A DNA stretch of 64,000 nt. Source: a virus (Duplodnaviria > Caudoviricetes). The stretch is from positions 11,222 to 75,221 of the IMG/VR virus record IMGVR_UViG_3300031994_000071. One strand, given 5' to 3'. Under the pieces are notes generated by a model that worked only from the letters and a program-made list of their open reading frames with translations, searched no databases and was not told the DNA's origin. Within the stretch, counting starts at the first letter, position 1, and every line of letters begins with the position of its first letter. Shown piece after piece: positions 1 to 64,000 of this stretch. The position numbers were made by a program, and so were the translations under genes.

Positions 1-2
1 CG

Positions 3-158
3 GCCATCGTGCGCGACAAATACTCTCAGGACCGCGTAGAGGCTATCCTGGCCAACGGCTCCGACACGGAGGCCCACGCGAAGGAACTCCAGGCTTTCCA
101 GGAATGGCGAGCCAAGGCAAAGCGGATTGCTCATGCGGTCATTGATTCTCTGGCTTAA
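3..158 (+). CDS. Partial (5'-truncated) small tail-associated protein
   Basis: Open frame from the window edge (AIVRDKYSQDRVEAILAN...VIDSLA) to TAA at 156-158, 13 nt before the next ATG. Confidence 0.7.
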   Translation, partial: AIVRDKYSQDRVEAILANGSDTEAHAKELQAFQEWRAKAKRIAHAVIDSLA

Positions 159-171
159 AAAACTATTCGGT

Positions 172-1314
172 ATGGCCAACACCGTAAAAGTACAAGGCAG
201 TAAAACCGTAGCAAGAGCGAGGAAAGGTCAAGACGGAAAGGGCATAGTGTCGCAGGTCGATTACTATGGCCTTTCCTCTGCCTCAGGAACTCGCCCTACG
301 TCATGGGTCGCAGGAACTCCTCCGCTTATGACGCAAACTAACAAGTACCTCTGGAAGTACACCAGAACCACCTATTCTGATGGCTCATATACCGACACTA
401 CCCCTGGCATCGTTGGCGTGTTCGGGGATAGCGGGCTTTCCTATCGGTATTCCAAGTGGGAGGAGGGATTTGAATATCGCAACGATAACAACCCTTTTTA
501 CAGGGATGATAACGGGAAGGGTATTGTCGATGTTGTCTTCGCTGATGATATCACAATCTGGGACCCCGCGACAGACCCGAACAACCCTCCGGCAGCCTGG
601 ATTTGTCGGCAGACCCACACGTCCGCATCTGCAAGGCCGCTCCCCGCTCAGGGCGCATCGAACATGTATTGGACGGCAATGAATTCCATGGCCCCAATTT
701 TAACTGCGCTCGTTCTCGCAAGAAAAATAAGGGCTAATGAAATTGATGTTGACTCTCTCACGGCTAAGCACGTGCAGGTGAAAGATAGTGGCGACAATGT
801 TATTGCGGATATGGGTGGTAATGTTAATTATCCACTTATGCTTGGCGGATCAAGTCCGTCTAACGCAAAGTCGTATTTTAATAAAGCAGGCGATCTGTTC
901 TGTAATGGCGGTACTTTTGCAGGAAGATTGAAATTACCATTCGTGGTAATCGTGAATTATCACACTCTTGTTGCAGGCGATGGCACGTCTTTTATTTTGC
1001 AAGGCTCTATGGGAGACGGAGAATTGTATCTCCCAGCGAATGCTTCTTTCAATGGCTGGCTTATCAATGTTTTCGCATGGCCGAGATTGAGCAGAATGGA
1101 TGGTTTGGGCGTTGTTTCAGGACATATTCTATGTCCCAAAAAGGCAACAATTTCAGATAGAATTGCAAACCTTTATTTTGCATCAAGGATTGAAATGGAT
1201 GAAGCGGGAGGCTTTATGCAATTTATTTGCGTAGATAAACAATGGGTGCTTATAAACGAGTCGTTTCATAACGCAACTTATACGCAAAGTTCCAACTCAA
1301 ATCCGGATTGGTAA
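172..1314 (+). CDS. Putative tail fibre / receptor-binding protein
   Basis: ATG 172; N-terminal GQDGKG...YYGLS...YLWKYTRTTYSDG repeat typical of phage tail fibres; lies just upstream of the lysis genes. Confidence 0.65.
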   Translation: MANTVKVQGSKTVARARKGQDGKGIVSQVDYYGLSSASGTRPTSWVAGTPPLMTQTNKYLWKYTRTTYSDGSYTDTTPGIVGVFGDSGLSYRYSKWEEGFEYRNDNNPFYRDDNGKGIVDVVFADDITIWDPATDPNNPPAAWICRQTHTSASARPLPAQGASNMYWTAMNSMAPILTALVLARKIRANEIDVDSLTAKHVQVKDSGDNVIADMGGNVNYPLMLGGSSPSNAKSYFNKAGDLFCNGGTFAGRLKLPFVVIVNYHTLVAGDGTSFILQGSMGDGELYLPANASFNGWLINVFAWPRLSRMDGLGVVSGHILCPKKATISDRIANLYFASRIEMDEAGGFMQFICVDKQWVLINESFHNATYTQSSNSNPDW

Positions 1315-1928
1315 TGTCAGAAAGAGTAAAAATGTACCCCGGAATGGTGCTTAACATAATCGGTTACGATGCCAGGCTACTGCTGTTGACGCTGTGCCTG
1401 GCAACGACCGTTCCGTCATGCAGTGTTTGCAAGCACACGCCGTCCGGCTTGCAGCAGAACATCAAGGACTCGACGGCCATCAACTTCAAGGACAGTCTCA
1501 GGATAAGGGATTCCGTTGCGGTTCGGGATTCCCTTGTCCCTGTCCCAATCCCGGTGGAGCAGTCTGTGTCGAAGTTACCGGCATTCAAGTTCCCTTCCCA
1601 CCTGGAGACGTCCATTGCCGAATCGGATGCCTACGTTGATTCCACGGGCGTATTGCATCATACCCTCAAAAACAAGAGCGACAAGACGCTGAGCGCTCAT
1701 GTTCCGGTGACGGAGCATTTCCAGTCCACGGAGCACACGCAGCAGGGCAGCACGGTACAATCGTCAGAAAAGGCCGAGAAGGAGACCATCACGGTAGAGG
1801 TGGAGCGAGAGTTCACGCTGTGGGAGAAAGTCCGGCTGCGGGCTTTTTGGCCGCTATTGCTGGCGCTTCTCGCATCACTCCTCTGGATATTCCGCAAACC
1901 AATCTTAAAACTCATAAAATTATGGTAA
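1308..1928 (+). CDS. Lipoprotein with C-terminal TM helix, candidate unimolecular spanin (start uncertain)
   Basis: Hydrophobic stretch ending TVPSC (lipobox-like Cys), C-terminal FWPLLLALLASLLWIF, next to the endolysin. Confidence 0.55.
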   Translation: MVMSERVKMYPGMVLNIIGYDARLLLLTLCLATTVPSCSVCKHTPSGLQQNIKDSTAINFKDSLRIRDSVAVRDSLVPVPIPVEQSVSKLPAFKFPSHLETSIAESDAYVDSTGVLHHTLKNKSDKTLSAHVPVTEHFQSTEHTQQGSTVQSSEKAEKETITVEVEREFTLWEKVRLRAFWPLLLALLASLLWIFRKPILKLIKLW

Positions 1929-2218
1929 AGTACAAGTTCTCCAACGACGGCGCCTGCCTTACCATTTACGACAGTTATGCCGTCCCCAAAGCGGACTTCC
2001 AGAAGACGCTCAACCAGATCAAGGCCATCCATGGCCACCAGCCCATCTTCCAGCGGGACGATAACTCCCTCAAGAAAGAGTGGGCCACCCACAATTTCCT
2101 CTACCTTATCGGGTACAAGCGGAGCCAGACCAAGGACACCGACCTGGATATTCCGTGCGACAAGCCCGAATGGCTGTATAAGTTCATCGGCTGGCTCGTC
2201 TGGCCTTTTATCAAGTAG
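1922..2218 (+). CDS. Hypothetical protein (98 aa)
   Basis: ATG overlaps the upstream stop; phage-like codon usage. Confidence 0.75.
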   Translation: MVKYKFSNDGACLTIYDSYAVPKADFQKTLNQIKAIHGHQPIFQRDDNSLKKEWATHNFLYLIGYKRSQTKDTDLDIPCDKPEWLYKFIGWLVWPFIK

Positions 2219-2222
2219 TATC

Positions 2223-2768
2223 ATGAGACCGCAAGACATCGACGCCATCGTAATCCACTGCTCGGCCACTCCGGAAGGAAAGGACTTTCGGGCGGCAGAC
2301 ATTGATATCATGCACAAGGAACGCGGATTCTCCGGAATCGGCTACAACTTTGTCATTGACATTGACGGCACGGTGGAGGTAGGAAGACCGCTTACCCAGA
2401 GCGGTGCCCACTGCAACGAGAAGGGTTTCAGCGGCAAGTCCTACAACCTCCATTCCATCGGCATCTGCTACATCGGCGGGCTTGAGGCCACTACCGACAA
2501 GAAGGGGCAGATTATCGCCAAACTTGACAAGAACGGCAAACCTATCCCGAAGGACACGCGCACTCCGGAGCAGAAAAAGGCCATGGCCGAACTTGTTTAC
2601 AACCTGGTGGAGAAGTACCCGATAACCGACATTCTCGGGCACCGTGACACATCTCCGGACAAGAACCATGACGGGAAGATCACCAAGAACGAATGGGTGA
2701 AGTCCTGTCCATGCTTCGACGTCCGGTCCGAGTTTCCTATTGCCGTCTGTACGGCCAAGAGAAAATGA
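2223..2768 (+). CDS. Endolysin, N-acetylmuramoyl-L-alanine amidase (Amidase_2, T7 lysozyme-like)
   Basis: IVIHCSAT, GYNFVI, GAHC, SIGICYIGG, GHRD, KSCPCFDV Zn-amidase motifs. Confidence 0.95.
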   Translation: MRPQDIDAIVIHCSATPEGKDFRAADIDIMHKERGFSGIGYNFVIDIDGTVEVGRPLTQSGAHCNEKGFSGKSYNLHSIGICYIGGLEATTDKKGQIIAKLDKNGKPIPKDTRTPEQKKAMAELVYNLVEKYPITDILGHRDTSPDKNHDGKITKNEWVKSCPCFDVRSEFPIAVCTAKRK

Positions 2769-2950
2769 GTAAAGTAAAGGTTTCCGCCAAATCAGGGAAG
2801 CGTGGCACGAAAGTTGCAGAAAGCAAAGTTCGTGTCACGCGCTCTGGTAATGGACGGGGCAAGAGGTTGTTCCAGACCACGGCGCAGGTGACGCTCAGGA
2901 CGTCAACAACGAGAAATGGACAACCGAGACCGAAGAGCAGCGGATCTTAA
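2765..2950 (+). CDS. Small very basic hypothetical protein
   Basis: ATGA overlap with the endolysin stop; K/R-rich; contains a sigma54 site, so it may not be expressed as a protein. Confidence 0.5.
   Translation: MSKVKVSAKSGKRGTKVAESKVRVTRSGNGRGKRLFQTTAQVTLRTSTTRNGQPRPKSSGS
2803..2818 (+). promoter_or_regulatory. sigma54-type -24/-12 site
   Basis: TGGCACG-AAAG-TTGCA upstream of 2916. Confidence 0.65.
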
Positions 2951-3317
2951 ATTCCTTGTAAGCACCCTGCGCCGCGTAACGACAGCGGTACAGGTCCTTC
3001 CTTTTGTATATTCGGCAATCAGCATCATTATACTCTCGTGCTACAACCTAATCCCGGAGGATGCACAGTATAATATAGACATGCTGTTTTATATCTCGCC
3101 GGTCACTATTGTCGCATTCCTGTTACTTTCCAAGTTGCTACATCTATGCAAGTGGCATAAAACCGCCTGCATTATACCGGCCATTCCGCAAGTGGTGAGC
3201 CTGGTTGACTATTATATCTACACATTAACGGACCTCGGCGTCAATATCGTGAACATCGTCCTTGTATCCATGACGGTGCTCCTACTCGTTGCCGCCTACA
3301 AAGTATTTTTCAAATGA
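2916..3317 (+). CDS. Membrane protein (3-4 TM), possible holin
   Basis: Several hydrophobic segments, basic C-terminus, near the endolysin. Confidence 0.5.
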   Translation: MDNRDRRAADLKFLVSTLRRVTTAVQVLPFVYSAISIIILSCYNLIPEDAQYNIDMLFYISPVTIVAFLLLSKLLHLCKWHKTACIIPAIPQVVSLVDYYIYTLTDLGVNIVNIVLVSMTVLLLVAAYKVFFK

Positions 3318-3610
3318 TAAACGAAGAAAATGACATCGTACTGGACGTCCTCGACTTCATCCGGGACCAGTACAAGGAGGGCAGATGCACGAAGCGCCAG
3401 ACTGACGTGATTTATGATGCCGCGCTCAACATCGTTGACGCATACGCCACCTCCGACGAACTCGCCAGGCACTTCGGCAAGACCGTGGAAGCCGTGCATG
3501 GCGTCATCAAGCGCAGGATGACCGAAAAGCCCAAGAAGAACATCACCCTTTATTCCTTCCGCGCCTTCCGAAAATGTGTACCTAAGGGATGGCTGCATAA
3601 GAAACAGTAA
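3314..3610 (+). CDS. Hypothetical, possible DNA-binding protein
   Basis: ATGA overlap; helix-turn-helix-like SDELARHFGKTVEAVHGVIKR. Confidence 0.65.
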   Translation: MINEENDIVLDVLDFIRDQYKEGRCTKRQTDVIYDAALNIVDAYATSDELARHFGKTVEAVHGVIKRRMTEKPKKNITLYSFRAFRKCVPKGWLHKKQ

Positions 3611-3703
3611 ATCACCGACATATCTTTATTTCATCCGGCACATTCCGTGTCGGATTTTTGTGCCCAACTTTGCATCGTGTTTAACCTCTAAAACCAATGC
3701 AAA

Positions 3704-4606
3704 ATGGCAGAAGAAAAAACTTATGTCTTTGGTGACGGGAACAACAATGTTCCTCTCGCCTACGCTCTGAACGGCGGCAATGGTAACGGCTTCTTCGGCG
3801 GAAACGGCGGTGCTTGGGGAGGTGGACTTATCGGCTTCATTCTCGGTATTCTCCTTGGGAATAACGGGAATGGCCTTGGTGGTATTCTTGGTGGCGGTAA
3901 CGGCGGCACCCTCGCTGGTGTGACTGGTCGTGAAGCCATCATGAACGCTATCAATGGCACCGATGCCGATGTCCGCTCTCTGGCGGCCACCATGAATGCC
4001 GATGTGAACGAACTCCGTTCCGCTCTCAGCACCATCGCTTCCGGCCTTGCTACCGTCGGCTCCCAGGTTGGCATGTCTGCCCTCCAGGTTGTCAACGCCA
4101 TCCAGGCTGGTAACAGCGGCCTCGCCTCTCAACTGGCGCAGTGTTGCTGCGAAAATCGTCTCCTCACTACCCAGCAGGGTTATGAGGCGCAGATTCGCAC
4201 CTTGGAGCAGACCAATGCGCTCGGCTCCCAGGCCGACCGGAACACCCGTTCCATCACGGACGCCATCAGCGCCCAGACCATCGCCATGAACGACCAGTTC
4301 TGCGCACTCAAGAACCGCGAGTACGAGTCCGAGATTGCCCGTCTCAAGACGGAACTCGCCAACTCCGCACGTGCTGCTGACAAGGCCGAGATTCTTGGCG
4401 GCGTCAACGCTATCGTGGCTCCTCTGGCCGCTCAGGTAGCAGCCATCAAGCAGTCGATGCCTCCGACTGTTGCCGTACCTTATCCTCAGTTGCAGGCTAT
4501 TCCGAGTTTCAACACTCTGGAACTGCTCGCCAATCTGAGCATCGTGCGCAACATCTTCGGTGGCAATACGACCGAGACTCCAACCACAACTCCAGCAACA
4601 GCGTAA
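3704..4606 (+). CDS. Conserved phage protein with Gly-rich N-terminus, CCC motif and coiled coil
   Basis: 300 aa, strong codon bias, LAQCCCENRL motif. Confidence 0.8.
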   Translation: MAEEKTYVFGDGNNNVPLAYALNGGNGNGFFGGNGGAWGGGLIGFILGILLGNNGNGLGGILGGGNGGTLAGVTGREAIMNAINGTDADVRSLAATMNADVNELRSALSTIASGLATVGSQVGMSALQVVNAIQAGNSGLASQLAQCCCENRLLTTQQGYEAQIRTLEQTNALGSQADRNTRSITDAISAQTIAMNDQFCALKNREYESEIARLKTELANSARAADKAEILGGVNAIVAPLAAQVAAIKQSMPPTVAVPYPQLQAIPSFNTLELLANLSIVRNIFGGNTTETPTTTPATA

Positions 4607-4607
4607 T

Positions 4608-5126
4608 ATGTTATCAGGATTGAGACAGGGGGCGCCTATTTATGTCCTCTACAAGAACGAATTGAAGACTGCCATCGGCGAAGTGGTCGCCGTGAGCAAT
4701 CCTGTACCGCAGTATGGTACAACCTACAACGCCGGTATTCTGGCCCAGCCAAAGACCGTCGTGGACGTCCGCGTCCGCATCGGCTCTGAAACGGTTGACT
4801 TCCAGAAGTTACCGGCAGACCAGTCCATCGCTGACTTCGGGCCTAACGGTATCGTAATCAGCGAGACCAGGGACGGTATCTTGGCCGAGATTGACGCTTA
4901 CCAGAAGCGCTCGGAGACCGCCCTGGCCGAGACGCCCAGGCACGAGCAGATTATTGCTGCCTGTAAGAGTATGCGCAGCGAACTGGACCCGGCCATCCGG
5001 AAGGAGGCCGAGCAGACCGCTGAGATAGCAAACCTCAAGAAAGGTATGGCCGACATGCGGGATGACCTTGCAGACATAAAGGCCCTCCTGTCGAAGTCCC
5101 TTAACCGTAAACCAAAGGAGGATTAA
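4608..5126 (+). CDS. Hypothetical protein, C-terminal coiled coil
   Basis: ATG 1 nt after the upstream stop. Confidence 0.8.
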   Translation: MLSGLRQGAPIYVLYKNELKTAIGEVVAVSNPVPQYGTTYNAGILAQPKTVVDVRVRIGSETVDFQKLPADQSIADFGPNGIVISETRDGILAEIDAYQKRSETALAETPRHEQIIAACKSMRSELDPAIRKEAEQTAEIANLKKGMADMRDDLADIKALLSKSLNRKPKED

Positions 5127-5128
5127 CT

Positions 5129-5350
5129 ATGGGTTGGAACATGCTCAAAGAACGCAGCGGAGGTTCGGACGTGTCCGACTTCAAGAAGGCTGCCAAGATG
5201 GCCAAAAAGGGCCTGGAAATCATGTGCGAAATCGCTGCCGACATGGCCGATGAGTACGATGAGTTCAGCGAACGTGACAGCGACTGGGATGATGACGAGC
5301 CTCACGTGAGGGAACGTCGCCGCCGCAGGAGCAACGGACGCTTCATGTAG
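5129..5350 (+). CDS. Hypothetical protein (acidic then Arg-rich C-terminus)
   Basis: Tight operon packing; ends RERRRRRSNGRFM. Confidence 0.75.
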   Translation: MGWNMLKERSGGSDVSDFKKAAKMAKKGLEIMCEIAADMADEYDEFSERDSDWDDDEPHVRERRRRRSNGRFM

Positions 5351-5358
5351 TGGATCGG

Positions 5359-5383
5359 GGGGCGGGGAAACTCGCCCCTTTTT
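5359..5383 (+). terminator. Rho-independent terminator
   Basis: GGGGCGGG-GAAA-CTCGCCCC followed by T5. Confidence 0.8.
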
Positions 5384-5399
5384 AACTTATAAGTTAAGT

Positions 5400-5801
5400 A
5401 TGAACAGACTTGATTATTATGACATAACTCCAGCCGGAATGGACGCATATATGTCTAATTACGGTCGGCACTTCTCGAAGGCGCTCTACGAGTGGGCCGT
5501 ATCCATGATGAAGGACAGGAACGGCGTTAAAGTTCAGGCAATGTCCAAGCAGGAGGTTGACGAGAAGATGAAAGCGGCAAGCGTGACCGTTGAGCGCGAT
5601 ATGGGATACGACGTGCCGTACACCTATATGATGGCCAAGGCCGATTATATGGGGTCTTCTATTGCCGACGAGCAACACCTGGCCAAGTTCGTGAAGGATT
5701 ACCTTGATGACAAGGACGGCTCTGACACCAGGGCTTTTGACGAGTTCTATGCCAAGACGATAGCGCTCGGCATTCCTATCATGTGGGAGGATGTTATTTA
5801 G
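5400..5801 (+). CDS. Conserved hypothetical phage protein
   Basis: 133-aa ORF with AT-rich upstream start region. Confidence 0.8.
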   Translation: MNRLDYYDITPAGMDAYMSNYGRHFSKALYEWAVSMMKDRNGVKVQAMSKQEVDEKMKAASVTVERDMGYDVPYTYMMAKADYMGSSIADEQHLAKFVKDYLDDKDGSDTRAFDEFYAKTIALGIPIMWEDVI

Positions 5802-6195
5802 GAGGATTGAAATACTCCGGTGGGAGGTGATTTTCCTTTTCGATTACGAGGAGATTAACCGTGGGAGTGTTCTACGGCAGTTAGTCAACGCCGGTGCTCC
5901 CGATTCCGTTCTCCATCGCATCTCCGAGAAAATCGAAGACGGAAATATGGACGAGGGTTTTACCTATCCAAACCCGGAACGGCAGATTGCGGTTGTCGGC
6001 GTCGGGCACGCATCCTCCGGACCGGAGTTTCTTTCCTCGTTTTGCCACGAATTAAGGCACCTGACAGACGCAATCGCCTCGGACAAGGGAATTCCCCTCC
6101 GAGGCGAGAAAGTGTCTTATTTGACAGGAGAAATATCGCGGAAGGTGGCAGATGCTGTCTGCGTCTTCTCCTGCCCTTACTGCCGTCATGAGTAG
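5791..6195 (+). CDS. Hypothetical, possible metallopeptidase-like (HELRH)
   Basis: HExxH motif CHELRH; last gene of the plus block. Confidence 0.6.
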   Translation: MLFRRIEILRWEVIFLFDYEEINRGSVLRQLVNAGAPDSVLHRISEKIEDGNMDEGFTYPNPERQIAVVGVGHASSGPEFLSSFCHELRHLTDAIASDKGIPLRGEKVSYLTGEISRKVADAVCVFSCPYCRHE

Positions 6196-6404
6196 TCTTC
6201 CGGCCCGAGCGCTTCGATGTAGATTCGAGCCGTCGGATAACCGGAGATCATCTGGAAGGCTTCAATGGTCTTCTGCTTCGGACAGTTCCTTCCTGATTCG
6301 ATTTTGTAGAGCGCCGTCGGAGTGATTCCGAGCGCCTTGGCCATGGAGCGCTGGGTGATACCCTTGCCCTCCCGGAATTTCTTGAATACGTTTCCTATGT
6401 TCAT
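6186..6404 (-). CDS. XRE-family HTH regulator
   Basis: FREGKGITQRSMAKALGITPTALYKIESGRNCP. Confidence 0.9.
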   Translation of the reverse strand: MNIGNVFKKFREGKGITQRSMAKALGITPTALYKIESGRNCPKQKTIEAFQMISGYPTARIYIEALGPEDYS

Positions 6405-6772
6405 AGACTGTGCTGGATTTTGCAATCGCGCAGGATGTGCTGCAACTCGTGTACGTAGTTGATATCAATCGACACGTTTGTATTGTCCTTCGCATATTCG
6501 ATATGGAAGTACGGAACCTTGGACGGGTATTCGCAGGGCCACCAGGCAATAATCTCCGGCGTGGGGAACTCCATGCCAAGGCCCTCCTCTGAAAGCGGAA
6601 TCGGGGCAACATTCTCGCCGTTGCTCACGTATGGACCTGGCTTGTGCGGCCCGGGGTTAAGAGGCTCGTACATGAGCCGGTCCATCGTGAGACTGACGAT
6701 ACGGGATACGACCATCTTGCCGTAGTACGGAGCAAGAATTAGGTCTCCAAGTTGAAATTCTTCCGGCTTCAT
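6401..6772 (-). CDS. Hypothetical (YopX-like); paralog of 18011-18403
   Basis: Shares P(I)PL and YVHELQ motifs with 18011-18403. Confidence 0.75.
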   Translation of the reverse strand: MKPEEFQLGDLILAPYYGKMVVSRIVSLTMDRLMYEPLNPGPHKPGPYVSNGENVAPIPLSEEGLGMEFPTPEIIAWWPCEYPSKVPYFHIEYAKDNTNVSIDINYVHELQHILRDCKIQHSL

Positions 6773-7071
6773 TACATCATGGCAATTTGCTTGATGACGG
6801 CCTCGACAGCATCCTTCTGGTCACGCATTTTCTTCTTGAGGATGCCGTTTGCGTCATTACGGTGGGCCTGCTTTTCAAACTGCGGCAGAAGGCGCATTAA
6901 GCCCTGGATAATGGCGGGCTTGGAAAGATACTCCACGACCGGCTCTCCTTCCGCGGCCTCGGGCTTCTGGTCATAGGCGGAGCCGACAAACGTGGACGCC
7001 TCATAGGTTCCGGTCAGTTTCACGAAAATCTTGGCCGGTTTCTTCACTTTGGGTTTATCTCCTTGTTCCAT
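6772..7071 (-). CDS. Hypothetical protein
   Basis: Co-oriented, abutting ORF. Confidence 0.7.
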   Translation of the reverse strand: MEQGDKPKVKKPAKIFVKLTGTYEASTFVGSAYDQKPEAAEGEPVVEYLSKPAIIQGLMRLLPQFEKQAHRNDANGILKKKMRDQKDAVEAVIKQIAMM

Positions 7072-7074
7072 AAC

Positions 7075-7503
7075 TTATAGTTTTTTAAGATAGAATCTGC
7101 TCAGCAACTCTTCCGTCACGATGCCCTCACCCTTGAAGGAACGGAGATGCTTGAATATCTCGTTTACGTAGTCCACGTAGGGCGAGATGTCAGCGAAAAG
7201 CAGCGCAAGTCGGGCCATTTCGTTCTCCTGTTCCTGCCAGATCTGCACGTCCTTGTAATTGCGCTTAGATTCGTGCTTGTAGATGTCCTGCGTCAAGTCC
7301 TCATTGAGGATGCAGGCCCTCTTGACGGCTTCCGTCCAACGGTTGAACTTTTGCTTGGTCTCATGGAACATCGGCGTACCCCTTCTCGCCAGGCGCCGTT
7401 CCGCCTCCCGCAGAACCAGGTCCGTAGCCTGCGACATTATGTAGGCCGTATTCGTGAGGATGCCAATGATATCCTCATCCGGCAATTTCTCCTGTTCAGT
7501 CAT
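7075..7503 (-). CDS. Hypothetical protein
   Basis: Start MTEQEK overlaps the upstream stop. Confidence 0.7.
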   Translation of the reverse strand: MTEQEKLPDEDIIGILTNTAYIMSQATDLVLREAERRLARRGTPMFHETKQKFNRWTEAVKRACILNEDLTQDIYKHESKRNYKDVQIWQEQENEMARLALLFADISPYVDYVNEIFKHLRSFKGEGIVTEELLSRFYLKKL

Positions 7504-7741
7504 TCTCAATAAACTTCCAGCGCAGTATCTGCATGTCATCCGGTAGGCCAAGCCAGCCACCTTCCCATATTCCCGCTATCTTCGGAACGTAGATCCACCA
7601 GCGTCCGTCGCAGTCGTACATCAGCACAACGTAGCGGCAAAATTCAAGGCCGGAGACCTCACAAAGGTAGTAAAAATTTCTGGTACTATCGTCCGGTTTC
7701 GGAGGATTGTATTCCTTAAAGTTGTGCCATTGATTATTCAT
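7496..7741 (-). CDS. Hypothetical (DUF551-like)
   Basis: WH...P..., Trp-rich, ends ILRWKFI. Confidence 0.65.
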   Translation of the reverse strand: MNNQWHNFKEYNPPKPDDSTRNFYYLCEVSGLEFCRYVVLMYDCDGRWWIYVPKIAGIWEGGWLGLPDDMQILRWKFIEND

Positions 7742-7922
7742 GTCTCAGTTCTTTATAGTCTCTGTAAATAATTCCGAGGCGGGCGCAACGGAGCATCTTA
7801 TCCTTCGCGCTCAGATACGGGTTATTCTGTTCCACGTCGGCCACAATGCCAAGAGCAACGGCCTCCATGTCAGCCGGGCTTAATGTTGCTTTTGCCCAGG
7901 CGTCTGCTGTTGCTTCAATCAT
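7734..7922 (-). CDS. Hypothetical protein
   Basis: Co-oriented overlapping ORF. Confidence 0.6.
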   Translation of the reverse strand: MIEATADAWAKATLSPADMEAVALGIVADVEQNNPYLSAKDKMLRCARLGIIYRDYKELRHE

Positions 7923-8146
7923 TTTCCCCTCCTATACTCTACTGTAACGAACTCACCGATTCTCAGGTTGTGGCCCGGAAGGTGTAGCGTGTGGATTATC
8001 GAGCCTTCCGGGAAGTTGAAAGACAACTCCACGATGTCATCGTGACACACGTCATACACCATTCCGAGCGCCTTGAAGATGGTCTTATCGTCTTCCGGCG
8101 CGGCCTTCATCTTCTTACGCCCAAAGAAAAATTCCCTGATACTCAT
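7919..8146 (-). CDS. Hypothetical protein
   Basis: ATGA-type overlaps on both sides. Confidence 0.65.
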   Translation of the reverse strand: MSIREFFFGRKKMKAAPEDDKTIFKALGMVYDVCHDDIVELSFNFPEGSIIHTLHLPGHNLRIGEFVTVEYRRGK

Positions 8147-8469
8147 GGCTTCTTGATTCTAAAGATGATATCACATTCTACCGGCTCATCCGTCCATTTG
8201 ACGGCATCGCCAAACATGTCCCGGTGCGGCAATTCCAGTTTGTTGTACGGATTGAAACACCTGCCATGAGGGAACGGGTTCTCACGGGACCACCAAACGT
8301 CGCGGTTACGGGCCGGTTCCTCCCTGAAAAAGTTCTCCTTCTTGTTCCTATCCTTGGCCAGGAAGCCGTGAATCGAGACTTCTACGTATTCTTCTTTCTT
8401 CTCCTTGTGTGAATGAAAGATGCGGGCAACTGTCTCCTCAGCCCATTCCTTAATCTCCTGTTTCGTCAT
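8143..8469 (-). CDS. Hypothetical protein
   Basis: Start MTKQEIKE. Confidence 0.65.
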   Translation of the reverse strand: MTKQEIKEWAEETVARIFHSHKEKKEEYVEVSIHGFLAKDRNKKENFFREEPARNRDVWWSRENPFPHGRCFNPYNKLELPHRDMFGDAVKWTDEPVECDIIFRIKKP

Positions 8470-8707
8470 AAAACGCTTTTCTTGCGTACCAGGCAGCACG
8501 CTCCCGGTACATGTTCGACTTCTTGTTGTAATTGTGCCACGCACGGGCATCGTCTCCGGGGCAGATGCTCCGGTTAACTCCGTAGCGGATCAGAAGGGCC
8601 TCTGCGGCGTAAACTCCAGACAACTCACCCATCTGAAAACAACGGTCCCGGTAATAGCCGGGTTCCTCAATTTTCGCCCTAAGGCGCGTAACGGTCTTCG
8701 GTTTCAT
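8450..8707 (-). CDS. Hypothetical protein
   Basis: Co-oriented overlapping ORF. Confidence 0.6.
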   Translation of the reverse strand: MKPKTVTRLRAKIEEPGYYRDRCFQMGELSGVYAAEALLIRYGVNRSICPGDDARAWHNYNKKSNMYRERAAWYARKAFYDETGD

Positions 8708-8912
8708 CGTCGATAATTTCTACGGTTATTCTTACTCTCTTAAACCGATACTTGTCGAGTTTTGTCGGATCGCCAGGCATGGGCATCTTATTAAACGGGA
8801 GTGTGATATCACGACCGCTCCGCAAGTGAACTTCCGGACCGATTTGTCTGTCCATGTACTGAAACCCTACAATTTGGGCTTCACTCTCTGAAATTATTAG
8901 TCCTTGACTCAT
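8679..8912 (-). CDS. Hypothetical protein
   Basis: Follows the PurA-like gene by 5 nt. Confidence 0.6.
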   Translation of the reverse strand: MSQGLIISESEAQIVGFQYMDRQIGPEVHLRSGRDITLPFNKMPMPGDPTKLDKYRFKRVRITVEIIDDETEDRYAP

Positions 8913-8917
8913 TTTCT

Positions 8918-9985
8918 CTATACCAATGGCGAGTCTATCACGTTGACCCGGCCAAATGTTTTACTGAATTCCGATAACCTATCCATCTCGTCGCAGTGCG
9001 TCACTTCCACCTCAAACGGAATACCCCTCGCGTCCTTGACGATTCTGTCACGCAGCGAATTGATGTCCAGGATGCCGTATCGGAAGGCACCCTGGCTGTT
9101 GTTGTAGTGGTTCGTCCTGTCCTCCTGGACGGTAGAGGCGATGCTGATCCTGGAGACTTCACCGGCCAGGTGTCCATCTCCGTGCCTGGTGAGGTACGGT
9201 CGTGTCACGTAGTGGGCGGTGATGTCCTGGATGCCCATCTTTTTCGCCATTTCCAGGGCGTATGTTATGCCGGTATCCGATGGCGTCGTATCTGGCGTAT
9301 CCTTGCCCGTATCGCACAGCAGCAAGCCTTGACCGTTCTCGAAGATTACGTTTTCATAGGACAGTGAACTGATGTCGCACGGAAATGTGTGCTCGTACAT
9401 GAACTCGCAGTCGCTTATGAAGTGGAATGCTATGTTGAGATCGTCCCAGGTCTTCTTCCAGTGCGAAGGAATCTCCATGGACTTCTCGTAATAGTTCTTC
9501 ACGCGGCCAAGGTACGACAGCCTCTCATGGTCCTCCCGGTACATGAATTCGTCGAAGGTGATGCCAATGGACTTATACCGCTTGATGGTATTCCAGATGC
9601 CCATGCCGCAGGAGCATTGGCGCTTGCGCTGCTCCTCTGAAATGAGGTTGGCCATGACGTCGTAAGGCGTGCTCCACAGGCAGTCCCGGTCACGATAAAT
9701 GTAAGCGGGCTTCACGATAAGCGCCTCATACTCCTGCACGAATTGCATGGGATTGAGAATGAAAAAGCGGGAATAGTAACTGTCTGCACCATGGTACGTG
9801 CCGGATCCGAAATGCTGGAACGTAATGCTTCCATCCTTGGTAAGGATAGAGTGCCCACGTTGGGAGCCTCCGTTGGTCAGGACGTTAAGGACGCCACCTC
9901 CTTTTGCTTTTTTTACATAGGACGCGACTACCGTCCCCTTTCCTTCATCGCCATAGTTGGCGCCAATTACTATTCTCGCTTTCAT
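8918..9985 (-). CDS. Divergent adenylosuccinate-synthetase-family (PurA-like) ligase
   Basis: GANYGDEGKG P-loop, GGSQRGHS, ENGQGLLL, VTRPYLTRHG; 355 aa, shorter than canonical PurA. Confidence 0.9.
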   Translation of the reverse strand: MKARIVIGANYGDEGKGTVVASYVKKAKGGGVLNVLTNGGSQRGHSILTKDGSITFQHFGSGTYHGADSYYSRFFILNPMQFVQEYEALIVKPAYIYRDRDCLWSTPYDVMANLISEEQRKRQCSCGMGIWNTIKRYKSIGITFDEFMYREDHERLSYLGRVKNYYEKSMEIPSHWKKTWDDLNIAFHFISDCEFMYEHTFPCDISSLSYENVIFENGQGLLLCDTGKDTPDTTPSDTGITYALEMAKKMGIQDITAHYVTRPYLTRHGDGHLAGEVSRISIASTVQEDRTNHYNNSQGAFRYGILDINSLRDRIVKDARGIPFEVEVTHCDEMDRLSEFSKTFGRVNVIDSPLV

Positions 9986-9988
9986 ACT

Positions 9989-10849
9989 CTACCATTTAAT
10001 ACCTTCGTTGTCTGCGGTCTTCCGGGAAACGCCTGACTGACGGACGGACTCCGTGATGCAATCCTCGATAACCTGCGCGAGGGAGTCGATGGTTGCTACC
10101 TTGTAACGATCACCGAGGGCCTGCCCGAAACTGTTGTCCACGGCATACTTGTAACGCTGATAGCAGTCACGGGGGCTGTCAACGGCGATATGGAAGATGT
10201 CGAACTTCTTGGAAGCCTCGGCATACAGGGCCGGTGTCTCAACATCGCTCTCCTCCGTACCGTTGATGGCACTGTTAAGGGCGTGCTGGGGAAGATACGG
10301 GTTCAGCGGCTCGTCTCCCATGGTGATGATGATGCCCTTGCGGCCCTGCTTGTCGAAGCAGTCGAGTTTCGTGCGCGTGAGGCCCATGTACCATGCTGCG
10401 GTGTAACTCTCATAGCCGTTTCCGCCGCCACCGTGCTCCATGAAGATTTTGTCCAGGGATTCGGCGATACGGATGTCGCTTTCAAACTGACTCATCTGGA
10501 TGGGTGCTTCATCGTAGGCCAGATCACCGATGCCCATCATGCAGAACTCGATATCATCGAACTTCTTGTAGAGGTTCATGATAATCGTGCCCAGGGCCGC
10601 TGCGGTCTCCTTGCAAGCCTCGCCCATCGAGCCGGTCACGTCCAGACCGAGGATGACGGGGATTGTGTTCGGATGCTCCTCACTGTTGACACACTCGCGC
10701 ACGGTGAAATTGCGCGGGTTGAGCGACGGATCAATATGCCTCGCCACAAACTCCTGGCCGGTCGTGCGACCGGTCTTGGAATCGTAGGTCCTGCCCATTG
10801 TGTGAGCATAGTTCTGCATGGAACTATGCGATACGGTTCCGCTTCCCAT
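9989..10849 (-). CDS. von Willebrand factor A (vWA) domain protein
   Basis: ILGLDVTGSM MIDAS-like motif, GGGGNGYESY, ITMGDEP. Confidence 0.85.
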   Translation of the reverse strand: MGSGTVSHSSMQNYAHTMGRTYDSKTGRTTGQEFVARHIDPSLNPRNFTVRECVNSEEHPNTIPVILGLDVTGSMGEACKETAAALGTIIMNLYKKFDDIEFCMMGIGDLAYDEAPIQMSQFESDIRIAESLDKIFMEHGGGGNGYESYTAAWYMGLTRTKLDCFDKQGRKGIIITMGDEPLNPYLPQHALNSAINGTEESDVETPALYAEASKKFDIFHIAVDSPRDCYQRYKYAVDNSFGQALGDRYKVATIDSLAQVIEDCITESVRQSGVSRKTADNEGIKW

Positions 10850-10850
10850 A

Positions 10851-10952
10851 CTACTTCTCCTCCTTCTCTTCTTTGGGTTCTTCCTTGGTCTCTTCCTGAG
10901 CAGGCTTTTCCTTTGCGTACTGCTCGAAATCTGTGCTGTTAATCTGTCCCAT
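10851..10952 (-). CDS. 33-aa Glu/Lys-rich micro-ORF (below the ORF-track cutoff)
   Basis: MGQINSTDFEQYAKEKPAQEETKEEPKEEKEEK-TAG; 2 nt after the upstream stop and 1 nt before the vWA ATG. Confidence 0.6.
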   Translation of the reverse strand: MGQINSTDFEQYAKEKPAQEETKEEPKEEKEEK

Positions 10953-10954
10953 AA

Positions 10955-11557
10955 TTATTCTTCTTCTTTGGTTTCAGTTTCTTCTTCCTCGGCAGCATCA
11001 AGGGAAAAATCAAACATGCCCTCGAAGGGGTTTTCCTTGCCGCCGCCCATAAACATAGACATGGCCATCATCTGACCTATTCCGCTGTTCTTTCCGTTGT
11101 CTCCTTCCATCATCTGAGAGAACATCATCATCTTGATGACGTTGCCCATGCCCTTGCCGCCCTGGAAGGCGTTACCGAACATGGAGACAATCTTTCCGTA
11201 GAAGTAGGTGCTGCCCATGAACACGTGGCGCTCCGGCACCACCTGGCGCACCTCACTGTTCTCGTAGTCGATGACCGTGATGATCTTCTTGTCAACGGCG
11301 GTGACGCACTTGGGCTTGTCACCGACGATGATGATGTCACCAACGGCTACCTTGTTGGTAGGGATGACGAAAAACATCTCGTCACCGATGTTGAAGCAGA
11401 AGTTGGTGACGTTCGTGAGCGTCCCCTTCTTCACGTTGTAGGACTTGTACCCGTTGCTGCACTTGACGGCCACATTGCCGTTCATGGTAAGCCGACACAT
11501 GCCGGGAGCAATCTTACCGAACATGCCATTGAAGGCATTCTGAATGTTTTCAAACAT
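10955..11557 (-). CDS. Conserved hypothetical protein, first gene of the vWA/PurA-like operon
   Basis: 200 aa, beta-rich N-terminus, Met/Gly-rich C-terminus, strong codon bias. Confidence 0.85.
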   Translation of the reverse strand: MFENIQNAFNGMFGKIAPGMCRLTMNGNVAVKCSNGYKSYNVKKGTLTNVTNFCFNIGDEMFFVIPTNKVAVGDIIIVGDKPKCVTAVDKKIITVIDYENSEVRQVVPERHVFMGSTYFYGKIVSMFGNAFQGGKGMGNVIKMMMFSQMMEGDNGKNSGIGQMMAMSMFMGGGKENPFEGMFDFSLDAAEEEETETKEEE

Positions 11558-11770
11558 GACTCTTTTTAATTTTGGTTTTTGGTCTCTTAATCTTAATCAG
11601 TACGTCCGGCGGGACGATCTTGTCCTCTCCCAGGACGCGGATGATAACCAGCGGAGCGTTCGTAAATACGTCCCTCGTGAGGCTATCAATGAAAGCGAAG
11701 TGGTGTTTTACCCCCCCCTATTGGCCGGGATTTTCACCTTCAATCCTACGGTACATTCTTCAATTTTCAT
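11550..11770 (-). pseudogene. Small gene interrupted at a G8 tract (73 aa if G9)
   Basis: ATG 11770 reads MKIEECTVGLKVKIPANRGG then TAA right after G8 (11711-11718); the shifted frame runs VKHHFAFIDS...KKSHV-TGA and overlaps the ATG at 11557. Confidence 0.65.
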
Positions 11771-11774
11771 GCCA

Positions 11775-12005
11775 TTATCTCCTAAATTTGCGAGCAAGCC
11801 GCTGCTGCTCCTTCATGTACTCAACATTTTCGTGCTCAGGCGAGTATTTCTCCTCCATTGCACGCTTGTATTTCTCGATGTCCTCGGTAATCAGGTCCTG
11901 ACTGATCGGGTGGTTCCCGACATCCTCAAGTTCGCGCTTGATTTTCAGGTAATCCTCGTCTCCGAACATCTCGGCAAATTTTCTAAGCGTAACATCACTG
12001 TCCAT
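11775..12005 (-). CDS. Hypothetical protein
   Basis: Co-oriented ORF. Confidence 0.65.
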   Translation of the reverse strand: MDSDVTLRKFAEMFGDEDYLKIKRELEDVGNHPISQDLITEDIEKYKRAMEEKYSPEHENVEYMKEQQRLARKFRR

Positions 12006-12161
12006 CGAACAGCCCTCCTCCCTCTTTCTGGCTCTTTATCTCGGCGTCCACGATTTTCTCCAGGCGCTTCGATTCGTCCAGGTCAAACTGCTTGTGGAAC
12101 GTAAAGAAATTGCGCTGATGCGTGCGCATCTTCTCAACCAGGTTAACGAATTCCTTGTAAC

Positions 12162-12425
12162 TCATTGGTCTCTCAGTGAATCGGGAAAAACATAGTCACG
12201 GAGTTGGTCGAAGGTGTCGCAAAGTTGGTCCTCATGGAACCCCTCATAATTATCAACCCCATCCAGATAATACGTAACGTGTCCAAAGTTGTTATTTGCC
12301 CCGTGCTCGTCTATCTCTGCGCCCTGGACACGAATCTTCTTGATTACCATTCTCGATGGATAACCATTATTCATTATCCAAACCTTGTCACCAACGTTGT
12401 ATTTGATTTTGATAGTGAACTCCAT
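12162..12425 (-). CDS. Hypothetical SH3-like protein; similar to 37890-38144
   Basis: KYNVGDKVW versus KYNVCDKVS N-termini. Confidence 0.7.
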   Translation of the reverse strand: MEFTIKIKYNVGDKVWIMNNGYPSRMVIKKIRVQGAEIDEHGANNNFGHVTYYLDGVDNYEGFHEDQLCDTFDQLRDYVFPDSLRDQ

Positions 12426-12439
12426 ATCAGATAAATAAA

Positions 12440-12508
12440 GGGGCCGGTTGTGAGGAACTTACCCGGGAAGTATCATAGGCAATCACTATTTACCGTTCCA
12501 CCGGCCCC
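12440..12508 (-). ncRNA. Candidate structured intergenic RNA element (multi-stem)
   Basis: GGGGCCGGT/ACCGGCCCC outer stem, GGAAC/GTTCC, GGTAA-ATAGTGA-TTGCC inner hairpin; U-rich tail. Confidence 0.5.
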
Positions 12509-12516
12509 AGGTTCAA

Positions 12517-13170
12517 CTACTCTCCTTCCGGCTCCTCTTCCATACCGGGAAGGGTGGCCTCGGTCTGGATGGGCATGATGATGGCGGAAGGTCCGGCCTT
12601 CTGGTCCTCCTCCATCACAGACTTGATGAAAATCTTCCCGTCCGCCTGGGTAAAGTCCATCTGGACGCTATCCATGTTGAGCGCCTGGGAAATCTTGTGG
12701 AGCAGCGCGGTGTTGATGCCCACCTTGTTGAGCGGCTTCCATCCGTCCTCGGTAGCCAGGAACCCTTCAATCTTCTGCACGAATTCCTTGTCGGACCGCT
12801 CCAGACGGAAGCGCACCTGTTCGCCCTGGTACACGGCCTTGATGTACACGACCGGCTCGGCCTCCTCCAGGAGGTTGTCGTAGGCGTCCTCAGTGGTGAG
12901 CGTCTTTTCGATGGTCACGACGTCGAAGCCGTAGATGAGTTTGAGGATCTTCGCGTGGACGCAGAAGCCGTTGAGTGAAGCAATCTGTTCGTCATCGAAC
13001 GGAGTGCAGTAAGTAAGGGGCACCCTGATAATGATGTGCCTGTCGGTTGCGTAGGCATTACCGTGCTCGAAATACACGCGCTCAGTGTTGCCGTCCGTCG
13101 AGGATTCAGCCTTCTCGCAAGCGGCGAAAAGTTTGTAATCCTTTTTGAAGTTAATCCTTTCTTTTGCCAT
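12517..13170 (-). CDS. Protein resembling a partial DNA polymerase III beta-clamp fold
   Basis: YFEHGNAYATDRHIIIRV resembles the clamp VATDGHRL strand; 217 aa with acidic tail. Confidence 0.5.
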   Translation of the reverse strand: MAKERINFKKDYKLFAACEKAESSTDGNTERVYFEHGNAYATDRHIIIRVPLTYCTPFDDEQIASLNGFCVHAKILKLIYGFDVVTIEKTLTTEDAYDNLLEEAEPVVYIKAVYQGEQVRFRLERSDKEFVQKIEGFLATEDGWKPLNKVGINTALLHKISQALNMDSVQMDFTQADGKIFIKSVMEEDQKAGPSAIIMPIQTEATLPGMEEEPEGE

Positions 13171-13846
13171 AGATATTGGGATTTAATTGTTTGATAATAT
13201 CCACCTCTTCTTTGTGCCGTTTTAAGGCCGCATGAACGCGGCTGTCCTTGTGGATGGTGTATTCCACCAAAACCTTCGGGATATTGAAAATCTGGCCGTT
13301 TTCCGCGCCTTCCAGGAGGCGAATCCAGAATTCCCAGTCCTCGTACAACGTCCCTTCCCTGTAACCGCCCACCCGGAACCAGTCGGAACGACGGAAACAG
13401 CATGTGTTCGTGAGGGAGTTCCGTTTCAGCAGGGATTCGTACCCGTGCCAGGTGTGCGCCACGATCTTGTCAATTCCCTCACCCTTCCTGTGATCCTGCG
13501 GGACGGCCAGCCTCAGGCCGGGGATGTGAGAGAACGCCATGGCAAACTCATACAGGGCATCCGGGTAAAGCCAGTCATCCGCATCGAGCGGAACAATCAG
13601 CCCGTCACCGGCCCTGTCAATCGCAAGATTCCTGGCAGCAGCCACACCATGATTATCGGTCCTGATGCCGGTGCATCGAGGATCCGTACCCAGTGCGCGT
13701 TCAATAGCGGACCAGGAGCCGTCCGTGGAGCCATCGTCAACAACAATGAGCCGCCAGTTGCGGAATGTCTGCATCTGGACGGATCGGATGGCCATAGCCA
13801 CATATTCTTCTGCATTATAGCAGGGTATAATCACCGATATGAGCAT
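13151..13846 (-). CDS. Glycosyltransferase family 2 (GT-A)
   Basis: ISVIIPCYNAEEY, VVDDGSTDGS, GVAAARN, LDADD (DxD), YEDWEFWIR. Confidence 0.95.
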   Translation of the reverse strand: MLISVIIPCYNAEEYVAMAIRSVQMQTFRNWRLIVVDDGSTDGSWSAIERALGTDPRCTGIRTDNHGVAAARNLAIDRAGDGLIVPLDADDWLYPDALYEFAMAFSHIPGLRLAVPQDHRKGEGIDKIVAHTWHGYESLLKRNSLTNTCCFRRSDWFRVGGYREGTLYEDWEFWIRLLEGAENGQIFNIPKVLVEYTIHKDSRVHAALKRHKEEVDIIKQLNPNIYGKRKD

Positions 13847-13861
13847 AGGTTGGTGCGAATT

Positions 13862-14191
13862 TTATGATGTTCCTGCAAGTTTCATGCCAGACTTGCTTAT
13901 TTCGTTTTTAACATACTCACACATGTCGAAGAAATTATTGTATGCCTTGCGGGCCTTCCTGTCCCAGTACCACCTGGTAAGGAACGTAGCCTTGACTGCC
14001 CTTGTGGCATACTTCATGACGGTATTTGCAGAGGACATAACGGCCTCCTTCATTGCCAACTGAAATATGTGCTCAAACATGCCGCTGATTTCCTCCGTGC
14101 TCTCTAAGCACTTGGCGAAAGCGTCAGCAAGTTCCTGGGCCATCTTCTCGTCCAGGGGCTTGATTTCGCTGCTCAAACTCGATTCTTGCAT
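13862..14191 (-). CDS. Hypothetical protein
   Basis: Co-oriented ORF; its 3' end carries a sigma54 site. Confidence 0.65.
   Translation of the reverse strand: MQESSLSSEIKPLDEKMAQELADAFAKCLESTEEISGMFEHIFQLAMKEAVMSSANTVMKYATRAVKATFLTRWYWDRKARKAYNNFFDMCEYVKNEISKSGMKLAGTS
13874..13889 (-). promoter_or_regulatory. sigma54-type -24/-12 site upstream of GT2
   Basis: Minus strand TGGCATG-AAAC-TTGCA; GT2 ATG about 28 nt downstream. Confidence 0.65.
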
Positions 14192-14612
14192 TATTGAAAA
14201 TCTCCTTTTCTATTTCTTTCATCGCCTCTTTGTATTCAGGCGTATTCATTATTTCTTCAAGTGAGGCCTTTTCAACCCATTCCACCTTGCACCCTTCCGG
14301 AAGCCTCATTATACGCCCTGGTGTCGCCAGGCCATTCTGCAAGGTCGCAAGATCAACCGGCCCCTTAATGATCAGCGTCGGGTGGATTGCTCTTTCAAGC
14401 GCCTTTTGGTAAGCATCGAGCGGACCCGCCAGAGCATTTGCTATGCTCACCAACTCGTCGTGGAATGTATTTAGGAAAGACCCCTTAATCTCGTCCGGAC
14501 TCTGTAAATCCTCGTACATCCAGTTCACATTCTCCGAAACGAAATTGTACAGTTTTTCCTTATCCCACATTTCCTCAAGGCGGCGCAGAAACATTTTGTT
14601 TGACTCACTCAT
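14124..14612 (-). CDS. Hypothetical protein
   Basis: Co-oriented ORF. Confidence 0.65.
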   Translation of the reverse strand: MSESNKMFLRRLEEMWDKEKLYNFVSENVNWMYEDLQSPDEIKGSFLNTFHDELVSIANALAGPLDAYQKALERAIHPTLIIKGPVDLATLQNGLATPGRIMRLPEGCKVEWVEKASLEEIMNTPEYKEAMKEIEKEIFNNARIEFEQRNQAPGREDGPGTC

Positions 14613-14907
14613 GACGCATCCTCTCCTTAAGGTGGCCGATACGGCGCTTGTGCCATGCTATCTCAGCCTCGTAGATGCTGTTCCAGCACTCCTTGCTCGC
14701 GTCGTAGCGATAGTATTCTGCATCAGCAAGATGCTTGTTGTAGAACTTCGGCATCCCATCATACTTCTCATCCATGAAGATGGAATACTCAGAGTTGTGC
14801 GGATGCTCGCAGACAAACTCAATGATGTCCGCATTGCCGGTGAACGTGTTAATCGTCCAGATCTTGTCACCAGGCTTCAACTGCTTAATTTCTGTAATAC
14901 GTTCCAT
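14605..14907 (-). CDS. Hypothetical protein
   Basis: Start MERITEIKQLKPGDKIW. Confidence 0.65.
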   Translation of the reverse strand: MERITEIKQLKPGDKIWTINTFTGNADIIEFVCEHPHNSEYSIFMDEKYDGMPKFYNKHLADAEYYRYDASKECWNSIYEAEIAWHKRRIGHLKERMRHE

Positions 14908-14909
14908 GG

Positions 14910-15053
14910 TTAAAATGGTGATTTTTGCCCAAGCGAGTACGCCTGGAAGTATAACTTCTGCTGCTCGGTCAGGTTTTGGAACCACTGATCGAACAGGTGC
15001 TGATATTTCGGAGCCACGTTGTAACGCCACTCTTTTTGCAGATACTCTTTCAT
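14910..15053 (-). CDS. Small hypothetical protein
   Basis: Start MKEYLQKEW overlaps the upstream stop. Confidence 0.55.
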   Translation of the reverse strand: MKEYLQKEWRYNVAPKYQHLFDQWFQNLTEQQKLYFQAYSLGQKSPF

Positions 15054-15250
15054 AGAATCCAATCCAAAATTGCGTGGATAAGCATGAAGGGGAGCATAAG
15101 TATAAGGATTGGCAACATAATCGGCCAGAAAGCACCGGCGATGGTACACATGTCCGTCTCCTCGTCAAGGACAACGCCATAAAGGATGCCAGTGACTATG
15201 GCTATGAATATGTAGCCAATCACAATGAGAACTATCCAATACCAGGCCAT
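15050..15250 (-). CDS. Small membrane protein (2 TM)
   Basis: Two long hydrophobic segments. Confidence 0.7.
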   Translation of the reverse strand: MAWYWIVLIVIGYIFIAIVTGILYGVVLDEETDMCTIAGAFWPIMLPILILMLPFMLIHAILDWIL

Positions 15251-15255
15251 AACGA

Positions 15256-15537
15256 TCAGTTTTGAAGTTGCGTCGCTGCAAGAATTATGCCATTGGCAAG
15301 GTCCTTCGCGGTGTCCACGTCCTCTTTGCAGATATGGCCGAGCGCGTTGATGAGGTCGTGGCGGATAGCCTCGGCCCCGGAATCCTCCATCACCCAGGAT
15401 ATGCCAACGCCATCCTTGTTGTGGATGAACATCATTCCCTTGTAGCCGTGCTCAGTGAGCCATGTTACCATTTCGTTCAATTTTGCGGTGTCTTCCGCTG
15501 ACGGAGAGAAGCCGTCCTGGTGTTTCATCTGTTCCAT
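15256..15537 (-). CDS. Hypothetical protein
   Basis: Co-oriented abutting ORF. Confidence 0.65.
   Translation of the reverse strand: MEQMKHQDGFSPSAEDTAKLNEMVTWLTEHGYKGMMFIHNKDGVGISWVMEDSGAEAIRHDLINALGHICKEDVDTAKDLANGIILAATQLQN
15277..15292 (-). promoter_or_regulatory. sigma54-type -24/-12 site
   Basis: Minus strand TGGCATA-ATTC-TTGCA; ATG 15250 just downstream. Confidence 0.6.
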
Positions 15538-15538
15538 A

Positions 15539-16021
15539 CTATTCGTGTTTCATAAAACAAATCCAATGCGTGTTTGCTCTCTTGCCGGAGATATGGCCGA
15601 ACACCGGCTTCTCCGGAGTGAGTTTCAGAATCTCGGACACTTTAATGTCGGTCTCGTTCCACTTGAAGATGAGGAAGCCGCCAGGTACCAGGACGCGGAA
15701 GCATTCGGCAAAACCCTTTGTCAGAACTTCCTTCCATTGCCCTCTCGGAAGCCAGCCGTATTTCTCCATTTGCCAGCCTTTTGTCTCCTTCTCGGAGGTG
15801 TATTTAAGGTGCGGCGGATCAAAAACGACCATCTTGAAGGTGTTGTCTGGATGTGGCATCGAAGTGAAGTCGGCAACCACGTCCGGCTCAACGGAGAAGG
15901 TTCGGCCTTTGTAGATGTCCTTATCCTTGAATGAGCGGATGTCCTGGAAAAGTACTCTCGGATCATTCTTATCAAAGTAGAACATCTTCCCGCCACAGCA
16001 GGCATCTAATATAGGTTTCAT
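15539..16021 (-). CDS. SAM-dependent (probably DNA amino-) methyltransferase
   Basis: ILDACCGGKMF (motif I) and VVFDPPH (motif IV). Confidence 0.9.
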   Translation of the reverse strand: MKPILDACCGGKMFYFDKNDPRVLFQDIRSFKDKDIYKGRTFSVEPDVVADFTSMPHPDNTFKMVVFDPPHLKYTSEKETKGWQMEKYGWLPRGQWKEVLTKGFAECFRVLVPGGFLIFKWNETDIKVSEILKLTPEKPVFGHISGKRANTHWICFMKHE

Positions 16022-16049
16022 AAATTATCTCTTTTAGGCTTTCGCCAGG

Positions 16050-16247
16050 TTAATGCTTACTATGCCCTATATGCCACATCCCGCAGTCAGGGCAGACGTA
16101 GGGATGGTACACGTTTTTGTTAATACCTTTCTTGTCCATGAACGCCAAAGCATCCTCCAAGGTCTTAAACTGAGCCTTCGGGACCATCTTGCCTTTCTTT
16201 GACGTCCAGTGCATTTTCAGCAGGCTGCTCCGGTGAACCTTCTTCAC
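16050..16247 (-). CDS. Small Zn-finger-like protein
   Basis: PYVCPDCGMWHIGH. Confidence 0.7.
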   Translation of the reverse strand: MKKVHRSSLLKMHWTSKKGKMVPKAQFKTLEDALAFMDKKGINKNVYHPYVCPDCGMWHIGHSKH

Positions 16248-16250
16248 GAA

Positions 16251-16574
16251 TCACCTCCTTTCCTGCACAAATTTCACACACTCGAAAGTGTCATGAGTCT
16301 CTCGGAAATCCCTGACGGCCTCTCTGCTTCCAAGGATGTCTTGAAGGTCATCGTTAAGCCAGCAATCCGTCTGATCCGGACACGAGCCTTCATCATACGG
16401 GTCTCGGCGGTCCAGGTCGTATTGGGCGCACTCCAAGTGGGCCTTGAAGTCACAGAATCCATCGTAGTCATTGACTTGATGGAAATACCTTGTGCCAGGC
16501 GTAATATCACGCCCGCAAATTGCGCAGATGTGTTTCTTTCTGGCCACTGGCCTTTCGTCTCTGATTATCGTCAT
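16251..16574 (-). CDS. Zn-binding hypothetical protein
   Basis: ARKKHICAICG...KAHLEC. Confidence 0.75.
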   Translation of the reverse strand: MTIIRDERPVARKKHICAICGRDITPGTRYFHQVNDYDGFCDFKAHLECAQYDLDRRDPYDEGSCPDQTDCWLNDDLQDILGSREAVRDFRETHDTFECVKFVQERR

Positions 16575-16743
16575 TCTGCATCCTCCTTTCTTGCGTTAAG
16601 TTCCTCTATTCTTTTGAGCCAATATCTTTTTCTTCTCCGATTCCCTGTTGCCATTGCAATACCAAGATAATAGTGGGCATCAGCAAGCCTATGGGGTATA
16701 TCATCATTTTTGACGATTGTTTCCCTGCCTTTATGTTCAATAA

Positions 16744-17268
16744 TCATTTCTTCCTTGCGTTAAGCACCTTGCCGAGTTCAGCCATATCCCGGCGAACATC
16801 ATCCATTGTGCCGCCATTCCATGATTCATATACATGCCGAGATGCTTTCTCCAAGTCTGAATCCGGTCGATCCTGCTGGAGAGAGGGGATATTGAGCAGA
16901 TCATCCATGTAGGCCCATATAGTATAGTCCGCCTTGTACTTCTTGTTCATAGCCTTCACGAATCCAGACATGTCCTTGAATGGAAATGTACATGGAGGAC
17001 TCATATACTTATCTCCGTCAGAAAGCACAACAGGTCTTGTCAGATTTGCCTCTTCGCTTACCTTATGCCATATTTCTTTAACAAATTCCGGCTGCTCCTG
17101 CTGGAGAGAAGTAATAAAGCCTTCTACTTCCTCCAATGCATCTGGGACAATTCCCCAACTATCGCAACGGTTTCTTTTGGCCCGCATCTTTAATTCACCA
17201 ACAAGCCTTTTCAGTTTTTCTGCGTCAATGTATTTGCTCATAACTTTATCCATTCCACGGCCCTCCAT
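16744..17268 (-). CDS. Hypothetical protein
   Basis: Typical MSKYIDAEKLK phage N-terminus (alternative start 17241). Confidence 0.7.
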   Translation of the reverse strand: MEGRGMDKVMSKYIDAEKLKRLVGELKMRAKRNRCDSWGIVPDALEEVEGFITSLQQEQPEFVKEIWHKVSEEANLTRPVVLSDGDKYMSPPCTFPFKDMSGFVKAMNKKYKADYTIWAYMDDLLNIPSLQQDRPDSDLEKASRHVYESWNGGTMDDVRRDMAELGKVLNARKK

Positions 17269-17521
17269 GTTTTTTCAGGTAATCATTACGCATCTTCTCT
17301 GCGCAATTCACCAGGCGTCGCGCTTCCGTTTGGACGTCCATTGCATCAATGAAGATGTCGGTACCCTGGCTGCGCACCTGCAACTCCTCTATGAGATAGT
17401 CTGCCAACGCAGACATGTAGTTTGCAGCATCATAAACTCTGTCAATATCAATCGCCGGATCCGCTGTCATCTTGATGCGGACTATGCCGCCTCCGACCTG
17501 GGTAACACTTTTTCTTGCCAT
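17246..17521 (-). CDS. Hypothetical protein
   Basis: Start MARKSVTQV. Confidence 0.6.
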   Translation of the reverse strand: MARKSVTQVGGGIVRIKMTADPAIDIDRVYDAANYMSALADYLIEELQVRSQGTDIFIDAMDVQTEARRLVNCAEKMRNDYLKKHGGPWNG

Positions 17522-17522
17522 A

Positions 17523-17801
17523 TCAGTCAATCTCAAAAAACAATTTTTTCTCGTCAGGCAAATTTTTCCAATAACTATAATCAGAAGACTGTTTTTGGTA
17601 TTCCACCAACTGCTTTTCCTTCTCTGACGCATTTCCGGTGAGACACGCAAGCCTGGCCTTCTCCATAGTAACCCTCATGTTCCAGTATTCTTCGCTTCTT
17701 TTACTGAGAAGATGCCTGCCAGAGTCATTATCGCAGTTTATAGCGTCAATCAAATTACATTCTTCATTGGTTATGAGGAGGCCATATTTATTCTTTAACA
17801 T
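17523..17801 (-). CDS. Hypothetical protein
   Basis: Co-oriented abutting ORF. Confidence 0.6.
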   Translation of the reverse strand: MLKNKYGLLITNEECNLIDAINCDNDSGRHLLSKRSEEYWNMRVTMEKARLACLTGNASEKEKQLVEYQKQSSDYSYWKNLPDEKKLFFEID

Positions 17802-17804
17802 GGT

Positions 17805-18005
17805 TTATTCCTCCACCGGTTTAGATGAGTAACTGACAACGCCAACCTTGTATTTCACCTTGTCAACATCAGTGACGTTTCGGTACTGGGCCTCCTCCTT
17901 TGCGAGTTCCTTTGCAATAGCCTCATTCTCGGCCTTTACGCATACAATGATTTCCTCATAATGGACAATCTTCTTGACGCGCATTGAATAAAGATACTTT
18001 GCCAT
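17805..18005 (-). CDS. Hypothetical protein
   Basis: Co-oriented abutting ORF. Confidence 0.65.
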   Translation of the reverse strand: MAKYLYSMRVKKIVHYEEIIVCVKAENEAIAKELAKEEAQYRNVTDVDKVKYKVGVVSYSSKPVEE

Positions 18006-18010
18006 AATTA

Positions 18011-18403
18011 TTATAGTTTGATGTCATGTTTGATCCCGCACAAACTGAGGGCGTTCTGGAGTTCATGGACGAAACGAATATATATTACAGAGTTTTCGTT
18101 TCTGTTTGTGTCGGCACAAAAACGCCATGTCCCATCGGAACTATAAACGTTCAATCTTAAATTGTTGCACAACCATTTCTCGGTGCCGTAAGTTACAAGT
18201 TTTCTAAACCCGTTCTTCTCCAAGATTTCGGGCGTGATAGGTACGCCATCCACCTTGTCCTCCGAATGATACCTGTCTTCTGCGAGGGTGTATAACTCAT
18301 CGTCGGCCATGATTTCGTCATCAACGCCATCTACGGCCTGAATCTTGCGGGGAGTGCCGTTTATCAGCACCCAGTTCCCGACCATAAGTTCTGTCGCTTT
18401 CAT
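18011..18403 (-). CDS. Hypothetical (YopX-like)
   Basis: MKATELMVGNWV...PITPEILEKNGF...VHELQNAL. Confidence 0.75.
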   Translation of the reverse strand: MKATELMVGNWVLINGTPRKIQAVDGVDDEIMADDELYTLAEDRYHSEDKVDGVPITPEILEKNGFRKLVTYGTEKWLCNNLRLNVYSSDGTWRFCADTNRNENSVIYIRFVHELQNALSLCGIKHDIKL

Positions 18404-18798
18404 GCCTTACCCTCCTTTGGGAGTTTTAACAGGTCCTCGCACTCTATGTAGTAATCCTTGTTGAATAGTTTACCGTTAACCACGGTGAACGACATTTCCC
18501 CAAAGATGTTAGCCGTTCCAACCGGCTTCCATCTCGGGAGATCCTTGTATGCTACGCGGAGCAGTTGCCCGGCACAGTTCCGCAGGCCGTCTTCGCTACT
18601 AAAATCGTAGCCCATGACCTCGCTTGCCATATCTCTCACAGCATCCTCGAACGGGGTTGACTTCCTTTTAGCCACGCAGATTGCTTGCCTGAGATTCTCC
18701 ATGGCCTGCTCAGCCTCCTCGATCGTGATGCACGATGAGGTGCCGCATGATAAAATCTCAATAGGGTGAGATACGCCCTTGTTTACTCTGACTTCCAT
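18400..18798 (-). CDS. Hypothetical protein
   Basis: ATGA overlap. Confidence 0.65.
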   Translation of the reverse strand: MEVRVNKGVSHPIEILSCGTSSCITIEEAEQAMENLRQAICVAKRKSTPFEDAVRDMASEVMGYDFSSEDGLRNCAGQLLRVAYKDLPRWKPVGTANIFGEMSFTVVNGKLFNKDYYIECEDLLKLPKEGKA

Positions 18799-18919
18799 TG
18801 TCTTTCCTCCCGAAATAATCGTTTAACACCTTGCAGAAGTCTCCGGCCTCAGCCTTGCACTTCTTCTCGTCTTTATTCCAGTGCCAGCACTTAGGGCACC
18901 AATTTACCCCCCCCCTCAT
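18758..18919 (-). CDS. 53-aa Cys-rich protein with a G9 tract at codons 2-5
   Basis: ATG overlaps the upstream TGA; MRGGVNWCPKCWHWNKDEKKCKAEAGDFCKV... Confidence 0.55.
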   Translation of the reverse strand: MRGGVNWCPKCWHWNKDEKKCKAEAGDFCKVLNDYFGRKDNGSQSKQGRISPY

Positions 18920-19293
18920 TCCATTTCGCGCAGCCTGCGCTCCTCGTAGTAATCGTCAGGGTCCGGTCCGTTGTCCTCCAGGTCCGTCTGGCTCACCACA
19001 CGGACAACCGCGTCATCCATCGTATCGACCTCCTCGGCATCGCACGGCGTCCTGTGAACCTTCCCGAACTCAATCCCGCAAACCTCGGACCACTCAAGTT
19101 CCGGCCAGCCGTACTCCTCCAGCATCTTCTTCACGGCCTCCAGGTCATTGTGGTAGATCACCACCTCAGCCTCGGCACTGACCGGCACGTCTATGTCGTA
19201 AACCCCGCTGCCCCTCCAGTAAGAGGGGCATTTGGGGTCTTCCATTCTAACGGTCCCCTTTAGGGAGACCTCGATTTCAAAGCACTCCATCAT
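18916..19293 (-). CDS. Acidic hypothetical protein
   Basis: Start MMECFEIEV; D/E-rich. Confidence 0.65.
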   Translation of the reverse strand: MMECFEIEVSLKGTVRMEDPKCPSYWRGSGVYDIDVPVSAEAEVVIYHNDLEAVKKMLEEYGWPELEWSEVCGIEFGKVHRTPCDAEEVDTMDDAVVRVVSQTDLEDNGPDPDDYYEERRLREME

Positions 19294-19822
19294 AATAGAA
19301 GTCCTTGAAGATGTCAAAGAACTGCTTGCCAGCGTATCTGGCGAGTTCCCCTGATTTGAATGCAAGGCGGGCGCCGAGGTGCGAGCTCGCGAGCGACCAG
19401 GCGCTGCGCGAGTCCACGTAGAGCGGCCCCGACATCGACCCGCGATCCGAGCAACCGCCGACAAGGCAGACCGAAGGTTCCAGTTCCTTCCGCCTGGATG
19501 CGCTCAGGCTCTCCCACTCGGACTTGGTGTAGGCGTAGTAGTAAGGGTAGTAGCGATACTCATCCTCCTTGAACGTGGGCTTCCAGCCTTCGTTGAGGGC
19601 GGCAACGATGATACGCATCTTGAGGTAGGCCAGGACGTCTTTGTCCATGTTCTCCGTCTCGTTCTCGGCCAGCCACTCCTCTTCGCTCTTGCCGGTCACT
19701 TCGCGACACGCATCGTCAAAGGTCTTGATGCGCTCCATGATGTTATCATCTACCAGGACGTAGGCGCCGTCCTTGAATTTCAGTGCTTTCCCTTCCGGGA
19801 TTTCAATGGTAACTTTTTTCAT
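19277..19822 (-). CDS. Conserved Bacteroidales-phage hypothetical protein
   Basis: ERIKTFDDAC...LKMRIIVAALNEGWKP...GARLAFKSGELARYAGKQF. Confidence 0.8.
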   Translation of the reverse strand: MKKVTIEIPEGKALKFKDGAYVLVDDNIMERIKTFDDACREVTGKSEEEWLAENETENMDKDVLAYLKMRIIVAALNEGWKPTFKEDEYRYYPYYYAYTKSEWESLSASRRKELEPSVCLVGGCSDRGSMSGPLYVDSRSAWSLASSHLGARLAFKSGELARYAGKQFFDIFKDFYYDGVL

Positions 19823-19835
19823 GATTGTATTGGTT

Positions 19836-20603
19836 TTAAGACATTTGCCACTCACGCACCCAGACGGAAAGGATGCCTTTCGTGAGCATCTTTCCCTGCC
19901 TGGTGCAGTAAATTTCAGGAGACTTCTGGAAGAGTTTCTCAGCCTCTTCCAGAATCTCCTTTCTTGAACGTTTCTTATAATACTGGATTTGTGCCCAGGA
20001 GTACAGCGGGGACGAATCCCGCCAGTCAGAAGATTTCTTGTTGGCCACAGCGGCAGCAGCAGCGCGGGCCTTCGACAGGTCATCGCCCTTCTTGCCGCCC
20101 AGGTGCGTACACCAGTTGCCGGACTTGGAGAAGAATCCGCCGTCCCGCTCAATCTGCTTCTTGCGCTCATCGAGGGCTACCTTCGTGTTGATGCGGCCCA
20201 TGATGGCCTGGCGCTCCCACATGGCGAACATCACCGTGAGGATGAAGCGGTCGCAGGACGGAAGGTCGCAGAAAATCAAGTTCCGCTCCCCAACTGCGTC
20301 CAGAATCTCCAGCGCCTCGGATACGTTACGGCAGCGGTCGCTCTTGGCAATCACCAAAACGCAGTCCTCTTCCTTGCAGTGCTTGATGGCCTCCCAGAGA
20401 CCGACGCACTCTTTAAGTTTCGTACCGGAATGGACGTCAGTGTAGATGTCCACCGGATCCTTACCCATGAAGGTCTTCGCGATGGATACCTGGGCCTCAA
20501 GGCCGAGTTCCGTCTTCTCTTGGTGCTTGGTCGAAACACGGCGCCAGAGGATGTACGGCCTGCGCTCCTCGATGGTCTTGATTTCTACTTTCTTCTTTCC
20601 CAT
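19836..20603 (-). CDS. Serine recombinase (resolvase/invertase family) with C-terminal extension
   Basis: LWRRVSTKHQ (catalytic Ser), GLEAQ, DVHSG, LVIAKSDRCRN, WERQAIMGR. Confidence 0.9.
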   Translation of the reverse strand: MGKKKVEIKTIEERRPYILWRRVSTKHQEKTELGLEAQVSIAKTFMGKDPVDIYTDVHSGTKLKECVGLWEAIKHCKEEDCVLVIAKSDRCRNVSEALEILDAVGERNLIFCDLPSCDRFILTVMFAMWERQAIMGRINTKVALDERKKQIERDGGFFSKSGNWCTHLGGKKGDDLSKARAAAAAVANKKSSDWRDSSPLYSWAQIQYYKKRSRKEILEEAEKLFQKSPEIYCTRQGKMLTKGILSVWVREWQMS

Positions 20604-20660
20604 GTCTGTGTTTATTTCCTACGGGCCAGCATATCATCCAGATACGCCAGCAGCATAACT

Positions 20661-20675
20661 ACAAGAAACATGCCA
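20661..20675 (-). promoter_or_regulatory. sigma54-like site (TTGT variant) upstream of the recombinase
   Basis: Minus strand TGGCATG-TTTC-TTGT. Confidence 0.45.
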
Positions 20676-20745
20676 AATTACCTTTTCTCGTTGAATATCT
20701 CTGGGATGAAGGCCAGCCCGCAGATGATGAATACTAAGATGTACA

Positions 20746-21087
20746 TTACTTTTCCTCCCGTGAGAAATAAAAGTCCACCTCGATTTGATACCTGGTGTTC
20801 TCGTGCCACTCGGCCCTCACATTCACCTCCGGATCCTCCATCGTGGCCTTGAAGTCCTTGATGAACTCATCCGGATTGAATCTTGCCGTATTGTTAGACT
20901 CACAGATGACCGTCAGGCAGTTGTCATCTTCCTTCCACTTTGCAAGGCAGAGATACCCACTCAGGAAGAAGGCCACCTTACGGACGCCCATCGCAGTCTT
21001 GATCGCAATGGTGTCGCTGTCTGCTATATTGTACAGGACACGGGACATACTCCCGTGAATAGTGTTGATGTATGCTTTGTTTGCCAT
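20746..21087 (-). CDS. Hypothetical protein
   Basis: Co-oriented ORF. Confidence 0.65.
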   Translation of the reverse strand: MANKAYINTIHGSMSRVLYNIADSDTIAIKTAMGVRKVAFFLSGYLCLAKWKEDDNCLTVICESNNTARFNPDEFIKDFKATMEDPEVNVRAEWHENTRYQIEVDFYFSREEK

Positions 21088-21091
21088 AGTC

Positions 21092-21355
21092 TTACAGTTT
21101 TTCGTTTACCTCACGGGGCTTGCACATGTAGTCGGATTGCGGGTTGGTGCAGATGGGGCACTCCTTGATGGTCAGGGAGTATTTCTTGCCATCACGGCCA
21201 TTCCACATGAAGTTGGTGAGCGTCGATTCCGGATCGTGGTTTTCCTTGACGATGCGCTGCTTGTTGAGTTCGATATCCGCAATGGCCAGGCCAAGCGAAG
21301 CGAAGACGTTGACGGTCACATTATTCTCGTCAACGATGAGATATACTTTATCCAT
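21092..21355 (-). CDS. Hypothetical protein
   Basis: Start MDKVYLIV. Confidence 0.65.
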   Translation of the reverse strand: MDKVYLIVDENNVTVNVFASLGLAIADIELNKQRIVKENHDPESTLTNFMWNGRDGKKYSLTIKECPICTNPQSDYMCKPREVNEKL

Positions 21356-21653
21356 TATAATCCGTTTTTGAAAGTTGATTTCCTTTGTCATCATAGAGAG
21401 CAACGCTCTCCAATTTACGTCCGTCCCAGTTGAGGACAACATGCGTCTTCTTGTTTACCGTGTCAACCATCTGGGCATGAAGTGTGCCATCCGGGTGGAT
21501 GCTCCTGTCTATGTGGAAAATCGCGGATTTACTGAGAGTATGCGTATTGTCAACCTCAGCAAGTCCCTCCGCAATCATGCAGGTTATTGCTCCGCCCATA
21601 CCGTCGCGCTCCATCTTCTTGAGGAGGGCGATGAATCTTTCCTTGTAGTCCAT
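21348..21653 (-). CDS. Hypothetical protein
   Basis: Co-oriented overlapping ORF. Confidence 0.65.
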   Translation of the reverse strand: MDYKERFIALLKKMERDGMGGAITCMIAEGLAEVDNTHTLSKSAIFHIDRSIHPDGTLHAQMVDTVNKKTHVVLNWDGRKLESVALYDDKGNQLSKTDYNG

Positions 21654-21922
21654 TACAGAAGTCCTTTATAGAAGTTACACTTGCGGCGCGTGGCCCTGTT
21701 GGTCTTAGGCTCAGTGGAGCCGGTTGTGAACCAGCCCACGTGCTTCTCATAGATAGCCGCCATGATGGCGTAGATGGGAAGATAGTTGTCTGGCATCTTC
21801 TCGATCTCCTCGTCGGAGAGGGCGCCCTTGTCAACGAGTTTCTGCAAGTCATTGAGCACGTCCTGCTCGGAAATGATGCAGTCGTGAATCATGTTGTAGA
21901 ATCTTTTCTTATCCATGGCCAT
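21653..21922 (-). CDS. Hypothetical protein
   Basis: TAATG-type coupling. Confidence 0.65.
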   Translation of the reverse strand: MAMDKKRFYNMIHDCIISEQDVLNDLQKLVDKGALSDEEIEKMPDNYLPIYAIMAAIYEKHVGWFTTGSTEPKTNRATRRKCNFYKGLL

Positions 21923-22179
21923 TAGATTTTGAAGCGGTTGCCCGCACGGTTGATAGTCTCACGGGTGAAAATCCAGGTGTCAATGAGAATCATCTGGACG
22001 TCAGGGTTCTGCCGGAAGATGAACACGCAGATGTGGCGCACGTCAACCCTGGGCCGGCGCTTCATGTCCAGCCGGATCTTATCGTCACACCAAGGATAGG
22101 CAATGTCCGCCTGGACGTTACCTTTGTTGCTCTTGAAGTGCTTGTCAAGAGCAGCGTTGATTTTTTCAATAATGCTCAT
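21922..22179 (-). CDS. Hypothetical protein
   Basis: Coupled ORF. Confidence 0.65.
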   Translation of the reverse strand: MSIIEKINAALDKHFKSNKGNVQADIAYPWCDDKIRLDMKRRPRVDVRHICVFIFRQNPDVQMILIDTWIFTRETINRAGNRFKI

Positions 22180-22234
22180 AATGTTATAGAATTAAGGTTT
22201 TTGGAGAGGGAAGGAGCGGTCAGGCTCCAGCCCC

Positions 22235-22654
22235 CTAATACTCCATGTCGTAGTTGTCATGGCCCCGGCCCCAGTAGAAGAGAGTGGACCAGTCACGTGT
22301 CGTGCTGCCCTCCTCAATCCAATGGCCGTTACGACGGAATGTGTAAATCTTGGTGCAGTGGTAAAGCCCGCAGGCCGTGACCTCAATCTTCTTGGGGGAG
22401 ATAACCTTCGTCACCTTGGCCCTGCTGCTGTCCGAAAACCACCTCATAGTGCCGGTGGCCCCGACCTCTGGAATAACATGCTTTTGCATCTCCTCCATCT
22501 TATCATCAAGCGCATGTCTCTCGTCCCAGAGTTCGCACCACCGCTTGTGCTGCACCGGATCGCTGTGGTCCGTGTTCTCTGTCAGCCTTTCAATCTCGTC
22601 CCGGCGGTCCAGGATGGCGAGATAGTCTTTCCACGGTACGTTGAGTTCAATCAT
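22235..22654 (-). CDS. Hypothetical protein
   Basis: C-terminal PEVGATGT..FSDS...KVTKVISPK...YTFRRNGHW beta domain. Confidence 0.7.
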   Translation of the reverse strand: MIELNVPWKDYLAILDRRDEIERLTENTDHSDPVQHKRWCELWDERHALDDKMEEMQKHVIPEVGATGTMRWFSDSSRAKVTKVISPKKIEVTACGLYHCTKIYTFRRNGHWIEEGSTTRDWSTLFYWGRGHDNYDMEY

Positions 22655-22655
22655 A

Positions 22656-22835
22656 TCAGCAGAAGTTTATAACCCTGGCCCACTGGCCGTATGAAAAGTT
22701 TCCGTACATATCCCGCAGCGTGTCCCGGTCCTTGCCGGTCTGCGCCTGGGCGATATCGAGCAGGTCCTTGTAGTCCCAACTCAGCGGCAGGTAAGGCTCC
22801 AGCCTTCTCAGCCTTTCTTGAAGTTCCTGTCTCAT
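22656..22835 (-). CDS. 59-aa hypothetical protein (below track cutoff)
   Basis: MRQELQERLRRLEPYL...WARVINFC; overlaps the upstream stop. Confidence 0.6.
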   Translation of the reverse strand: MRQELQERLRRLEPYLPLSWDYKDLLDIAQAQTGKDRDTLRDMYGNFSYGQWARVINFC

Positions 22836-23056
22836 AGGGCGTCATTTTTGGTCATGATGAAGGTATCAATCTCGTTGTAGTAGTCTCCGCTCCACTCGTG
22901 GCCCTCATGCTCTTTCTCGAACTCCTTGCCCCACTCCTCGAACAGATTGAATATCTGGTCGCGGGACATGTCTTTCTCGTCCTGGAGCCTGCGGTAGATA
23001 CCGAAGTCGTAGGCTTGCAGGGTAATTTCTTGGATGGTTGTGATGGTGTTAATCAT
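22832..23056 (-). CDS. Hypothetical protein
   Basis: ATGA overlaps. Confidence 0.65.
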   Translation of the reverse strand: MINTITTIQEITLQAYDFGIYRRLQDEKDMSRDQIFNLFEEWGKEFEKEHEGHEWSGDYYNEIDTFIMTKNDAL

Positions 23057-23235
23057 TTCTTTATGAAGGTGTCTAAAAGTTCCTGAACTTTCTTTTTCTC
23101 ATCGAGGCAGTCTTTCTGGCACTCCGTGAAGTTTGTGCTCTTGTACTGCTCCGACATGTCGTAGAGTTTTCCGATGCGGTCACGCAGGGCGTCAATGATG
23201 ATCTGCTCCTGCTCAGGTGTGATGTTGAGTGTCAT
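23053..23235 (-). CDS. Hypothetical protein
   Basis: ATGA overlap. Confidence 0.65.
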   Translation of the reverse strand: MTLNITPEQEQIIIDALRDRIGKLYDMSEQYKSTNFTECQKDCLDEKKKVQELLDTFIKK

Positions 23236-23237
23236 GG

Positions 23238-23465
23238 CTATCCCAGTGCTTGTTTCGTTTCACGATACACCGTCTTCTTCCATCCACGGCCATACTCCTC
23301 CGTCACGGTGTTCTCATCAACCTGCACCTCAATTACATCTTTGTGGGACAGGAGTTTCTGCGCGTGCCTTTTTGCGCTTTCCTCGGTTGGATAAATGTTG
23401 TCGAGGTCTTGGCTGTAATCCTCGTATGTGAGAATCACAGCATAAACGATAAGTTCTTTCGCCAT
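23238..23465 (-). CDS. Hypothetical protein
   Basis: Start MAKELIVY. Confidence 0.65.
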   Translation of the reverse strand: MAKELIVYAVILTYEDYSQDLDNIYPTEESAKRHAQKLLSHKDVIEVQVDENTVTEEYGRGWKKTVYRETKQALG

Positions 23466-23467
23466 GG

Positions 23468-23770
23468 CTATCCCTCCACACTGACGAGGTTGGCAACTGC
23501 GAACTGGCGCCACCACTGGGCCTCGATGTCGAAGTAATCGACCTTGGTCAGGTCCTCCGGCTTAGGGTCTCCCTTGGGCGTCCACAGGCTCCCGTCCTTG
23601 AGTTTCATAAGGTCACGGCGGAGGGTGCCCACGGCCTCACGAACCGTCCCGTCCTTCTTCTTGAAGGAGAACTTAACGGCCCGCTTGAGCATTTCTTCCT
23701 TGAGGGTGATAACATTCTCGGCTTCCTTTTCCGTCAGGCCGAGGCTGACAAGTTTAACTTTCTGTTCCAT
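23468..23770 (-). CDS. SH3-barrel (WYL_2-like) phage protein
   Basis: VKFSFKKKDGTVREAVGTL...YFDIEAQWWRQF. Confidence 0.75.
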   Translation of the reverse strand: MEQKVKLVSLGLTEKEAENVITLKEEMLKRAVKFSFKKKDGTVREAVGTLRRDLMKLKDGSLWTPKGDPKPEDLTKVDYFDIEAQWWRQFAVANLVSVEG

Positions 23771-23803
23771 GATTTTGTAAGTTTGTGTGTGTGATTGTAT
23801 TAT

Positions 23804-23819
23804 TGCAAATATCGTGCCA
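23804..23819 (-). promoter_or_regulatory. sigma54-type -24/-12 promoter
   Basis: Intergenic; minus strand TGGCACG-ATAT-TTGCA, 34 nt before ATG 23770. Confidence 0.75.
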
Positions 23820-23828
23820 AAGTGAGCA

Positions 23829-24062
23829 CTATTTAACCTGTTCAATTACCGAGCAGGGTGCGGACATATCGTCCCGGCCCTTGCCGAACATCTCGTCGTG
23901 CCAGAAGATAGCATTGTCTATCCTCTCTATGGCTGCATTCATGTTCTCCTTGATCTTACGCTCAGTGGAGCACGGGGCCGGGCTGGCGAAGGGCCAGTAG
24001 CCGCTGTTCTTGACTTCCATGAGGAGGCGCTTGGCCTCGGTCATCTTTTCTCTTGCGTTCAT
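23829..24062 (-). CDS. Hypothetical protein
   Basis: ATGA overlap. Confidence 0.6.
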   Translation of the reverse strand: MNAREKMTEAKRLLMEVKNSGYWPFASPAPCSTERKIKENMNAAIERIDNAIFWHDEMFGKGRDDMSAPCSVIEQVK

Positions 24063-24835
24063 TTCTTGACGAATTTAAGGATTGTTTCGAGGTCCTGATT
24101 GTCTGCGATGTGCATCAGGTAGTTATAGGCATGTTCTTGCCAGTTTGTTTGCAGGTCAGAGAACGCCTCATCATTATCGTACCAACCGCAAAGAAATGCA
24201 GGGGAATTGAAGATTTCATCGAGGTCCCTATCATAGAGGGCGATGAGGATGGTGCGGAACCGGTCGCTTCCGAGTGTCCACGCCACGTTGATTGCATCCA
24301 CCAGGCCCTGATCATGCGAGTTGGTGGTGTCCATAACTGTAAGGAGGTGGCGAAGTTCGCCATATTTAACAGCCACGTCACGAGGAAGGACAGTCTTGGA
24401 GTCCGCAACGGCGCCACCAACATAAGTGTTGATTTCGTCTATCTGCTCCGGAGTAAGGTCCGCAGTCTTCGGGTACGTCATCATAATGCCAGCCTTGTCA
24501 CTTACCGCAAAGCCGTCATAGATACGGAAGTTGACAACCATAGTGGCATCAATCAGGCCGGGTTTCTGAACCTCAAGTTCATACTCCTCCGCAAAGGTAG
24601 AGCGCTCAATCTCCTTGGTCCAGTCAAGGTCCCAGATAACCTCATTTCCGTGCTCATCGAACCAAGCGTCCGGGAACTCCTGCTGTGTCTCAAACCCAAG
24701 CGAATTGCCCTGGGTCTCGATGATGTTCGTCACTGCCAACTCAGCCCCGTCCGTGTCCACGATAACAAGGGCGGCATTCTTATCCTTGAACCCGGCCAGG
24801 AAAGCCTCAAGGTCCTTTACTTTCATTCTTTTCAT
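24059..24835 (-). CDS. Hypothetical acidic protein (258 aa)
   Basis: Long co-oriented ORF. Confidence 0.75.
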   Translation of the reverse strand: MKRMKVKDLEAFLAGFKDKNAALVIVDTDGAELAVTNIIETQGNSLGFETQQEFPDAWFDEHGNEVIWDLDWTKEIERSTFAEEYELEVQKPGLIDATMVVNFRIYDGFAVSDKAGIMMTYPKTADLTPEQIDEINTYVGGAVADSKTVLPRDVAVKYGELRHLLTVMDTTNSHDQGLVDAINVAWTLGSDRFRTILIALYDRDLDEIFNSPAFLCGWYDNDEAFSDLQTNWQEHAYNYLMHIADNQDLETILKFVKK

Positions 24836-24987
24836 AACATTTCCTCCATAAAGTCCAACATGATGCGGTTGTACTTGTCATCGTAGCGGGCACCGCTGAT
24901 CCCGCAGGTCTGCCATTTAACGTCGCAGACCACGACGTTTGCATCCTTGTGCTCCTGGAGCAACTGGATGAGTTCTTCTGCCTTCAT
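24832..24987 (-). CDS. 51-aa hypothetical protein
   Basis: MKAEELIQLLQEHK...; stop overlaps the next ATG. Confidence 0.55.
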   Translation of the reverse strand: MKAEELIQLLQEHKDANVVVCDVKWQTCGISGARYDDKYNRIMLDFMEEML

Positions 24988-25126
24988 ACTTTGTACCTGT
25001 TAACATGATTACGTAGTCAACCCATGACATCACGCTGACGAAGTGTTTCACATCACCCCGCACGTTGCACTGGTATCCATGAGGGCCGTCCTCAAGGACG
25101 AACCCTCCGAACTTCAAAAGTTTCAT
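24917..25126 (-). CDS. Hypothetical protein
   Basis: ATGA overlap. Confidence 0.55.
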   Translation of the reverse strand: MKLLKFGGFVLEDGPHGYQCNVRGDVKHFVSVMSWVDYVIMLTGTKYEGRRTHPVAPGAQGCKRRGLRR

Positions 25127-25314
25127 AGCCGGTCCGCGCCCTCCAGAGCGTCAACCGCCTCCTGCATGGCGTCTATCCAATCGGACGAGTTCTCTCCCTT
25201 CTCATCCTCCTGCCACGCGTCCGAATGGCTGTCGTAGAACTTCTGTTCCTCCTCGATGCACGTCTTGAGCGTGTCGATGCAGTTGTCAATCTTTCTAAGC
25301 CTTTCCTTGTTCAT
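25123..25314 (-). CDS. Hypothetical protein
   Basis: MNKERLRKI...EEQKFYD...WQEDEKGE coiled protein. Confidence 0.7.
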   Translation of the reverse strand: MNKERLRKIDNCIDTLKTCIEEEQKFYDSHSDAWQEDEKGENSSDWIDAMQEAVDALEGADRL

Positions 25315-25459
25315 TATCCTGAGATTTTAAGCGTTTCACCCTTTCCTCCCACGACTCTCCCGTCCGAAACTCGTACATGTCCATGATGGACGTGGCCAGC
25401 AGGCACAGGATGAGGAACACTGCACCCACGGCCACAACGATGTTAATCAACGTCTCCAT
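25295..25459 (-). CDS. Small membrane protein
   Basis: N-terminal TM helix. Confidence 0.55.
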   Translation of the reverse strand: METLINIVVAVGAVFLILCLLATSIMDMYEFRTGESWEERVKRLKSQDNEQGKA

Positions 25460-25733
25460 CCTCAATCCTCCACAGATAGATTTTGTCATCGTCAGTCCGG
25501 ACCACGGCATCTGCCGGGTGCTTCTCGACGAATCCGTAGGTGCGGTCCACACTCTCATAGATTGCGAGGTAGTCGGAATCATAATCATCAATCCGGATGG
25601 AACCGGCCACCAACTTGGCACTCTCACCGAACCAGTGCGTAATGCTCATGTCGGCGCTAATCGTCACGATGTCACCGTAAGCAGCCAAATCAGCATCGGC
25701 GAACACCAGTTTCAAAAGTTCTTTTGCTTTCAT
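25443..25733 (-). CDS. Hypothetical protein
   Basis: Co-oriented ORF. Confidence 0.65.
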   Translation of the reverse strand: MKAKELLKLVFADADLAAYGDIVTISADMSITHWFGESAKLVAGSIRIDDYDSDYLAIYESVDRTYGFVEKHPADAVVRTDDDKIYLWRIEDGDVD

Positions 25734-25737
25734 GTTA

Positions 25738-26502
25738 TTAAAGTGTTACAGATTCATATCTATCTTCAATCAGGACCGGCATGAGAATGCACTGGCCCTT
25801 GTCGCCCTGCACGAGCGCTGCATGGCGCCCGTCCTCGTGAAGGTAAACCTCCGTCGCGCCGATGAAGTCCATAGCCTCGATGAACCTGGCGAACCACTCG
25901 GCCTTGAACCCACAAGGACCGACCTTGCACAGCCAGTTGGGACTCCACTTGATACCCTTGCCGGTCTCAGCCTTGTATGCCGTCCGCTTTTCGTCAACCC
26001 ACGAGTAGAACTTCTCGCGGTCGAACTTGTAAGGACGATAACCGCCTGCGCTCACATTGGGAATCACGGACTCCCACTTGGGATAGATGGGATGGTTGTG
26101 GCCTTCCTTGTCAACCCATGACGTCCGGTGCTGTATGGTCACACTCTTATTGTTTTCGGCATCCCAAACGGTCTCCTGTGACTCCACGTAACTGCCGTCC
26201 TTGAGCAGCACGGCACCCTCATACTCTGCCGGATAGTCCTCCTTGATGGCAATCAGGATGTGAGCATCGGATGCAACCTTGTTTCCTCGGTCGTGGAAGA
26301 CTCCGTTCATTGCAGGACGAATCTCATCGTTGGCCACGTAGTTGTAGATATTGAACTTGCCAACCTTGGCCGGTGTCATAGCCTCGGCGCGGATGACCTG
26401 CTGAATCATCTCAGCGGCCTGCTCATTACTGATTCTTGCATTCTCCGGGTCGCGGAGGGCGTTGTAAACCTCGGAAAGTTTGTTGATGCTTGTCTGTTTC
26501 AT
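25738..26502 (-). CDS. Beta-sliding-clamp-like protein (partial fold)
   Basis: ANDEIRPAMNGVFHD..KVASDAHIL and RFIEAMDFIGATEVYL...AALV..ILMPV resemble DnaN domain motifs. Confidence 0.6.
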   Translation of the reverse strand: MKQTSINKLSEVYNALRDPENARISNEQAAEMIQQVIRAEAMTPAKVGKFNIYNYVANDEIRPAMNGVFHDRGNKVASDAHILIAIKEDYPAEYEGAVLLKDGSYVESQETVWDAENNKSVTIQHRTSWVDKEGHNHPIYPKWESVIPNVSAGGYRPYKFDREKFYSWVDEKRTAYKAETGKGIKWSPNWLCKVGPCGFKAEWFARFIEAMDFIGATEVYLHEDGRHAALVQGDKGQCILMPVLIEDRYESVTL

Positions 26503-26531
26503 ATTCTTGTAAGTTTTTGTTGTTATGCTAC

Positions 26532-26547
26532 TGCAATTATTGTGCCA
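26532..26547 (-). promoter_or_regulatory. sigma54-type -24/-12 promoter
   Basis: Minus strand TGGCACA-ATAA-TTGCA, 30 nt before ATG 26502. Confidence 0.75.
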
Positions 26548-26725
26548 TACTCGGCACAGGATGGAGGAGCCTGCGGGCTGGATAGCGAGGGTCGCGCTTA
26601 TCGAGCCAGATAAGACCGATGCAGGTCTTCTCTATCTCCTCCTTGGACGGGTCCAATTCGACCTCCGTCATCTTGCCATCTGGGTCAGTGAAAGGAGTGC
26701 CCAGGCGAATCAGATACTTACACAT
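26537..26725 (-). CDS. Hypothetical protein
   Basis: Start MCKYLIRL overlaps the upstream stop. Confidence 0.55.
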   Translation of the reverse strand: MCKYLIRLGTPFTDPDGKMTEVELDPSKEEIEKTCIGLIWLDKRDPRYPARRLLHPVPSMAQ

Positions 26726-27080
26726 AGGCCCAAATGGAATTGAAGTCCTGACATACGAAGGCCGCTGCAATCTCCTTGGCATTGGCCCTCACTTTCTCTA
26801 CGAATTCGTTGAGGCGCTTGGCACTCTTGCGCTCAGCACCCTCAAGGAAGAAGGTCGTGCTCCCACGATCAGCACCACCGAAACTAATCATATCCATGTC
26901 GCCATCCTTGAAGTGCATCGGGGTGATGTTGATTGGACGGATGGAGAGGTAGTAGCCCCTCTTCTTGTAAAGGTTGGACCATGCCTCACCTTTCTGGTAA
27001 TGCACGTCAAGTTCGATGTGGTTGGCGCCTCCGATTTCGAGGCAGGGTATTCTTACTTTCTGTTCCTGTGTCTTATTCAT
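26718..27080 (-). CDS. Conserved phage hypothetical protein
   Basis: IELDVHYQKG...KRGYYLSIRP. Confidence 0.75.
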   Translation of the reverse strand: MNKTQEQKVRIPCLEIGGANHIELDVHYQKGEAWSNLYKKRGYYLSIRPINITPMHFKDGDMDMISFGGADRGSTTFFLEGAERKSAKRLNEFVEKVRANAKEIAAAFVCQDFNSIWAYV

Positions 27081-27201
27081 AATCATCACAATAGTATTTG
27101 TTATCTATGCTTACTAAAATAGCCATTCCGTTACTTTTAACATGTTCGTACCAGTTTCAGGCAAAGTTCCTTGAACTTCTTCCCCTGATACTTTATTCTT
27201 G

Positions 27202-27552
27202 TCATGCCGGAATCGCTCTTAATACTGGCGCTCCCTTGGAGAACCAGTCTGTACGATAGCGCAGCGCCCCGGTGAACCTGCGGGCATCGCCATTGTCAAT
27301 GAGCATCTGTGCATACTCGCGCAGATCCTCAACGTTGTCCTTGCAGAACTGGACGAACTTATCATCATCGGGCTGCGTGCCTGCCTCCTTGCATCGGTCC
27401 TCATATAAGGCCCACATCTCATCTTGCAGGGCGTGAGCATTCATAACATAGCCATGCCACACAACCTCTGGGTCGCTCCAGTCGCCATGATAGACGAAAC
27501 GGAACCCTCGGATGCCCATCCAAAGGGGCCAAATGTCAGATGTCTTTCTCAT
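27202..27552 (-). CDS. Hypothetical protein
   Basis: GFRFVYHGDWSDPEVVW motif. Confidence 0.7.
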   Translation of the reverse strand: MRKTSDIWPLWMGIRGFRFVYHGDWSDPEVVWHGYVMNAHALQDEMWALYEDRCKEAGTQPDDDKFVQFCKDNVEDLREYAQMLIDNGDARRFTGALRYRTDWFSKGAPVLRAIPA

Positions 27553-27838
27553 TGTCGTATTTGTAATTAGGGTTTACCATGTGGTCACTCATGTAGCCAT
27601 CCAAAATGCTCCATGATACTTTCTCACCACTCCGCGTCACTCCGCTCATGGTATATTCTTCAATTCCTTTCGCAGGAAGAAATCTCCGGTCGGTCTTTAT
27701 CTCACCCCACAACCCCACCTTCCGACCGGCGTCCACGTCCTGCAACATGCACTTCTCGGCATTGCACCAAGATTCAAAGTACGTTGAATGAACTCTGTCA
27801 CCAACGACTTTCCTAACGATGTAAAAATGTGGTGTCAT
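27536..27838 (-). CDS. Hypothetical protein
   Basis: Co-oriented ORF. Confidence 0.65.
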   Translation of the reverse strand: MTPHFYIVRKVVGDRVHSTYFESWCNAEKCMLQDVDAGRKVGLWGEIKTDRRFLPAKGIEEYTMSGVTRSGEKVSWSILDGYMSDHMVNPNYKYDNEKDI

Positions 27839-27839
27839 A

Positions 27840-28118
27840 CTATCTCAAGTCAAAGTATAAATCCGCTTTGTCAATGGCATCCTCGATGGTGGTTGCACCC
27901 TCTATGTGCCACCCTTCGTGCTGCTCAATGAAATCCATCACCTCCATACTGGACGGGTCCACCAGGCAGTGAACCTCATCCAAATCAGGACTGATGGCCA
28001 AGGATATTTCATTCGGAACCTCGTCCGGCTCGTAGCATCCGTACATCGCCGACTCAATCTCTTCCGAAATCAAGTCACGCAACGCACGCCACCTGGTCGC
28101 ATCTCTTAATTTTGCCAT
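27840..28118 (-). CDS. Acidic hypothetical protein
   Basis: D/E-rich 92 aa ending LYFDLR. Confidence 0.7.
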   Translation of the reverse strand: MAKLRDATRWRALRDLISEEIESAMYGCYEPDEVPNEISLAISPDLDEVHCLVDPSSMEVMDFIEQHEGWHIEGATTIEDAIDKADLYFDLR

Positions 28119-28450
28119 ATCTCTTTTGCTCTATTGATTATTTTCTCAATCTCCCATTCGACGAAAGCCCCAAACCTGTCAATGTTGAATTCCGCATCAT
28201 CCACCCAGCCCTCGTCTTTTCCGTAGTTCCAGATGAAGGCAACCTCCATTTTTCCGCCCTCAGTCACATACACGGCCCAAATTGCTACCGACTGGTCATT
28301 CCGCTCATCGTAATAACTCAGCCCGCCATTGTTGAAAAAGTCCAGGCCCTTTTCGGCGTCATCGCATCCAAGCATTTCCCTTAAATCGTCCGTGAAATAC
28401 TTTCCATACTGCTCTACGATCGCCCTGAGTTCCTTTAATTTCTCTTCCAT
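28106..28450 (-). CDS. Acidic hypothetical protein
   Basis: Start MEEKLKEL. Confidence 0.65.
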   Translation of the reverse strand: MEEKLKELRAIVEQYGKYFTDDLREMLGCDDAEKGLDFFNNGGLSYYDERNDQSVAIWAVYVTEGGKMEVAFIWNYGKDEGWVDDAEFNIDRFGAFVEWEIEKIINRAKEIWQN

Positions 28451-28451
28451 G

Positions 28452-28646
28452 TTACTCAAACTTAATCGTTACACGCAGCCCCAGCGCCTCCGCCCATCTG
28501 TACATCATCTTCAAAGTCAGACCGCCACGACCGTTCTCTATCTCACTCAAGCGGGCACGCTCAGCACCCATCCTGCGGGCCAACTCGCCCAAGGTCACAC
28601 CGGCATCCAACCGGCGGTCCTTCAATTCCTGTATTACTTGCTCCAT
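28452..28646 (-). CDS. XRE-family HTH protein
   Basis: LKDRRLDAGVTLGELARRMGAERARLSEIENGR. Confidence 0.9.
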   Translation of the reverse strand: MEQVIQELKDRRLDAGVTLGELARRMGAERARLSEIENGRGGLTLKMMYRWAEALGLRVTIKFE

Positions 28647-28649
28647 GGC

Positions 28650-28964
28650 TCAATAATTTAGATTGTTTGGCATTTCACCTTCGCTATACAAGTCGTAGGC
28701 GAAAACTCTATACTCAAAGAAGTCCGCCCCTATGCGCACGTTGATGGTCTGGCTATCCAAACCGGGACCAGCCCAGGTGACGCTATCACGAAACACCTTC
28801 AAGAGTTTCACTTCCTCACCGTCACGCCTTGCATCCATAATCAGTTTCGCAACCACCCGTCTCATGTGCTTAACCGCATCGGCTACATTCTTGAAAGAAT
28901 AGTAGCCATCGTGCCAGCCGTGGTCGTTGACCTCAAGCCGGATTTTGTAGATTTGTTGTTTCAT
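28650..28964 (-). CDS. Hypothetical protein
   Basis: Co-oriented ORF. Confidence 0.65.
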   Translation of the reverse strand: MKQQIYKIRLEVNDHGWHDGYYSFKNVADAVKHMRRVVAKLIMDARRDGEEVKLLKVFRDSVTWAGPGLDSQTINVRIGADFFEYRVFAYDLYSEGEMPNNLNY

Positions 28965-29482
28965 ATCACAAAGTGTATTTCACCATACTGGTGCTTAAAA
29001 TTGTACTTGTCAATTTCCCATATCTCGTCATAGGTGTGACGCAGGCTGTTCTCCGGATACCTGCTCATGCTGTGGAACATCGTTCCGGCTCCAGCCCTAA
29101 GGTTTTTCACGTTCTGCTCCAAGTCATCGACCGGCTCAGGCAGCGCCCTTGCATGGATGATGATGCTTTTACCTTGGAGCCACAAATCCTTCGCCATCTT
29201 CTCGTCTATCTCGGTCAGTGTCGTGTGTCCTTTGGTCTCCATCGGGCCTCCGGTCACAACGTCATTAACAACAGAAGGAATCATGTAGAAGTGCTGCTGC
29301 ACCTCGCGGTATTCGTGCGTGTACCCGCTCGCCTTCACCTCTCCGCTTTCAATCCTCGGAGCGACGGTTTCTTGTACCGCTTTCAGAAAGTCCTTTACTT
29401 CTTTTTCGGTCGAGAAATAATCCTCGATACCAATAATCCGCCCGTCACTCTTACGGACGAGAACCATTGCAAACTTTTTCAT
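28961..29482 (-). CDS. Hypothetical protein
   Basis: ATGA overlap. Confidence 0.65.
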   Translation of the reverse strand: MKKFAMVLVRKSDGRIIGIEDYFSTEKEVKDFLKAVQETVAPRIESGEVKASGYTHEYREVQQHFYMIPSVVNDVVTGGPMETKGHTTLTEIDEKMAKDLWLQGKSIIIHARALPEPVDDLEQNVKNLRAGAGTMFHSMSRYPENSLRHTYDEIWEIDKYNFKHQYGEIHFVI

Positions 29483-29789
29483 ATTCTCTTGTCAATTCGT
29501 TAAATATAATCCAGTTGATTCCGTCGGACCGTCTCGTCTTTGGATAATCACCATTACTTGCACGCTTCAAGATATAAAGTGCCTCGCCCTCATCCTTGCA
29601 CTTGAGCGCCTTCATGTCCTCAAGCAGGATTCCAAATTCACGATTCGGATCCGGCTTGGCCAGTGGAATATATCCTTCATGCGGGAAATTATGCCTGCCG
29701 ATATTCCATACCACATACCCGGGAGGGAACGTGTCCACAATCTCGAACTCATCGACACGTCCCCACTTGCTGTCCCTGAATTTTTCCAT
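29451..29789 (-). CDS. Conserved hypothetical protein
   Basis: FEIVDTFPPGYVVWNIG...YIPL...ALK motif. Confidence 0.7.
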   Translation of the reverse strand: MEKFRDSKWGRVDEFEIVDTFPPGYVVWNIGRHNFPHEGYIPLAKPDPNREFGILLEDMKALKCKDEGEALYILKRASNGDYPKTRRSDGINWIIFNELTREYEKVCNGSRP

Positions 29790-29790
29790 A

Positions 29791-30318
29791 TCAGTAGATG
29801 TTTACTATCATTTGTTTGTACGGATAACCGCCAGTGGCCTGCCTGACGCATTCCATCGCCTGCGTCCAGAAGTCACGCACCTTCTTCGCAAGGTCCTCGG
29901 AATCCTTGAACTTGCTCTTGCGCATCCACTTGCCACCCATCCGCTCGACCGCCTTACGCATGGAGCACATGCACAGGTATGATTTCTTTTGGTCTGCATC
30001 GGTCAGCCAAATGTGACCACAACTCGACACCTCGAACTTATGTTCTTTCATGTCTATCTTGAGGTCCACATAAATAGAATTCTCTGCAATCCCGTTTGGA
30101 TAGTCGCTTGCATTCAGCGCGTCCAGGCGCACATGTTGCAGATACGGGACGAATGAACCGAACCCGCCACGGACCGGGAGGGTTTTCAGCCTCATGGCCG
30201 CCTTGATGAGTTCAAATTCACTCTTGTACTTTGCGCATTCAACCTCGTGCGCGTCCAGGGCCTGCTTGCTCGGGAAAACCTCGCTCAGGCAAATGCTGTG
30301 TTGCTTTACGTATTCCAT
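29791..30318 (-). CDS. Hypothetical protein
   Basis: DYPNGIAENSIY...KWMRKSKFK. Confidence 0.7.
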   Translation of the reverse strand: MEYVKQHSICLSEVFPSKQALDAHEVECAKYKSEFELIKAAMRLKTLPVRGGFGSFVPYLQHVRLDALNASDYPNGIAENSIYVDLKIDMKEHKFEVSSCGHIWLTDADQKKSYLCMCSMRKAVERMGGKWMRKSKFKDSEDLAKKVRDFWTQAMECVRQATGGYPYKQMIVNIY

Positions 30319-30329
30319 CTTTCTTTTAG

Positions 30330-30545
30330 TTATTTGTTATCCTTACGCCTCTTTGCAGCCTTTCTTTCTCGTTTCGCTTTGGCCTTCTCAATGGCCATCT
30401 GTTCGCATCGCTCACGACGCGCCCTATCCTCCGGGCTTTCTTTATTCTCAATCACTCTGCCTCGGCCCGAATCGAAATAATGCTGGGACTCTGCGAGCAT
30501 CATTGCGCCCATCAAAGCCAGTTGTTTCATTGCTTGGCGTCCCAT
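30330..30545 (-). CDS. Small basic-tailed hypothetical protein
   Basis: K/R-rich C-terminus. Confidence 0.65.
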   Translation of the reverse strand: MGRQAMKQLALMGAMMLAESQHYFDSGRGRVIENKESPEDRARRERCEQMAIEKAKAKRERKAAKRRKDNK

Positions 30546-30549
30546 AGTC

Positions 30550-30714
30550 TTAACTGTTAAAATATAACGTTTCTGCCTGGTTGCTCTCAGCCTCTAAAAA
30601 ATCATCCTCCGTATAATCGTCCTCGTACTCTTCCGGTTCTTCGTCGCCATCGTACTTATAGTCGTCCGGCATGCCTCCACCAAAATAGGTGTCGTCGTCA
30701 ATATCATGTGCCAT
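30550..30714 (-). CDS. 54-aa extremely acidic, Tyr-rich protein (candidate DNA mimic; below track cutoff)
   Basis: MAHDIDDDTYFGGGMPDDYKYDGDEEPEEYEDDYTEDDFLEAESNQAETLYFNS: 21 D/E, 1 K, 0 R. Confidence 0.7.
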   Translation of the reverse strand: MAHDIDDDTYFGGGMPDDYKYDGDEEPEEYEDDYTEDDFLEAESNQAETLYFNS

Positions 30715-30725
30715 CTTTCTTTCAG

Positions 30726-31007
30726 TTAGTTGTGAAACTCAATCTTTGCATAGTACGGTTTGAAACACCCGTCCAAATAGAAACTGCACCGGTACTCACC
30801 CTTCACCGCGTACACCTTCACGCACCCGCTCTGCCAGCCGTGTGCAAACTCCGGGCATACGAATCCGCCCACCTCCCGGTAACTCTTAGGCGTCGCACTC
30901 TTGGGACCAATCCTACGACGGTTGCCCAGGCTGCTCATGGTCGCTTTGCCATAAGCAACACCGGCCAGGACAAAACCACGACCGGTGCTCACTTCGATTC
31001 GTGCCAT
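30726..31007 (-). CDS. Hypothetical protein
   Basis: Co-oriented ORF. Confidence 0.65.
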   Translation of the reverse strand: MARIEVSTGRGFVLAGVAYGKATMSSLGNRRRIGPKSATPKSYREVGGFVCPEFAHGWQSGCVKVYAVKGEYRCSFYLDGCFKPYYAKIEFHN

Positions 31008-31010
31008 ACC

Positions 31011-31199
31011 CTACGCCTCCACCTTTTCGGTGCTCACCTGCACCTGCCATCTGTCCTCGCTAAAGGTGCGCACGCTCTCAACCTCGCCCGCCTTCACCAT
31101 CTCCACGAGGTCGCCCAGAGCAATCTCGCTCTTCGGAATGTAATAGTACGAATAGTCCTTGTTGATGCTTTCAAGGTACTTGCTGTCAATCTTTTTCAT
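31011..31199 (-). CDS. Hypothetical protein
   Basis: Co-oriented ORF. Confidence 0.65.
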   Translation of the reverse strand: MKKIDSKYLESINKDYSYYYIPKSEIALGDLVEMVKAGEVESVRTFSEDRWQVQVSTEKVEA

Positions 31200-31226
31200 G
31201 ATACTTTGTTTTTAGATGGTTTATAA

Positions 31227-31421
31227 CTACCAGAGCACAACGCCCTGTTTTTCTACTATCAGCCGATGATCCGGGGCACTCACATACCAGCCAAAGCGCT
31301 TGTGGTGCTCCTCGTTCAACGCGTTCTGCATCTCCACGCAATGCCGTTTCCATTGCCTGCGCTCGGCCTCGATGCTCTTGCCGAATACGGCGTAAATCGC
31401 CTTTGCTAAAATCTTTTTCAT
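31227..31421 (-). CDS. Hypothetical protein
   Basis: ATGA overlap. Confidence 0.6.
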   Translation of the reverse strand: MKKILAKAIYAVFGKSIEAERRQWKRHCVEMQNALNEEHHKRFGWYVSAPDHRLIVEKQGVVLW

Positions 31422-31606
31422 GGTTCGATAAATACTTTCTTTGTTCCCTTGTAAAATGCCTCGTGGTTCACGTCATCGTACTTGTAGCACTCGTACACCT
31501 TGTCCGGGGCGTAATAGTACCCACGCACCCACAGCGGGGCATTCTCGTTGTTCGTCAGGCGGAAAAAGTCGCCCTTCTTCACCTGCCTGATGGTCGTTGC
31601 AGTCAT
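31418..31606 (-). CDS. Small conserved phage protein
   Basis: IRQVKKGDFFRL...WVRGYY....KVYECYKYDDVNHE. Confidence 0.75.
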   Translation of the reverse strand: MTATTIRQVKKGDFFRLTNNENAPLWVRGYYYAPDKVYECYKYDDVNHEAFYKGTKKVFIEP

Positions 31607-31767
31607 GCCCAGGCCCTCCCGTTCTTGTGGTTCATCCGTTTCTGCCGTTTGTCCCTCCGCCTCATCCGTCCGTCAATCTCGTTCAAAAGCCGTTCTTCCT
31701 CGTCGGCCCACTGAACGCGTGCCATCCGGTCACTCGCCCAGTCAAATTGTGTGTAAGTTTTGCTCAT
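31603..31767 (-). CDS. 54-aa hypothetical protein
   Basis: MSKTYTQFDWASDRM...GRAWA-TGA overlapping the next ATG. Confidence 0.55.
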   Translation of the reverse strand: MSKTYTQFDWASDRMARVQWADEEERLLNEIDGRMRRRDKRQKRMNHKNGRAWA

Positions 31768-31863
31768 GATTGTACATATTTGCTACCGCCCCGGGCCGGG
31801 TATAGTTACCCAGCCCAGAGCACGCACTAAGCCTAAAGCCTTTTTATCCTCGCTTAGTCGAGT

Positions 31864-32220
31864 TTACTTGCTATTGATAGCCTTCCAATGGGCAGCGCTC
31901 GCCCGGCGGAGGTAGTCAAGCACGCGCCCGGGGGTCCATGTGTCCCATGCACGGAATTCCTTTTCGCCCGTTTCGGCGTTCTTGACCATGCGACCTAATA
32001 CGCCGTTCTGGCAGTAGTTCGAGCCGTCAAGCCACTGCACGAGGTACGCGGGCGTTACGTCCTTGAACGTAAGGCCATCTTTGCGGGCTACCTTTTGCAG
32101 TTCGGATTTGCCCCAATTCTCGCGGAGCGTGCGCATGCAGGAAGACAAACTTTTGTGCTCGGCGTTGATAAAAGCCTTGAAATCCTTAACAGAAGCGGAG
32201 GTAAACTGAATCTTTGCCAT
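31864..32220 (-). CDS. First gene of the leftward block, hypothetical
   Basis: 118 aa, strong codon bias, AT-rich start region. Confidence 0.75.
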   Translation of the reverse strand: MAKIQFTSASVKDFKAFINAEHKSLSSCMRTLRENWGKSELQKVARKDGLTFKDVTPAYLVQWLDGSNYCQNGVLGRMVKNAETGEKEFRAWDTWTPGRVLDYLRRASAAHWKAINSK

Positions 32221-32276
32221 AATTGTAAATGTTTAATTGTTAATTGTTTATAGTTACTAAATTATTTGATTTGTTC

Positions 32277-32535
32277 AGCCGTTCGGAGTCGAACCAAACC
32301 ACTGAATTTGAAGCCGTTCACGCCTAATTGCTTTGCACACTTGAAGCCGTTCAAATGCTGCTGCGAAACCCACTTTTAGACGTCGTAAGCCGTTCATTTT
32401 ACCGCTTTTTCCGGCCCCCGTGAGCGTGTCACTCGCTCACCGCTGCACCAAATGCACCCCCGGGGCCGTTCAGGCGTTGTTTTTGCGCGGTCGCTCTCCC
32501 CGCGTTCGCCCTCCCGGGCTTATTGTAAGCCGTTT
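32277..32535. repeat. Dispersed (A)AGCCGTTCA repeats, 6 copies
   Basis: Copies at 32277, 32311, 32344, 32387, 32465, 32527 in non-coding DNA. Confidence 0.8.
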
Positions 32536-32795
32536 TTGTCGGTCCGTGGTGCACTGACTTCCCAAATTTTGAGAAAGTGCCTAAAGGCATTCGCCCATAG
32601 CAAAAGAGCATTTCGCTCGCCCCGTTCGGGTACACTTCGCCTCAAAACCAGGTATCACCCTTTCCGTTCGGCTCGTTCCAGACTTTTCAAAGACCTATTT
32701 TTGGCGTCCTCAGATAACGCCCCCCCCTGAATGGGGGCTATATGTGGGGGAGAATCCCCCCGGGGGCCTCTCTTGCCCGCCGTCACTGCTATAAA

Positions 32796-32811
32796 TGCAA
32801 ACGGCGTGCCA
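32796..32811 (-). promoter_or_regulatory. sigma54-type -24/-12 promoter facing the leftward block
   Basis: Minus strand TGGCACG-CCGT-TTGCA. Confidence 0.7.
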
Positions 32812-32945
32812 CAAACGGCACAATATGCCAAAAATAGCGCAAATCTTACACTTTGAAAGAAAAATCTAACATATAATTACATATTATAACTAAAATCTAA
32901 CATATTGATTATAATTTGTAAGTTTGGCACACCCATTTACTAACA

Positions 32946-32998
32946 CTGACAAAATGGCAGGAACCTGACAATATGGCAGAAAACTGACAAAATGGCAG
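32946..32998. repeat. Three 15-bp direct repeats, 19-bp period (iteron-like)
   Basis: CTGACAAAATGGCAG at 32946 and 32984, CTGACAATATGGCAG at 32965, in AT-rich DNA. Confidence 0.9.
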
Positions 32999-33189
32999 CA
33001 CTTCTTAAAAAATTTTAAGAACTCGCAACTATTTGATAATCAAGCACTTACAAAGGGCGTAAAAAAGTTACTACGACCGTCGCAGATACATAACTAATTG
33101 ATTTTCAAGGGGTTACGGGGGTTTTGAGGCAAAAAAGGGGCGCACCCACATGGGACTATCGTTTATTTTTTTTATTTTTTTTCTGAGCC

Positions 33190-33205
33190 TGGCACGCTTT
33201 TTGCA
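33190..33205 (+). promoter_or_regulatory. sigma54-type -24/-12 promoter facing the rightward block
   Basis: TGGCACG-CTTT-TTGCA. Confidence 0.7.
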
Positions 33206-33568
33206 TTATAAGGCCCCTAGCTGTACCAAAACAGGCACGGATGAATGTTTTTTCTTGGGTTGTATAGAACTACACCACCCCACCCGACCTTTATCTATTT
33301 ATTTATCATATACTTGACCCGCTCAATGAAGAAATGTAGTATTATACAAGTTAGGAAATAGGTGCTTATCTGGAGAGGGGGTAAATGTGTGAATTCTGGG
33401 GTATATATAGGGAAATTTTTTACATTTTTTCATCGGGCCTATTCCGCCCTTGATTATCAGCGACTTACGGAATGTAGTTTTATACCGAATAGGAAACTTT
33501 TTGTCATTTTCGTGCCGTTTTCGGTACGTTTTCGGAATCTGCCGCTTGGAATCGTCCAGAATTGGCCC

Positions 33569-33576
33569 TAAATTTG
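33569..33576 (+). promoter_or_regulatory. Bacteroidetes primary-sigma -7 element
   Basis: TAAATTTG 28 nt before ATG 33604. Confidence 0.55.
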
Positions 33577-33603
33577 CAGGCGGAAAAACGCAAAATTAGG
33601 CGC

Positions 33604-33960
33604 ATGGCAAAACAGGTAATTGTGGCCCCAGGTCACGTCTTTGAGAATCTGGAGGAAGCAGCAGCCTTCCTCAACGTCACTCCCGGAACTGTTTCGAGGG
33701 CGATCCGCGATGTCCGTCCAATCAGCGGAGTCCCGCTCAGGTATGCGCAACGCGTGTACGTGGTGAAGATGAAGAAGCAGGAGGAATGGGTGGCAGCAGT
33801 TATGGACAGCAGCAACAGGCGATACGTGACGGTCGGCCAGTCCCTCAGGAAGATTCCGAAAAAGGATGTGGCCCAGGTGAAGGACATCACCGCCTCCTGG
33901 TACTTCAACTCTGGCACGGAACTTGCAGGGAGGGACGATTCAAAACGAAGTGAATTATGA
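33604..33960 (+). CDS. NUMOD1-like HTH DNA-binding protein
   Basis: VFENLEEAAAFLNVTPGTVSRAIR. Confidence 0.7.
   Translation: MAKQVIVAPGHVFENLEEAAAFLNVTPGTVSRAIRDVRPISGVPLRYAQRVYVVKMKKQEEWVAAVMDSSNRRYVTVGQSLRKIPKKDVAQVKDITASWYFNSGTELAGRDDSKRSEL
33912..33927 (+). promoter_or_regulatory. sigma54-type -24/-12 site
   Basis: TGGCACG-GAAC-TTGCA, 30 nt before ATG 33957. Confidence 0.7.
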
Positions 33961-34547
33961 CGTACCTATTTTTCGACACAGAGACAACAGGGCTTCCGAA
34001 GAACTACTCGGCGCCCACTACCGACCTCGACAACTGGGGTGCCGCACGACTGGTGCAACTCGGATACATCCTGGAGGATGACAAGCAGGGAGTGATATCA
34101 AAGGGAAACCTCATCGTCAGGCCGGAAGGATTCGTGATCCCGGAGGCGGCGAGCAACGTGCATGGCATCACGACCGAGGTGGCCACCGAGAAGGGACTTC
34201 CGGCAAAGAAGGTCGTGTACGCCTTCCTCGGACAGGCACGGATTGCCGATGTCCTGGTCGGACACAATGTTGACTACGATACTCATGTGGTAGGCTCCGA
34301 ACTGGTGCGCCACTGGGGAAAGGACTATATCGAGGGGATGCCGGTCGTTGATACCATGAAGTCCAGCGTGGATTTCTGCAAGATCCCCTCGGCCCGTGGG
34401 TACAAGTGGCCCAAACTGATTGAACTCCACAACAAACTCTTCGGGTGCGACTTCGAGGATGCCCATGATGCCATGGCCGACATCAGCGCCACCCGGAAGT
34501 GCTTCTGGGAGTTGGTGAGACTGGGTATTATCAAGTTAAACCGTTAA
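33957..34547 (+). CDS. DnaQ-like (DEDDh) 3'-5' exonuclease
   Basis: FFDTETTG, VGHNVDYD, DTMKS, AHDAMADI. Confidence 0.93.
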   Translation: MTYLFFDTETTGLPKNYSAPTTDLDNWGAARLVQLGYILEDDKQGVISKGNLIVRPEGFVIPEAASNVHGITTEVATEKGLPAKKVVYAFLGQARIADVLVGHNVDYDTHVVGSELVRHWGKDYIEGMPVVDTMKSSVDFCKIPSARGYKWPKLIELHNKLFGCDFEDAHDAMADISATRKCFWELVRLGIIKLNR

Positions 34548-34558
34548 CTATCAAGAAT

Positions 34559-34723
34559 ATGGATAAGACAAAGTTCCATTTGGGCCAGGTCCTGACCTAT
34601 GACGGACAGAAGGCTATCGTTGATGCTCTGACGCAGACCATGATTGCTCTCCGGGTAGGAGGGCAATATATCGTAGAGAGTTATGACAACCTGCCGCTGC
34701 TGGTGAGCCATGTCGGGGCTTGA
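34559..34723 (+). CDS. Small hypothetical protein
   Basis: Start MDKTKFHLGQ. Confidence 0.6.
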   Translation: MDKTKFHLGQVLTYDGQKAIVDALTQTMIALRVGGQYIVESYDNLPLLVSHVGA

Positions 34724-35165
34724 GCGCATACGGGAGAAGCAGTTGGATGAGCGCTATTCGGTCCGCGAGGACGGGACGGTGCTCAGCAACGGCATGGCCC
34801 TCTCCCCCGTGAGGGGGGTGTGGGTGTCCCTGCACGGGGAGCGCCGGTACGTGTCGTACCTGGTGGCCCGCGCTTTCGTCCCGAACCCGGAAGGGAGACC
34901 CTATGTGGTCCACAAGGACGGGGACCCGGAGAACAATGTGGCCGACAACCTGGAGTGGAGCGAGGAGAAGGAGCCGGACCGGAAGGCCGGGCCGAAACCG
35001 AGGATGGTGATCTTCGGGCAGTTCGACGTGGACGGCAGCATGGTGAACCGGTGGGGGAGCGTGAAGGAGGCGGCGGCTGCTACCGGCCTGGCCCCGCAGG
35101 CCATCCGGGCGGCGTTGCAGCGGCGCAATGGAAAGAGTGGAAAGTGGTATTGGATGTACTTGTAG
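34710..35165 (+). CDS. HNH (NUMOD4/HNH_3/NUMOD1-type) endonuclease-like protein
   Basis: VSYLVARAFVPNPEGRPYVVHKDGDPENNVADNLEW; C-terminal WGSVKEAAAATG. Confidence 0.85.
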   Translation: MSGLERIREKQLDERYSVREDGTVLSNGMALSPVRGVWVSLHGERRYVSYLVARAFVPNPEGRPYVVHKDGDPENNVADNLEWSEEKEPDRKAGPKPRMVIFGQFDVDGSMVNRWGSVKEAAAATGLAPQAIRAALQRRNGKSGKWYWMYL

Positions 35166-35166
35166 T

Positions 35167-35445
35167 ATGAATACTGGTATTTTTGAATGTTACGAGAAGT
35201 ATCGGCACGCCCTGAGGTGGCCGTTTTTCGAGTTGGCGCACAGTGACATCGTGGACTGGCGTCTGTATATCGTCGAGAGGCCGGATGGCATCGGGGAAGG
35301 TGCGCCTGAGATAGAGATACTGGACGTGCAGTATCCTGATTTGGATTACGTGCTGGCCAAGGCTGAGGTGGAATTCAAGAAATGGCTCTGGGAGCACAAG
35401 AATATCAAGGAATTCAGACCAAAAGAATCATGTGTGAAAAAATAG
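35167..35445 (+). CDS. Hypothetical protein
   Basis: ATG 1 nt after the upstream stop. Confidence 0.6.
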   Translation: MNTGIFECYEKYRHALRWPFFELAHSDIVDWRLYIVERPDGIGEGAPEIEILDVQYPDLDYVLAKAEVEFKKWLWEHKNIKEFRPKESCVKK

Positions 35446-35675
35446 GCTTGTTTCATGATGATGGGACTCCTCTTGAAAAAGAAGAACTCCCAATCCCCGG
35501 CGCCCCCATGGAATTGAATGTTCTCGCCGGTGCGCTCGGTTTGCTTCGGTACGCCCAGGAGCAGCACATGCCCGTGCTCATAAAGAATGAAGATGAAACA
35601 CGAGCGCTGTTAATCAAGGATGCAAACAGCATAAAGTGCAAAATGAGCGTTGAAATTATAGAAGCAAAAAAGTAG
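35430..35675 (+). CDS. Hypothetical protein
   Basis: Start MCEKIGLF. Confidence 0.55.
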   Translation: MCEKIGLFHDDGTPLEKEELPIPGAPMELNVLAGALGLLRYAQEQHMPVLIKNEDETRALLIKDANSIKCKMSVEIIEAKK

Positions 35676-35750
35676 AAATTTCCAATTTATGTGCTAAAAA
35701 TGCAGAAAAATGTATTTTTTTGCCGAAAAATGTGCTAAAATTTCCATTTT

Positions 35751-35939
35751 ATGTACGATATAAAGGAAATACGTTGTGACGAGAAGCCCGATATAGGGCA
35801 CAAATTGCCTCTTGTGGAGGTAGAATTTACGCCCGGGAAGTTCTGGGCGCTCACTCCGGCCTTCAATCTCAACTTTGCCGTCGGCGAGTTTGAGTTTGAG
35901 TGGCTTTGCGTTGGAATTTACATCAGGTGGAAGAGATAA
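35751..35939 (+). CDS. Hypothetical protein
   Basis: TAATG coupling to the methyltransferase. Confidence 0.55.
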   Translation: MYDIKEIRCDEKPDIGHKLPLVEVEFTPGKFWALTPAFNLNFAVGEFEFEWLCVGIYIRWKR

Positions 35940-36445
35940 TGGATACGAGTTTTCAGAAAACAAAGGCCACTGACGAATGGTTCACCCCGAAGGAGTTGGT
36001 GGATGCCCTGGGCGAGTTTGACCTGGACCCCTGCGAGCCGGTGAGGCTGCTGTGGCGTCTGGCGAAGCGCGGATTCAACAAGTATGATGACGGCCTGGCC
36101 CAAAATTGGGGGGGGCAAGATGTGCGTGTGTGGCTTAACCCGCCATACAGCCAGCCTTTGTTGGACCAGTTCGTTAAGAAGATGGTGGAACATGGAAATG
36201 GCATCATGCTGACGTTCGCGAGAGTGGATAACCGTCTCTTCCAGGGCACGATCCTGCCGAACTGTGACGGCATCCTGTTCCTCCGGCACCGCGTCCGGTT
36301 CTACATGCCGGATGGTACCATGGGCGGCAGTCCCGGGAGCGGCAGTTGCCTGATAGCCTTCGGGAAGGAGAACGTGGATGCACTCCGCAACTCCGGCCTG
36401 GAAGGGTTTTTGATGGAGAAGGATGGTCCTTGGCACAACATTTGA
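35939..36445 (+). CDS. Phage DNA N6-adenine methyltransferase
   Basis: DEWFTP, FDLDPC, DGLAQNW, VWLNPPYS, GILFLRHRVRF. Confidence 0.92.
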   Translation: MDTSFQKTKATDEWFTPKELVDALGEFDLDPCEPVRLLWRLAKRGFNKYDDGLAQNWGGQDVRVWLNPPYSQPLLDQFVKKMVEHGNGIMLTFARVDNRLFQGTILPNCDGILFLRHRVRFYMPDGTMGGSPGSGSCLIAFGKENVDALRNSGLEGFLMEKDGPWHNI

Positions 36446-36448
36446 AGT

Positions 36449-36853
36449 ATGTTCGTAACAGTGTGGACGCCAGAGAAGGTGGCGGTGTTTGTGGAGAAGT
36501 ATGCAGATACCAGGAACGAGGACCTGGTGGCCGAACTCGGGGTGAGCATGAGGACGATAGAGCGGAAGGCGAAGGCACTGGGCCTCAAGAAGAGCGAGCG
36601 TTTCCTTCGGGATGCGAGCCAGAGGGGCTTGATGGAGATTGAGTACCGGCGCATGATGGGTGAGCAGGTAGGCGGCTTCAAGAAGGGTGACGGCCATAAA
36701 GGCACGCCAGGCAGTTTCAAGAAGGGCCACCGGTTCACTGGGGAGATTGAGGAGAAGCGGGTGAAGGCATGTAGGGACAGGGCATGGGATGAGCGGGTGC
36801 GCCTGATCCGTGGGTTTCCGAGGTTGACGAAGTGGAAAATGAAAAATTATTAG
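36449..36853 (+). CDS. Hypothetical HTH protein
   Basis: NEDLVAELGVSMRTIERKAKALGLKKS; FKKG repeats. Confidence 0.7.
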   Translation: MFVTVWTPEKVAVFVEKYADTRNEDLVAELGVSMRTIERKAKALGLKKSERFLRDASQRGLMEIEYRRMMGEQVGGFKKGDGHKGTPGSFKKGHRFTGEIEEKRVKACRDRAWDERVRLIRGFPRLTKWKMKNY

Positions 36854-36861
36854 TATATTTG
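36854..36861 (+). promoter_or_regulatory. Primary-sigma -7 element 6 nt before ATG
   Basis: TATATTTG-cgacca-ATG. Confidence 0.55.
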
Positions 36862-36867
36862 CGACCA

Positions 36868-37053
36868 ATGATGCAGGTGAGTAAAATAGCGTGTGGAGAG
36901 GAGGAACTTTCTTCCGTCAAGAAGCAGGCCGTTGAGGAACTGAAAGAGAAGATGTGGAAGGAGGTCTGGAAGGAGAACATTGATCTCCCTCAGGCGAAGG
37001 TGAAAGTTGTCTCCCTGGGAGAAGGCATCTATCAAGTAACGGCAAAGATATGA
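36868..37053 (+). CDS. Hypothetical protein
   Basis: Follows the -7 element. Confidence 0.6.
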   Translation: MMQVSKIACGEEELSSVKKQAVEELKEKMWKEVWKENIDLPQAKVKVVSLGEGIYQVTAKI

Positions 37054-37409
37054 ATGCAGAAGAATTGGCACAAAGGAGCGCTGACGAAATACTACGGTCA
37101 CTCGGCAGGGACGAGGATACGCTGAATCGTATGCTTCATGAGAAGCAGCGTGGCGGTTGGCGCTGGACGGAGGAGGAGTTGCAGAAGGAATTGGTTCTGG
37201 CCGGAGTTGTACGGATTTTGAAGGGACAGGACCCTGCGAAGGGCGGAAAGCCGGAGGAGCCTGGGAGCATGAACCCGGCCCAGTTGCAGAAGGAGATAGA
37301 AAAGACCATGAATAGGCTCTTTTCACTGCGCCAGGCTTTGAGCCGGAAGACTGGCGACGTCCCGAACAGTAGGAAGGATATTAACTTTGAAAAATACGTA
37401 ACTGAATGA
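37050..37409 (+). CDS. Hypothetical protein
   Basis: ATGA overlaps. Confidence 0.65.
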   Translation: MNAEELAQRSADEILRSLGRDEDTLNRMLHEKQRGGWRWTEEELQKELVLAGVVRILKGQDPAKGGKPEEPGSMNPAQLQKEIEKTMNRLFSLRQALSRKTGDVPNSRKDINFEKYVTE

Positions 37410-37843
37410 TAGTCAAGATTAAAAAACTGCGCGATAACGCCGTTATTCCGGTTAAGGCTCACCCGAGCGATGCCGGTTTTGACCTGGTGGCGGCTACTGA
37501 CTTTAAGACGGACGAAGACGGAAACGCCGTGTATTACACCGGCCTTGCTTTCGAGATCCCGGAAGGGTATGTCGGCCTCATCTTCCCGAGAAGCAGCATT
37601 ACCAAGAAGGACCAGATGATAGCGAACGGCGTCGGGGTGGTGGATTCCAACTATCGCGGCGAGGTATCGGTGAAGTGCAAGATGATTTCCCCTCTCGCGC
37701 ACGAAAAGTATCATGTGTACCGTATTGGTGAGCGTGTTGCCCAGATGATTATTGTTCCATATCCGGAGATTGAGTTCCAGGAGGCGGACGAACTGAGCGA
37801 GACCGACAGGGGCGCCAACGGCTACGGCTCTACCGGAAAATAA
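37406..37843 (+). CDS. dut: Trimeric dUTPase
   Basis: AGFDL, PRSS, GVVDSNYRGE, ERVAQ, RGANGYGSTG motifs. Confidence 0.97.
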   Translation: MIVKIKKLRDNAVIPVKAHPSDAGFDLVAATDFKTDEDGNAVYYTGLAFEIPEGYVGLIFPRSSITKKDQMIANGVGVVDSNYRGEVSVKCKMISPLAHEKYHVYRIGERVAQMIIVPYPEIEFQEADELSETDRGANGYGSTGK

Positions 37844-37847
37844 AGTT

Positions 37848-37862
37848 TGGCACGCTTTTTGA
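37848..37862 (+). promoter_or_regulatory. sigma54-like site (TTGA variant), upstream of ORF 37890 and the tRNA cluster
   Basis: Intergenic TGGCACG-CTTT-TTGA. Confidence 0.6.
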
Positions 37863-37889
37863 AAGACATTCTGTAAATTTTTAACAAAT

Positions 37890-38144
37890 ATGGAGACTAA
37901 GTACAACGTTTGCGACAAAGTGTCGTATTTCAACGATGCCTCTCAGAAGGTTGAGACCAGCACCGTGCAGGGCATCAAGATTATCGCCACCAAGGTCCAC
38001 GCCAATCAGGATGGCGTCGATGTGTGCGATGAGCAGATTGCCATCTACACCCTCAAGAACGGCATCAACACGCCCGAGAATACCCTGTTCCCGAGTGAAG
38101 CGGCGTGCGTAGAGCACTACAAGGCGCTGTTCGCGTCTATGTAA
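37890..38144 (+). CDS. Hypothetical SH3-like protein
   Basis: KYNVCDKVSY...LFPSEAACV. Confidence 0.75.
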   Translation: METKYNVCDKVSYFNDASQKVETSTVQGIKIIATKVHANQDGVDVCDEQIAIYTLKNGINTPENTLFPSEAACVEHYKALFASM

Positions 38145-38164
38145 AGAGGCCCTGGGAAGCCCAA

Positions 38165-38238
38165 TCCCGGTTCGTCTAACGGTTAGGACGCTTAGCGATT
38201 CGCACATAGCAATAGGGGTTCGATTCCTCTACCGGGAG
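38165..38238 (+). tRNA. tRNA-like gene, Glu-type body, non-canonical anticodon arm (anticodon undetermined)
   Basis: TCCCGGT/ACCGGGA acceptor, GTCT-AACGGTTA-GGAC D arm, AGGGG-TTCGATT-CCTCT T arm; anticodon arm 1-2 nt too long and poorly paired. Confidence 0.6.
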
Positions 38239-38283
38239 CAAGTTCGCAGTGATGCGGTAATTTTGTAAGTTTTTGTGTTGGAA

Positions 38284-38354
38284 AGTCCCGTACCTCAGTG
38301 GGAGAGGGGGTGTCGGAAAGATGCCGGTCGCGAGTTCGATTCTCGCCGGGACTT
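38284..38354 (+). tRNA. tRNA-Phe(GAA), atypical (G33)
   Basis: AGTCCCG/CGGGACT, CCTC/GAGG, GGTGT-CGGAAAG-ATGCC, GCGAG-TTCGATT-CTCGC. Confidence 0.75.
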
Positions 38355-38355
38355 C

Positions 38356-38552
38356 GAGGTTTCCTGGTAGAAAACGGAGGTTGCAACCGTCAACACCTTG
38401 TCAATTAGGCCAATAATATGGAGCCACGTGGGTCCCTCAAGGTCTGTTGAAACCTACAATCACCCACCGGCCCCGGATGAAAGCGGACCAGGAGTAATTG
38501 TTCATAGCCGCAATTACGGGCATCGGTGACACTCTGGAGAGACGGAGACACA
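38356..38552 (+). ncRNA. Candidate structured ncRNA inside the tRNA cluster
   Basis: Non-coding; hairpins ACGG/CCGT, AGGT/ACCT, CCG-GATGAAAG-CGG, GTAATTG/CAATTAC, CTCTG-GAGAGA-CGGAG. Confidence 0.4.
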
Positions 38553-38553
38553 T

Positions 38554-38627
38554 CGCGGGGTAGAGCAGTTGGTAGCACGCCTGGCTCATAACCAGGACAG
38601 TCGCAGGTTCGAGTCCTGCCCCCGCTA
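38554..38627 (+). tRNA. tRNA-Met(CAT), initiator-like body
   Basis: CGCGGGG/CCCCGCT with 1-72 mismatch, CCTGG-CTCATAA-CCAGG, GCAGG-TTCGAGT-CCTGC. Confidence 0.9.
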
Positions 38628-38632
38628 CTAAA

Positions 38633-38715
38633 GCCCTTGTGGCGGAATTGGCAGACGCAACGGACTAAGGATCCGTTTCCGTAATGGAGTGGGAGTTCGA
38701 TTCTCCCCGAGGGCA
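38633..38715 (+). tRNA. tRNA-Leu(AAG), class II
   Basis: GCCCTTG/CGAGGGC, GCG-GAATTGGCAGA-CGC, ACGGA-CTAAGGA-TCCGT, variable arm, GGGAG-TTCGATT-CTCCC, A73. Confidence 0.88.
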
Positions 38716-38720
38716 CAAGG

Positions 38721-38751
38721 TTTGCACAGTCAGAAAAAATGACTACCTTTG
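38721..38751 (+). promoter_or_regulatory. Bacteroidetes primary-sigma promoter for the replication operon
   Basis: TTTG(38721)-N19-TACCTTTG(38744). Confidence 0.8.
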
Positions 38752-38793
38752 CAATCCGCGACCTCAGTTTTGGCACGCTGAGCGAAGAACTTT

Positions 38794-38856
38794 ACCCCAC
38801 TGAAAGAGAGATGTGCCAACGCCCGGAAACGGGTGCTCTCTGGATGTGGGGTTTTT
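38794..38856 (+). promoter_or_regulatory. Structured 5' leader / possible attenuator
   Basis: ACCCCAC/GTGGGGT, AGAGAG/CTCTCT, CGCCCG-GAAA-CGGGTG, then T-run, 15 nt before the primase-helicase ATG. Confidence 0.5.
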
Positions 38857-38870
38857 GTTAAAAACCGCAA

Positions 38871-40343
38871 ATGAAGTATCAGCATATAATTGACTATCTT
38901 GTCGAAACGGTAGGCCCATCCATCGAGGATGCCGGCCTCAGCGATGAGAGAGTCAACAAGCGCACCGAGGCCGGGCTGTGCAAGTCCTTCCGCCGGTACG
39001 TTTGCGGTGTTGACGGTGACGAGGGATGCGATTACTTCAAGGTGGATGAGGAAGGGATGCTGTACGTCTTCAATGGCATGTACTTCGAGTTGATGCTGGA
39101 GGAGACGCTGCTGGAGATGATCATCGAGGTGATGGAGAAGAAGAACGTGGGTATTGTGTACCAGACCGGCAGTGCGAAGATTGTGCGGGATTACTGCCTC
39201 AACCGCCTGAAAGGCGACGAGAGGTGCCGCTTCGTCCCGAATCGCCAGTTCGTATGCTTCAAGAATGGCGTTTTTGACCTCAAGACAATGAAACTCAATC
39301 CGTTTGACGTCAAATACAAGACCGACATCATCCTGGATTTCGATTACCTGGCAGGAGTGCGATCGGCCCTCTGGGATAAGGTCCTCGGAATGACCATCCC
39401 GGACGAGAACATGCGCGAGACCTTCCATCAGTATTGCGGGTGCTTCCTTGCGAACCGCAACGAGTACAAGATTGAGTACATTACCTTTGTGGTTGGTGAA
39501 GGCCAGAACGGTAAGAGTATCATCTGCAAGGCCGTGGTGAACATGCTTGGTCACAATGTGGCCAGTTCATACTCACCGGAGCAATTATTCAAGAGCAGCC
39601 AGATGGAATACCACCTGGCAGATGTCAACGGAAAAATAGTCAATTACTGCGATGAGGTCTCAAACAAGGACTTTTCAGGAGGAGATTTCAAGCAGTTCGT
39701 ATCTGGCGGCGCCTTTACCGGGCGTCATCCTTATTCTAAGAGGCCGACAAAGGTCGATAAGATTCCACTGATGCTTTGCTGCGCCAACGCCATTCCTCCG
39801 ACCACCGACGATACAGAAGGTTACTTCCGCCGCTTCCTCATCATCCTGGCCCCCAACCATATTGACGATAGAGACAAGGATCCGATGCTTGAAATGAAAC
39901 TCCAGGCGCCGGAGGTGAAGTCCGCTATCTTCAACTGGGTCCTGGAAGGGTACAAGAGTTTCGTGGAGAACGGTGGTAAGATTGATATCGCAGGGTCCGT
40001 GAAAGAGGTCGTGGAGGAGATGCGCAATAATGCCAACTCCCTGCGCCGCTGGATTGACTCCATGGGCTACGTTGCGGCCACTCCTCCGTCCACCACCGGA
40101 TACGGCTGGAAGTCCAAGAGAGAGTGGGTACAGGAGTATGTCCGGTACTGCAACGACTGGAACGAGACGCCGAAGAACCAGAAGAGCCTCATTGACCTGT
40201 TCAAGAAAATGGGCGTTGCGAGCCATCGCCGCTCCGATGGCCTCTGGTATTACATGGAGCAGAATTTATCTACCGAGAAGGAGCCTGCTGAGCAGGATGA
40301 TGATCTGCCGAAAGCAGATAACGAACCAGATCTTCCCTTTTAA
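38871..40343 (+). CDS. D5-like/P4-family SF3 helicase (primase-associated)
   Basis: VCFKNGVFDL, GEGQNGKS (Walker A), NYCDE (Walker B), DDTEGYFRRFLII. Confidence 0.9.
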   Translation: MKYQHIIDYLVETVGPSIEDAGLSDERVNKRTEAGLCKSFRRYVCGVDGDEGCDYFKVDEEGMLYVFNGMYFELMLEETLLEMIIEVMEKKNVGIVYQTGSAKIVRDYCLNRLKGDERCRFVPNRQFVCFKNGVFDLKTMKLNPFDVKYKTDIILDFDYLAGVRSALWDKVLGMTIPDENMRETFHQYCGCFLANRNEYKIEYITFVVGEGQNGKSIICKAVVNMLGHNVASSYSPEQLFKSSQMEYHLADVNGKIVNYCDEVSNKDFSGGDFKQFVSGGAFTGRHPYSKRPTKVDKIPLMLCCANAIPPTTDDTEGYFRRFLIILAPNHIDDRDKDPMLEMKLQAPEVKSAIFNWVLEGYKSFVENGGKIDIAGSVKEVVEEMRNNANSLRRWIDSMGYVAATPPSTTGYGWKSKREWVQEYVRYCNDWNETPKNQKSLIDLFKKMGVASHRRSDGLWYYMEQNLSTEKEPAEQDDDLPKADNEPDLPF

Positions 40344-40345
40344 TC

Positions 40346-41275
40346 ATGAGTAAGGAACATTTTCGCTTTGAGTACGACCCGGTTGTGGCCTTGAAGAACT
40401 GTCCCAAGTTGCTTGGGATGGAACTGACTCAGCATGGGCGTAAATTGGAGGGCGGTTACTACCTCAACGGTGACAGGCATCAGTGGCGCAAGGACAAACT
40501 CAAAATCTTCATCAGCCAGGGTACTGTCTGGCTTTCCGAGGAGGGCGGTCCTTCCATGAGCCTCCAGACATGGCTCATCAACTACGGCGGTGCCGCCGAT
40601 TACAAGGAGGCCATCAGCATGATCAACGGCCAGAAGCAGTCCATTACCTACAACCGCGAGGTCCGGCAGAAGGATGAGGTGGCCGTGAAGTATGTTCCGA
40701 GGGAGGCCGTTGATGGGGCCGCGAACTACGACTTGAGGAAATGTTCCCTCTTCAACTGGATGTGTACCTTGTTTCCTGAGGAGAAGGTGCGCGAGGTGTG
40801 GAAGGAGTACAATGTGACCACCGATTCCCACGGGAACGTGGTGTATTGGTACGTCAATCAGCAGAACAAGGTCCTTTTTGACAAGCGCATCTTCTACAAG
40901 GATGACGGGCACCGTGACAAGACATTCTTCCCAGGGCGGCAGTACAGGGTCCGTGACGGATACTCTGAACACTGCTTATTCGGTGACTGCATTCCGGATG
41001 ACGGAAAGAGGGCCTTTGTCTGCGAGTCCGAGAAAACGGCGCTTCTGGGCCGGTTGTACTATGGGCGCCGGTTCCTTGCCACCGGCGGCAAGTCGAATAT
41101 CCGTGACGTGAAGGAGGGCGTGCTGCTGTTGCCGGATATGGACGCCAGGGATAAGTGGGCACAGAGGGGAGAAGTATGGCCATGGTGGGAGAAGTGGGGT
41201 TTGCCGATTGAGCAGATACCCGACCATTCGGATATTGGAGACATGATAGTATGGAAACAATCAAACCACAAGTGA
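40346..41275 (+). CDS. Primase-like protein (DUF6371/TOPRIM-like)
   Basis: CLFG, FVCESEKTA, ATGG, LLLPDMD. Confidence 0.75.
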   Translation: MSKEHFRFEYDPVVALKNCPKLLGMELTQHGRKLEGGYYLNGDRHQWRKDKLKIFISQGTVWLSEEGGPSMSLQTWLINYGGAADYKEAISMINGQKQSITYNREVRQKDEVAVKYVPREAVDGAANYDLRKCSLFNWMCTLFPEEKVREVWKEYNVTTDSHGNVVYWYVNQQNKVLFDKRIFYKDDGHRDKTFFPGRQYRVRDGYSEHCLFGDCIPDDGKRAFVCESEKTALLGRLYYGRRFLATGGKSNIRDVKEGVLLLPDMDARDKWAQRGEVWPWWEKWGLPIEQIPDHSDIGDMIVWKQSNHK

Positions 41276-41276
41276 T

Positions 41277-41771
41277 ATGAAAAAGATTTGGTCAAAAATT
41301 CAAATGTTCTGGTTCTTCCATTTCGCAAACCCGGTTGTTTGGATGGGAGAAAACGTCGGCTTCAAGTACACCTTCAGTAAGTTCTGGCTGGACATTTCCA
41401 CGAAATCCGGCAACTGGAAGATGCGTGTGATGGCCGATGAGCACCCATACGCGTACCTGCTTGCTGGAGTGCAGCAGGGAAACGAAAAAAACGTTTTCGG
41501 CTTCGCCGAAACGTTGTACATGCAGGTCTTCACCCTCACCCGTGATCAGGGCCTCGTGAACGACGTCCAGAAGGCCATCAAGAAGTACCAGGCCCGGCTC
41601 GTTAAGTCGAATCCGGCTTCGCCGGACGAGGAGCGGGAGGCTCTTGAGGAAGTAAAGGCCGTCCAGGAATACGTGGACGCAACGCCGAAGGAGCGCAGGA
41701 AGATGGAGCGCGGCATCAATCGCCGCTTCAAAAAGGCCGTTAAGGCACAGAATTTGCAGGAGACAAAGTAA
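41277..41771 (+). CDS. Hypothetical protein
   Basis: Co-oriented ORF. Confidence 0.7.
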   Translation: MKKIWSKIQMFWFFHFANPVVWMGENVGFKYTFSKFWLDISTKSGNWKMRVMADEHPYAYLLAGVQQGNEKNVFGFAETLYMQVFTLTRDQGLVNDVQKAIKKYQARLVKSNPASPDEEREALEEVKAVQEYVDATPKERRKMERGINRRFKKAVKAQNLQETK

Positions 41772-41783
41772 AAATTTCGCGTT

Positions 41784-42392
41784 ATGGAAGAAGGAATTTA
41801 TTACAAGAGAGGCTCCAAGTCAGATTTCGCTGGCGTGGAGATTCTTGGGGACGCAATGGTAATCCCCAGGGCGATTATCGAAGAGATTGCTTTCCATGAG
41901 AACTTGAAGGTCCAGGGAAAGAACGAACGTGAGCGCTGGACGTGCAAACTCCAGGGCATCGACAAGCCCATGCTGCTCAATGCCACGAACCGTAAGAGGC
42001 TTGCAAAGCGCTTCTGGGATACTCCCGTGGCGGACGGCACTCCGTGCCATGGCCGTCTGAATCTGCTGAGCGGCCTCGGCCTGGCTATCCGTCTGGATTC
42101 CGAGCCTTGCCGCGATCCGAGTGACGGTGAAATGACTGTCGGTCTTCGTGTGTCGAAGTTCGACCCGGACCCCGCTCCCGCTGCACCGGCCCCTGCGGCC
42201 AAGAAGGTCATCACCGAGGAGGTGATTGAGAAGACCGTGAAGTGGGCCAAGGAGAAGGGCCTTACCTTTGAACAGGTGGCCGAGAAGTTCGATTTCGCCA
42301 ACGAGACCGTAAAGGATGCCGTGCAGGATGCCATGACTCCCGAACCCCAGGCGCCTGCCGAGGAAAAGAAAGAGGACGATTTACCCGTATAA
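41784..42392 (+). CDS. Putative ssDNA-annealing/recombination protein
   Basis: KPMLLNATN motif; acidic DDLPV end; next to a YqaJ exonuclease. Confidence 0.6.
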   Translation: MEEGIYYKRGSKSDFAGVEILGDAMVIPRAIIEEIAFHENLKVQGKNERERWTCKLQGIDKPMLLNATNRKRLAKRFWDTPVADGTPCHGRLNLLSGLGLAIRLDSEPCRDPSDGEMTVGLRVSKFDPDPAPAAPAPAAKKVITEEVIEKTVKWAKEKGLTFEQVAEKFDFANETVKDAVQDAMTPEPQAPAEEKKEDDLPV

Positions 42393-42395
42393 CCT

Positions 42396-43154
42396 ATGGA
42401 TAAGGAATTTGAATGGAAGCAGAAGCGGTGCGGAATGATTACCGCTTCCGAACTTGGCTCAATCACGAGCAAAAGTGGAAAGATTATTGACGGATGCCTG
42501 TCTTACATCCGCTCCAAGCGCTTCGAGCGCAAGCATGGCTACACTCTGCCGGTTTCGGCGAAGACCATGGATATCGGCAACGAGCAGGAGCCGTATATCT
42601 ATCAGTGGGCCGTTGCGAACCTCGGCCTTCCCGGCCTGATTTACTCCAAGGACCTCGAAGAGATTCCTTTCTGGGTTGCTCCGGACTGCCCCATGGGCGC
42701 ATCACCGGATTCTTATACTCCGGACGAGCGCATTGTGGTTGAGTTCAAGTGCCTGGTGGGAAACACTGCCACCGAGTTCTTTGATGATGACTATACGTCC
42801 TATCTTGAGAAGAAGGAGGCGGTATGGGACGACCATGGCCCACAGATACTCGGCCAGTTCATTTCCCGTCCCTCTGTTGAGGAAATTTGGCTCGTGAAGT
42901 ACATCTATCAGAACGATGACATCATCGAGGATAACGACGATCCGAACGAGCATTGGCGTGGCACCGTATTCAAGTTCGCCAGGAAGGACTACGTGGAGTC
43001 CATTAAGGCTATGAAGGAGCGCATCCGTCTGTTTGACGCGATGATTGACGCCAAGATCAATCCTTCCGAGTTCAAGGTTGGCGAGTGGTCTGTTATTGAC
43101 GGTGAGTTGAAGCAGAGCATCGTCGAGAAGCCTGAAAAACCGAAGAAGAAATGA
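42396..43154 (+). CDS. YqaJ / lambda-exonuclease-family nuclease
   Basis: WKQKRCGMITASE, MDIGNEQEP, GASPD, VEFKC. Confidence 0.9.
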   Translation: MDKEFEWKQKRCGMITASELGSITSKSGKIIDGCLSYIRSKRFERKHGYTLPVSAKTMDIGNEQEPYIYQWAVANLGLPGLIYSKDLEEIPFWVAPDCPMGASPDSYTPDERIVVEFKCLVGNTATEFFDDDYTSYLEKKEAVWDDHGPQILGQFISRPSVEEIWLVKYIYQNDDIIEDNDDPNEHWRGTVFKFARKDYVESIKAMKERIRLFDAMIDAKINPSEFKVGEWSVIDGELKQSIVEKPEKPKKK

Positions 43155-43345
43155 GTACCCCTTGGACAGTAGAAGAACTGCTCGATCTTGATGCGAATTA
43201 CATCCGTGTCAATGACGTAAGGGCCGTTAAACTCCGTGAAATCCGTGATGGCGTTTATCGCGCCATCCGGATGCCCGGATGTTCGCTTGGCGATTATTTC
43301 CGTGTCCTATCTTGGGCGCATGACAAAGGATATGATGTGATATGA
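43151..43345 (+). CDS. Hypothetical protein
   Basis: ATGA overlaps. Confidence 0.6.
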   Translation: MSTPWTVEELLDLDANYIRVNDVRAVKLREIRDGVYRAIRMPGCSLGDYFRVLSWAHDKGYDVI

Positions 43346-43962
43346 GACAGTTGCTGAACAGAACTTCCGCGCCTACTGTGGTGCGCTTTTTTGACGTATG
43401 CTTCAAGCAGGGCGTTATTGATGCCTGCGTATTCGCAGACGATTACGGCGCACAGGAGTTTCTGAAACAGCATCGTGAAAAATGGGACTTCGGCGTCCTT
43501 GGCGAGCCAGACGATTACGACTGGGAGATGTGGCGGTTTACACTGTACAGGTGGGCACGGCAGCATCACTACATGAAGTTCTCGTCCGACTTCATTTATC
43601 GCATCGTAAACAAGACGTACCTTTGGTATTTCCTGCCGTATTGTATGCAGTTCTACCTGATGGGTATAGAGGAGTGGCTTGAGTACCCGAATCCCGTCAA
43701 GATGGAGATTTTCAAGGGTGAAAACCGTATCCATTGGAAGCCGGTGGAGCGGCATCTTCGGAAGATAACCACGGATGACACCATCTCGTACATGCAGGAG
43801 TTCTGTTACAACTTCCGCAGAAGTCCGCTCTCCGAGGGCGACGATAGGGTTATGAATCCGAACGCCCTGGACGCCTTCTGTCAGGCCATTCACGATTTAA
43901 CAAGGAAGTATGACACGAGGAAAAGGCTACGAATTAAGGAGTTCGCCAAAAAAGACCTTTAA
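43342..43962 (+). CDS. Hypothetical aromatic-rich protein
   Basis: 206-aa co-oriented ORF. Confidence 0.7.
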   Translation: MRQLLNRTSAPTVVRFFDVCFKQGVIDACVFADDYGAQEFLKQHREKWDFGVLGEPDDYDWEMWRFTLYRWARQHHYMKFSSDFIYRIVNKTYLWYFLPYCMQFYLMGIEEWLEYPNPVKMEIFKGENRIHWKPVERHLRKITTDDTISYMQEFCYNFRRSPLSEGDDRVMNPNALDAFCQAIHDLTRKYDTRKRLRIKEFAKKDL

Positions 43963-44284
43963 GCCCCAGCACGATTTCCCTGGCGATCCGTGGCTTGATT
44001 ATATCCTGCTGCCATACGGTGCCTTCTATGAGAAGACGAGGGTTTTCCTGGAGGCGAAGAACGGTGACGTGATGCAGTTCTCGGATGGGCCTGAGGTGCT
44101 GATTGACTCAGTGACCTTGGTGGAGGGCGAAAGGATGTGTGACGTATTGTGCCGGATTAGGTACGGAGTGAAATTTAAGGTTGCCTTCAACCAATGGCTG
44201 AGATACGCGAGGATTGAAGGCCATGGTAAGGATATTTTGGTTCCAGATAAGTGCATAATGGTTGTGTATGGCAAAAAGAAGTGA
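43910..44284 (+). CDS. Hypothetical protein (start uncertain)
   Basis: Co-oriented ORF. Confidence 0.6.
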   Translation: MTRGKGYELRSSPKKTFKPQHDFPGDPWLDYILLPYGAFYEKTRVFLEAKNGDVMQFSDGPEVLIDSVTLVEGERMCDVLCRIRYGVKFKVAFNQWLRYARIEGHGKDILVPDKCIMVVYGKKK

Positions 44285-44522
44285 AGAATGGAAGAGACGC
44301 AGGGCCGACGTGTTGCCAGGGCGTCTTGATTGGGCAAAGAAGCGGTTTGCGCAGGCCGGGATTCCTCTTGTGAAGGAAAGCGACATGGCGCTGATTGTAA
44401 GGGTGCGGTGTCACAATGTAACGTACTATCCGTTTACGGGCTGGTTCTTTGGCAAGGGCATCAAGGATGGTCGTGGCCTCGAAAATCTGATTAAGCAATG
44501 CCAAGCAGGAGATCATCAGTAA
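44262..44522 (+). CDS. Conserved hypothetical protein
   Basis: VTYYPFTGWFFGKGIKDGRGLENLIKQ. Confidence 0.75.
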   Translation: MCMAKRSEEWKRRRADVLPGRLDWAKKRFAQAGIPLVKESDMALIVRVRCHNVTYYPFTGWFFGKGIKDGRGLENLIKQCQAGDHQ

Positions 44523-44851
44523 AGCAGGCACCCGCCGTGGTGCCGCCGACGTATTACAGGATCCAAGCGAAGTTCGCTCCGGACATCTTCTTCCCGTCCA
44601 ATGCTCTGGAGGATAGGTTCTGGAAGCGGTCTGGCAACGAGAACGTGCGGTTTACGACCTTGGACGATAAGAACTGCATTCCGAAATTCATAAGAACAAC
44701 CAACAACCGGGATGGAGAATACGATAGTGATTTTGACAATTTTTGTCAACGGATGTTCGGCCTGCCGTTCGTGAACATCAAATCAATGTGGATATCACGT
44801 TTGGGGAAGGTGGATTACTATTGGCATTGGGTGAAACTTGTTGAGGAATAA
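44498..44851 (+). CDS. Hypothetical protein
   Basis: TAATG coupling to the helicase. Confidence 0.65.
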   Translation: MPSRRSSVKQAPAVVPPTYYRIQAKFAPDIFFPSNALEDRFWKRSGNENVRFTTLDDKNCIPKFIRTTNNRDGEYDSDFDNFCQRMFGLPFVNIKSMWISRLGKVDYYWHWVKLVEE

Positions 44852-46338
44852 TGGAATTACGAGACTATCAGAAGGAAAGTGTTGACGAACTGCGGGTTGC
44901 TCTCAGGAGTTACCGGCATGTAATCTTTCAGTTACCCACCGGAGGAGGGAAGGGTGTCGTGATTGGTGCCGTATCGTCCATGGCGCTGAGCAAGGGGAAT
45001 CGCATCCTTATCCTTGCCCACAGTGAGGAAATCATAAAGCAGGATGCCGCCCACTGCGGAAGATGGGGTGCCGAAACGGCTGTTGTGTTGTCCAAGACAA
45101 AGAAGGCCCCCGGTGCGCCATGCGTGTGTATGATGGCCCAGACGGCCCGGCAGCGCGTGAAGAAGGATGACTGGCTGCGGTGGTTCCGTGGTTTCAAGAT
45201 GATCATTCTGGATGAGTGCCACAGGGCTGAATTTGACTTTGTTTTTGATATCGTGTTGTCAGAAACATACGTAATCGGCCTGTCGGCCTCACCGGCCAGA
45301 TATGGGAGCCAGCGTCAACTCGGCTTGGACTATGAGGCCATCGTTACCGGCCCGACAGTGCAAAATCTGATAGATCTTGGCTTCCTTTGTAAATGCCGCC
45401 TCTTCTCGCTTGATGCCCCGAGGATGGATGATGTCGAGTGGTCCGCTGGCCGTGGCGACTACAATCTGAGCCAGATGGCCGACAAGTTCAAATCACAGGC
45501 CAGGTATGTCGGCGCCGTGGAAAACTACCAGCGCATCTGTCCGGGCGAGAAGTGTCTGGTGTTCTGCTGTTCCTCCGAGCAGACTATCCAGGTGACAAAG
45601 GCATTCTGTGAGGCCGGGATTGATGCCAGGTATTGCTTGTCGGGAGACTTTGATGAGGATGAGGAGTACAGCGGCGAGCGTAAGGACGTCATAGATGGGT
45701 TTGCGCGTGGCGATTTTCCGGTCCTGGTCAACTTTGGCCTGTTTACTACCGGCCTGGACATACCGGATATCAAAGTCGTGATGCTCATGTTTTCCACTAC
45801 CTCCCTCGTCAAGTACCTCCAGTGCCTTGGTCGTGCCAGCCGTCCTGCTCCTGGGAAGAACGGTGAGTTTATCTGCATGGACTTCGGCTTGAATTTCGAG
45901 CGCCTTGGCCGATACGAGGATGACAGGGAGTGGGGCGTGTGGCATAAGCCAGGGGCCGGTGGCGGAGTGGCGCCAACGAAGATATGCCCGCAGTGCCAGA
46001 AGATGATTGCGGTTCAGTATTCGGACTGCCCATTCTGCGGCTACCACTTCCCCACGAAGCAGGAGACTTTCCGGGCCGAGTTGCAGGAGATTGTTGACAA
46101 GAGGAATTACGATCGAAAGCAGACCGTGGAAGAGTATGTGGCCCAGATGAAGTTGCAGGGGAAGAATACGAACTGGATTCTTGTGCAGGTCTGCATACTG
46201 AACAGCAAGGAGAAGAAGGCCGCATTCCAGAGGGCCGCAAAGGTCCTGGGATTGAATCCCAAATACTACTACTTTTTCAGCAAGAATATATTAAGCAAGG
46301 TGAAAATCACCGAAGATTCAGATCCAAAATTATTGTAA
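44851..46338 (+). CDS. SF2 DEAD/DEAH-box helicase with Zn finger
   Basis: LRDYQ, LPTGGGKG, LDECH, GLSASP, TTGLD, QCLGRASR, CPQC..CPFC. Confidence 0.95.
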   Translation: MELRDYQKESVDELRVALRSYRHVIFQLPTGGGKGVVIGAVSSMALSKGNRILILAHSEEIIKQDAAHCGRWGAETAVVLSKTKKAPGAPCVCMMAQTARQRVKKDDWLRWFRGFKMIILDECHRAEFDFVFDIVLSETYVIGLSASPARYGSQRQLGLDYEAIVTGPTVQNLIDLGFLCKCRLFSLDAPRMDDVEWSAGRGDYNLSQMADKFKSQARYVGAVENYQRICPGEKCLVFCCSSEQTIQVTKAFCEAGIDARYCLSGDFDEDEEYSGERKDVIDGFARGDFPVLVNFGLFTTGLDIPDIKVVMLMFSTTSLVKYLQCLGRASRPAPGKNGEFICMDFGLNFERLGRYEDDREWGVWHKPGAGGGVAPTKICPQCQKMIAVQYSDCPFCGYHFPTKQETFRAELQEIVDKRNYDRKQTVEEYVAQMKLQGKNTNWILVQVCILNSKEKKAAFQRAAKVLGLNPKYYYFFSKNILSKVKITEDSDPKLL

Positions 46339-46339
46339 T

Positions 46340-46669
46340 ATGGTAGTTCATGAAAACACATGGCCATGGGGCCAAAGTCTTGATTTCATAGCCGATGGCG
46401 GACATGGCTGTGTATCAGTATCGTTTGAAAAATCGAATCCTGGAGTTGCGTATATTTCTGGACTCAGCGTGATTCCACAGTACAGAAGGAACGGCATCGC
46501 CACGAGGCTTTTGGAGCGTTGTGAGGACGAGTGTAAAAGTCGTGGAATTTTCCGGATAGACCTCAACTCGGTCATGGAGCCTTTCGTTGTATCGTTCTAT
46601 GAAAAGCATGGCTTCACGAGGATTCGCGAGCAGGATGACATGATTCTTATGTACAAAATCATAAGGTAA
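46340..46669 (+). CDS. GNAT-family acetyltransferase
   Basis: ISGLSVIPQYRRNGIATRLL and SFYEKHGF motifs. Confidence 0.9.
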   Translation: MVVHENTWPWGQSLDFIADGGHGCVSVSFEKSNPGVAYISGLSVIPQYRRNGIATRLLERCEDECKSRGIFRIDLNSVMEPFVVSFYEKHGFTRIREQDDMILMYKIIR

Positions 46670-47073
46670 TGGCAACGACACCGACACCGCCGAATCCGTA
46701 CAATAAGAGGCACCGGCAGGCGCCAGAAATGATAATCCAGGCCGCTTGCGTCAAGGCGGCTTGGAATGATTTTCCCGAGACCAGGAACCTCCTGTTTCAT
46801 GTCGCAAACGAGATGGACGATGGCGGAAGCGGCTACCTGGGTGCCAGGCGTCGTGCGGAAGGCATCGTCAGGGGCGTTTCCGACCTCATCCTGCTCATTC
46901 CTCGCGGTGGATATCACGGTCTCTGTATCGAATTGAAGACGGATACCGGCTATCAGTCACCATACCAAAAGGCTTGGGAGGCTGCTGTTAAAGCACAGGG
47001 GTACATGTATGTTGTTGTGCGGTCCGAAGAGGAATTTCGCAGGGTGTTAAGGGATTATCTCAGTAAAAAGTAG
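46669..47073 (+). CDS. VRR-NUC nuclease
   Basis: LFHVAN, GVSDL, LCIELKT..GYQSPYQKAW, GYMYVVVRS. Confidence 0.92.
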   Translation: MATTPTPPNPYNKRHRQAPEMIIQAACVKAAWNDFPETRNLLFHVANEMDDGGSGYLGARRRAEGIVRGVSDLILLIPRGGYHGLCIELKTDTGYQSPYQKAWEAAVKAQGYMYVVVRSEEEFRRVLRDYLSKK

Positions 47074-47081
47074 TATCTTTG
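47074..47081 (+). promoter_or_regulatory. Primary-sigma -7 element 7 nt before ATG
   Basis: TATCTTTG-tcgcact-ATG. Confidence 0.6.
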
Positions 47082-47088
47082 TCGCACT

Positions 47089-47715
47089 ATGGCTAAAGGA
47101 ATGATACCGTTAAGGCCGGAGAACTATGCTGCAACCGGCCTCACCCAAGAAGAACAGACGTGCTTAACCTGGCACGTTATTTCTGGCTGTACGCGCAGGG
47201 ATGCTTTCATCGCCTTCGCCCGTCCAGACATGCTCAACTCCAGAGCGCAGGCTGCTATTGACGAGTATGTCCGTCAGTTCTTCGCCAGGAAGGAGGTAAA
47301 GGAATACCTGGTGGCCTACCAGACCACGCTGGATAATTTCCTGAACCCAGCCAAGGACTTGAAGCCGTTTGCCCCAGAGTTATCCCTGGAGGAGAGGAAG
47401 GCGAAGTCCAAGGAAAAACTCACCGAATTCTCCATGTCCCTTATCCAGAACATCGACCAGGCAAAGGACCCTGAGATGGTCATGAAGTTGGCCGATAAAA
47501 TCGGACTACTGGACATTGACGAGAAGGCGCCGGAGGAACCTCGCCGGTATCTTCCCGTCTCCTGCGGCCAGTGTGCATACCGTCAATTCTGCGAGGAAAA
47601 TACGGAGGACATGTGCAAATTCTGTAAATATCACCATGAATGCGAGCAGCATGGCATACATTTTGATAAAGAAGAGATGTTAGACATTCAAATAAAAACC
47701 GAAGATGAAAAATGA
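47089..47715 (+). CDS. Hypothetical, candidate terminase small subunit with Cys-rich C-terminus
   Basis: N-terminal HTH-like segment, coiled middle, CGQC..C....C..C...C tail; own promoter. Confidence 0.5.
   Translation: MAKGMIPLRPENYAATGLTQEEQTCLTWHVISGCTRRDAFIAFARPDMLNSRAQAAIDEYVRQFFARKEVKEYLVAYQTTLDNFLNPAKDLKPFAPELSLEERKAKSKEKLTEFSMSLIQNIDQAKDPEMVMKLADKIGLLDIDEKAPEEPRRYLPVSCGQCAYRQFCEENTEDMCKFCKYHHECEQHGIHFDKEEMLDIQIKTEDEK
47652..47666 (+). promoter_or_regulatory. sigma54-like site (TTGA variant)
   Basis: TGGCATA-CATT-TTGA, 39 nt before ATG 47705. Confidence 0.5.
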
Positions 47716-48058
47716 AGTAACAGGGCGAATTACCCAAGTCCTCCCGCTTGAACGGGGAACGAGTCAGCGTGGAGAATGGCTCTCCGCAAAAGTTGTAATC
47801 GAGTATGAGTCTGGGCGCTATAACAGCACTTTGTGCCTTGAGTGCCGCAACAACCGTGCCGAGGAATTCTCGAAACTCCGCGCTGGTCAGAAGGGTACCT
47901 TCTACTACGATGTGACGAGCCGTGAATACAACGGAAAGTGGTATCACAACGTGAACTGCTTCGACTGGAAGATTGAGGGCGCTGCCGCTCCTGCACCTGC
48001 TCCCGCTCCGGCGCCTGGCAACAACGGTGCCGCATCCACTGACGGCGATCCGTTCTAA
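47705..48058 (+). CDS. DUF3127-like OB-fold ssDNA-binding protein
   Basis: GRITQVLPLERG...W, SREYNGKWYHNVNCFDW, acidic DPF tail. Confidence 0.85.
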   Translation: MKNEVTGRITQVLPLERGTSQRGEWLSAKVVIEYESGRYNSTLCLECRNNRAEEFSKLRAGQKGTFYYDVTSREYNGKWYHNVNCFDWKIEGAAAPAPAPAPAPGNNGAASTDGDPF

Positions 48059-48090
48059 ACGTTCTAAAACCTTGCTTGCGTGTCATTCTT

Positions 48091-48121
48091 TTTGGAATGG
48101 CACGCTTTTTGCTTATATTTG
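48091..48121 (+). promoter_or_regulatory. Nested primary-sigma and sigma54 promoters with no downstream ORF
   Basis: TTTG(48091)-N19-TATATTTG(48114) enclosing TGGCACG-CTTT-TTGCT (48098-48113). Confidence 0.7.
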
Positions 48122-48158
48122 TATCGGATTTTCTAAAATGGTTATAGAATTAGGAATG

Positions 48159-48188
48159 AAAAAGGGCCGCTGTGAAGCGCCCCTTTTT
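48159..48188. terminator. Bidirectional terminator between converging blocks
   Basis: AAAAAGGG-CCGC-TGTGAA-GCGC-CCCTTTTT. Confidence 0.75.
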
Positions 48189-48190
48189 CT

Positions 48191-49777
48191 TTACTCCTGG
48201 ATTGTCCGTCCAGCGCTGCTGTTGCTGACTCCCGGTTTACTTGGGTTGGTCTCCTCACCGGATGTCCCGGTATCAACTCCATATTGTGCCTTGACCTTCG
48301 CGGGAATCTCGGACTTGATTTGCAGTTCATATTCCCACTCTTCCTTGATCTTGCCGTAGTCACCGACATGCTGGGAGCCGAGGTCTTCCATAGCGGCCTC
48401 GCGGGATTTGATGCGGGCGTACACCTGGTCGCATTCATTCTTGACCTGCTCGGCGACATTCTGCGGCATCCAGATGTTCGGCCCGACGGAAACGCGGAGT
48501 TTCGCGTAACGGTCGGGATTTCCTTCCTCAACACCCACCAATGCTATGATGACATTGATAAGGTCGCGGACACCCTTAAAGAACTGGGGCCATACGTTCT
48601 GGCACCACTGAATCTCCGGAGCGAACATAATCTTGATGGTCGTGCTGGAGTCTGCGCCCTGCTTGAGCACGTCCGGCTCCACGAATACAGACATGCAGGT
48701 ACGGACGATGTTGTTCCAGAGGTTTTCCAGGTGGATGGTCGCAACGTTGCTGGCATCCGGCGGGTCCAGGAACTTCGCATCGCTATGGGCGAGCGCGTCT
48801 GCGCTGCCCTTCACGCCGATGGTCTTGCCGTTCATTTCGGAAGGCGGCAGACTTACCAGTTTCTCGGTCTTGAGGAACAGGATCGGGAAGGCGGTGTTCT
48901 TCATTTCCTCGGACATGTAGGAACAGGCATCCTCCAGGGCCTCGATGGAGAGTTGGGCCGGGCCGGTAGGAATATCGTCAACGCGGAAATAGATGCACTG
49001 AACGCGCCGCCCGGCCTGGTTGGCTACCTTCTTCACGAGGACGTAATCATCCTCGCTTTTGGTGCGGCCTTCCTTCGGGATGATGGAATCGTCATCATCG
49101 TCGAGGACCATCCACGTTTCCATGCCGTCCGGCGTGAAGATGTCAACGGCTGCGTGGTTGTCGAACGTGTACTTCCTGGCCACGATGGTTTTTCCGTTGA
49201 TGTCGGTCTTCGGGTAGAGTACGGAACCCTCCTCGTATCCGAATACCTGGTAATCAATGCCGTTCTCGTCACGGTACACATAGATGGCGCCGTCTCCTGT
49301 GCGGAATACCGAGCGGACGAGTTGGATCCAAGCGGCCTTGTTGATACCGGACATGTCAAGCCAGGATATTACCTTGTCAAAAGCCTCCTTATCCTCGGTC
49401 TCATTGGCAATCCAGAATCCGTCACCGGCGAAGTGGGAGATCTTCTTTCCGATGATGCACTCCTGGATGCCGAGGGCAACCGTCTCGACGTCATCATATC
49501 CGACGAGTTCCCATTTGGTCCTTCCCTTGGAATCCTTGATGCCGGTGTCCTTGAAGATAGGGCGCTTGGACATGTACTTGGAGTTTATGTCGTGGGCGCT
49601 TGGAGTGATCTCATTAAGGAAGTCCTCCTGCCGCAGAGTGATAAATGTACCGGCTGGCGGTACCACTGTGCGGCGCTTGTTCCTTCCTTTCTGATTCTGC
49701 TCCAAGACGGGTGCCCCGACAAGGCGGCGAGTCCACAACCGCTTTTTCGAGTCGTTAATGTAATCAGAAATTCGCAT
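48191..49777 (-). CDS. Portal protein
   Basis: 528 aa downstream of terL; FRTGDGAIYVY, SPP1-portal-like layout. Confidence 0.8.
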   Translation of the reverse strand: MRISDYINDSKKRLWTRRLVGAPVLEQNQKGRNKRRTVVPPAGTFITLRQEDFLNEITPSAHDINSKYMSKRPIFKDTGIKDSKGRTKWELVGYDDVETVALGIQECIIGKKISHFAGDGFWIANETEDKEAFDKVISWLDMSGINKAAWIQLVRSVFRTGDGAIYVYRDENGIDYQVFGYEEGSVLYPKTDINGKTIVARKYTFDNHAAVDIFTPDGMETWMVLDDDDDSIIPKEGRTKSEDDYVLVKKVANQAGRRVQCIYFRVDDIPTGPAQLSIEALEDACSYMSEEMKNTAFPILFLKTEKLVSLPPSEMNGKTIGVKGSADALAHSDAKFLDPPDASNVATIHLENLWNNIVRTCMSVFVEPDVLKQGADSSTTIKIMFAPEIQWCQNVWPQFFKGVRDLINVIIALVGVEEGNPDRYAKLRVSVGPNIWMPQNVAEQVKNECDQVYARIKSREAAMEDLGSQHVGDYGKIKEEWEYELQIKSEIPAKVKAQYGVDTGTSGEETNPSKPGVSNSSAGRTIQE

Positions 49778-49789
49778 AGCCTATGTAAA

Positions 49790-51532
49790 TTAAATCCAAA
49801 CGACGGAGCGTCCTCCGCCATAATCTTGAAATAGTCCTGAGTACGCCGAATCGTCAATTTCCTTTTCCGGCTGCTTCTTCGGCCTCGCGTCAAGTTCAAA
49901 GACTGCGCGATAAGTGAACGGGTCCATGAGGCCGGGGGATTCGTGGAACCTGGCGATATACTCGTCCTTGCTCCGGTAGAGGATCTTCTTGTTTTTCTGC
50001 CCCTTGATGAACACGTTTTTCTCGTTGTAGAGAATATCTATGATGCGGCGCTTGCCGCCCTTTTTTCCATAGGGAATCTGCATATTGAGGTCCAGGGTCG
50101 TGCAGAAGAATCCGGTCTTGAACAGGACCTCGGTTTTCGCAAGGAGTTGCGAGCGCAGGTTGAAGTATTGTTCGATGGTGACAGGGTTTCCCTGCTCATC
50201 GTATTCCTGCATCGGCGTTTTGTTCGGAGTGATTGGAATGCCCTCCTTGAATGCGGTGAGGTAGTATCCGATGCCGGTGGCATCAAACGCAAAGTTCTGT
50301 CTCGGCACGCCCCAGTGGTCCAATTTTTGGTCAATCCAGTCGAGCAGTTGCTTCGGGTCCCCACGGAATGCCTCAACGCCTACCCAGCAGTTGCCCTGGA
50401 AGATGAGCATGAGGTTATCATCGCTCTTGAGTTTACCGCCAGACACGTCCATGGTGGCGTACATGTTCTCATCGCTATTTCTCGGGTTGGTCTCCATGGC
50501 CCGGAAGTCTGCGTCCGCGACGCCAACGGACTCATCGTCGGTCGGCCCGAAATAAGCCTCAGCAAGGACGGCACGCTGAGCGGCGCCTACGTTGTGAAGG
50601 TTCGCCACGGATTGTCCCCTGGTTGCGGCCACAAGTTTTCTGTTGCCTGCGGCGGAGCCGGTGAACAGGACGAAGGATTTCACCATGTCGGCCTCGGTCA
50701 GTCCTGCTGCGCGGTCATCGTCGCTGATTCTGATGTGGGCGGCCTCAACCACTTCCTCCTTGGAATCTCCCCAGACAACCGCCGTCGGATCATCACCCTT
50801 GATATAGAAGTAGCGCTTTTTGCCATCCATTTCCGGGATGATGTACCAGGTCTTCGGGTTGATGTATCCGCCGGTGATGAGGAACTGGGTTGTCCAGTGT
50901 CCGTATTTCGGGTTGAAGGACAGTACCATGCAAGGCTCTACGCCTGACGCATCACGGTTACGCGAGAACATGTATGCGAACATCCTGAACTGCTCGATGG
51001 CCGTGGCCTCGTCGATTCCGATGTAAGCGGCCTGCTGCTTTTTGATGTACTCCTGGAACTCGTCCCACTCCTTCGGATTCTCCGGATTAAAGTTCGCGTG
51101 AATCATCTGGATAGCGTTGTTCCAGATTGGCCATGCGAACGTAGGTAGTTCTCCGGTTGTTGTTTCGCAATGTGAGAATTCGCCCCAGACGAATGAGGCG
51201 TCACGGTGCATGGACGTACCCTTGGCGGAGTCCAACTTACGCACGTTGATGAGACGCCCGGTGTATCCATACTTACCGACACCGTTTAATCCCTTGAGCA
51301 TCATGCCGAACGTCTTCCCGGAAGTTGCCTGTCCGCAAATAAATATAAGATTCGCCTCGCACTTGCACAGGTTTTCCTGGAGGCCCTCCTGCGGGATGAG
51401 GTCGATTCCGTCCCTCAGCACGAAATCTCCCACTTTGTCCCATCCCTTATCTTTGACTGTGGCTATTTTCCGCTCGACGTGTTCGTATCGCTCGGGAAAT
51501 GCTATATCGGTATGGATCAGTTTGAACATCAC
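49790..51532 (-). CDS. terL: Terminase large subunit
   Basis: LIPQEG-Q motif, GQATSGKT (Walker A), IGIDEAT (Walker B), LSFNP, ATMDVSG nuclease domain. Confidence 0.92.
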   Translation of the reverse strand: MMFKLIHTDIAFPERYEHVERKIATVKDKGWDKVGDFVLRDGIDLIPQEGLQENLCKCEANLIFICGQATSGKTFGMMLKGLNGVGKYGYTGRLINVRKLDSAKGTSMHRDASFVWGEFSHCETTTGELPTFAWPIWNNAIQMIHANFNPENPKEWDEFQEYIKKQQAAYIGIDEATAIEQFRMFAYMFSRNRDASGVEPCMVLSFNPKYGHWTTQFLITGGYINPKTWYIIPEMDGKKRYFYIKGDDPTAVVWGDSKEEVVEAAHIRISDDDRAAGLTEADMVKSFVLFTGSAAGNRKLVAATRGQSVANLHNVGAAQRAVLAEAYFGPTDDESVGVADADFRAMETNPRNSDENMYATMDVSGGKLKSDDNLMLIFQGNCWVGVEAFRGDPKQLLDWIDQKLDHWGVPRQNFAFDATGIGYYLTAFKEGIPITPNKTPMQEYDEQGNPVTIEQYFNLRSQLLAKTEVLFKTGFFCTTLDLNMQIPYGKKGGKRRIIDILYNEKNVFIKGQKNKKILYRSKDEYIARFHESPGLMDPFTYRAVFELDARPKKQPEKEIDDSAYSGLFQDYGGGRSVVWI

Positions 51533-51534
51533 CG

Positions 51535-51577
51535 CAAAGATACGAAAAAGGGGCGATTATTTGCAAAATGTGTGCCG
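51535..51577 (-). promoter_or_regulatory. terL promoter: primary-sigma TTTG-N21-TATCTTTG overlapped by a sigma54-like site
   Basis: Minus strand TATCTTTG 51542-51535, TTTG 51567-51564, CGGCACA-CATT-TTGCA 51577-51562. Confidence 0.65.
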
Positions 51578-51580
51578 AAC

Positions 51581-51612
51581 TTTGCAGAATTGAAAAAAAT
51601 CTTCTATTTTTG
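51581..51612 (+). promoter_or_regulatory. Primary-sigma promoter of the structural operon
   Basis: TTTG(51581)-N20-TATTTTTG(51605). Confidence 0.7.
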
Positions 51613-51643
51613 CGGCAGAATATCAATTCTAAATCACACATAT

Positions 51644-52381
51644 ATGTTCAAAGAAAAAATCGTAGAAGGACTCAGGGCGAAATCTGAAATAAAGCGTTTC
51701 GGGCTGAGTAACGAGGCTATTGATCGGATTGCCTCAGCGAGAGAAAAGACGATCACAGAAGAGTCCCAGGTTGAAGCAGCCCTTACGGACGCAGAGACCA
51801 TGAGGCTCGTTGCCGAGGAGTTGATGAAGCATCGCGACCAGGAAATCACTAAGAGGACCGAGACGCAGAGTGCTTTTGACGCTTACAAGGCGAATCATCC
51901 GGAGGGTAATTCCGGGAGTGGTACTGGCAGTGGCAGTGGCTCCGGCCACGGCGACAGTGGTTCTGGCCATGGCGACATCGCCGCCATCGTACAGGCCGCA
52001 GTAGCAGCAGCAGTCAAACCTCTCCAGGACAAGATCAACGGATTCGAGTCGAATCAGTCAGCGAAACTCGCTCTTGAAACCGCGAAGGCCAAGTTCTTTG
52101 GCGGCGATTACGCCAAGAAGTACAAAGACCAGGCCGAAGACGCATGGGAACGGGCGGTTGAGATGAATGAGGCGACCGGAAGCAAGAAGAATGCCGACCA
52201 ACTCTTCGAGAGCGCCAGCGGCTATTTCACGAAGGCTGTTGCCAGAATTGGCGTGGATACGAGCAAGCCCTTTGTGGCTGACCCGGACCCTGAGCACAAG
52301 GTTGGCACGACCGACTGGAAGGCTGAGGCTGCTCGCCAGAAGGCGCGTCATGGCATCAAAGAACCTGCTTCACAACAGTAG
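51644..52381 (+). CDS. Capsid scaffolding protein (putative)
   Basis: Helical, precedes the capsid genes; internal GSGSG linker. Confidence 0.65.
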   Translation: MFKEKIVEGLRAKSEIKRFGLSNEAIDRIASAREKTITEESQVEAALTDAETMRLVAEELMKHRDQEITKRTETQSAFDAYKANHPEGNSGSGTGSGSGSGHGDSGSGHGDIAAIVQAAVAAAVKPLQDKINGFESNQSAKLALETAKAKFFGGDYAKKYKDQAEDAWERAVEMNEATGSKKNADQLFESASGYFTKAVARIGVDTSKPFVADPDPEHKVGTTDWKAEAARQKARHGIKEPASQQ

Positions 52382-52408
52382 TTTTTAACCAATTAACCTT
52401 TCACGAAA

Positions 52409-53041
52409 ATGGGAAGCAATTTAGGAAACGTCCATTTCAAGCCGGTCGTAACCAAGTATCCCGCCGAACGGATGCCTGTTTGGATCGAGGTGAAAGAGCG
52501 TAAACTTGCCGGTGGTACCGTCAGCCTGATCGGTCTGCCCAAGGGCACGCAGATTCCTCTCGCCCTTCCGGTTTACCTGCCTGTGATGGGTGGTAGGGCT
52601 ATTTTCCTGGACTCCTACGAGGTTCAGGAGGCCGTGACCGCCGCATCCACCTCCATCAAACTGAAAGGAACCAATAACGCCGTTCCCGAGGAAGGTTTCA
52701 TCCTCGGTATCCTGAACGATGCTGGCAACGGCCTGACCAAGGCCGCTGCTCTTGGCGCATACGACGCCGAGAACGGTTCCTTCGCCATCGAGGCCAACGC
52801 CCTCGGTGCTCTCAACAAGGGTGACAAACTGTACGTGGCCAAGGCCGCTGGCAGCAATGTTGCTCTCCAGAAGCCTACCGGCCTGTCCTGGCGTGAAATC
52901 TACGTCAGCAACGATGGCGCCTACGCTGGCACTGTCGCTGTCGTGACCAAGGGACAGATCCTTGGCGACCGCATCCCCGAGATGCTGGACTTCTACAAGG
53001 ATGCCCTCACCGGTATCACCTTTGAATACGAGAACGAATAA
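52409..53041 (+). CDS. Head decoration / auxiliary capsid protein (putative)
   Basis: Beta-rich, highly biased codons, between scaffold and MCP. Confidence 0.6.
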   Translation: MGSNLGNVHFKPVVTKYPAERMPVWIEVKERKLAGGTVSLIGLPKGTQIPLALPVYLPVMGGRAIFLDSYEVQEAVTAASTSIKLKGTNNAVPEEGFILGILNDAGNGLTKAAALGAYDAENGSFAIEANALGALNKGDKLYVAKAAGSNVALQKPTGLSWREIYVSNDGAYAGTVAVVTKGQILGDRIPEMLDFYKDALTGITFEYENE

Positions 53042-53056
53042 TAGGAGAAAAGAATT

Positions 53057-54331
53057 ATGGCTCACAAGTACAATCAAGGGTTCCGCACCCTCATGGCAGA
53101 GGCCGGTATTCTTTCCGCTGAAAGTTTCGACCTCTACGTAACCGACGTTATCGGATTCGGTAACACTCAGGATATGGACCTCGACGGGTTCTCCTGGGAT
53201 CCGTATTCCAGCATCACCTTCGACTTCAAGCAGTTGCTGATGTCCAACAAACTCAAGGTGATGGCCACCTACGCAGACAAGGATTCCGAGGTCATCCCTC
53301 TGGGTACCAAGGGATTCGAGATGACGGAAGGTGTCATCCCTTGCCAGAAGGCCCGCTTCTTCTGGGATTCCGACGATTACCGGAACTACCTGGACGCCCT
53401 GTCCAAGATTCAGTTCCAGAATCAGACGGCCAAGGAGTATGCTCTGGACCTCCTGTTCAACGGTCTGACCGACATCAAGAACGCCCACGAACTGTCGATG
53501 CTGTACCAGCGCGACCAGATGGTTTCCAACCGTGGCCTCATCCTGGACGCCAACAACAACCCTCGTGGTATCAAGGGTCTCGTGTTCACCTCCAACGTTC
53601 CCGAGGAGAACATCACTGTCACCGACAACATGTTCTCCGACCCTGAGAACAAGACCGCAGAGACCGCCAACCTCAGTGTTGACCTCATCGCCGTCCTCAA
53701 GAGGAAGATTCGCGCCATGGTTCGCAAGGGCTATGCCAAGAGTCAGATCATCATGGAGGTGGACGAGCAGTCCTGGCTGGACGATATGGAGCACCCTGTT
53801 GTCCGTACCCAGATTGGCTACCGCCTGCGCCGCGACCTCATCATGGCTCCGGAGAACGATGCCAACGCCCTGCGCGTAGGTAACGCCGCCGACGATGACG
53901 AGGTGAAAGCCGCCTTCGCTGCCCTCATCGGCCTGCCCCTCAAGAACATCAAGTTCAAGCAGGGCCTCACCGCCGTCGAGCGCCTGGAAGGCAAGGGCGT
54001 TAACGCCAAACTCGTCACGAAGGCTTTCCGCACCTTCAACGCCAACACCTACGTCCTCTATCCGGACGGCCCTCTGGGCACCATCAAGACCGCTATGGCC
54101 CTGCTGCCTGACGGTGACGCCATCTACGCCACCTTCTTCGAGGGTCGCGGCATCATCCAGTACGAGTACGACGTGAAAGCGAAGACTCAGGACTGGTGGT
54201 CCGAGTTCTACGGCCTGTGCGTGCCTACCCGTCCTCAGGAGATGTACTACGTCATCACCTACACCACCCCTTCCGGCTCCGGCAGTGGCAGTGGCAGCGG
54301 TAGTGGCAGTGGCACCGAGGGTGGCGCTTAA
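53057..54331 (+). CDS. Major capsid protein with C-terminal (SG)7 tail
   Basis: 424 aa, strongest codon bias, position in head module; ends TTP(SG)7TEGGA. Confidence 0.8.
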   Translation: MAHKYNQGFRTLMAEAGILSAESFDLYVTDVIGFGNTQDMDLDGFSWDPYSSITFDFKQLLMSNKLKVMATYADKDSEVIPLGTKGFEMTEGVIPCQKARFFWDSDDYRNYLDALSKIQFQNQTAKEYALDLLFNGLTDIKNAHELSMLYQRDQMVSNRGLILDANNNPRGIKGLVFTSNVPEENITVTDNMFSDPENKTAETANLSVDLIAVLKRKIRAMVRKGYAKSQIIMEVDEQSWLDDMEHPVVRTQIGYRLRRDLIMAPENDANALRVGNAADDDEVKAAFAALIGLPLKNIKFKQGLTAVERLEGKGVNAKLVTKAFRTFNANTYVLYPDGPLGTIKTAMALLPDGDAIYATFFEGRGIIQYEYDVKAKTQDWWSEFYGLCVPTRPQEMYYVITYTTPSGSGSGSGSGSGSGTEGGA

Positions 54332-54350
54332 CCTTTAACCGGAAGAGAGT

Positions 54351-54809
54351 ATGAATGTCGAAGAATACCTGCGTAGTTTGGTCCCTGGGTACGATCTCCA
54401 GGCCAATGTAGTCGCTCGGTGTGCCAGAAGTCCGAAGGAGGTGGGGTTATCCCCGCTTCCTCTGGACGAAGACATCGACTACGAAGAAATAACCGAGACC
54501 GATCCGAATACCGGTGAGGAAGTGACCAAAAAGGTCGAGCGGACTGATGTTGAGTACACTATGAGGCTCGACTATGCGGCTTCTTCGATTTATTACTCCA
54601 TGCTGGGTGTATTTGCTGGTGGTGGCTTCACTGAACAAGTTGGCGACGTCCGCGCTTCCCGTGGTGGCTACACTATCACCATGGCGGACCGCAAGCGGTT
54701 CAAGGACCTGGCCGACGCCCTTCGCCTTAAGTGGGGATGGGACATCGTGGCAGACGAGGCCACCAGCAGCGAAATGTACGACGCTTCGGCACTTAGACTG
54801 GGATTGTAA
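54351..54809 (+). CDS. Head-tail connector/adaptor (putative)
   Basis: Follows MCP; helical, EQVGDVRASRGG. Confidence 0.65.
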   Translation: MNVEEYLRSLVPGYDLQANVVARCARSPKEVGLSPLPLDEDIDYEEITETDPNTGEEVTKKVERTDVEYTMRLDYAASSIYYSMLGVFAGGGFTEQVGDVRASRGGYTITMADRKRFKDLADALRLKWGWDIVADEATSSEMYDASALRLGL

Positions 54810-55144
54810 TGGTCATCGAATTTCGAGACACTTGCGTTATCACCAGGGATAACGGTGGAAAGGACGAGTGGGACAACCCGATTGATCCCGAGATTATCTA
54901 TTCCGGAAAATGCCTCTACGAGGAAGGCGGAACAGGTTATTCGAGGAGCATCATTACGAGGAGTCCTACCGTCTATCTGCCGGGTAACGATGTCATGGTG
55001 CTCATCAACGACGCCATCACGGTGACTACCGAACAGGGACGCATCGTTAAGGCTATTGCTGAGATTGTCCGCGACATCAATATGCCATGGATGGCTAATA
55101 TCAAGGTCACGAGAATCGAACTGAAACAGGCACAAGGAGACTAA
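54809..55144 (+). CDS. Head closure protein (putative)
   Basis: FRDTCVITR...DEWDNP...IYSGKC. Confidence 0.7.
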   Translation: MVIEFRDTCVITRDNGGKDEWDNPIDPEIIYSGKCLYEEGGTGYSRSIITRSPTVYLPGNDVMVLINDAITVTTEQGRIVKAIAEIVRDINMPWMANIKVTRIELKQAQGD

Positions 55145-55147
55145 ACA

Positions 55148-55684
55148 ATGAGAAGACACCTGAAAGGATGGAAGAACGCAAGTGCGCAGTTCCAAAAGGA
55201 ATTGCTCGCTTCGGCTGATGGTGTCAATCGTGCTGCCCAGCAGGTCTTTATTGATGCGAACAACCGTTTCATGGACTACGTGCAGGATAACAAAGAACTC
55301 CTGCCGTACTACACTGCAAACCTGCACGACAGTATTGTATCTGTCGTTTCCCAGAGCGGTCGCGTGCTTCGCGCCGTCTATATGCCGAAAGAAGCAACCA
55401 GGCCGCAGAACGCGCCGGACAGAAAGAGGATTGTCGGTATGGAGGAGGCTATCCGTGCGGTCCGCAGAGCGGATTACCCGCGAACAGGCGTTGCATCTAC
55501 ACTCATTGTTGCCGTCCCTTATGCGGAGGGCGCAAATGCAACGAGCAAGCGCAGGGGATATTTGAACTGGCTCCAAAATGCTTTTGAGTCAGAAATGCGG
55601 ACCAGCGTGGAAGTCCTTAAGTACGTCAAGTCTCATCCTGGCGCCAAGCCGGTGGCCGCAGCCAATAGACGATTTGCCAAATGA
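55148..55684 (+). CDS. Neck / tail completion protein (putative)
   Basis: YTANLHDSI...VPYAE, HK97 gp10-like position. Confidence 0.6.
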   Translation: MRRHLKGWKNASAQFQKELLASADGVNRAAQQVFIDANNRFMDYVQDNKELLPYYTANLHDSIVSVVSQSGRVLRAVYMPKEATRPQNAPDRKRIVGMEEAIRAVRRADYPRTGVASTLIVAVPYAEGANATSKRRGYLNWLQNAFESEMRTSVEVLKYVKSHPGAKPVAAANRRFAK

Positions 55685-56133
55685 TAAGACCATCGAAAAT
55701 AAATCCGGATGTGGAACTGAGGGATTTCCTCCAGGGCCGCATCGTAGTGGGAAATGCCGGTGGAGGGACCGAGCCGGTTGCCGTTTACGGCGACTGGGAG
55801 AGGCCCACCAACAACCTGCCCGCCGATTTTATCGTAATCTTCATCAATGGTGACGTCCATGGCGTAGGCTCGAAGGTGAACTATGCTGATGGCGACCTCA
55901 TGATAATCCTCTACTGCAAAATGAACGACGATGGCTCCGTCAAAAAGAACCGCGTCACGAAAATTCTGGAGCAGTTTGAGACCATCGTGGATAAGGCCAA
56001 GACGCAGAATTTCTTCTTCGCTCTTGAAATGGACCGCTTCATCACGCCGACTACGCCCAGCCAGTCTTCCGGATATTCAACAACCACTCTCAATTTGAGG
56101 TGGCATACGACTAACAATTTTAACGCTCAATAA
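55681..56133 (+). CDS. Tail terminator (putative)
   Basis: Precedes the major tail gene. Confidence 0.6.
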   Translation: MIRPSKINPDVELRDFLQGRIVVGNAGGGTEPVAVYGDWERPTNNLPADFIVIFINGDVHGVGSKVNYADGDLMIILYCKMNDDGSVKKNRVTKILEQFETIVDKAKTQNFFFALEMDRFITPTTPSQSSGYSTTTLNLRWHTTNNFNAQ

Positions 56134-56135
56134 TC

Positions 56136-56792
56136 ATGTCTATCAAGAATCTTGGTTCTGCGCAACAGTTGCTCGCCGGACAGGGCGACATCATCATTTT
56201 CAGCGCACCCGAAGGAGGCTATACCTCCGCTACCACTATGGCACAGTGCCTGACCAACGGTGCAAGCCTCGGTCAGGTCGTGCAGGATTCTACCTCCTGG
56301 GACGGTGAGGAAGTGTCTTTCGACGCTCTCCTGGACGAGCAGGGTGATGTCATCACCTCTACCGCCAACAACGGTACCCATGAGTTCTCCTTCGACCTTG
56401 CCGACCTGGAGCCTGACTTCCTGAAAGTCTTCCTGGGCGCCGAGGAAGTGACCGCAGCCGAGAGCGGCGTTACTGCCGTGTTCGGTGACGGCACTGTCAA
56501 GGTGTTTGGCTTCGGCCACAAACTCCCCGTCAAGACCCGTCCTATCCTGATCACGAACGATGAGGGTGACAAGGCCCTGTTCTTCCCGAAGGCGAAGATG
56601 GCCGGTTCCCTCGCATGGGCCGACAAACTCTGGCGCATCCATGTGGTCGTGACCGCCGAATTCATGGACACCGCCAACCTCAAGACCGTCATGCCTATGT
56701 TCTCCAGCAAGGAGGCTCAGTACGCTGACGGCTCTGTGACCGCCGAGGAAATCGACGGTGAGGGTGGTTCTGGCGACGGCACCGGTGCTTAG
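56136..56792 (+). CDS. Major tail (tube) protein
   Basis: 218 aa, beta-rich, biased codons, followed by terminator; ends DGEGGSGDGTGA. Confidence 0.8.
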   Translation: MSIKNLGSAQQLLAGQGDIIIFSAPEGGYTSATTMAQCLTNGASLGQVVQDSTSWDGEEVSFDALLDEQGDVITSTANNGTHEFSFDLADLEPDFLKVFLGAEEVTAAESGVTAVFGDGTVKVFGFGHKLPVKTRPILITNDEGDKALFFPKAKMAGSLAWADKLWRIHVVVTAEFMDTANLKTVMPMFSSKEAQYADGSVTAEEIDGEGGSGDGTGA

Positions 56793-56815
56793 TCTCGTTA
56801 CTAAATCCTAATCCG

Positions 56816-56852
56816 TGGGGTGGGAGGTGAAAAGCATCCCCACCCCATTTTT
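56816..56852 (+). terminator. Rho-independent terminator
   Basis: TGGGGTGGG...CCCCACCCCA followed by T5. Confidence 0.75.
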
Positions 56853-56869
56853 AATTAAATCAAGACATT

Positions 56870-57763
56870 ATGGCTAAAGGAAATAACCAGAAGAATGGGC
56901 AGAAGAAAGCCGACGAGGCCCAGGTGCCCGCACCGGAAATCGAACAAAATCAGCCGGAAATCGAACAAAAAACCGATAAAATCGAACAGGAAACGCCAAA
57001 AATCGAACTTAAAGGTAAGATTTTGGTCGTAATTCCGTACCTGGCATCCGCAGCCCAGGGCCGCGAACTTGAGTACGCTGTTGCCGGTTGGCGCAAGCAC
57101 TTCAAGGAGCCGCATCACATTGTGGTAGTTGGTGACTATCATCCCATCTGCGACACCGGCGATGATATCACATTCATCGAGTGCCCGCGCATCGAGCCTG
57201 TCCCCGGACAGTACACCTGCCACCTGGATCACGTCCATAAGTTCCGCAAGGTACGCGAGATGTTCCCGGACCACAAGGGCTTCATCTACGCCTGCGACGA
57301 TATGTATGCGGTCAATAATTTCACGATGACCGAGGTCCTGTTCCCGAAGATCGTCCAGAGGGATATGGCCGGAGACGCGAACAGCGAGAACGGCTGGCAG
57401 CGTGACATGGCGAAGACCAGGGCGCTCTGCCTGAAAGAGGGAATGAAACTCCACAACTGGGTCTGCCACCTTCCCGTGTACTACGAGTGGGACAAACTGT
57501 TCGCCATCTACGACAAGTACGATTGCGACCACCAGTCCTATATCGTCGAGAACCTGTACTTCAACACCTACTTTGCCGACCGTGTGCCGTTCCGGCTCGA
57601 CTTTGACAAAGATAACCTCAAGTGCGGCGTTTATCGCAGCAATCCGCGCATCTACCTCATCGAAGATGCGCTCAAGAACAAAATTTGGATTCAGAACTCT
57701 CCTGAGGGTTGGATCCGTGAACTTGACGAAATCCTGAGCAAGCACTATGCGGAAGTCCGATAA
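56870..57763 (+). CDS. GT-A/Stealth-like sugar(-phosphate) transferase embedded in the tail operon
   Basis: LVVIPY..RELEYAV..W.KH..HIVVVG, GFIYACDDMY (cf. Stealth ELRYSLRS / FIYxNDDMF), HLPVYY; low-complexity N-terminal leader. Confidence 0.65.
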   Translation: MAKGNNQKNGQKKADEAQVPAPEIEQNQPEIEQKTDKIEQETPKIELKGKILVVIPYLASAAQGRELEYAVAGWRKHFKEPHHIVVVGDYHPICDTGDDITFIECPRIEPVPGQYTCHLDHVHKFRKVREMFPDHKGFIYACDDMYAVNNFTMTEVLFPKIVQRDMAGDANSENGWQRDMAKTRALCLKEGMKLHNWVCHLPVYYEWDKLFAIYDKYDCDHQSYIVENLYFNTYFADRVPFRLDFDKDNLKCGVYRSNPRIYLIEDALKNKIWIQNSPEGWIRELDEILSKHYAEVR

Positions 57764-58274
57764 ATTTCTTGCCGGAGAATATGAGACCGTATCAAAGGCC
57801 CCCTGTGTTGTCATCGCCGGGGGCCGACGGTACAAAGTCCGTCAGGTTTCAAACAAAGTCAAGGAGCGCATCGCTCTCCTGGAGCAGGAGGCGCAGGTTT
57901 TGGAAGCCCAAGGGAAGGAAGGTGTATCTCAGAAAAGCGCGAAGACGCTGACCAAGAAACTCTACTCCCTCCATGCCAAGAAGGCTGCTTACTACCTTCT
58001 CGGCAACTGGGCCATTTTCCTGCCTTTCGTCTTCTGGATTAAATGGCATATCCTGCAACTCCGGTCGAACGAGGAAACCTTCAAAATCATCGGAGCGGGG
58101 GCCGTTAGTGATGACGTGGGTTTTTTCTCAGCCAACTGGCAACTCTCAAGGCAGGAACGCGAACTGTTTATGAAGCCGGTTGGCGAAGTCGCCAAGCAAG
58201 CGCAAGAGCGGCTGGAGAACGTGATAAATATGTTGGAGACGGACGCTTTGGGGATAAAAAAGGAAGACAAGTAA
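57747..58274 (+). CDS. Tail assembly chaperone (gpG-like)
   Basis: Between the tail tube region and tape measure; ends at a slippery site. Confidence 0.7.
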   Translation: MRKSDKFLAGEYETVSKAPCVVIAGGRRYKVRQVSNKVKERIALLEQEAQVLEAQGKEGVSQKSAKTLTKKLYSLHAKKAAYYLLGNWAIFLPFVFWIKWHILQLRSNEETFKIIGAGAVSDDVGFFSANWQLSRQERELFMKPVGEVAKQAQERLENVINMLETDALGIKKEDK

Positions 58275-58585
58275 ACCCCGCCTTCGAGATCTCCACTCAC
58301 AACGAGCGTATCAAAAGCATATACGGCAATTACAACTTCTGGTCGTGGCTCCGGTACTGGTACCTGGATACGGCCAATTTCGTCACAATGCTGCTGATTG
58401 ACAAGGGCTATTATGACTACGACTTCGAGAAGGTCCAAAAGATTGCCCTCGTGTCAACAACCAAGAAATCCAAGGCGGAAGTTAACCAAATTCTTCGTAA
58501 CTTTGGACTGCCGGTCGAGGAAGAGAGCGAAGACGAAAAATTGCAACAATTTATAATCAAGGAGGAACAAAAACATGGCAACTGA
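58256..58585 (+). CDS. -1 frameshift extension (gpGT-like) via A AAA AAG
   Basis: A AAA AAG at 58256-58262; -1 frame open from 58256 through ORF 58388-58585. Confidence 0.8.
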   Translation, partial: KKGRQVNPAFEISTHNERIKSIYGNYNFWSWLRYWYLDTANFVTMLLIDKGYYDYDFEKVQKIALVSTTKKSKAEVNQILRNFGLPVEEESEDEKLQQFIIKEEQKHGN

Positions 58586-61500
58586 ATTACCTGTTTTTAT
58601 TGACATAGATAAGGCGTTTAAGGAGGCGGCTGGCAGGGTAAAAACCGCAATGAAGCCATTGCAGTCGGTGCTTGATTCGGCACCGGCTTCGCTGTTTATT
58701 GATGTCAAGATTGGCAAATCCAAGAAGGTTCTTGCCGACCTCTTCCTGGACGAGACCACTTCCGTCCAGAAATTCCAGGAGGCGTTGAACAGCGTCGAGG
58801 CTAAGATAAATAAATTGGCGGCGAAGGGTGGATTCAGCCTGCTTAAGGGCCTTACCGGAGAGGAGAAGAACCTGCTTGAGGCGGCGACAATCCTTGAGTC
58901 GAAGATTAAAGGCGTTGGGAACGCCTCTTCGACCATGGGTAAAGTCCTCACCATAAACATGAAGACTGCCGAGGCTGAGATTGCAAAATATACTGCGCAA
59001 CTCGACAAATTACAGCGCAAGCAGAATATGGCCGGTAAGTTAACCGGCGGTACCGATCCGAGGGTTGACTATTCCAAGTACGGAAAGCAAATCGACCTTA
59101 TCAATGCGAAGATTCAGCAGCAGCGGACGTTCCTTTCCGCATGTGCGATTGAACTTGACCGAATGGGGCTGGGTGCCGCAAAGGTCGGTGTTGCTGTTGA
59201 TCTCACAAACAAGCAGGCGATTGAGATGGCGGCGAGTTTTCGCCGTGGGCACGAGTATATCCAGCGTTGGAATGCTGGGTTTGCAACGGCTGGCTCCCAC
59301 CTTGGCGCCTTGATTAAAAGTTCGGTTACACTTATCGGTCTGCATTCGGCCACCAGGTTTATTCAGAATGTGCGAAACGTGACGGCTGAGTTTGAAATGC
59401 AGCGCGTTGCTCTCGGCGGTATTATCCAAGACACCGAGAAGGCCGAATCGCTGTTTAAGCGATTGAAGGCTGCTGCCATTCAGTCTCCGTTCGAGATTAA
59501 GGACCTGGTGTCTTTCACGAAGCAGTTGTCTGCTTATCGAATCGAGACCGAAAATCTGTTTGACGTGACCATGCGGCTGGCTGATATTTCTGCCGGTCTT
59601 GGCGTTGACATGTCGCGTCTTGTGCTTGCTTACGGACAGGTTCGTGCTGCCGCTGTTCTCCGTGGTCAGGAATTGCGTCAGTTTACTGAGGCTGGTATCC
59701 CTCTTGTTGACCTGCTGGCAGAGAAGTTCTCGAAATTGAATGGCCGTACTGTGAAGACCGCAGAGGTGTTCGACCTTATCTCGAAGCGTGCTGTTCCTTT
59801 CTCCATGATTAAGGAGATTTTCGAGGACATGACGAATGCAGGCGGCATATTCTACAAGATGCAGGAAAAGCAATCCGAGACGCTTAAGGGACAGTGGATG
59901 AAGTTGAAGGATGCTGCGTCCATTATGTACGACGAAATTGGTAACACGGATTCAGTGCATAATGCAATGACGGACCTCTTGGCTGTATCCATGAAGTTGA
60001 TGCAGAATTGGCGCGAGACTGGAAAGGTTCTTGGTGCCGCCGCTGCCTCCTATGTTGCATATCGGGTTGTCATAGCCAATGCGAGAATAGCGGCCAACGC
60101 GCTTACTGCTGCCGAGGTAGCGGAAATTTCCGCGTTGGAGTTGAATACCGTGTCTCGCAGCAAACTGATTGCGGCCATCTGGGGTGAGGCTACTGCGACG
60201 AAGGTACAGATAGCGCTCGGAAACGCCTATGTTGCGGTGAAGCAGAAGGAAATGATGGCAACCAACTTGTTCACTAAGGCGCTTTATAGAATGCTTGCGG
60301 CAATGCTGAAAAACCCGTATGCGCTCGCTGCCGCCGCCATTGCCGCATTGATAGTTGTTATTGTCCGCCTGGCGAAGAAAACCGATGATTCGAGGATTTC
60401 TATTGATAAGTTCCAGAAGTCCATCGAGGCGTTTAATAAAGCAGATTCTCACGCAAAGGACATTGACAAGTTATGTGATAAATACGACCAACTGTCGAAG
60501 AAAACCAATCGCTCGAAAGAGGAGACCGATGAGTTGGTGCGCGTGACCAAGGAACTTGGCAGAGCATATCCACAGGCGATAACTGGGACCAACGCGCAGA
60601 CTGGCGCACTCGATCTGAATACTGCGGCCATCCGTGAAAACAACAAGGAGGCTCGCGAGGCCATTAGGCTTGCCCTTGAGCGTGACAAGCATAAGGCCGA
60701 GACAAGCATGTCTGATCTTGTAGAAGAGAGAAACAAGATTATCCAGCAACTCCAGAGCGGAAAGGGCGGTTATTGGCAGATCGGTTCCCAGTTTTCTCCT
60801 GGTGGGTATGTTGAATATGACCTGAGTGACGATGACAGGGCAAAACTTGGTGAGCGCCTGATGGAAATCAACCAGCAGATTGGTGACTTCCAGACTGCTA
60901 TCGACGAGGCGGATGCGGCGTTACAGGGATTGACAAAGGACCTTATCGGCCCTCCGCTTCCGGACTTCTTTGGGGACGCGTGGCGCTCTCAACTCAATAG
61001 TTATACTACAACGCTTAAAAGCACCGGCACTGCCATAAAAGCCCTGACGAAAGACCAGATTGAGGGCTTTGGCGACCAGATGGAGGCGCTTAAGGCAGTT
61101 GCTAAGGAGTACGAGGCGCAGACTGCCCTGGTTGACTTCTACACGAAGGCCCTCCAGACGGCGACCGGGGCGAGGAAAGTGCAGACGCAACAGTCTCTTG
61201 ATGATGCGTTGCTGATGCAGGCTATGTATAAGAAGATTCTTGAGGACTTCAACGCTCTCGACCTTCTTAAAACGCCCCATGGCACCGGCTACTCTCAGGA
61301 TCCATTCATTCGTCAAATGGAAAACCGCGTGAAGTTTATGAAGGACTTCAAAAAGGGGTATGACGATTTGAATATGTACATGAATAAGGCTGGCGCTCTT
61401 GGCAGAGAGAGCGATATCATGCTTTCTCGCGGACTTTCTTTGGGCATCAGCGCGTCCGACCAAAAGCGTGCCGCCGAAGAACTTTCTGGTTGGTACACCG

Positions 61501-63989
61501 ATATGATGAATGAGGCTTTTGAGAAAGCGAAGAAGCATGGAGCGAGCGGCGATTTGACAACTTTCCTCAGCCAGCAGATTACAGGCAGTTCAAACAAGGC
61601 GAAAGCGCTCCGTGATTTTCAGGCGCTATTGCAGTCGCTATGGGATGCTAAGACCGACCTCGATACCACTCAGAAGACGAAGGATTTTGAGGACGCCTTC
61701 AAGCGCATGAAGGACGATTTGAGGCAGAGCGAGACCGTGAAGAAGTTCTACGATGATCTCCTGTCCATGACCGGTGATTCCGACCTTGCCACGACCATCA
61801 CGGTGTCCGTTTATGGCGGCATCGGCCAGGACTTCAAGGAGCGTATGCAGTCGCAGTTGAATGAGGCTTTCGCGTCCCTCGGCGCCGATGCAAAGACTCC
61901 CGAAATGAAGGCTGCTATTGACAGTCAGGATTTCGGGTATATCCTCGACAATCTTAGTCAGTTCCCGAAGGAGTGGCAGGATGTCTTGAAGGACATGGCC
62001 AAGGACAGCCAGAAGCACTATGCCGACATGATGATGGATATTGCGAAGGCGTATGAGAAGGCCAAGGACTACGACGAGCGCAGAACGGATATCCATAACC
62101 GTGAGGCTCAGCGCAGGGTTGAAATTGAAGAGTGGTACAAAAGGGAACTTGAGCGTATCCGGAAGGAGGAGGAGGCAGGTCAGATTACTTCTGACGAGGC
62201 TACGGCCCAGCGAGCGAAAGCAGCGAAAGTTAAGGATACTTACACTGCCGCATCGAACCAGAAAGAGGCAAAAGAAACAGCCGCCATTGACGTCGAGGAG
62301 TTAAAGAACACCTATGAATGGACAAAGGCTTTTGAAGACCTCGATCGTGTCGGGAATAAGACTCTTTCGGACCTTGCCGTCAAGATTCAGGAAATTATTG
62401 ACAAGGAGGGCAACCTTCTTACTCCTGAGCAGTTGAAGGCTATGTCTGATGCTTTGGAAAAGGTTAAGAATACCGGGGCATCCAGGAACCCTATCACGGC
62501 TGTGAGCGAGGGCTTTACAGGCGCGAGACTTGCCAAGCAGGGTATGTCCGCCATTGCCTCTGGCGATCCAACGGCAATTAACAATGCGAAAAAGGCGATT
62601 GATGCCTTCAATGAATCCGCAAAGGGTACTGTTAAACTTGATTTTGACCACCTTGAGGACGGCTTCCGTGATGCAAATAAGCAGATGGAGAAGGGTATCG
62701 AGGGAATGGCTGACTATGTTAGTGCATGGGGCCAGTTAGCAAGCGGATTGCAGACCGTCCGTGATTACATGGGTGAGGTGTTTGATATTGAGGATATTCC
62801 GATTGTTGACGAAGTGTTAAAGGGCGTAACGGACTCACTCTCCTTCATATCGGCCATTCTCCCGGTGATTATTACGCTGAACGGCATCTTGAACGGCACC
62901 CTTATGATGAACCCCTTCATCGCCATGGCCGCAGGTATCATTGCGACCATCGGTGCTGTTGTCGGTCTCATTAAGGGTATTATCAATGCAAAGGTTGAGC
63001 GCCTGAACAAAAAGATTGAGGAGCAGGAGGATATTCTGCACAACCTTGAGAAGGACTATGACGCCCTGGATAAGGCCATCCAGAAGGCTTTCGGCTCCGA
63101 TTATATCAGCACCTACAACCAGCAGTTGAAGATAATGGAGGCCCAGATTGCCGCATATCGTGAGCAGGCCAGACTGGAGCGAGAGAAGGGTAAGAAGGCT
63201 GATGAAGATACGGCGAAAGGGTATGAGGAGGAAGCCGAGAAACTTGAGCAGAAGATGGCTGAAATGCGGTCACAGGTTTCCGAGTTCATGGCCGATTCCG
63301 ACGTAACCTCTGCGGCCAAGTCCTTCGCTGAGTCCTGGATTGACGCCTACAAGCAGTTTGCTTTCACGTCCGGGGCCATCAAGGAGAACTTCAAGGAGAT
63401 GATTGATTCCATGGTGGTCAACTCCCTTGCGGCCAAGATCATCCAGGGAATCTTGCAGCCCATCTTCGACGATATTGACCGCCTGGCCCAGGAAGGCGAG
63501 GAACTGTCCGAGCAGGATATTGCGAATATCGCCGCTGAGACAGAGGTTGCCACTGAGAAGATTGACACCGCCATGCAGGCCCTCATGCAGCGCCTTGCTG
63601 CCGCCGGTATCAACATGCGTGCGACCGGCAGCGACCTTTCCGGCATCAGCAAGGACATCGCCGGTGCATCCGAGGAGAGCATCAACGGCCTGGCGGCTGG
63701 CATCAACACGCAGAACTTCTACATGTCGTACATGCCCGCCATCAGCGCGACCGTAGATGCCATCCTCGCGGCCATCGGAGGCTCCACCGGCGAGAACACT
63801 GCTGCTGGTCGTGCCATGGCCAGGGCCGCTTCCGCTGAGAACCAGACCGGCCAGACCTTCGGTGACGAGACCTTCCGTGGACAGATGCAGCGCATCGACG
63901 AGAACATTTCGGAAATGCGGTACATGCTCAAGAGTGTGATTACCCCGAAGAGTGCGAATACAAACACTCATGCTGTTGCGACAAAATAA
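58575..63989 (+). CDS. Tape measure protein
   Basis: 1804 aa, Ala-rich helical; FEMQRVAL...AIQSPFEI..LV..TKQLSAY tape_meas-like segment. Confidence 0.93.
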   Translation: MATELPVFIDIDKAFKEAAGRVKTAMKPLQSVLDSAPASLFIDVKIGKSKKVLADLFLDETTSVQKFQEALNSVEAKINKLAAKGGFSLLKGLTGEEKNLLEAATILESKIKGVGNASSTMGKVLTINMKTAEAEIAKYTAQLDKLQRKQNMAGKLTGGTDPRVDYSKYGKQIDLINAKIQQQRTFLSACAIELDRMGLGAAKVGVAVDLTNKQAIEMAASFRRGHEYIQRWNAGFATAGSHLGALIKSSVTLIGLHSATRFIQNVRNVTAEFEMQRVALGGIIQDTEKAESLFKRLKAAAIQSPFEIKDLVSFTKQLSAYRIETENLFDVTMRLADISAGLGVDMSRLVLAYGQVRAAAVLRGQELRQFTEAGIPLVDLLAEKFSKLNGRTVKTAEVFDLISKRAVPFSMIKEIFEDMTNAGGIFYKMQEKQSETLKGQWMKLKDAASIMYDEIGNTDSVHNAMTDLLAVSMKLMQNWRETGKVLGAAAASYVAYRVVIANARIAANALTAAEVAEISALELNTVSRSKLIAAIWGEATATKVQIALGNAYVAVKQKEMMATNLFTKALYRMLAAMLKNPYALAAAAIAALIVVIVRLAKKTDDSRISIDKFQKSIEAFNKADSHAKDIDKLCDKYDQLSKKTNRSKEETDELVRVTKELGRAYPQAITGTNAQTGALDLNTAAIRENNKEAREAIRLALERDKHKAETSMSDLVEERNKIIQQLQSGKGGYWQIGSQFSPGGYVEYDLSDDDRAKLGERLMEINQQIGDFQTAIDEADAALQGLTKDLIGPPLPDFFGDAWRSQLNSYTTTLKSTGTAIKALTKDQIEGFGDQMEALKAVAKEYEAQTALVDFYTKALQTATGARKVQTQQSLDDALLMQAMYKKILEDFNALDLLKTPHGTGYSQDPFIRQMENRVKFMKDFKKGYDDLNMYMNKAGALGRESDIMLSRGLSLGISASDQKRAAEELSGWYTDMMNEAFEKAKKHGASGDLTTFLSQQITGSSNKAKALRDFQALLQSLWDAKTDLDTTQKTKDFEDAFKRMKDDLRQSETVKKFYDDLLSMTGDSDLATTITVSVYGGIGQDFKERMQSQLNEAFASLGADAKTPEMKAAIDSQDFGYILDNLSQFPKEWQDVLKDMAKDSQKHYADMMMDIAKAYEKAKDYDERRTDIHNREAQRRVEIEEWYKRELERIRKEEEAGQITSDEATAQRAKAAKVKDTYTAASNQKEAKETAAIDVEELKNTYEWTKAFEDLDRVGNKTLSDLAVKIQEIIDKEGNLLTPEQLKAMSDALEKVKNTGASRNPITAVSEGFTGARLAKQGMSAIASGDPTAINNAKKAIDAFNESAKGTVKLDFDHLEDGFRDANKQMEKGIEGMADYVSAWGQLASGLQTVRDYMGEVFDIEDIPIVDEVLKGVTDSLSFISAILPVIITLNGILNGTLMMNPFIAMAAGIIATIGAVVGLIKGIINAKVERLNKKIEEQEDILHNLEKDYDALDKAIQKAFGSDYISTYNQQLKIMEAQIAAYREQARLEREKGKKADEDTAKGYEEEAEKLEQKMAEMRSQVSEFMADSDVTSAAKSFAESWIDAYKQFAFTSGAIKENFKEMIDSMVVNSLAAKIIQGILQPIFDDIDRLAQEGEELSEQDIANIAAETEVATEKIDTAMQALMQRLAAAGINMRATGSDLSGISKDIAGASEESINGLAAGINTQNFYMSYMPAISATVDAILAAIGGSTGENTAAGRAMARAASAENQTGQTFGDETFRGQMQRIDENISEMRYMLKSVITPKSANTNTHAVATK

Positions 63990-64000
63990 AATACTTTTTG

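Follow-up and report, generated by a model that had tools for sequence, protein, structure and literature searches.

We found that the genome of an uncultured phage (75,221 bp, labelled G000) carries a network of σ54-type (-24/-12) boxes that recurs in five relatives, and we judge it fairly probable that these boxes are host Eσ54 promoters served by the activator of the host chaperone regulon. The original prediction was made on a 64,000-nt stretch of this genome (the window, to which all coordinates refer) and held that the phage transcribes early, middle and some late genes with host RpoN. The motif itself, its orientation, spacing and conservation, and the lack of a phage RpoN or bEBP all speak for the use of host RpoN, whereas the part concerning late genes is not supported.

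A scan of the window for TGGCAYR-N4-TTGCW returned nine exact sites, the same nine that had been predicted. Dinucleotide shuffles gave a mean of 0.07 sites, in keeping with a rough equal-base estimate of about 0.1, and none of 100 shuffles reached nine. When the -12 element was relaxed to TTGNW, 14 sites were found in the window against 0.27 expected. The five TTGA/TTGT variants listed in the prediction are all real, two of them shifted by one base (11759 and 20660, not 11760 and 20661). The GG and G(C) elements lie one helical turn apart (TGGCAC-N5-TTGC) in the nine exact sites and the five -12 variants, as in the σ54 class. The -12 C is missing in 5 of the 17 sites of at least 16 bits in G000. 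No σ54 box occurs in the 11.2 kb that precede the window at the start of the genome. Apart from four ambiguous sites given further below, the boxes are as follows.

2803 to 2818, plus strand: σ54 box TGGCACGAAAGTTGCA, just past the endolysin gene 1977-2768 and 97 nt before ORF 2916-3317.
11759 to 11774, minus strand: σ54-type box with -12 TTGAA, 201 nt before gene 10955-11557, with a short ORF and a poly-G tract between.
13874 to 13889, minus strand: σ54 box, 27 nt before the GT2 glycosyltransferase gene 13151-13846.
15277 to 15292, minus strand: σ54 box within the terminal part of gene 15256-15537, with gene 15050-15250 starting 26 nt further on.
20660 to 20675, minus strand: σ54-type box with -12 TTGTA, 56 nt before the resolvase-domain gene 19836-20603.
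23804 to 23819, minus strand: σ54 box, 33 nt before the WYL_2 gene 23468-23770.
26532 to 26547, minus strand: σ54 box, 29 nt before gene 25738-26502, found in the same place in relative G001.
32796 to 32811, minus strand: σ54 box, leftward half of a divergent pair, heading a leader of about 565 nt and the 26-kb leftward small-gene block.
33190 to 33205, plus strand: σ54 box, rightward half of the pair, followed by about 400 nt of repeat-rich non-coding DNA up to gene 33604.
33912 to 33927, plus strand: σ54 box within the final codons of the HTH gene, with the RNase T-type exonuclease gene 33957-34547 starting 29 nt downstream; also present in G001.
36431 to 36446, plus strand: σ54-type box with -12 TTGAA, ending 2 nt before the ATG at 36449, too close for that start.
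37848 to 37863, plus strand: σ54-type box with TTGAA, 26 nt before gene 37890-38144 and a tRNA-Phe/Met/Leu cluster.
41743 to 41758, plus strand: box AGGCACAGAATTTGCA, 25 nt before gene 41784-42392.
47652 to 47667, plus strand: σ54-type box with TTGAT, 37 nt before the DUF3127 gene 47705-48058.

As predicted, every site in G000 points along its own gene block, and 12 of the 17 sites have a start codon within 60 nt; the distance from box end to start codon is 25-35 nt for most, typically 25-33 nt. Several boxes lie within the final codons of the gene before them, again as predicted, and there part of the motif often encodes Gly-Thr. The predicted divergent pair (32796 on the minus strand and 33190 on the plus strand) flanks a 1.4-kb non-coding centre.

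We then scanned five complete related genomes (G001-G005) with a PWM built from G000 at a threshold of at least 16 bits, a check that had been proposed together with the prediction. Each relative contained 5-15 sites, reversed-sequence controls contained none, and the scan revealed both strand and position bias. Sense orientation was found for 57 of the 63 sites (17 in G000 and 46 in the relatives), at promoter distance from the genes served in G000 and relatives alike; the median box-to-start distance in the relatives was 25 nt, and 14 of their 46 sites miss the -12 C. The box upstream of the ortholog of gene 41784 is kept 19-26 nt from the gene in four of the five relatives, and all five have a box upstream of the ortholog of gene 47705 (DUF3127). 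At these two loci the proteins share 35-46% identity, the flanking DNA is not alignable and the box region encodes different peptides. Since the two boxes keep their place despite differing flanks and overlapping peptides, the DNA motif itself is under selection. No σ54 network was found in the nearer cultured relatives PF672P2 and BI-TP1.

σ54-RNAP normally needs an AAA+ enhancer-binding protein (bEBP) for promoter opening. The prediction that the phage encodes neither a sigma factor nor such an activator was borne out beyond the window, over the whole 75,221-bp genome, by profile and six-frame searches. We sought RpoN (PF04552/PF04963), the bEBP AAA+ domain (PF00158), σ70 region 2 (PF04542) and classic AAA (PF00004) by profile and obtained no match to any of these families in G000, while a Bacteroides thetaiotaomicron positive control matched the RpoN families. 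The proposed HMM search for bEBP domains in the rest of the genome likewise found none, a six-frame search for a GAFTGA-type loop was negative, and so were the searches for a sigma factor or RNA polymerase gene of the phage. Three products alone carry a Walker A motif: the D5 primase-helicase, the terminase and a protein from the tail-gene region. Weak PF00158 matches in G001-G003 resemble, by eye, a putative ComM/Mg-chelatase-type ATPase and an SF2 helicase. G000 thus shows no self-contained σ54 system with its own RpoN or bEBP, and because both are lacking, host RpoN is the most likely reader of the boxes.

On sequence signals the host is a Bacteroidales bacterium, probably of the rumen. This assignment follows from the nearest cultured phages (those of Parabacteroides, Bacteroides and Phocaeicola, judged by TerL, MCP and helicase), from the lack of Shine-Dalgarno sites (sites resembling them are near background level) and from canonical TTTG-N19-21-TAnnTTTG promoters on the late operon. 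Bacteroidota in general possess σ54 (PMC9723704).

The TTTG-N19-21-TAnnTTTG pattern of Bacteroidota σA promoters was observed five times against 0.5 expected, with occurrences upstream of the late operon, the terminase and the primase and at 48091-48121; no σA -7 box lies downstream of the typical σ54 boxes. Four σ54-like sites, at 33563, 38711, 48098 and 51562, are ambiguous between the two promoter classes.

33563 to 33578, plus strand: TGGCCCTAAATTTGCA, upstream of the HTH gene 33604-33960 and carrying the -7 box TAAATTTG; its G001 counterpart has a full TTTG -33.
38721 to 38751, plus strand: canonical σA promoter in front of the D5 primase-helicase gene, with the TTTG of the -33 element inside the weak box 38711-38726.
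48098 to 48113, plus strand: ambiguous box, the 3' arm of a terminator-like hairpin (48078-48105), in the spacer of a full σA promoter (48091-48121).
51562 to 51577, minus strand: ambiguous box CGGCACACATTTTGCA, whose TTTG doubles as the -33 of a canonical σA promoter (51535-51567).
51581 to 51612, plus strand: canonical Bacteroidota σA promoter TTTG-N20-TATTTTTG, 31 nt before the late structural operon, kept in G001, G003 and G004.

The site at 33563 is more likely a Bacteroidota σA promoter of the HTH gene than a σ54 box. The weak box 38711-38726 overlaps the 3' end of tRNA-Leu. No ORF lies downstream of 48098, and its nesting within a hairpin and a σA spacer recurs in G001 and G004. The site at 51562 is the predicted CGG variant, and the σA promoter that it overlaps ends 5 nt before the terminase ATG. 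The proposal that some late genes use σ54 is therefore not supported: this terminase site is the only late one and is ambiguous with σA, and the structural operon has a σA promoter and no σ54 box.

In Bacteroidota, groES, clpB, lon, dnaK and related genes use σ54 boxes with mapped TSSs, high basal expression and an often non-consensus -12 element (PMC9723704), and B. thetaiotaomicron groES/grpE have σ54-type promoters by the account relayed in PMC12316311. We found at least 120 metagenomic groES genes with a box 30-60 nt upstream; for one rumen example the GroEL has its nearest clusters in Bacteroidota. The palindrome TGACA-N3-TGTCA was present in 31 of the 66 groES promoters with enough upstream sequence and in none of the shuffles. 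These palindromes are phased at steps of about 10 bp, and a TGGCA variant of the half-site also occurs in host groES promoters. The same half-site and spacing are found at the Flavobacterium psychrophilum groS and clpB σ54 boxes (PMC9723704). The central region of the phage contains a related element.

32946 to 32998, no strand assigned: three copies of CTGACAAWATGGCAG at 19-bp spacing, either an enhancer to which a host bEBP might bind or operators of the phage.

Of the 15 positions of the palindrome CTGACAAAATGTCAG from host groES promoters, each CTGACAAWATGGCAG copy shares 14 or 13. The copies lie between the two divergent boxes, at 136-231 nt from them, whereas the host groES palindromes lie 3-65 nt from theirs. 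The architecture of the chaperone regulon (SM4), in which a palindrome precedes the box by no more than about 70 nt, is not seen at the phage boxes. TGACA/TGTCA half-sites reach 23.5 and 12.1 per kb upstream of host groES boxes (0-40 and 40-80 nt bins); upstream of the internal phage boxes they are not enriched (3.2 and 2.4 per kb vs 2.0 genome-wide). Since no other shared upstream k-mer was found there either, most phage boxes have no visible enhancer.

These data suggest a model in which host RpoN-RNA polymerase would read the -24/-12 boxes, binding them and starting transcription about 12 nt after TTGCA. About a dozen boxes would head or subdivide two divergent non-structural blocks, the 26-kb leftward small-gene block and a rightward replication/recombination block, while the late structural operon would run on an ordinary Bacteroidota σA promoter. 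Because the phage supplies neither σ54 nor an AAA+ activator, ATP-driven opening must come from a host enhancer-binding protein, and the best candidate would be that of the chaperone (protein quality control) regulon. The three central palindromes may act as an enhancer that recruits this activator to the divergent boxes; internal boxes, which have no palindromes, would be activated from solution or at a lower level. The original prediction had also considered an unrecognised phage activator or an activator-independent route. Neither is needed, since Bacteroidota chaperone genes run on σ54, from promoters with high basal activity (PMC9723704), and the groES palindrome is repeated three times in the phage.

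For the central repeats there is a substantial chance, somewhat short of even, that CTGACAAWATGGCAG is instead an origin iteron or an operator bound by a repressor or Cro-like protein of the phage, encoded by the neighbouring HTH gene. Three evenly spaced palindromes with divergent promoters and an adjoining HTH gene are the classic layout of a phage immunity region. The palindromes are kept in G001 and G003 and absent from G002, G004 and G005, and in G003 the flanking σ54 boxes are degenerate, so the repeats could serve as operators or iterons of the phage. Other repeats in this region, of the ATGTAGTT type, look like iterons. The enhancer reading is favoured by the half-site and spacing shared with the Bacteroidota groES, groS and clpB palindromes, and a distance of 136-231 nt with intervening A/T tracts is normal for an enhancer. 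A different reading of the whole network is that the boxes bind host Eσ54 and are mostly unproductive: closed complexes would be decoys that keep σ54 holoenzyme from the stress genes of the host, or would separate phage transcription units as roadblocks or insulators. σ54 closed complexes are stable without activator, most boxes have no enhancer-like site, the 48098 box is nested in a σA promoter and terminator hairpin with no gene downstream, and 51562 overlaps a σA -33 element. A decoy, however, needs neither the fixed orientation nor the 25-33 nt distance to the start codon that we observed, the boxes hold their place before orthologous genes, and suppression of host chaperones would be unusual for phages, which as a rule depend on them; we regard this reading as unlikely.

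We think it quite unlikely that the boxes are opened without a host bEBP, by a novel non-AAA+ phage protein (for example a small early protein or the HTH protein 33604-33960) or by virtue of the -12 variants. The enhancer-less internal boxes, the frequent loss of the -12 C and the roughly 75 small genes of unknown function in G000 would fit such a route, and Wang and Gralla reportedly observed in 1998 that -12 mutations raise unactivated σ54 transcription in Escherichia coli. However, loss of the -12 C is equally common in host groES boxes (30 of 70), which nonetheless have activator-type palindromes beside them, and none of the candidate small proteins has a relevant domain. We know of no established natural σ54 system that is independent of a bEBP. 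Opening of the internal boxes in particular without any AAA+ activator, through a new small protein that remodels host σ54 or through the -12 variants, is improbable; if true, it would represent the first bypass of the bEBP requirement found in nature. That the motif is read by another factor (a different host sigma, for instance, or a DNA-binding protein of the phage) and resembles the σ54 consensus by coincidence seems very improbable. Reading by σ54 is deduced from sequence, some sites overlap σA elements, and Gly-Thr codons of the upstream gene often cover part of the motif. Yet all 12 specified positions and the exact spacing are those of the σ54 consensus TGGCACG-N4-TTGCW, the phage has no sigma or polymerase gene of its own, typical sites are not followed by a -7 box, and the peptides across the box differ between genomes.

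The prediction that no phage regulon of this kind had been described has to be corrected: phage use of host σ54 is rare, not unprecedented. The original YuA paper of 2008 from Ceyssens et al. reportedly placed three σ54-like promoters in the particle-formation and lysis region. Development of this Pseudomonas aeruginosa phage (Yuavirus) needs host σ54 (Ceyssens et al. 2008, as cited in PMC5053324), and the accounts of YuA, including its re-examination by ONT-cappable-seq (PMC10914365), give one σ54-like TSS, P015 (PMC5053324, PMC10914365). Like G000, YuA is a tailed phage that encodes no RNA polymerase, RpoN or bEBP and offers σ54-type promoters to a host reader. It has few such promoters, whereas here at least 12 boxes lie on non-structural blocks, the host belongs to the Bacteroidota, the network is family-wide and a host-type candidate enhancer palindrome is present. 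With the Bacteroidota SM4 chaperone promoters (F. psychrophilum, PMC9723704) the phage has in common the box, the frequent loss of the -12 C and, in its central region, the palindrome TGACA-N3-TG(T/G)CA; it differs in the distance of the central copies and in the lack of palindromes at internal boxes. Classical divergent σ54 promoters (glnAp2, pspA/pspF, nifH-type) likewise have GG and GC 10 bp apart and upstream palindromic repeats 100-250 bp off with A/T-rich DNA between, but the phage has no cognate activator gene and most of its boxes have no upstream sites. FlgR and CtcC are bEBPs without a DNA-binding domain. Action from solution is a known way for UAS-less σ54 promoters to fire, shown outside the Bacteroidales: the promiscuous AAA+ domain of DctD activates σ54 promoters in Salmonella independently of enhancers (PMC3844500).

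What sets this phage apart from YuA is a family-wide network of about a dozen boxes on early and replication gene groups in a Bacteroidota host. The phage and its relatives probably borrow the route that the host uses for its chaperone (heat-shock) genes. If the activator of the host chaperone regulon does open the boxes, expression of the non-structural blocks would track the proteotoxic-stress state of the host.

We found that the pattern TGGCAYR-N4-TTGCW, which resembles a sigma-54 (-24/-12) promoter and is here called a box, occurs at nine exact sites in the window. These are the same nine named in the original prediction (shuffle mean 0.07; 0 of 100 shuffles reached nine). Relaxing the -12 element to TTGNW gave 14 sites against 0.27 expected, and the pattern scan found no such site in the 11 kb of the genome outside the window. 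A wider scan returned four further sites, including the CGG variant that had been predicted:

41743, + strand, box AGGCACAGAATTTGCA
51562, - strand, CGG variant
33563, + strand, TGGCCCTAAATTTGCA
38711, + strand, weak site

Each box is oriented along its own gene block, as the original prediction held for every site, and several overlap the last codons of the preceding gene, which had also been noted. The predicted spacing to start codons was correct for most boxes, where the end of TTGCA lies 25-33 nt 5' of the ATG. Exceptions include 36431+, which terminates 2 nt 5' of the ATG, and 48098+, which has no ORF downstream.

The 75,221-bp IMG/VR record, of which the window is bases 11,222-75,221, is rated complete by CheckV. 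Its ends (genome 1-407 and 74815-75221, the latter being window 63594-64000) are 97% identical with 13 mismatches in 407 nt, thus the genome is circular or permuted. The contig break and the terminal overlap fall within the tape-measure gene, and the imperfect overlap probably reflects co-assembly of two variants. Genes were mapped by a self-trained ORF call with Pfam and PHROG scans, with gene starts taken from a simple caller:

1-6,000, + strand, endolysin and a few rightward genes (ORF call, Pfam/PHROG)
6,186-32,220, - strand, block of about 75 small genes, 26 kb (ORF call, Pfam/PHROG)
between the leftward and rightward blocks, non-coding centre, 1.4 kb
33,604-48,058, + strand, replication/recombination block (ORF call, Pfam/PHROG)
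48,191-51,532, - strand, portal and terminase genes
from 51,644, + strand, structural operon

The leftward block contains a GT2 glycosyltransferase, a resolvase-domain protein and a WYL_2 protein (Pfam/PHROG). The replication block encodes an HTH protein, an RNase T-type exonuclease, an HNH endonuclease, a Dam methylase, a dUTPase, three tRNAs, a D5 primase-helicase, a YqaJ-type exonuclease, an SF2 helicase, a GNAT protein, a VRR-NUC nuclease and a DUF3127 protein. The tRNAs, tRNA-Phe(GAA), tRNA-Met(CAT) and tRNA-Leu(AAG), are clustered at 38284-38716 (+), with box 37848 on one side and the primase promoter on the other. We also observed a Pistol ribozyme (RF02679) at 31781-31863 (-), with 56.6 bits where the gathering score is 34.5. 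It lies immediately 3' of the first leftward-operon gene (31864-32220) and so within the predicted transcript of box 32796. The approximately 565-nt leader of that operon carries, at 32301-32540, AAGCCGTTCA repeat units (three exact copies plus variants) amid GC-rich hairpins.

A D5 primase search recovered 16 related IMG/VR loci, from which five complete genomes (G001-G005) were taken. Their primases are 75-91% identical to that of the window and most other proteins 35-60%. The exact pattern is present 1-6 times in each relative, and the backwards pattern 0 times. The original prediction had named a PWM scan of the genome and its relatives as a check. We trained the PWM on the window's own sites, which makes it independent only for the relatives; at a cut-off of at least 16 bits it found 15, 7, 8, 11 and 5 sites in G001-G005 and none in reversed sequences. 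Across the six genomes 57 of 63 sites are co-oriented with the surrounding genes, and the median distance from box to start codon in the relatives is 25 nt. Among cultured phages, three distant relatives were scanned (Parabacteroides phage PF672P2, Cellulophaga phage phi38:2 and Bacteroides phage BI-TP1); none showed a box network, and no ready laboratory model came to light.

The strongest argument for selection on the motif comes from orthologous positions. Orthologs of gene 41784 have a box 19-26 nt upstream in four of five relatives, and the DUF3127 gene has one upstream in all five. At both positions the proteins share 35-46% identity, the flanks are unalignable and the peptides read across the boxes vary (VKAQNLQ, LDGTDIV, KNGTVFD, DWARHPFC). 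Since the position is kept despite this divergence, the comparison indicates that selection targets the DNA motif and not the peptide. In G002 (about 40693-40800) and G005 (about 36260-36370) a terminator-like hairpin lies between the DUF3127-gene box and the ATG, in a leader of 92-102 nt; this hairpin may be an attenuator.

The Bacteroidota sigma-A promoter, TTTG-N19-21-TAnnTTTG, is present in five full copies against 0.5 expected. One of these (51581-51612) lies 31 nt 5' of the late structural operon, which has no box, and is kept in three relatives. The sigma-A scan alters the labels of four sites. Site 33563+ includes a -7 box, TAAATTTG, and its G001 counterpart has the full -33 TTTG, which makes it a probable sigma-A promoter for the HTH gene. 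Site 38711+ overlaps the tRNA-Leu 3' end, and the TTTG within it is the -33 element of the primase sigma-A promoter. The TTTG of 51562-, the CGG variant, likewise serves a sigma-A promoter as its -33 element; that promoter ends 5 nt before the terminase ATG. Finally, 48098+ is nested in a full sigma-A promoter (48091-48121), within its spacer, and makes up the 3' arm of a terminator-like hairpin (48078-48105), a nesting also found in G001 and G004. With a second bidirectional hairpin (about 48165-48186), four elements overlap in this end-of-block region (48078-48190), from which an approximately 65-nt transcript antisense toward the portal gene is possible. We rejected a general role for the TTTGCA half of boxes as a sigma-A -33 element, as a correctly spaced -7 box is found only at 38711 and 51562. 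Use by some late genes, as originally proposed, is thus weakened: the structural operon has a sigma-A promoter in place of a box and the terminase site overlaps a sigma-A element. With four sites re-labelled and 36431+ ending so close to its ATG, about twelve clean boxes are left: one past the endolysin gene and the others within the two non-structural blocks. Their most likely role is that of host sigma-54 promoters driving the non-structural programme.

A Bacteroidales host is indicated by four lines of evidence. The phages nearest to the terminase, capsid and helicase are Parabacteroides PF672P1/P2, Bacteroides LoVEphage and BI-TP1, and Phocaeicola PV4-TP1. Shine-Dalgarno-like 4-mers before starts are near background (15-29% versus 10-13%), with A-rich leaders, and the Bacteroidota-type sigma-A promoters (5 versus 0.5 expected) are themselves one of these lines. 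The fourth comes from the metagenomic groES loci described below, with their presumed rumen contigs and a GroEL closest to Bacteroidota clusters. A search of species genomes with the major capsid protein, for a prophage or host, gave no match. The structural genes side with Bacteroidales, whereas for the dUTPase (37406-37843, +) the species genomes yielded only relatives at 36-51% identity, mostly rumen/gut Firmicutes-type MAGs, with single Elusimicrobia and Bacteriovoracaceae MAGs. Given the near-background Shine-Dalgarno-like sites and the Bacteroidota-type sigma-A promoters, we attribute this affinity to gene exchange and do not count it as evidence on the host.

A sigma-54 promoter needs an ATP-driven activator before it can fire, which makes it look a poor choice for a virus. 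A six-frame HMM search of the whole genome found no PF00158, no RpoN (PF04552/PF04963), no sigma-70 region 2 and no classic AAA domain, and no frame of the six genomes contains a GAFTGA-type loop. Walker A motifs are present only in the primase-helicase, the terminase and one protein of the tail-gene region. The statement that no activator is visible, made for the window alone, therefore extends to the full genome and the family; the enhancer-binding protein (bEBP) domain search suggested for the rest of the genome found none. A weak sigma-70 region 4 match was rejected since it falls within the HNH endonuclease. Weak PF00158 matches were rejected as bEBPs because by eye they resemble an SF2 helicase in G001 and a ComM/Mg-chelatase-type ATPase in G002 and G003. 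The latter matches arise from a 490-aa ATPase (G002:16513-17985, -; G003:61771-63237, +) that looks ComM/Mg-chelatase-like and is absent from the phage studied here. By these searches there is no candidate among phage-encoded proteins to read the boxes. The activator is most likely of host origin and would be supplied by the host.

A k-mer search for an enhancer, covering 220 nt 5' of each box, found no common 7- or 8-mer. The only repeat of enhancer-like kind near boxes lies between the divergent boxes 32796- and 33190+:

32946-32998, three copies of CTGACAAWATGGCAG at 19-bp spacing

These copies are 136-231 nt from the divergent boxes, with A/T-rich DNA intervening, and are kept in G001 and G003. 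Separately, ATGTAGTT/AACTACA repeats occur at 33250-33500 and at the centres of G002-G005 (up to 5 copies per relative), with long T-tracts beside the divergent promoters; these might serve as origin iterons or as sites for a regulator.

In Flavobacterium psychrophilum, a TSS map places groESL, lon, dnaK, grpE-dnaJ, htpG and clpB under the sigma-54 motif SM4 (PMC9723704), and basal expression of this chaperone cluster is high (supplement file 1, PMC9723704). The mapped groS and clpB promoters carry ...AAAATGTCAG and ...ACATTTTGTCC, respectively, 11 nt 5' of the box, and their -12 elements, CTGAA and TTGAC, are non-consensus (PMC9723704). We scanned metagenomes for TGGCAY-N5-TTG 30-60 nt before the GroES N-terminus, which was recognised by a GroES motif. 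At least 120 stretches matched, and 80 loci were among the matches listed. Several belong to a contig-name series which we take to be rumen samples, and in one locus of this series the nearest clusters of the encoded GroEL are Bacteroidota. Among the matches listed there are 70 distinct groES promoters, in which the base after TTG is C in 40, T in 19 and A in 11. This suggests that loss of the -12 C in phage boxes falls inside the working range of the host.

The palindrome TGACA-N3-TGTCA (up to 1 mismatch) was present in 31 of the 66 listed promoters with at least 250 nt upstream and in 0 shuffles. Half-site density in the matches listed is 23.5/kb at 0-40 nt upstream of the box, 12.1/kb at 40-80 nt and about 3/kb farther away. 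Palindrome-to-box distances in this set cluster at 3, 11-13, 23, 33, 44, 54 and 65 nt, indicating helical phasing. The palindromes sit nearer to the box than classical enhancers do. A GAFTGA protein (397-398 aa) is encoded 2.5 kb upstream of groES in 2 of the 80 listed loci (L064, L101); a second palindrome-bearing box was not found in the listed loci.

The central phage repeats match the host chaperone-promoter palindrome at 14 or 13 of 15 positions, and TGACA-N3-TGGCA, the form in the phage, is among the host groES variants in the matches listed; we therefore read the repeats as copies of that palindrome. Alternatively, they could act as origin iterons or as operators bound by the HTH protein encoded next to them. 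That alternative is favoured by G003, where the repeats persist and the flanking boxes are degenerate, and by the three relatives that lack the repeats. CTGACAAAATGGCAG is a candidate target sequence for the DNA-binding domain of a host bEBP. Among possible activators the chaperone-regulon bEBP ranks first, because its route would be always on and its palindrome is present in the phage control region. Internal phage boxes lack half-site enrichment (3.2 and 2.4/kb versus 2.0/kb genome-wide). One possibility is that these enhancer-less boxes are fired by activation from solution, which is documented for bEBPs (PMC3844500); other options would be a low constitutive activation, complexes that are poised but silent, or a new factor from the phage.

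Phage use of sigma-54 is rare and already published. Development of Pseudomonas phage YuA is described as dependent on host sigma-54 (PMC5053324), the only phage so documented, and ONT-cappable-seq of YuA found one sigma54-like promoter (PMC10914365). The original claim that no such phage regulon had been described must yield to YuA on sigma-54 dependence. As to scale, our literature searches turned up no phage, from Bacteroidota or otherwise, described with a dozen sigma-54 promoters. Both phages would borrow the same host factor; the present one differs in phylum, in its larger scale, in the non-structural genes involved and in its putative copied host enhancer.

That a Bacteroidales phage family has sigma-54 boxes ahead of most of its non-structural units suggests a different rationale. 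Since sigma-54 runs Bacteroidota chaperone genes at a high basal level, it would offer phages a dependable, stress-boosted route. If true, phage gene expression would be tied to host protein-folding stress, and the boxes would provide a simple annotation handle for early and middle promoters of Bacteroidota phages. The finding also points toward a still-unnamed Bacteroidota heat-shock activator and its binding site.
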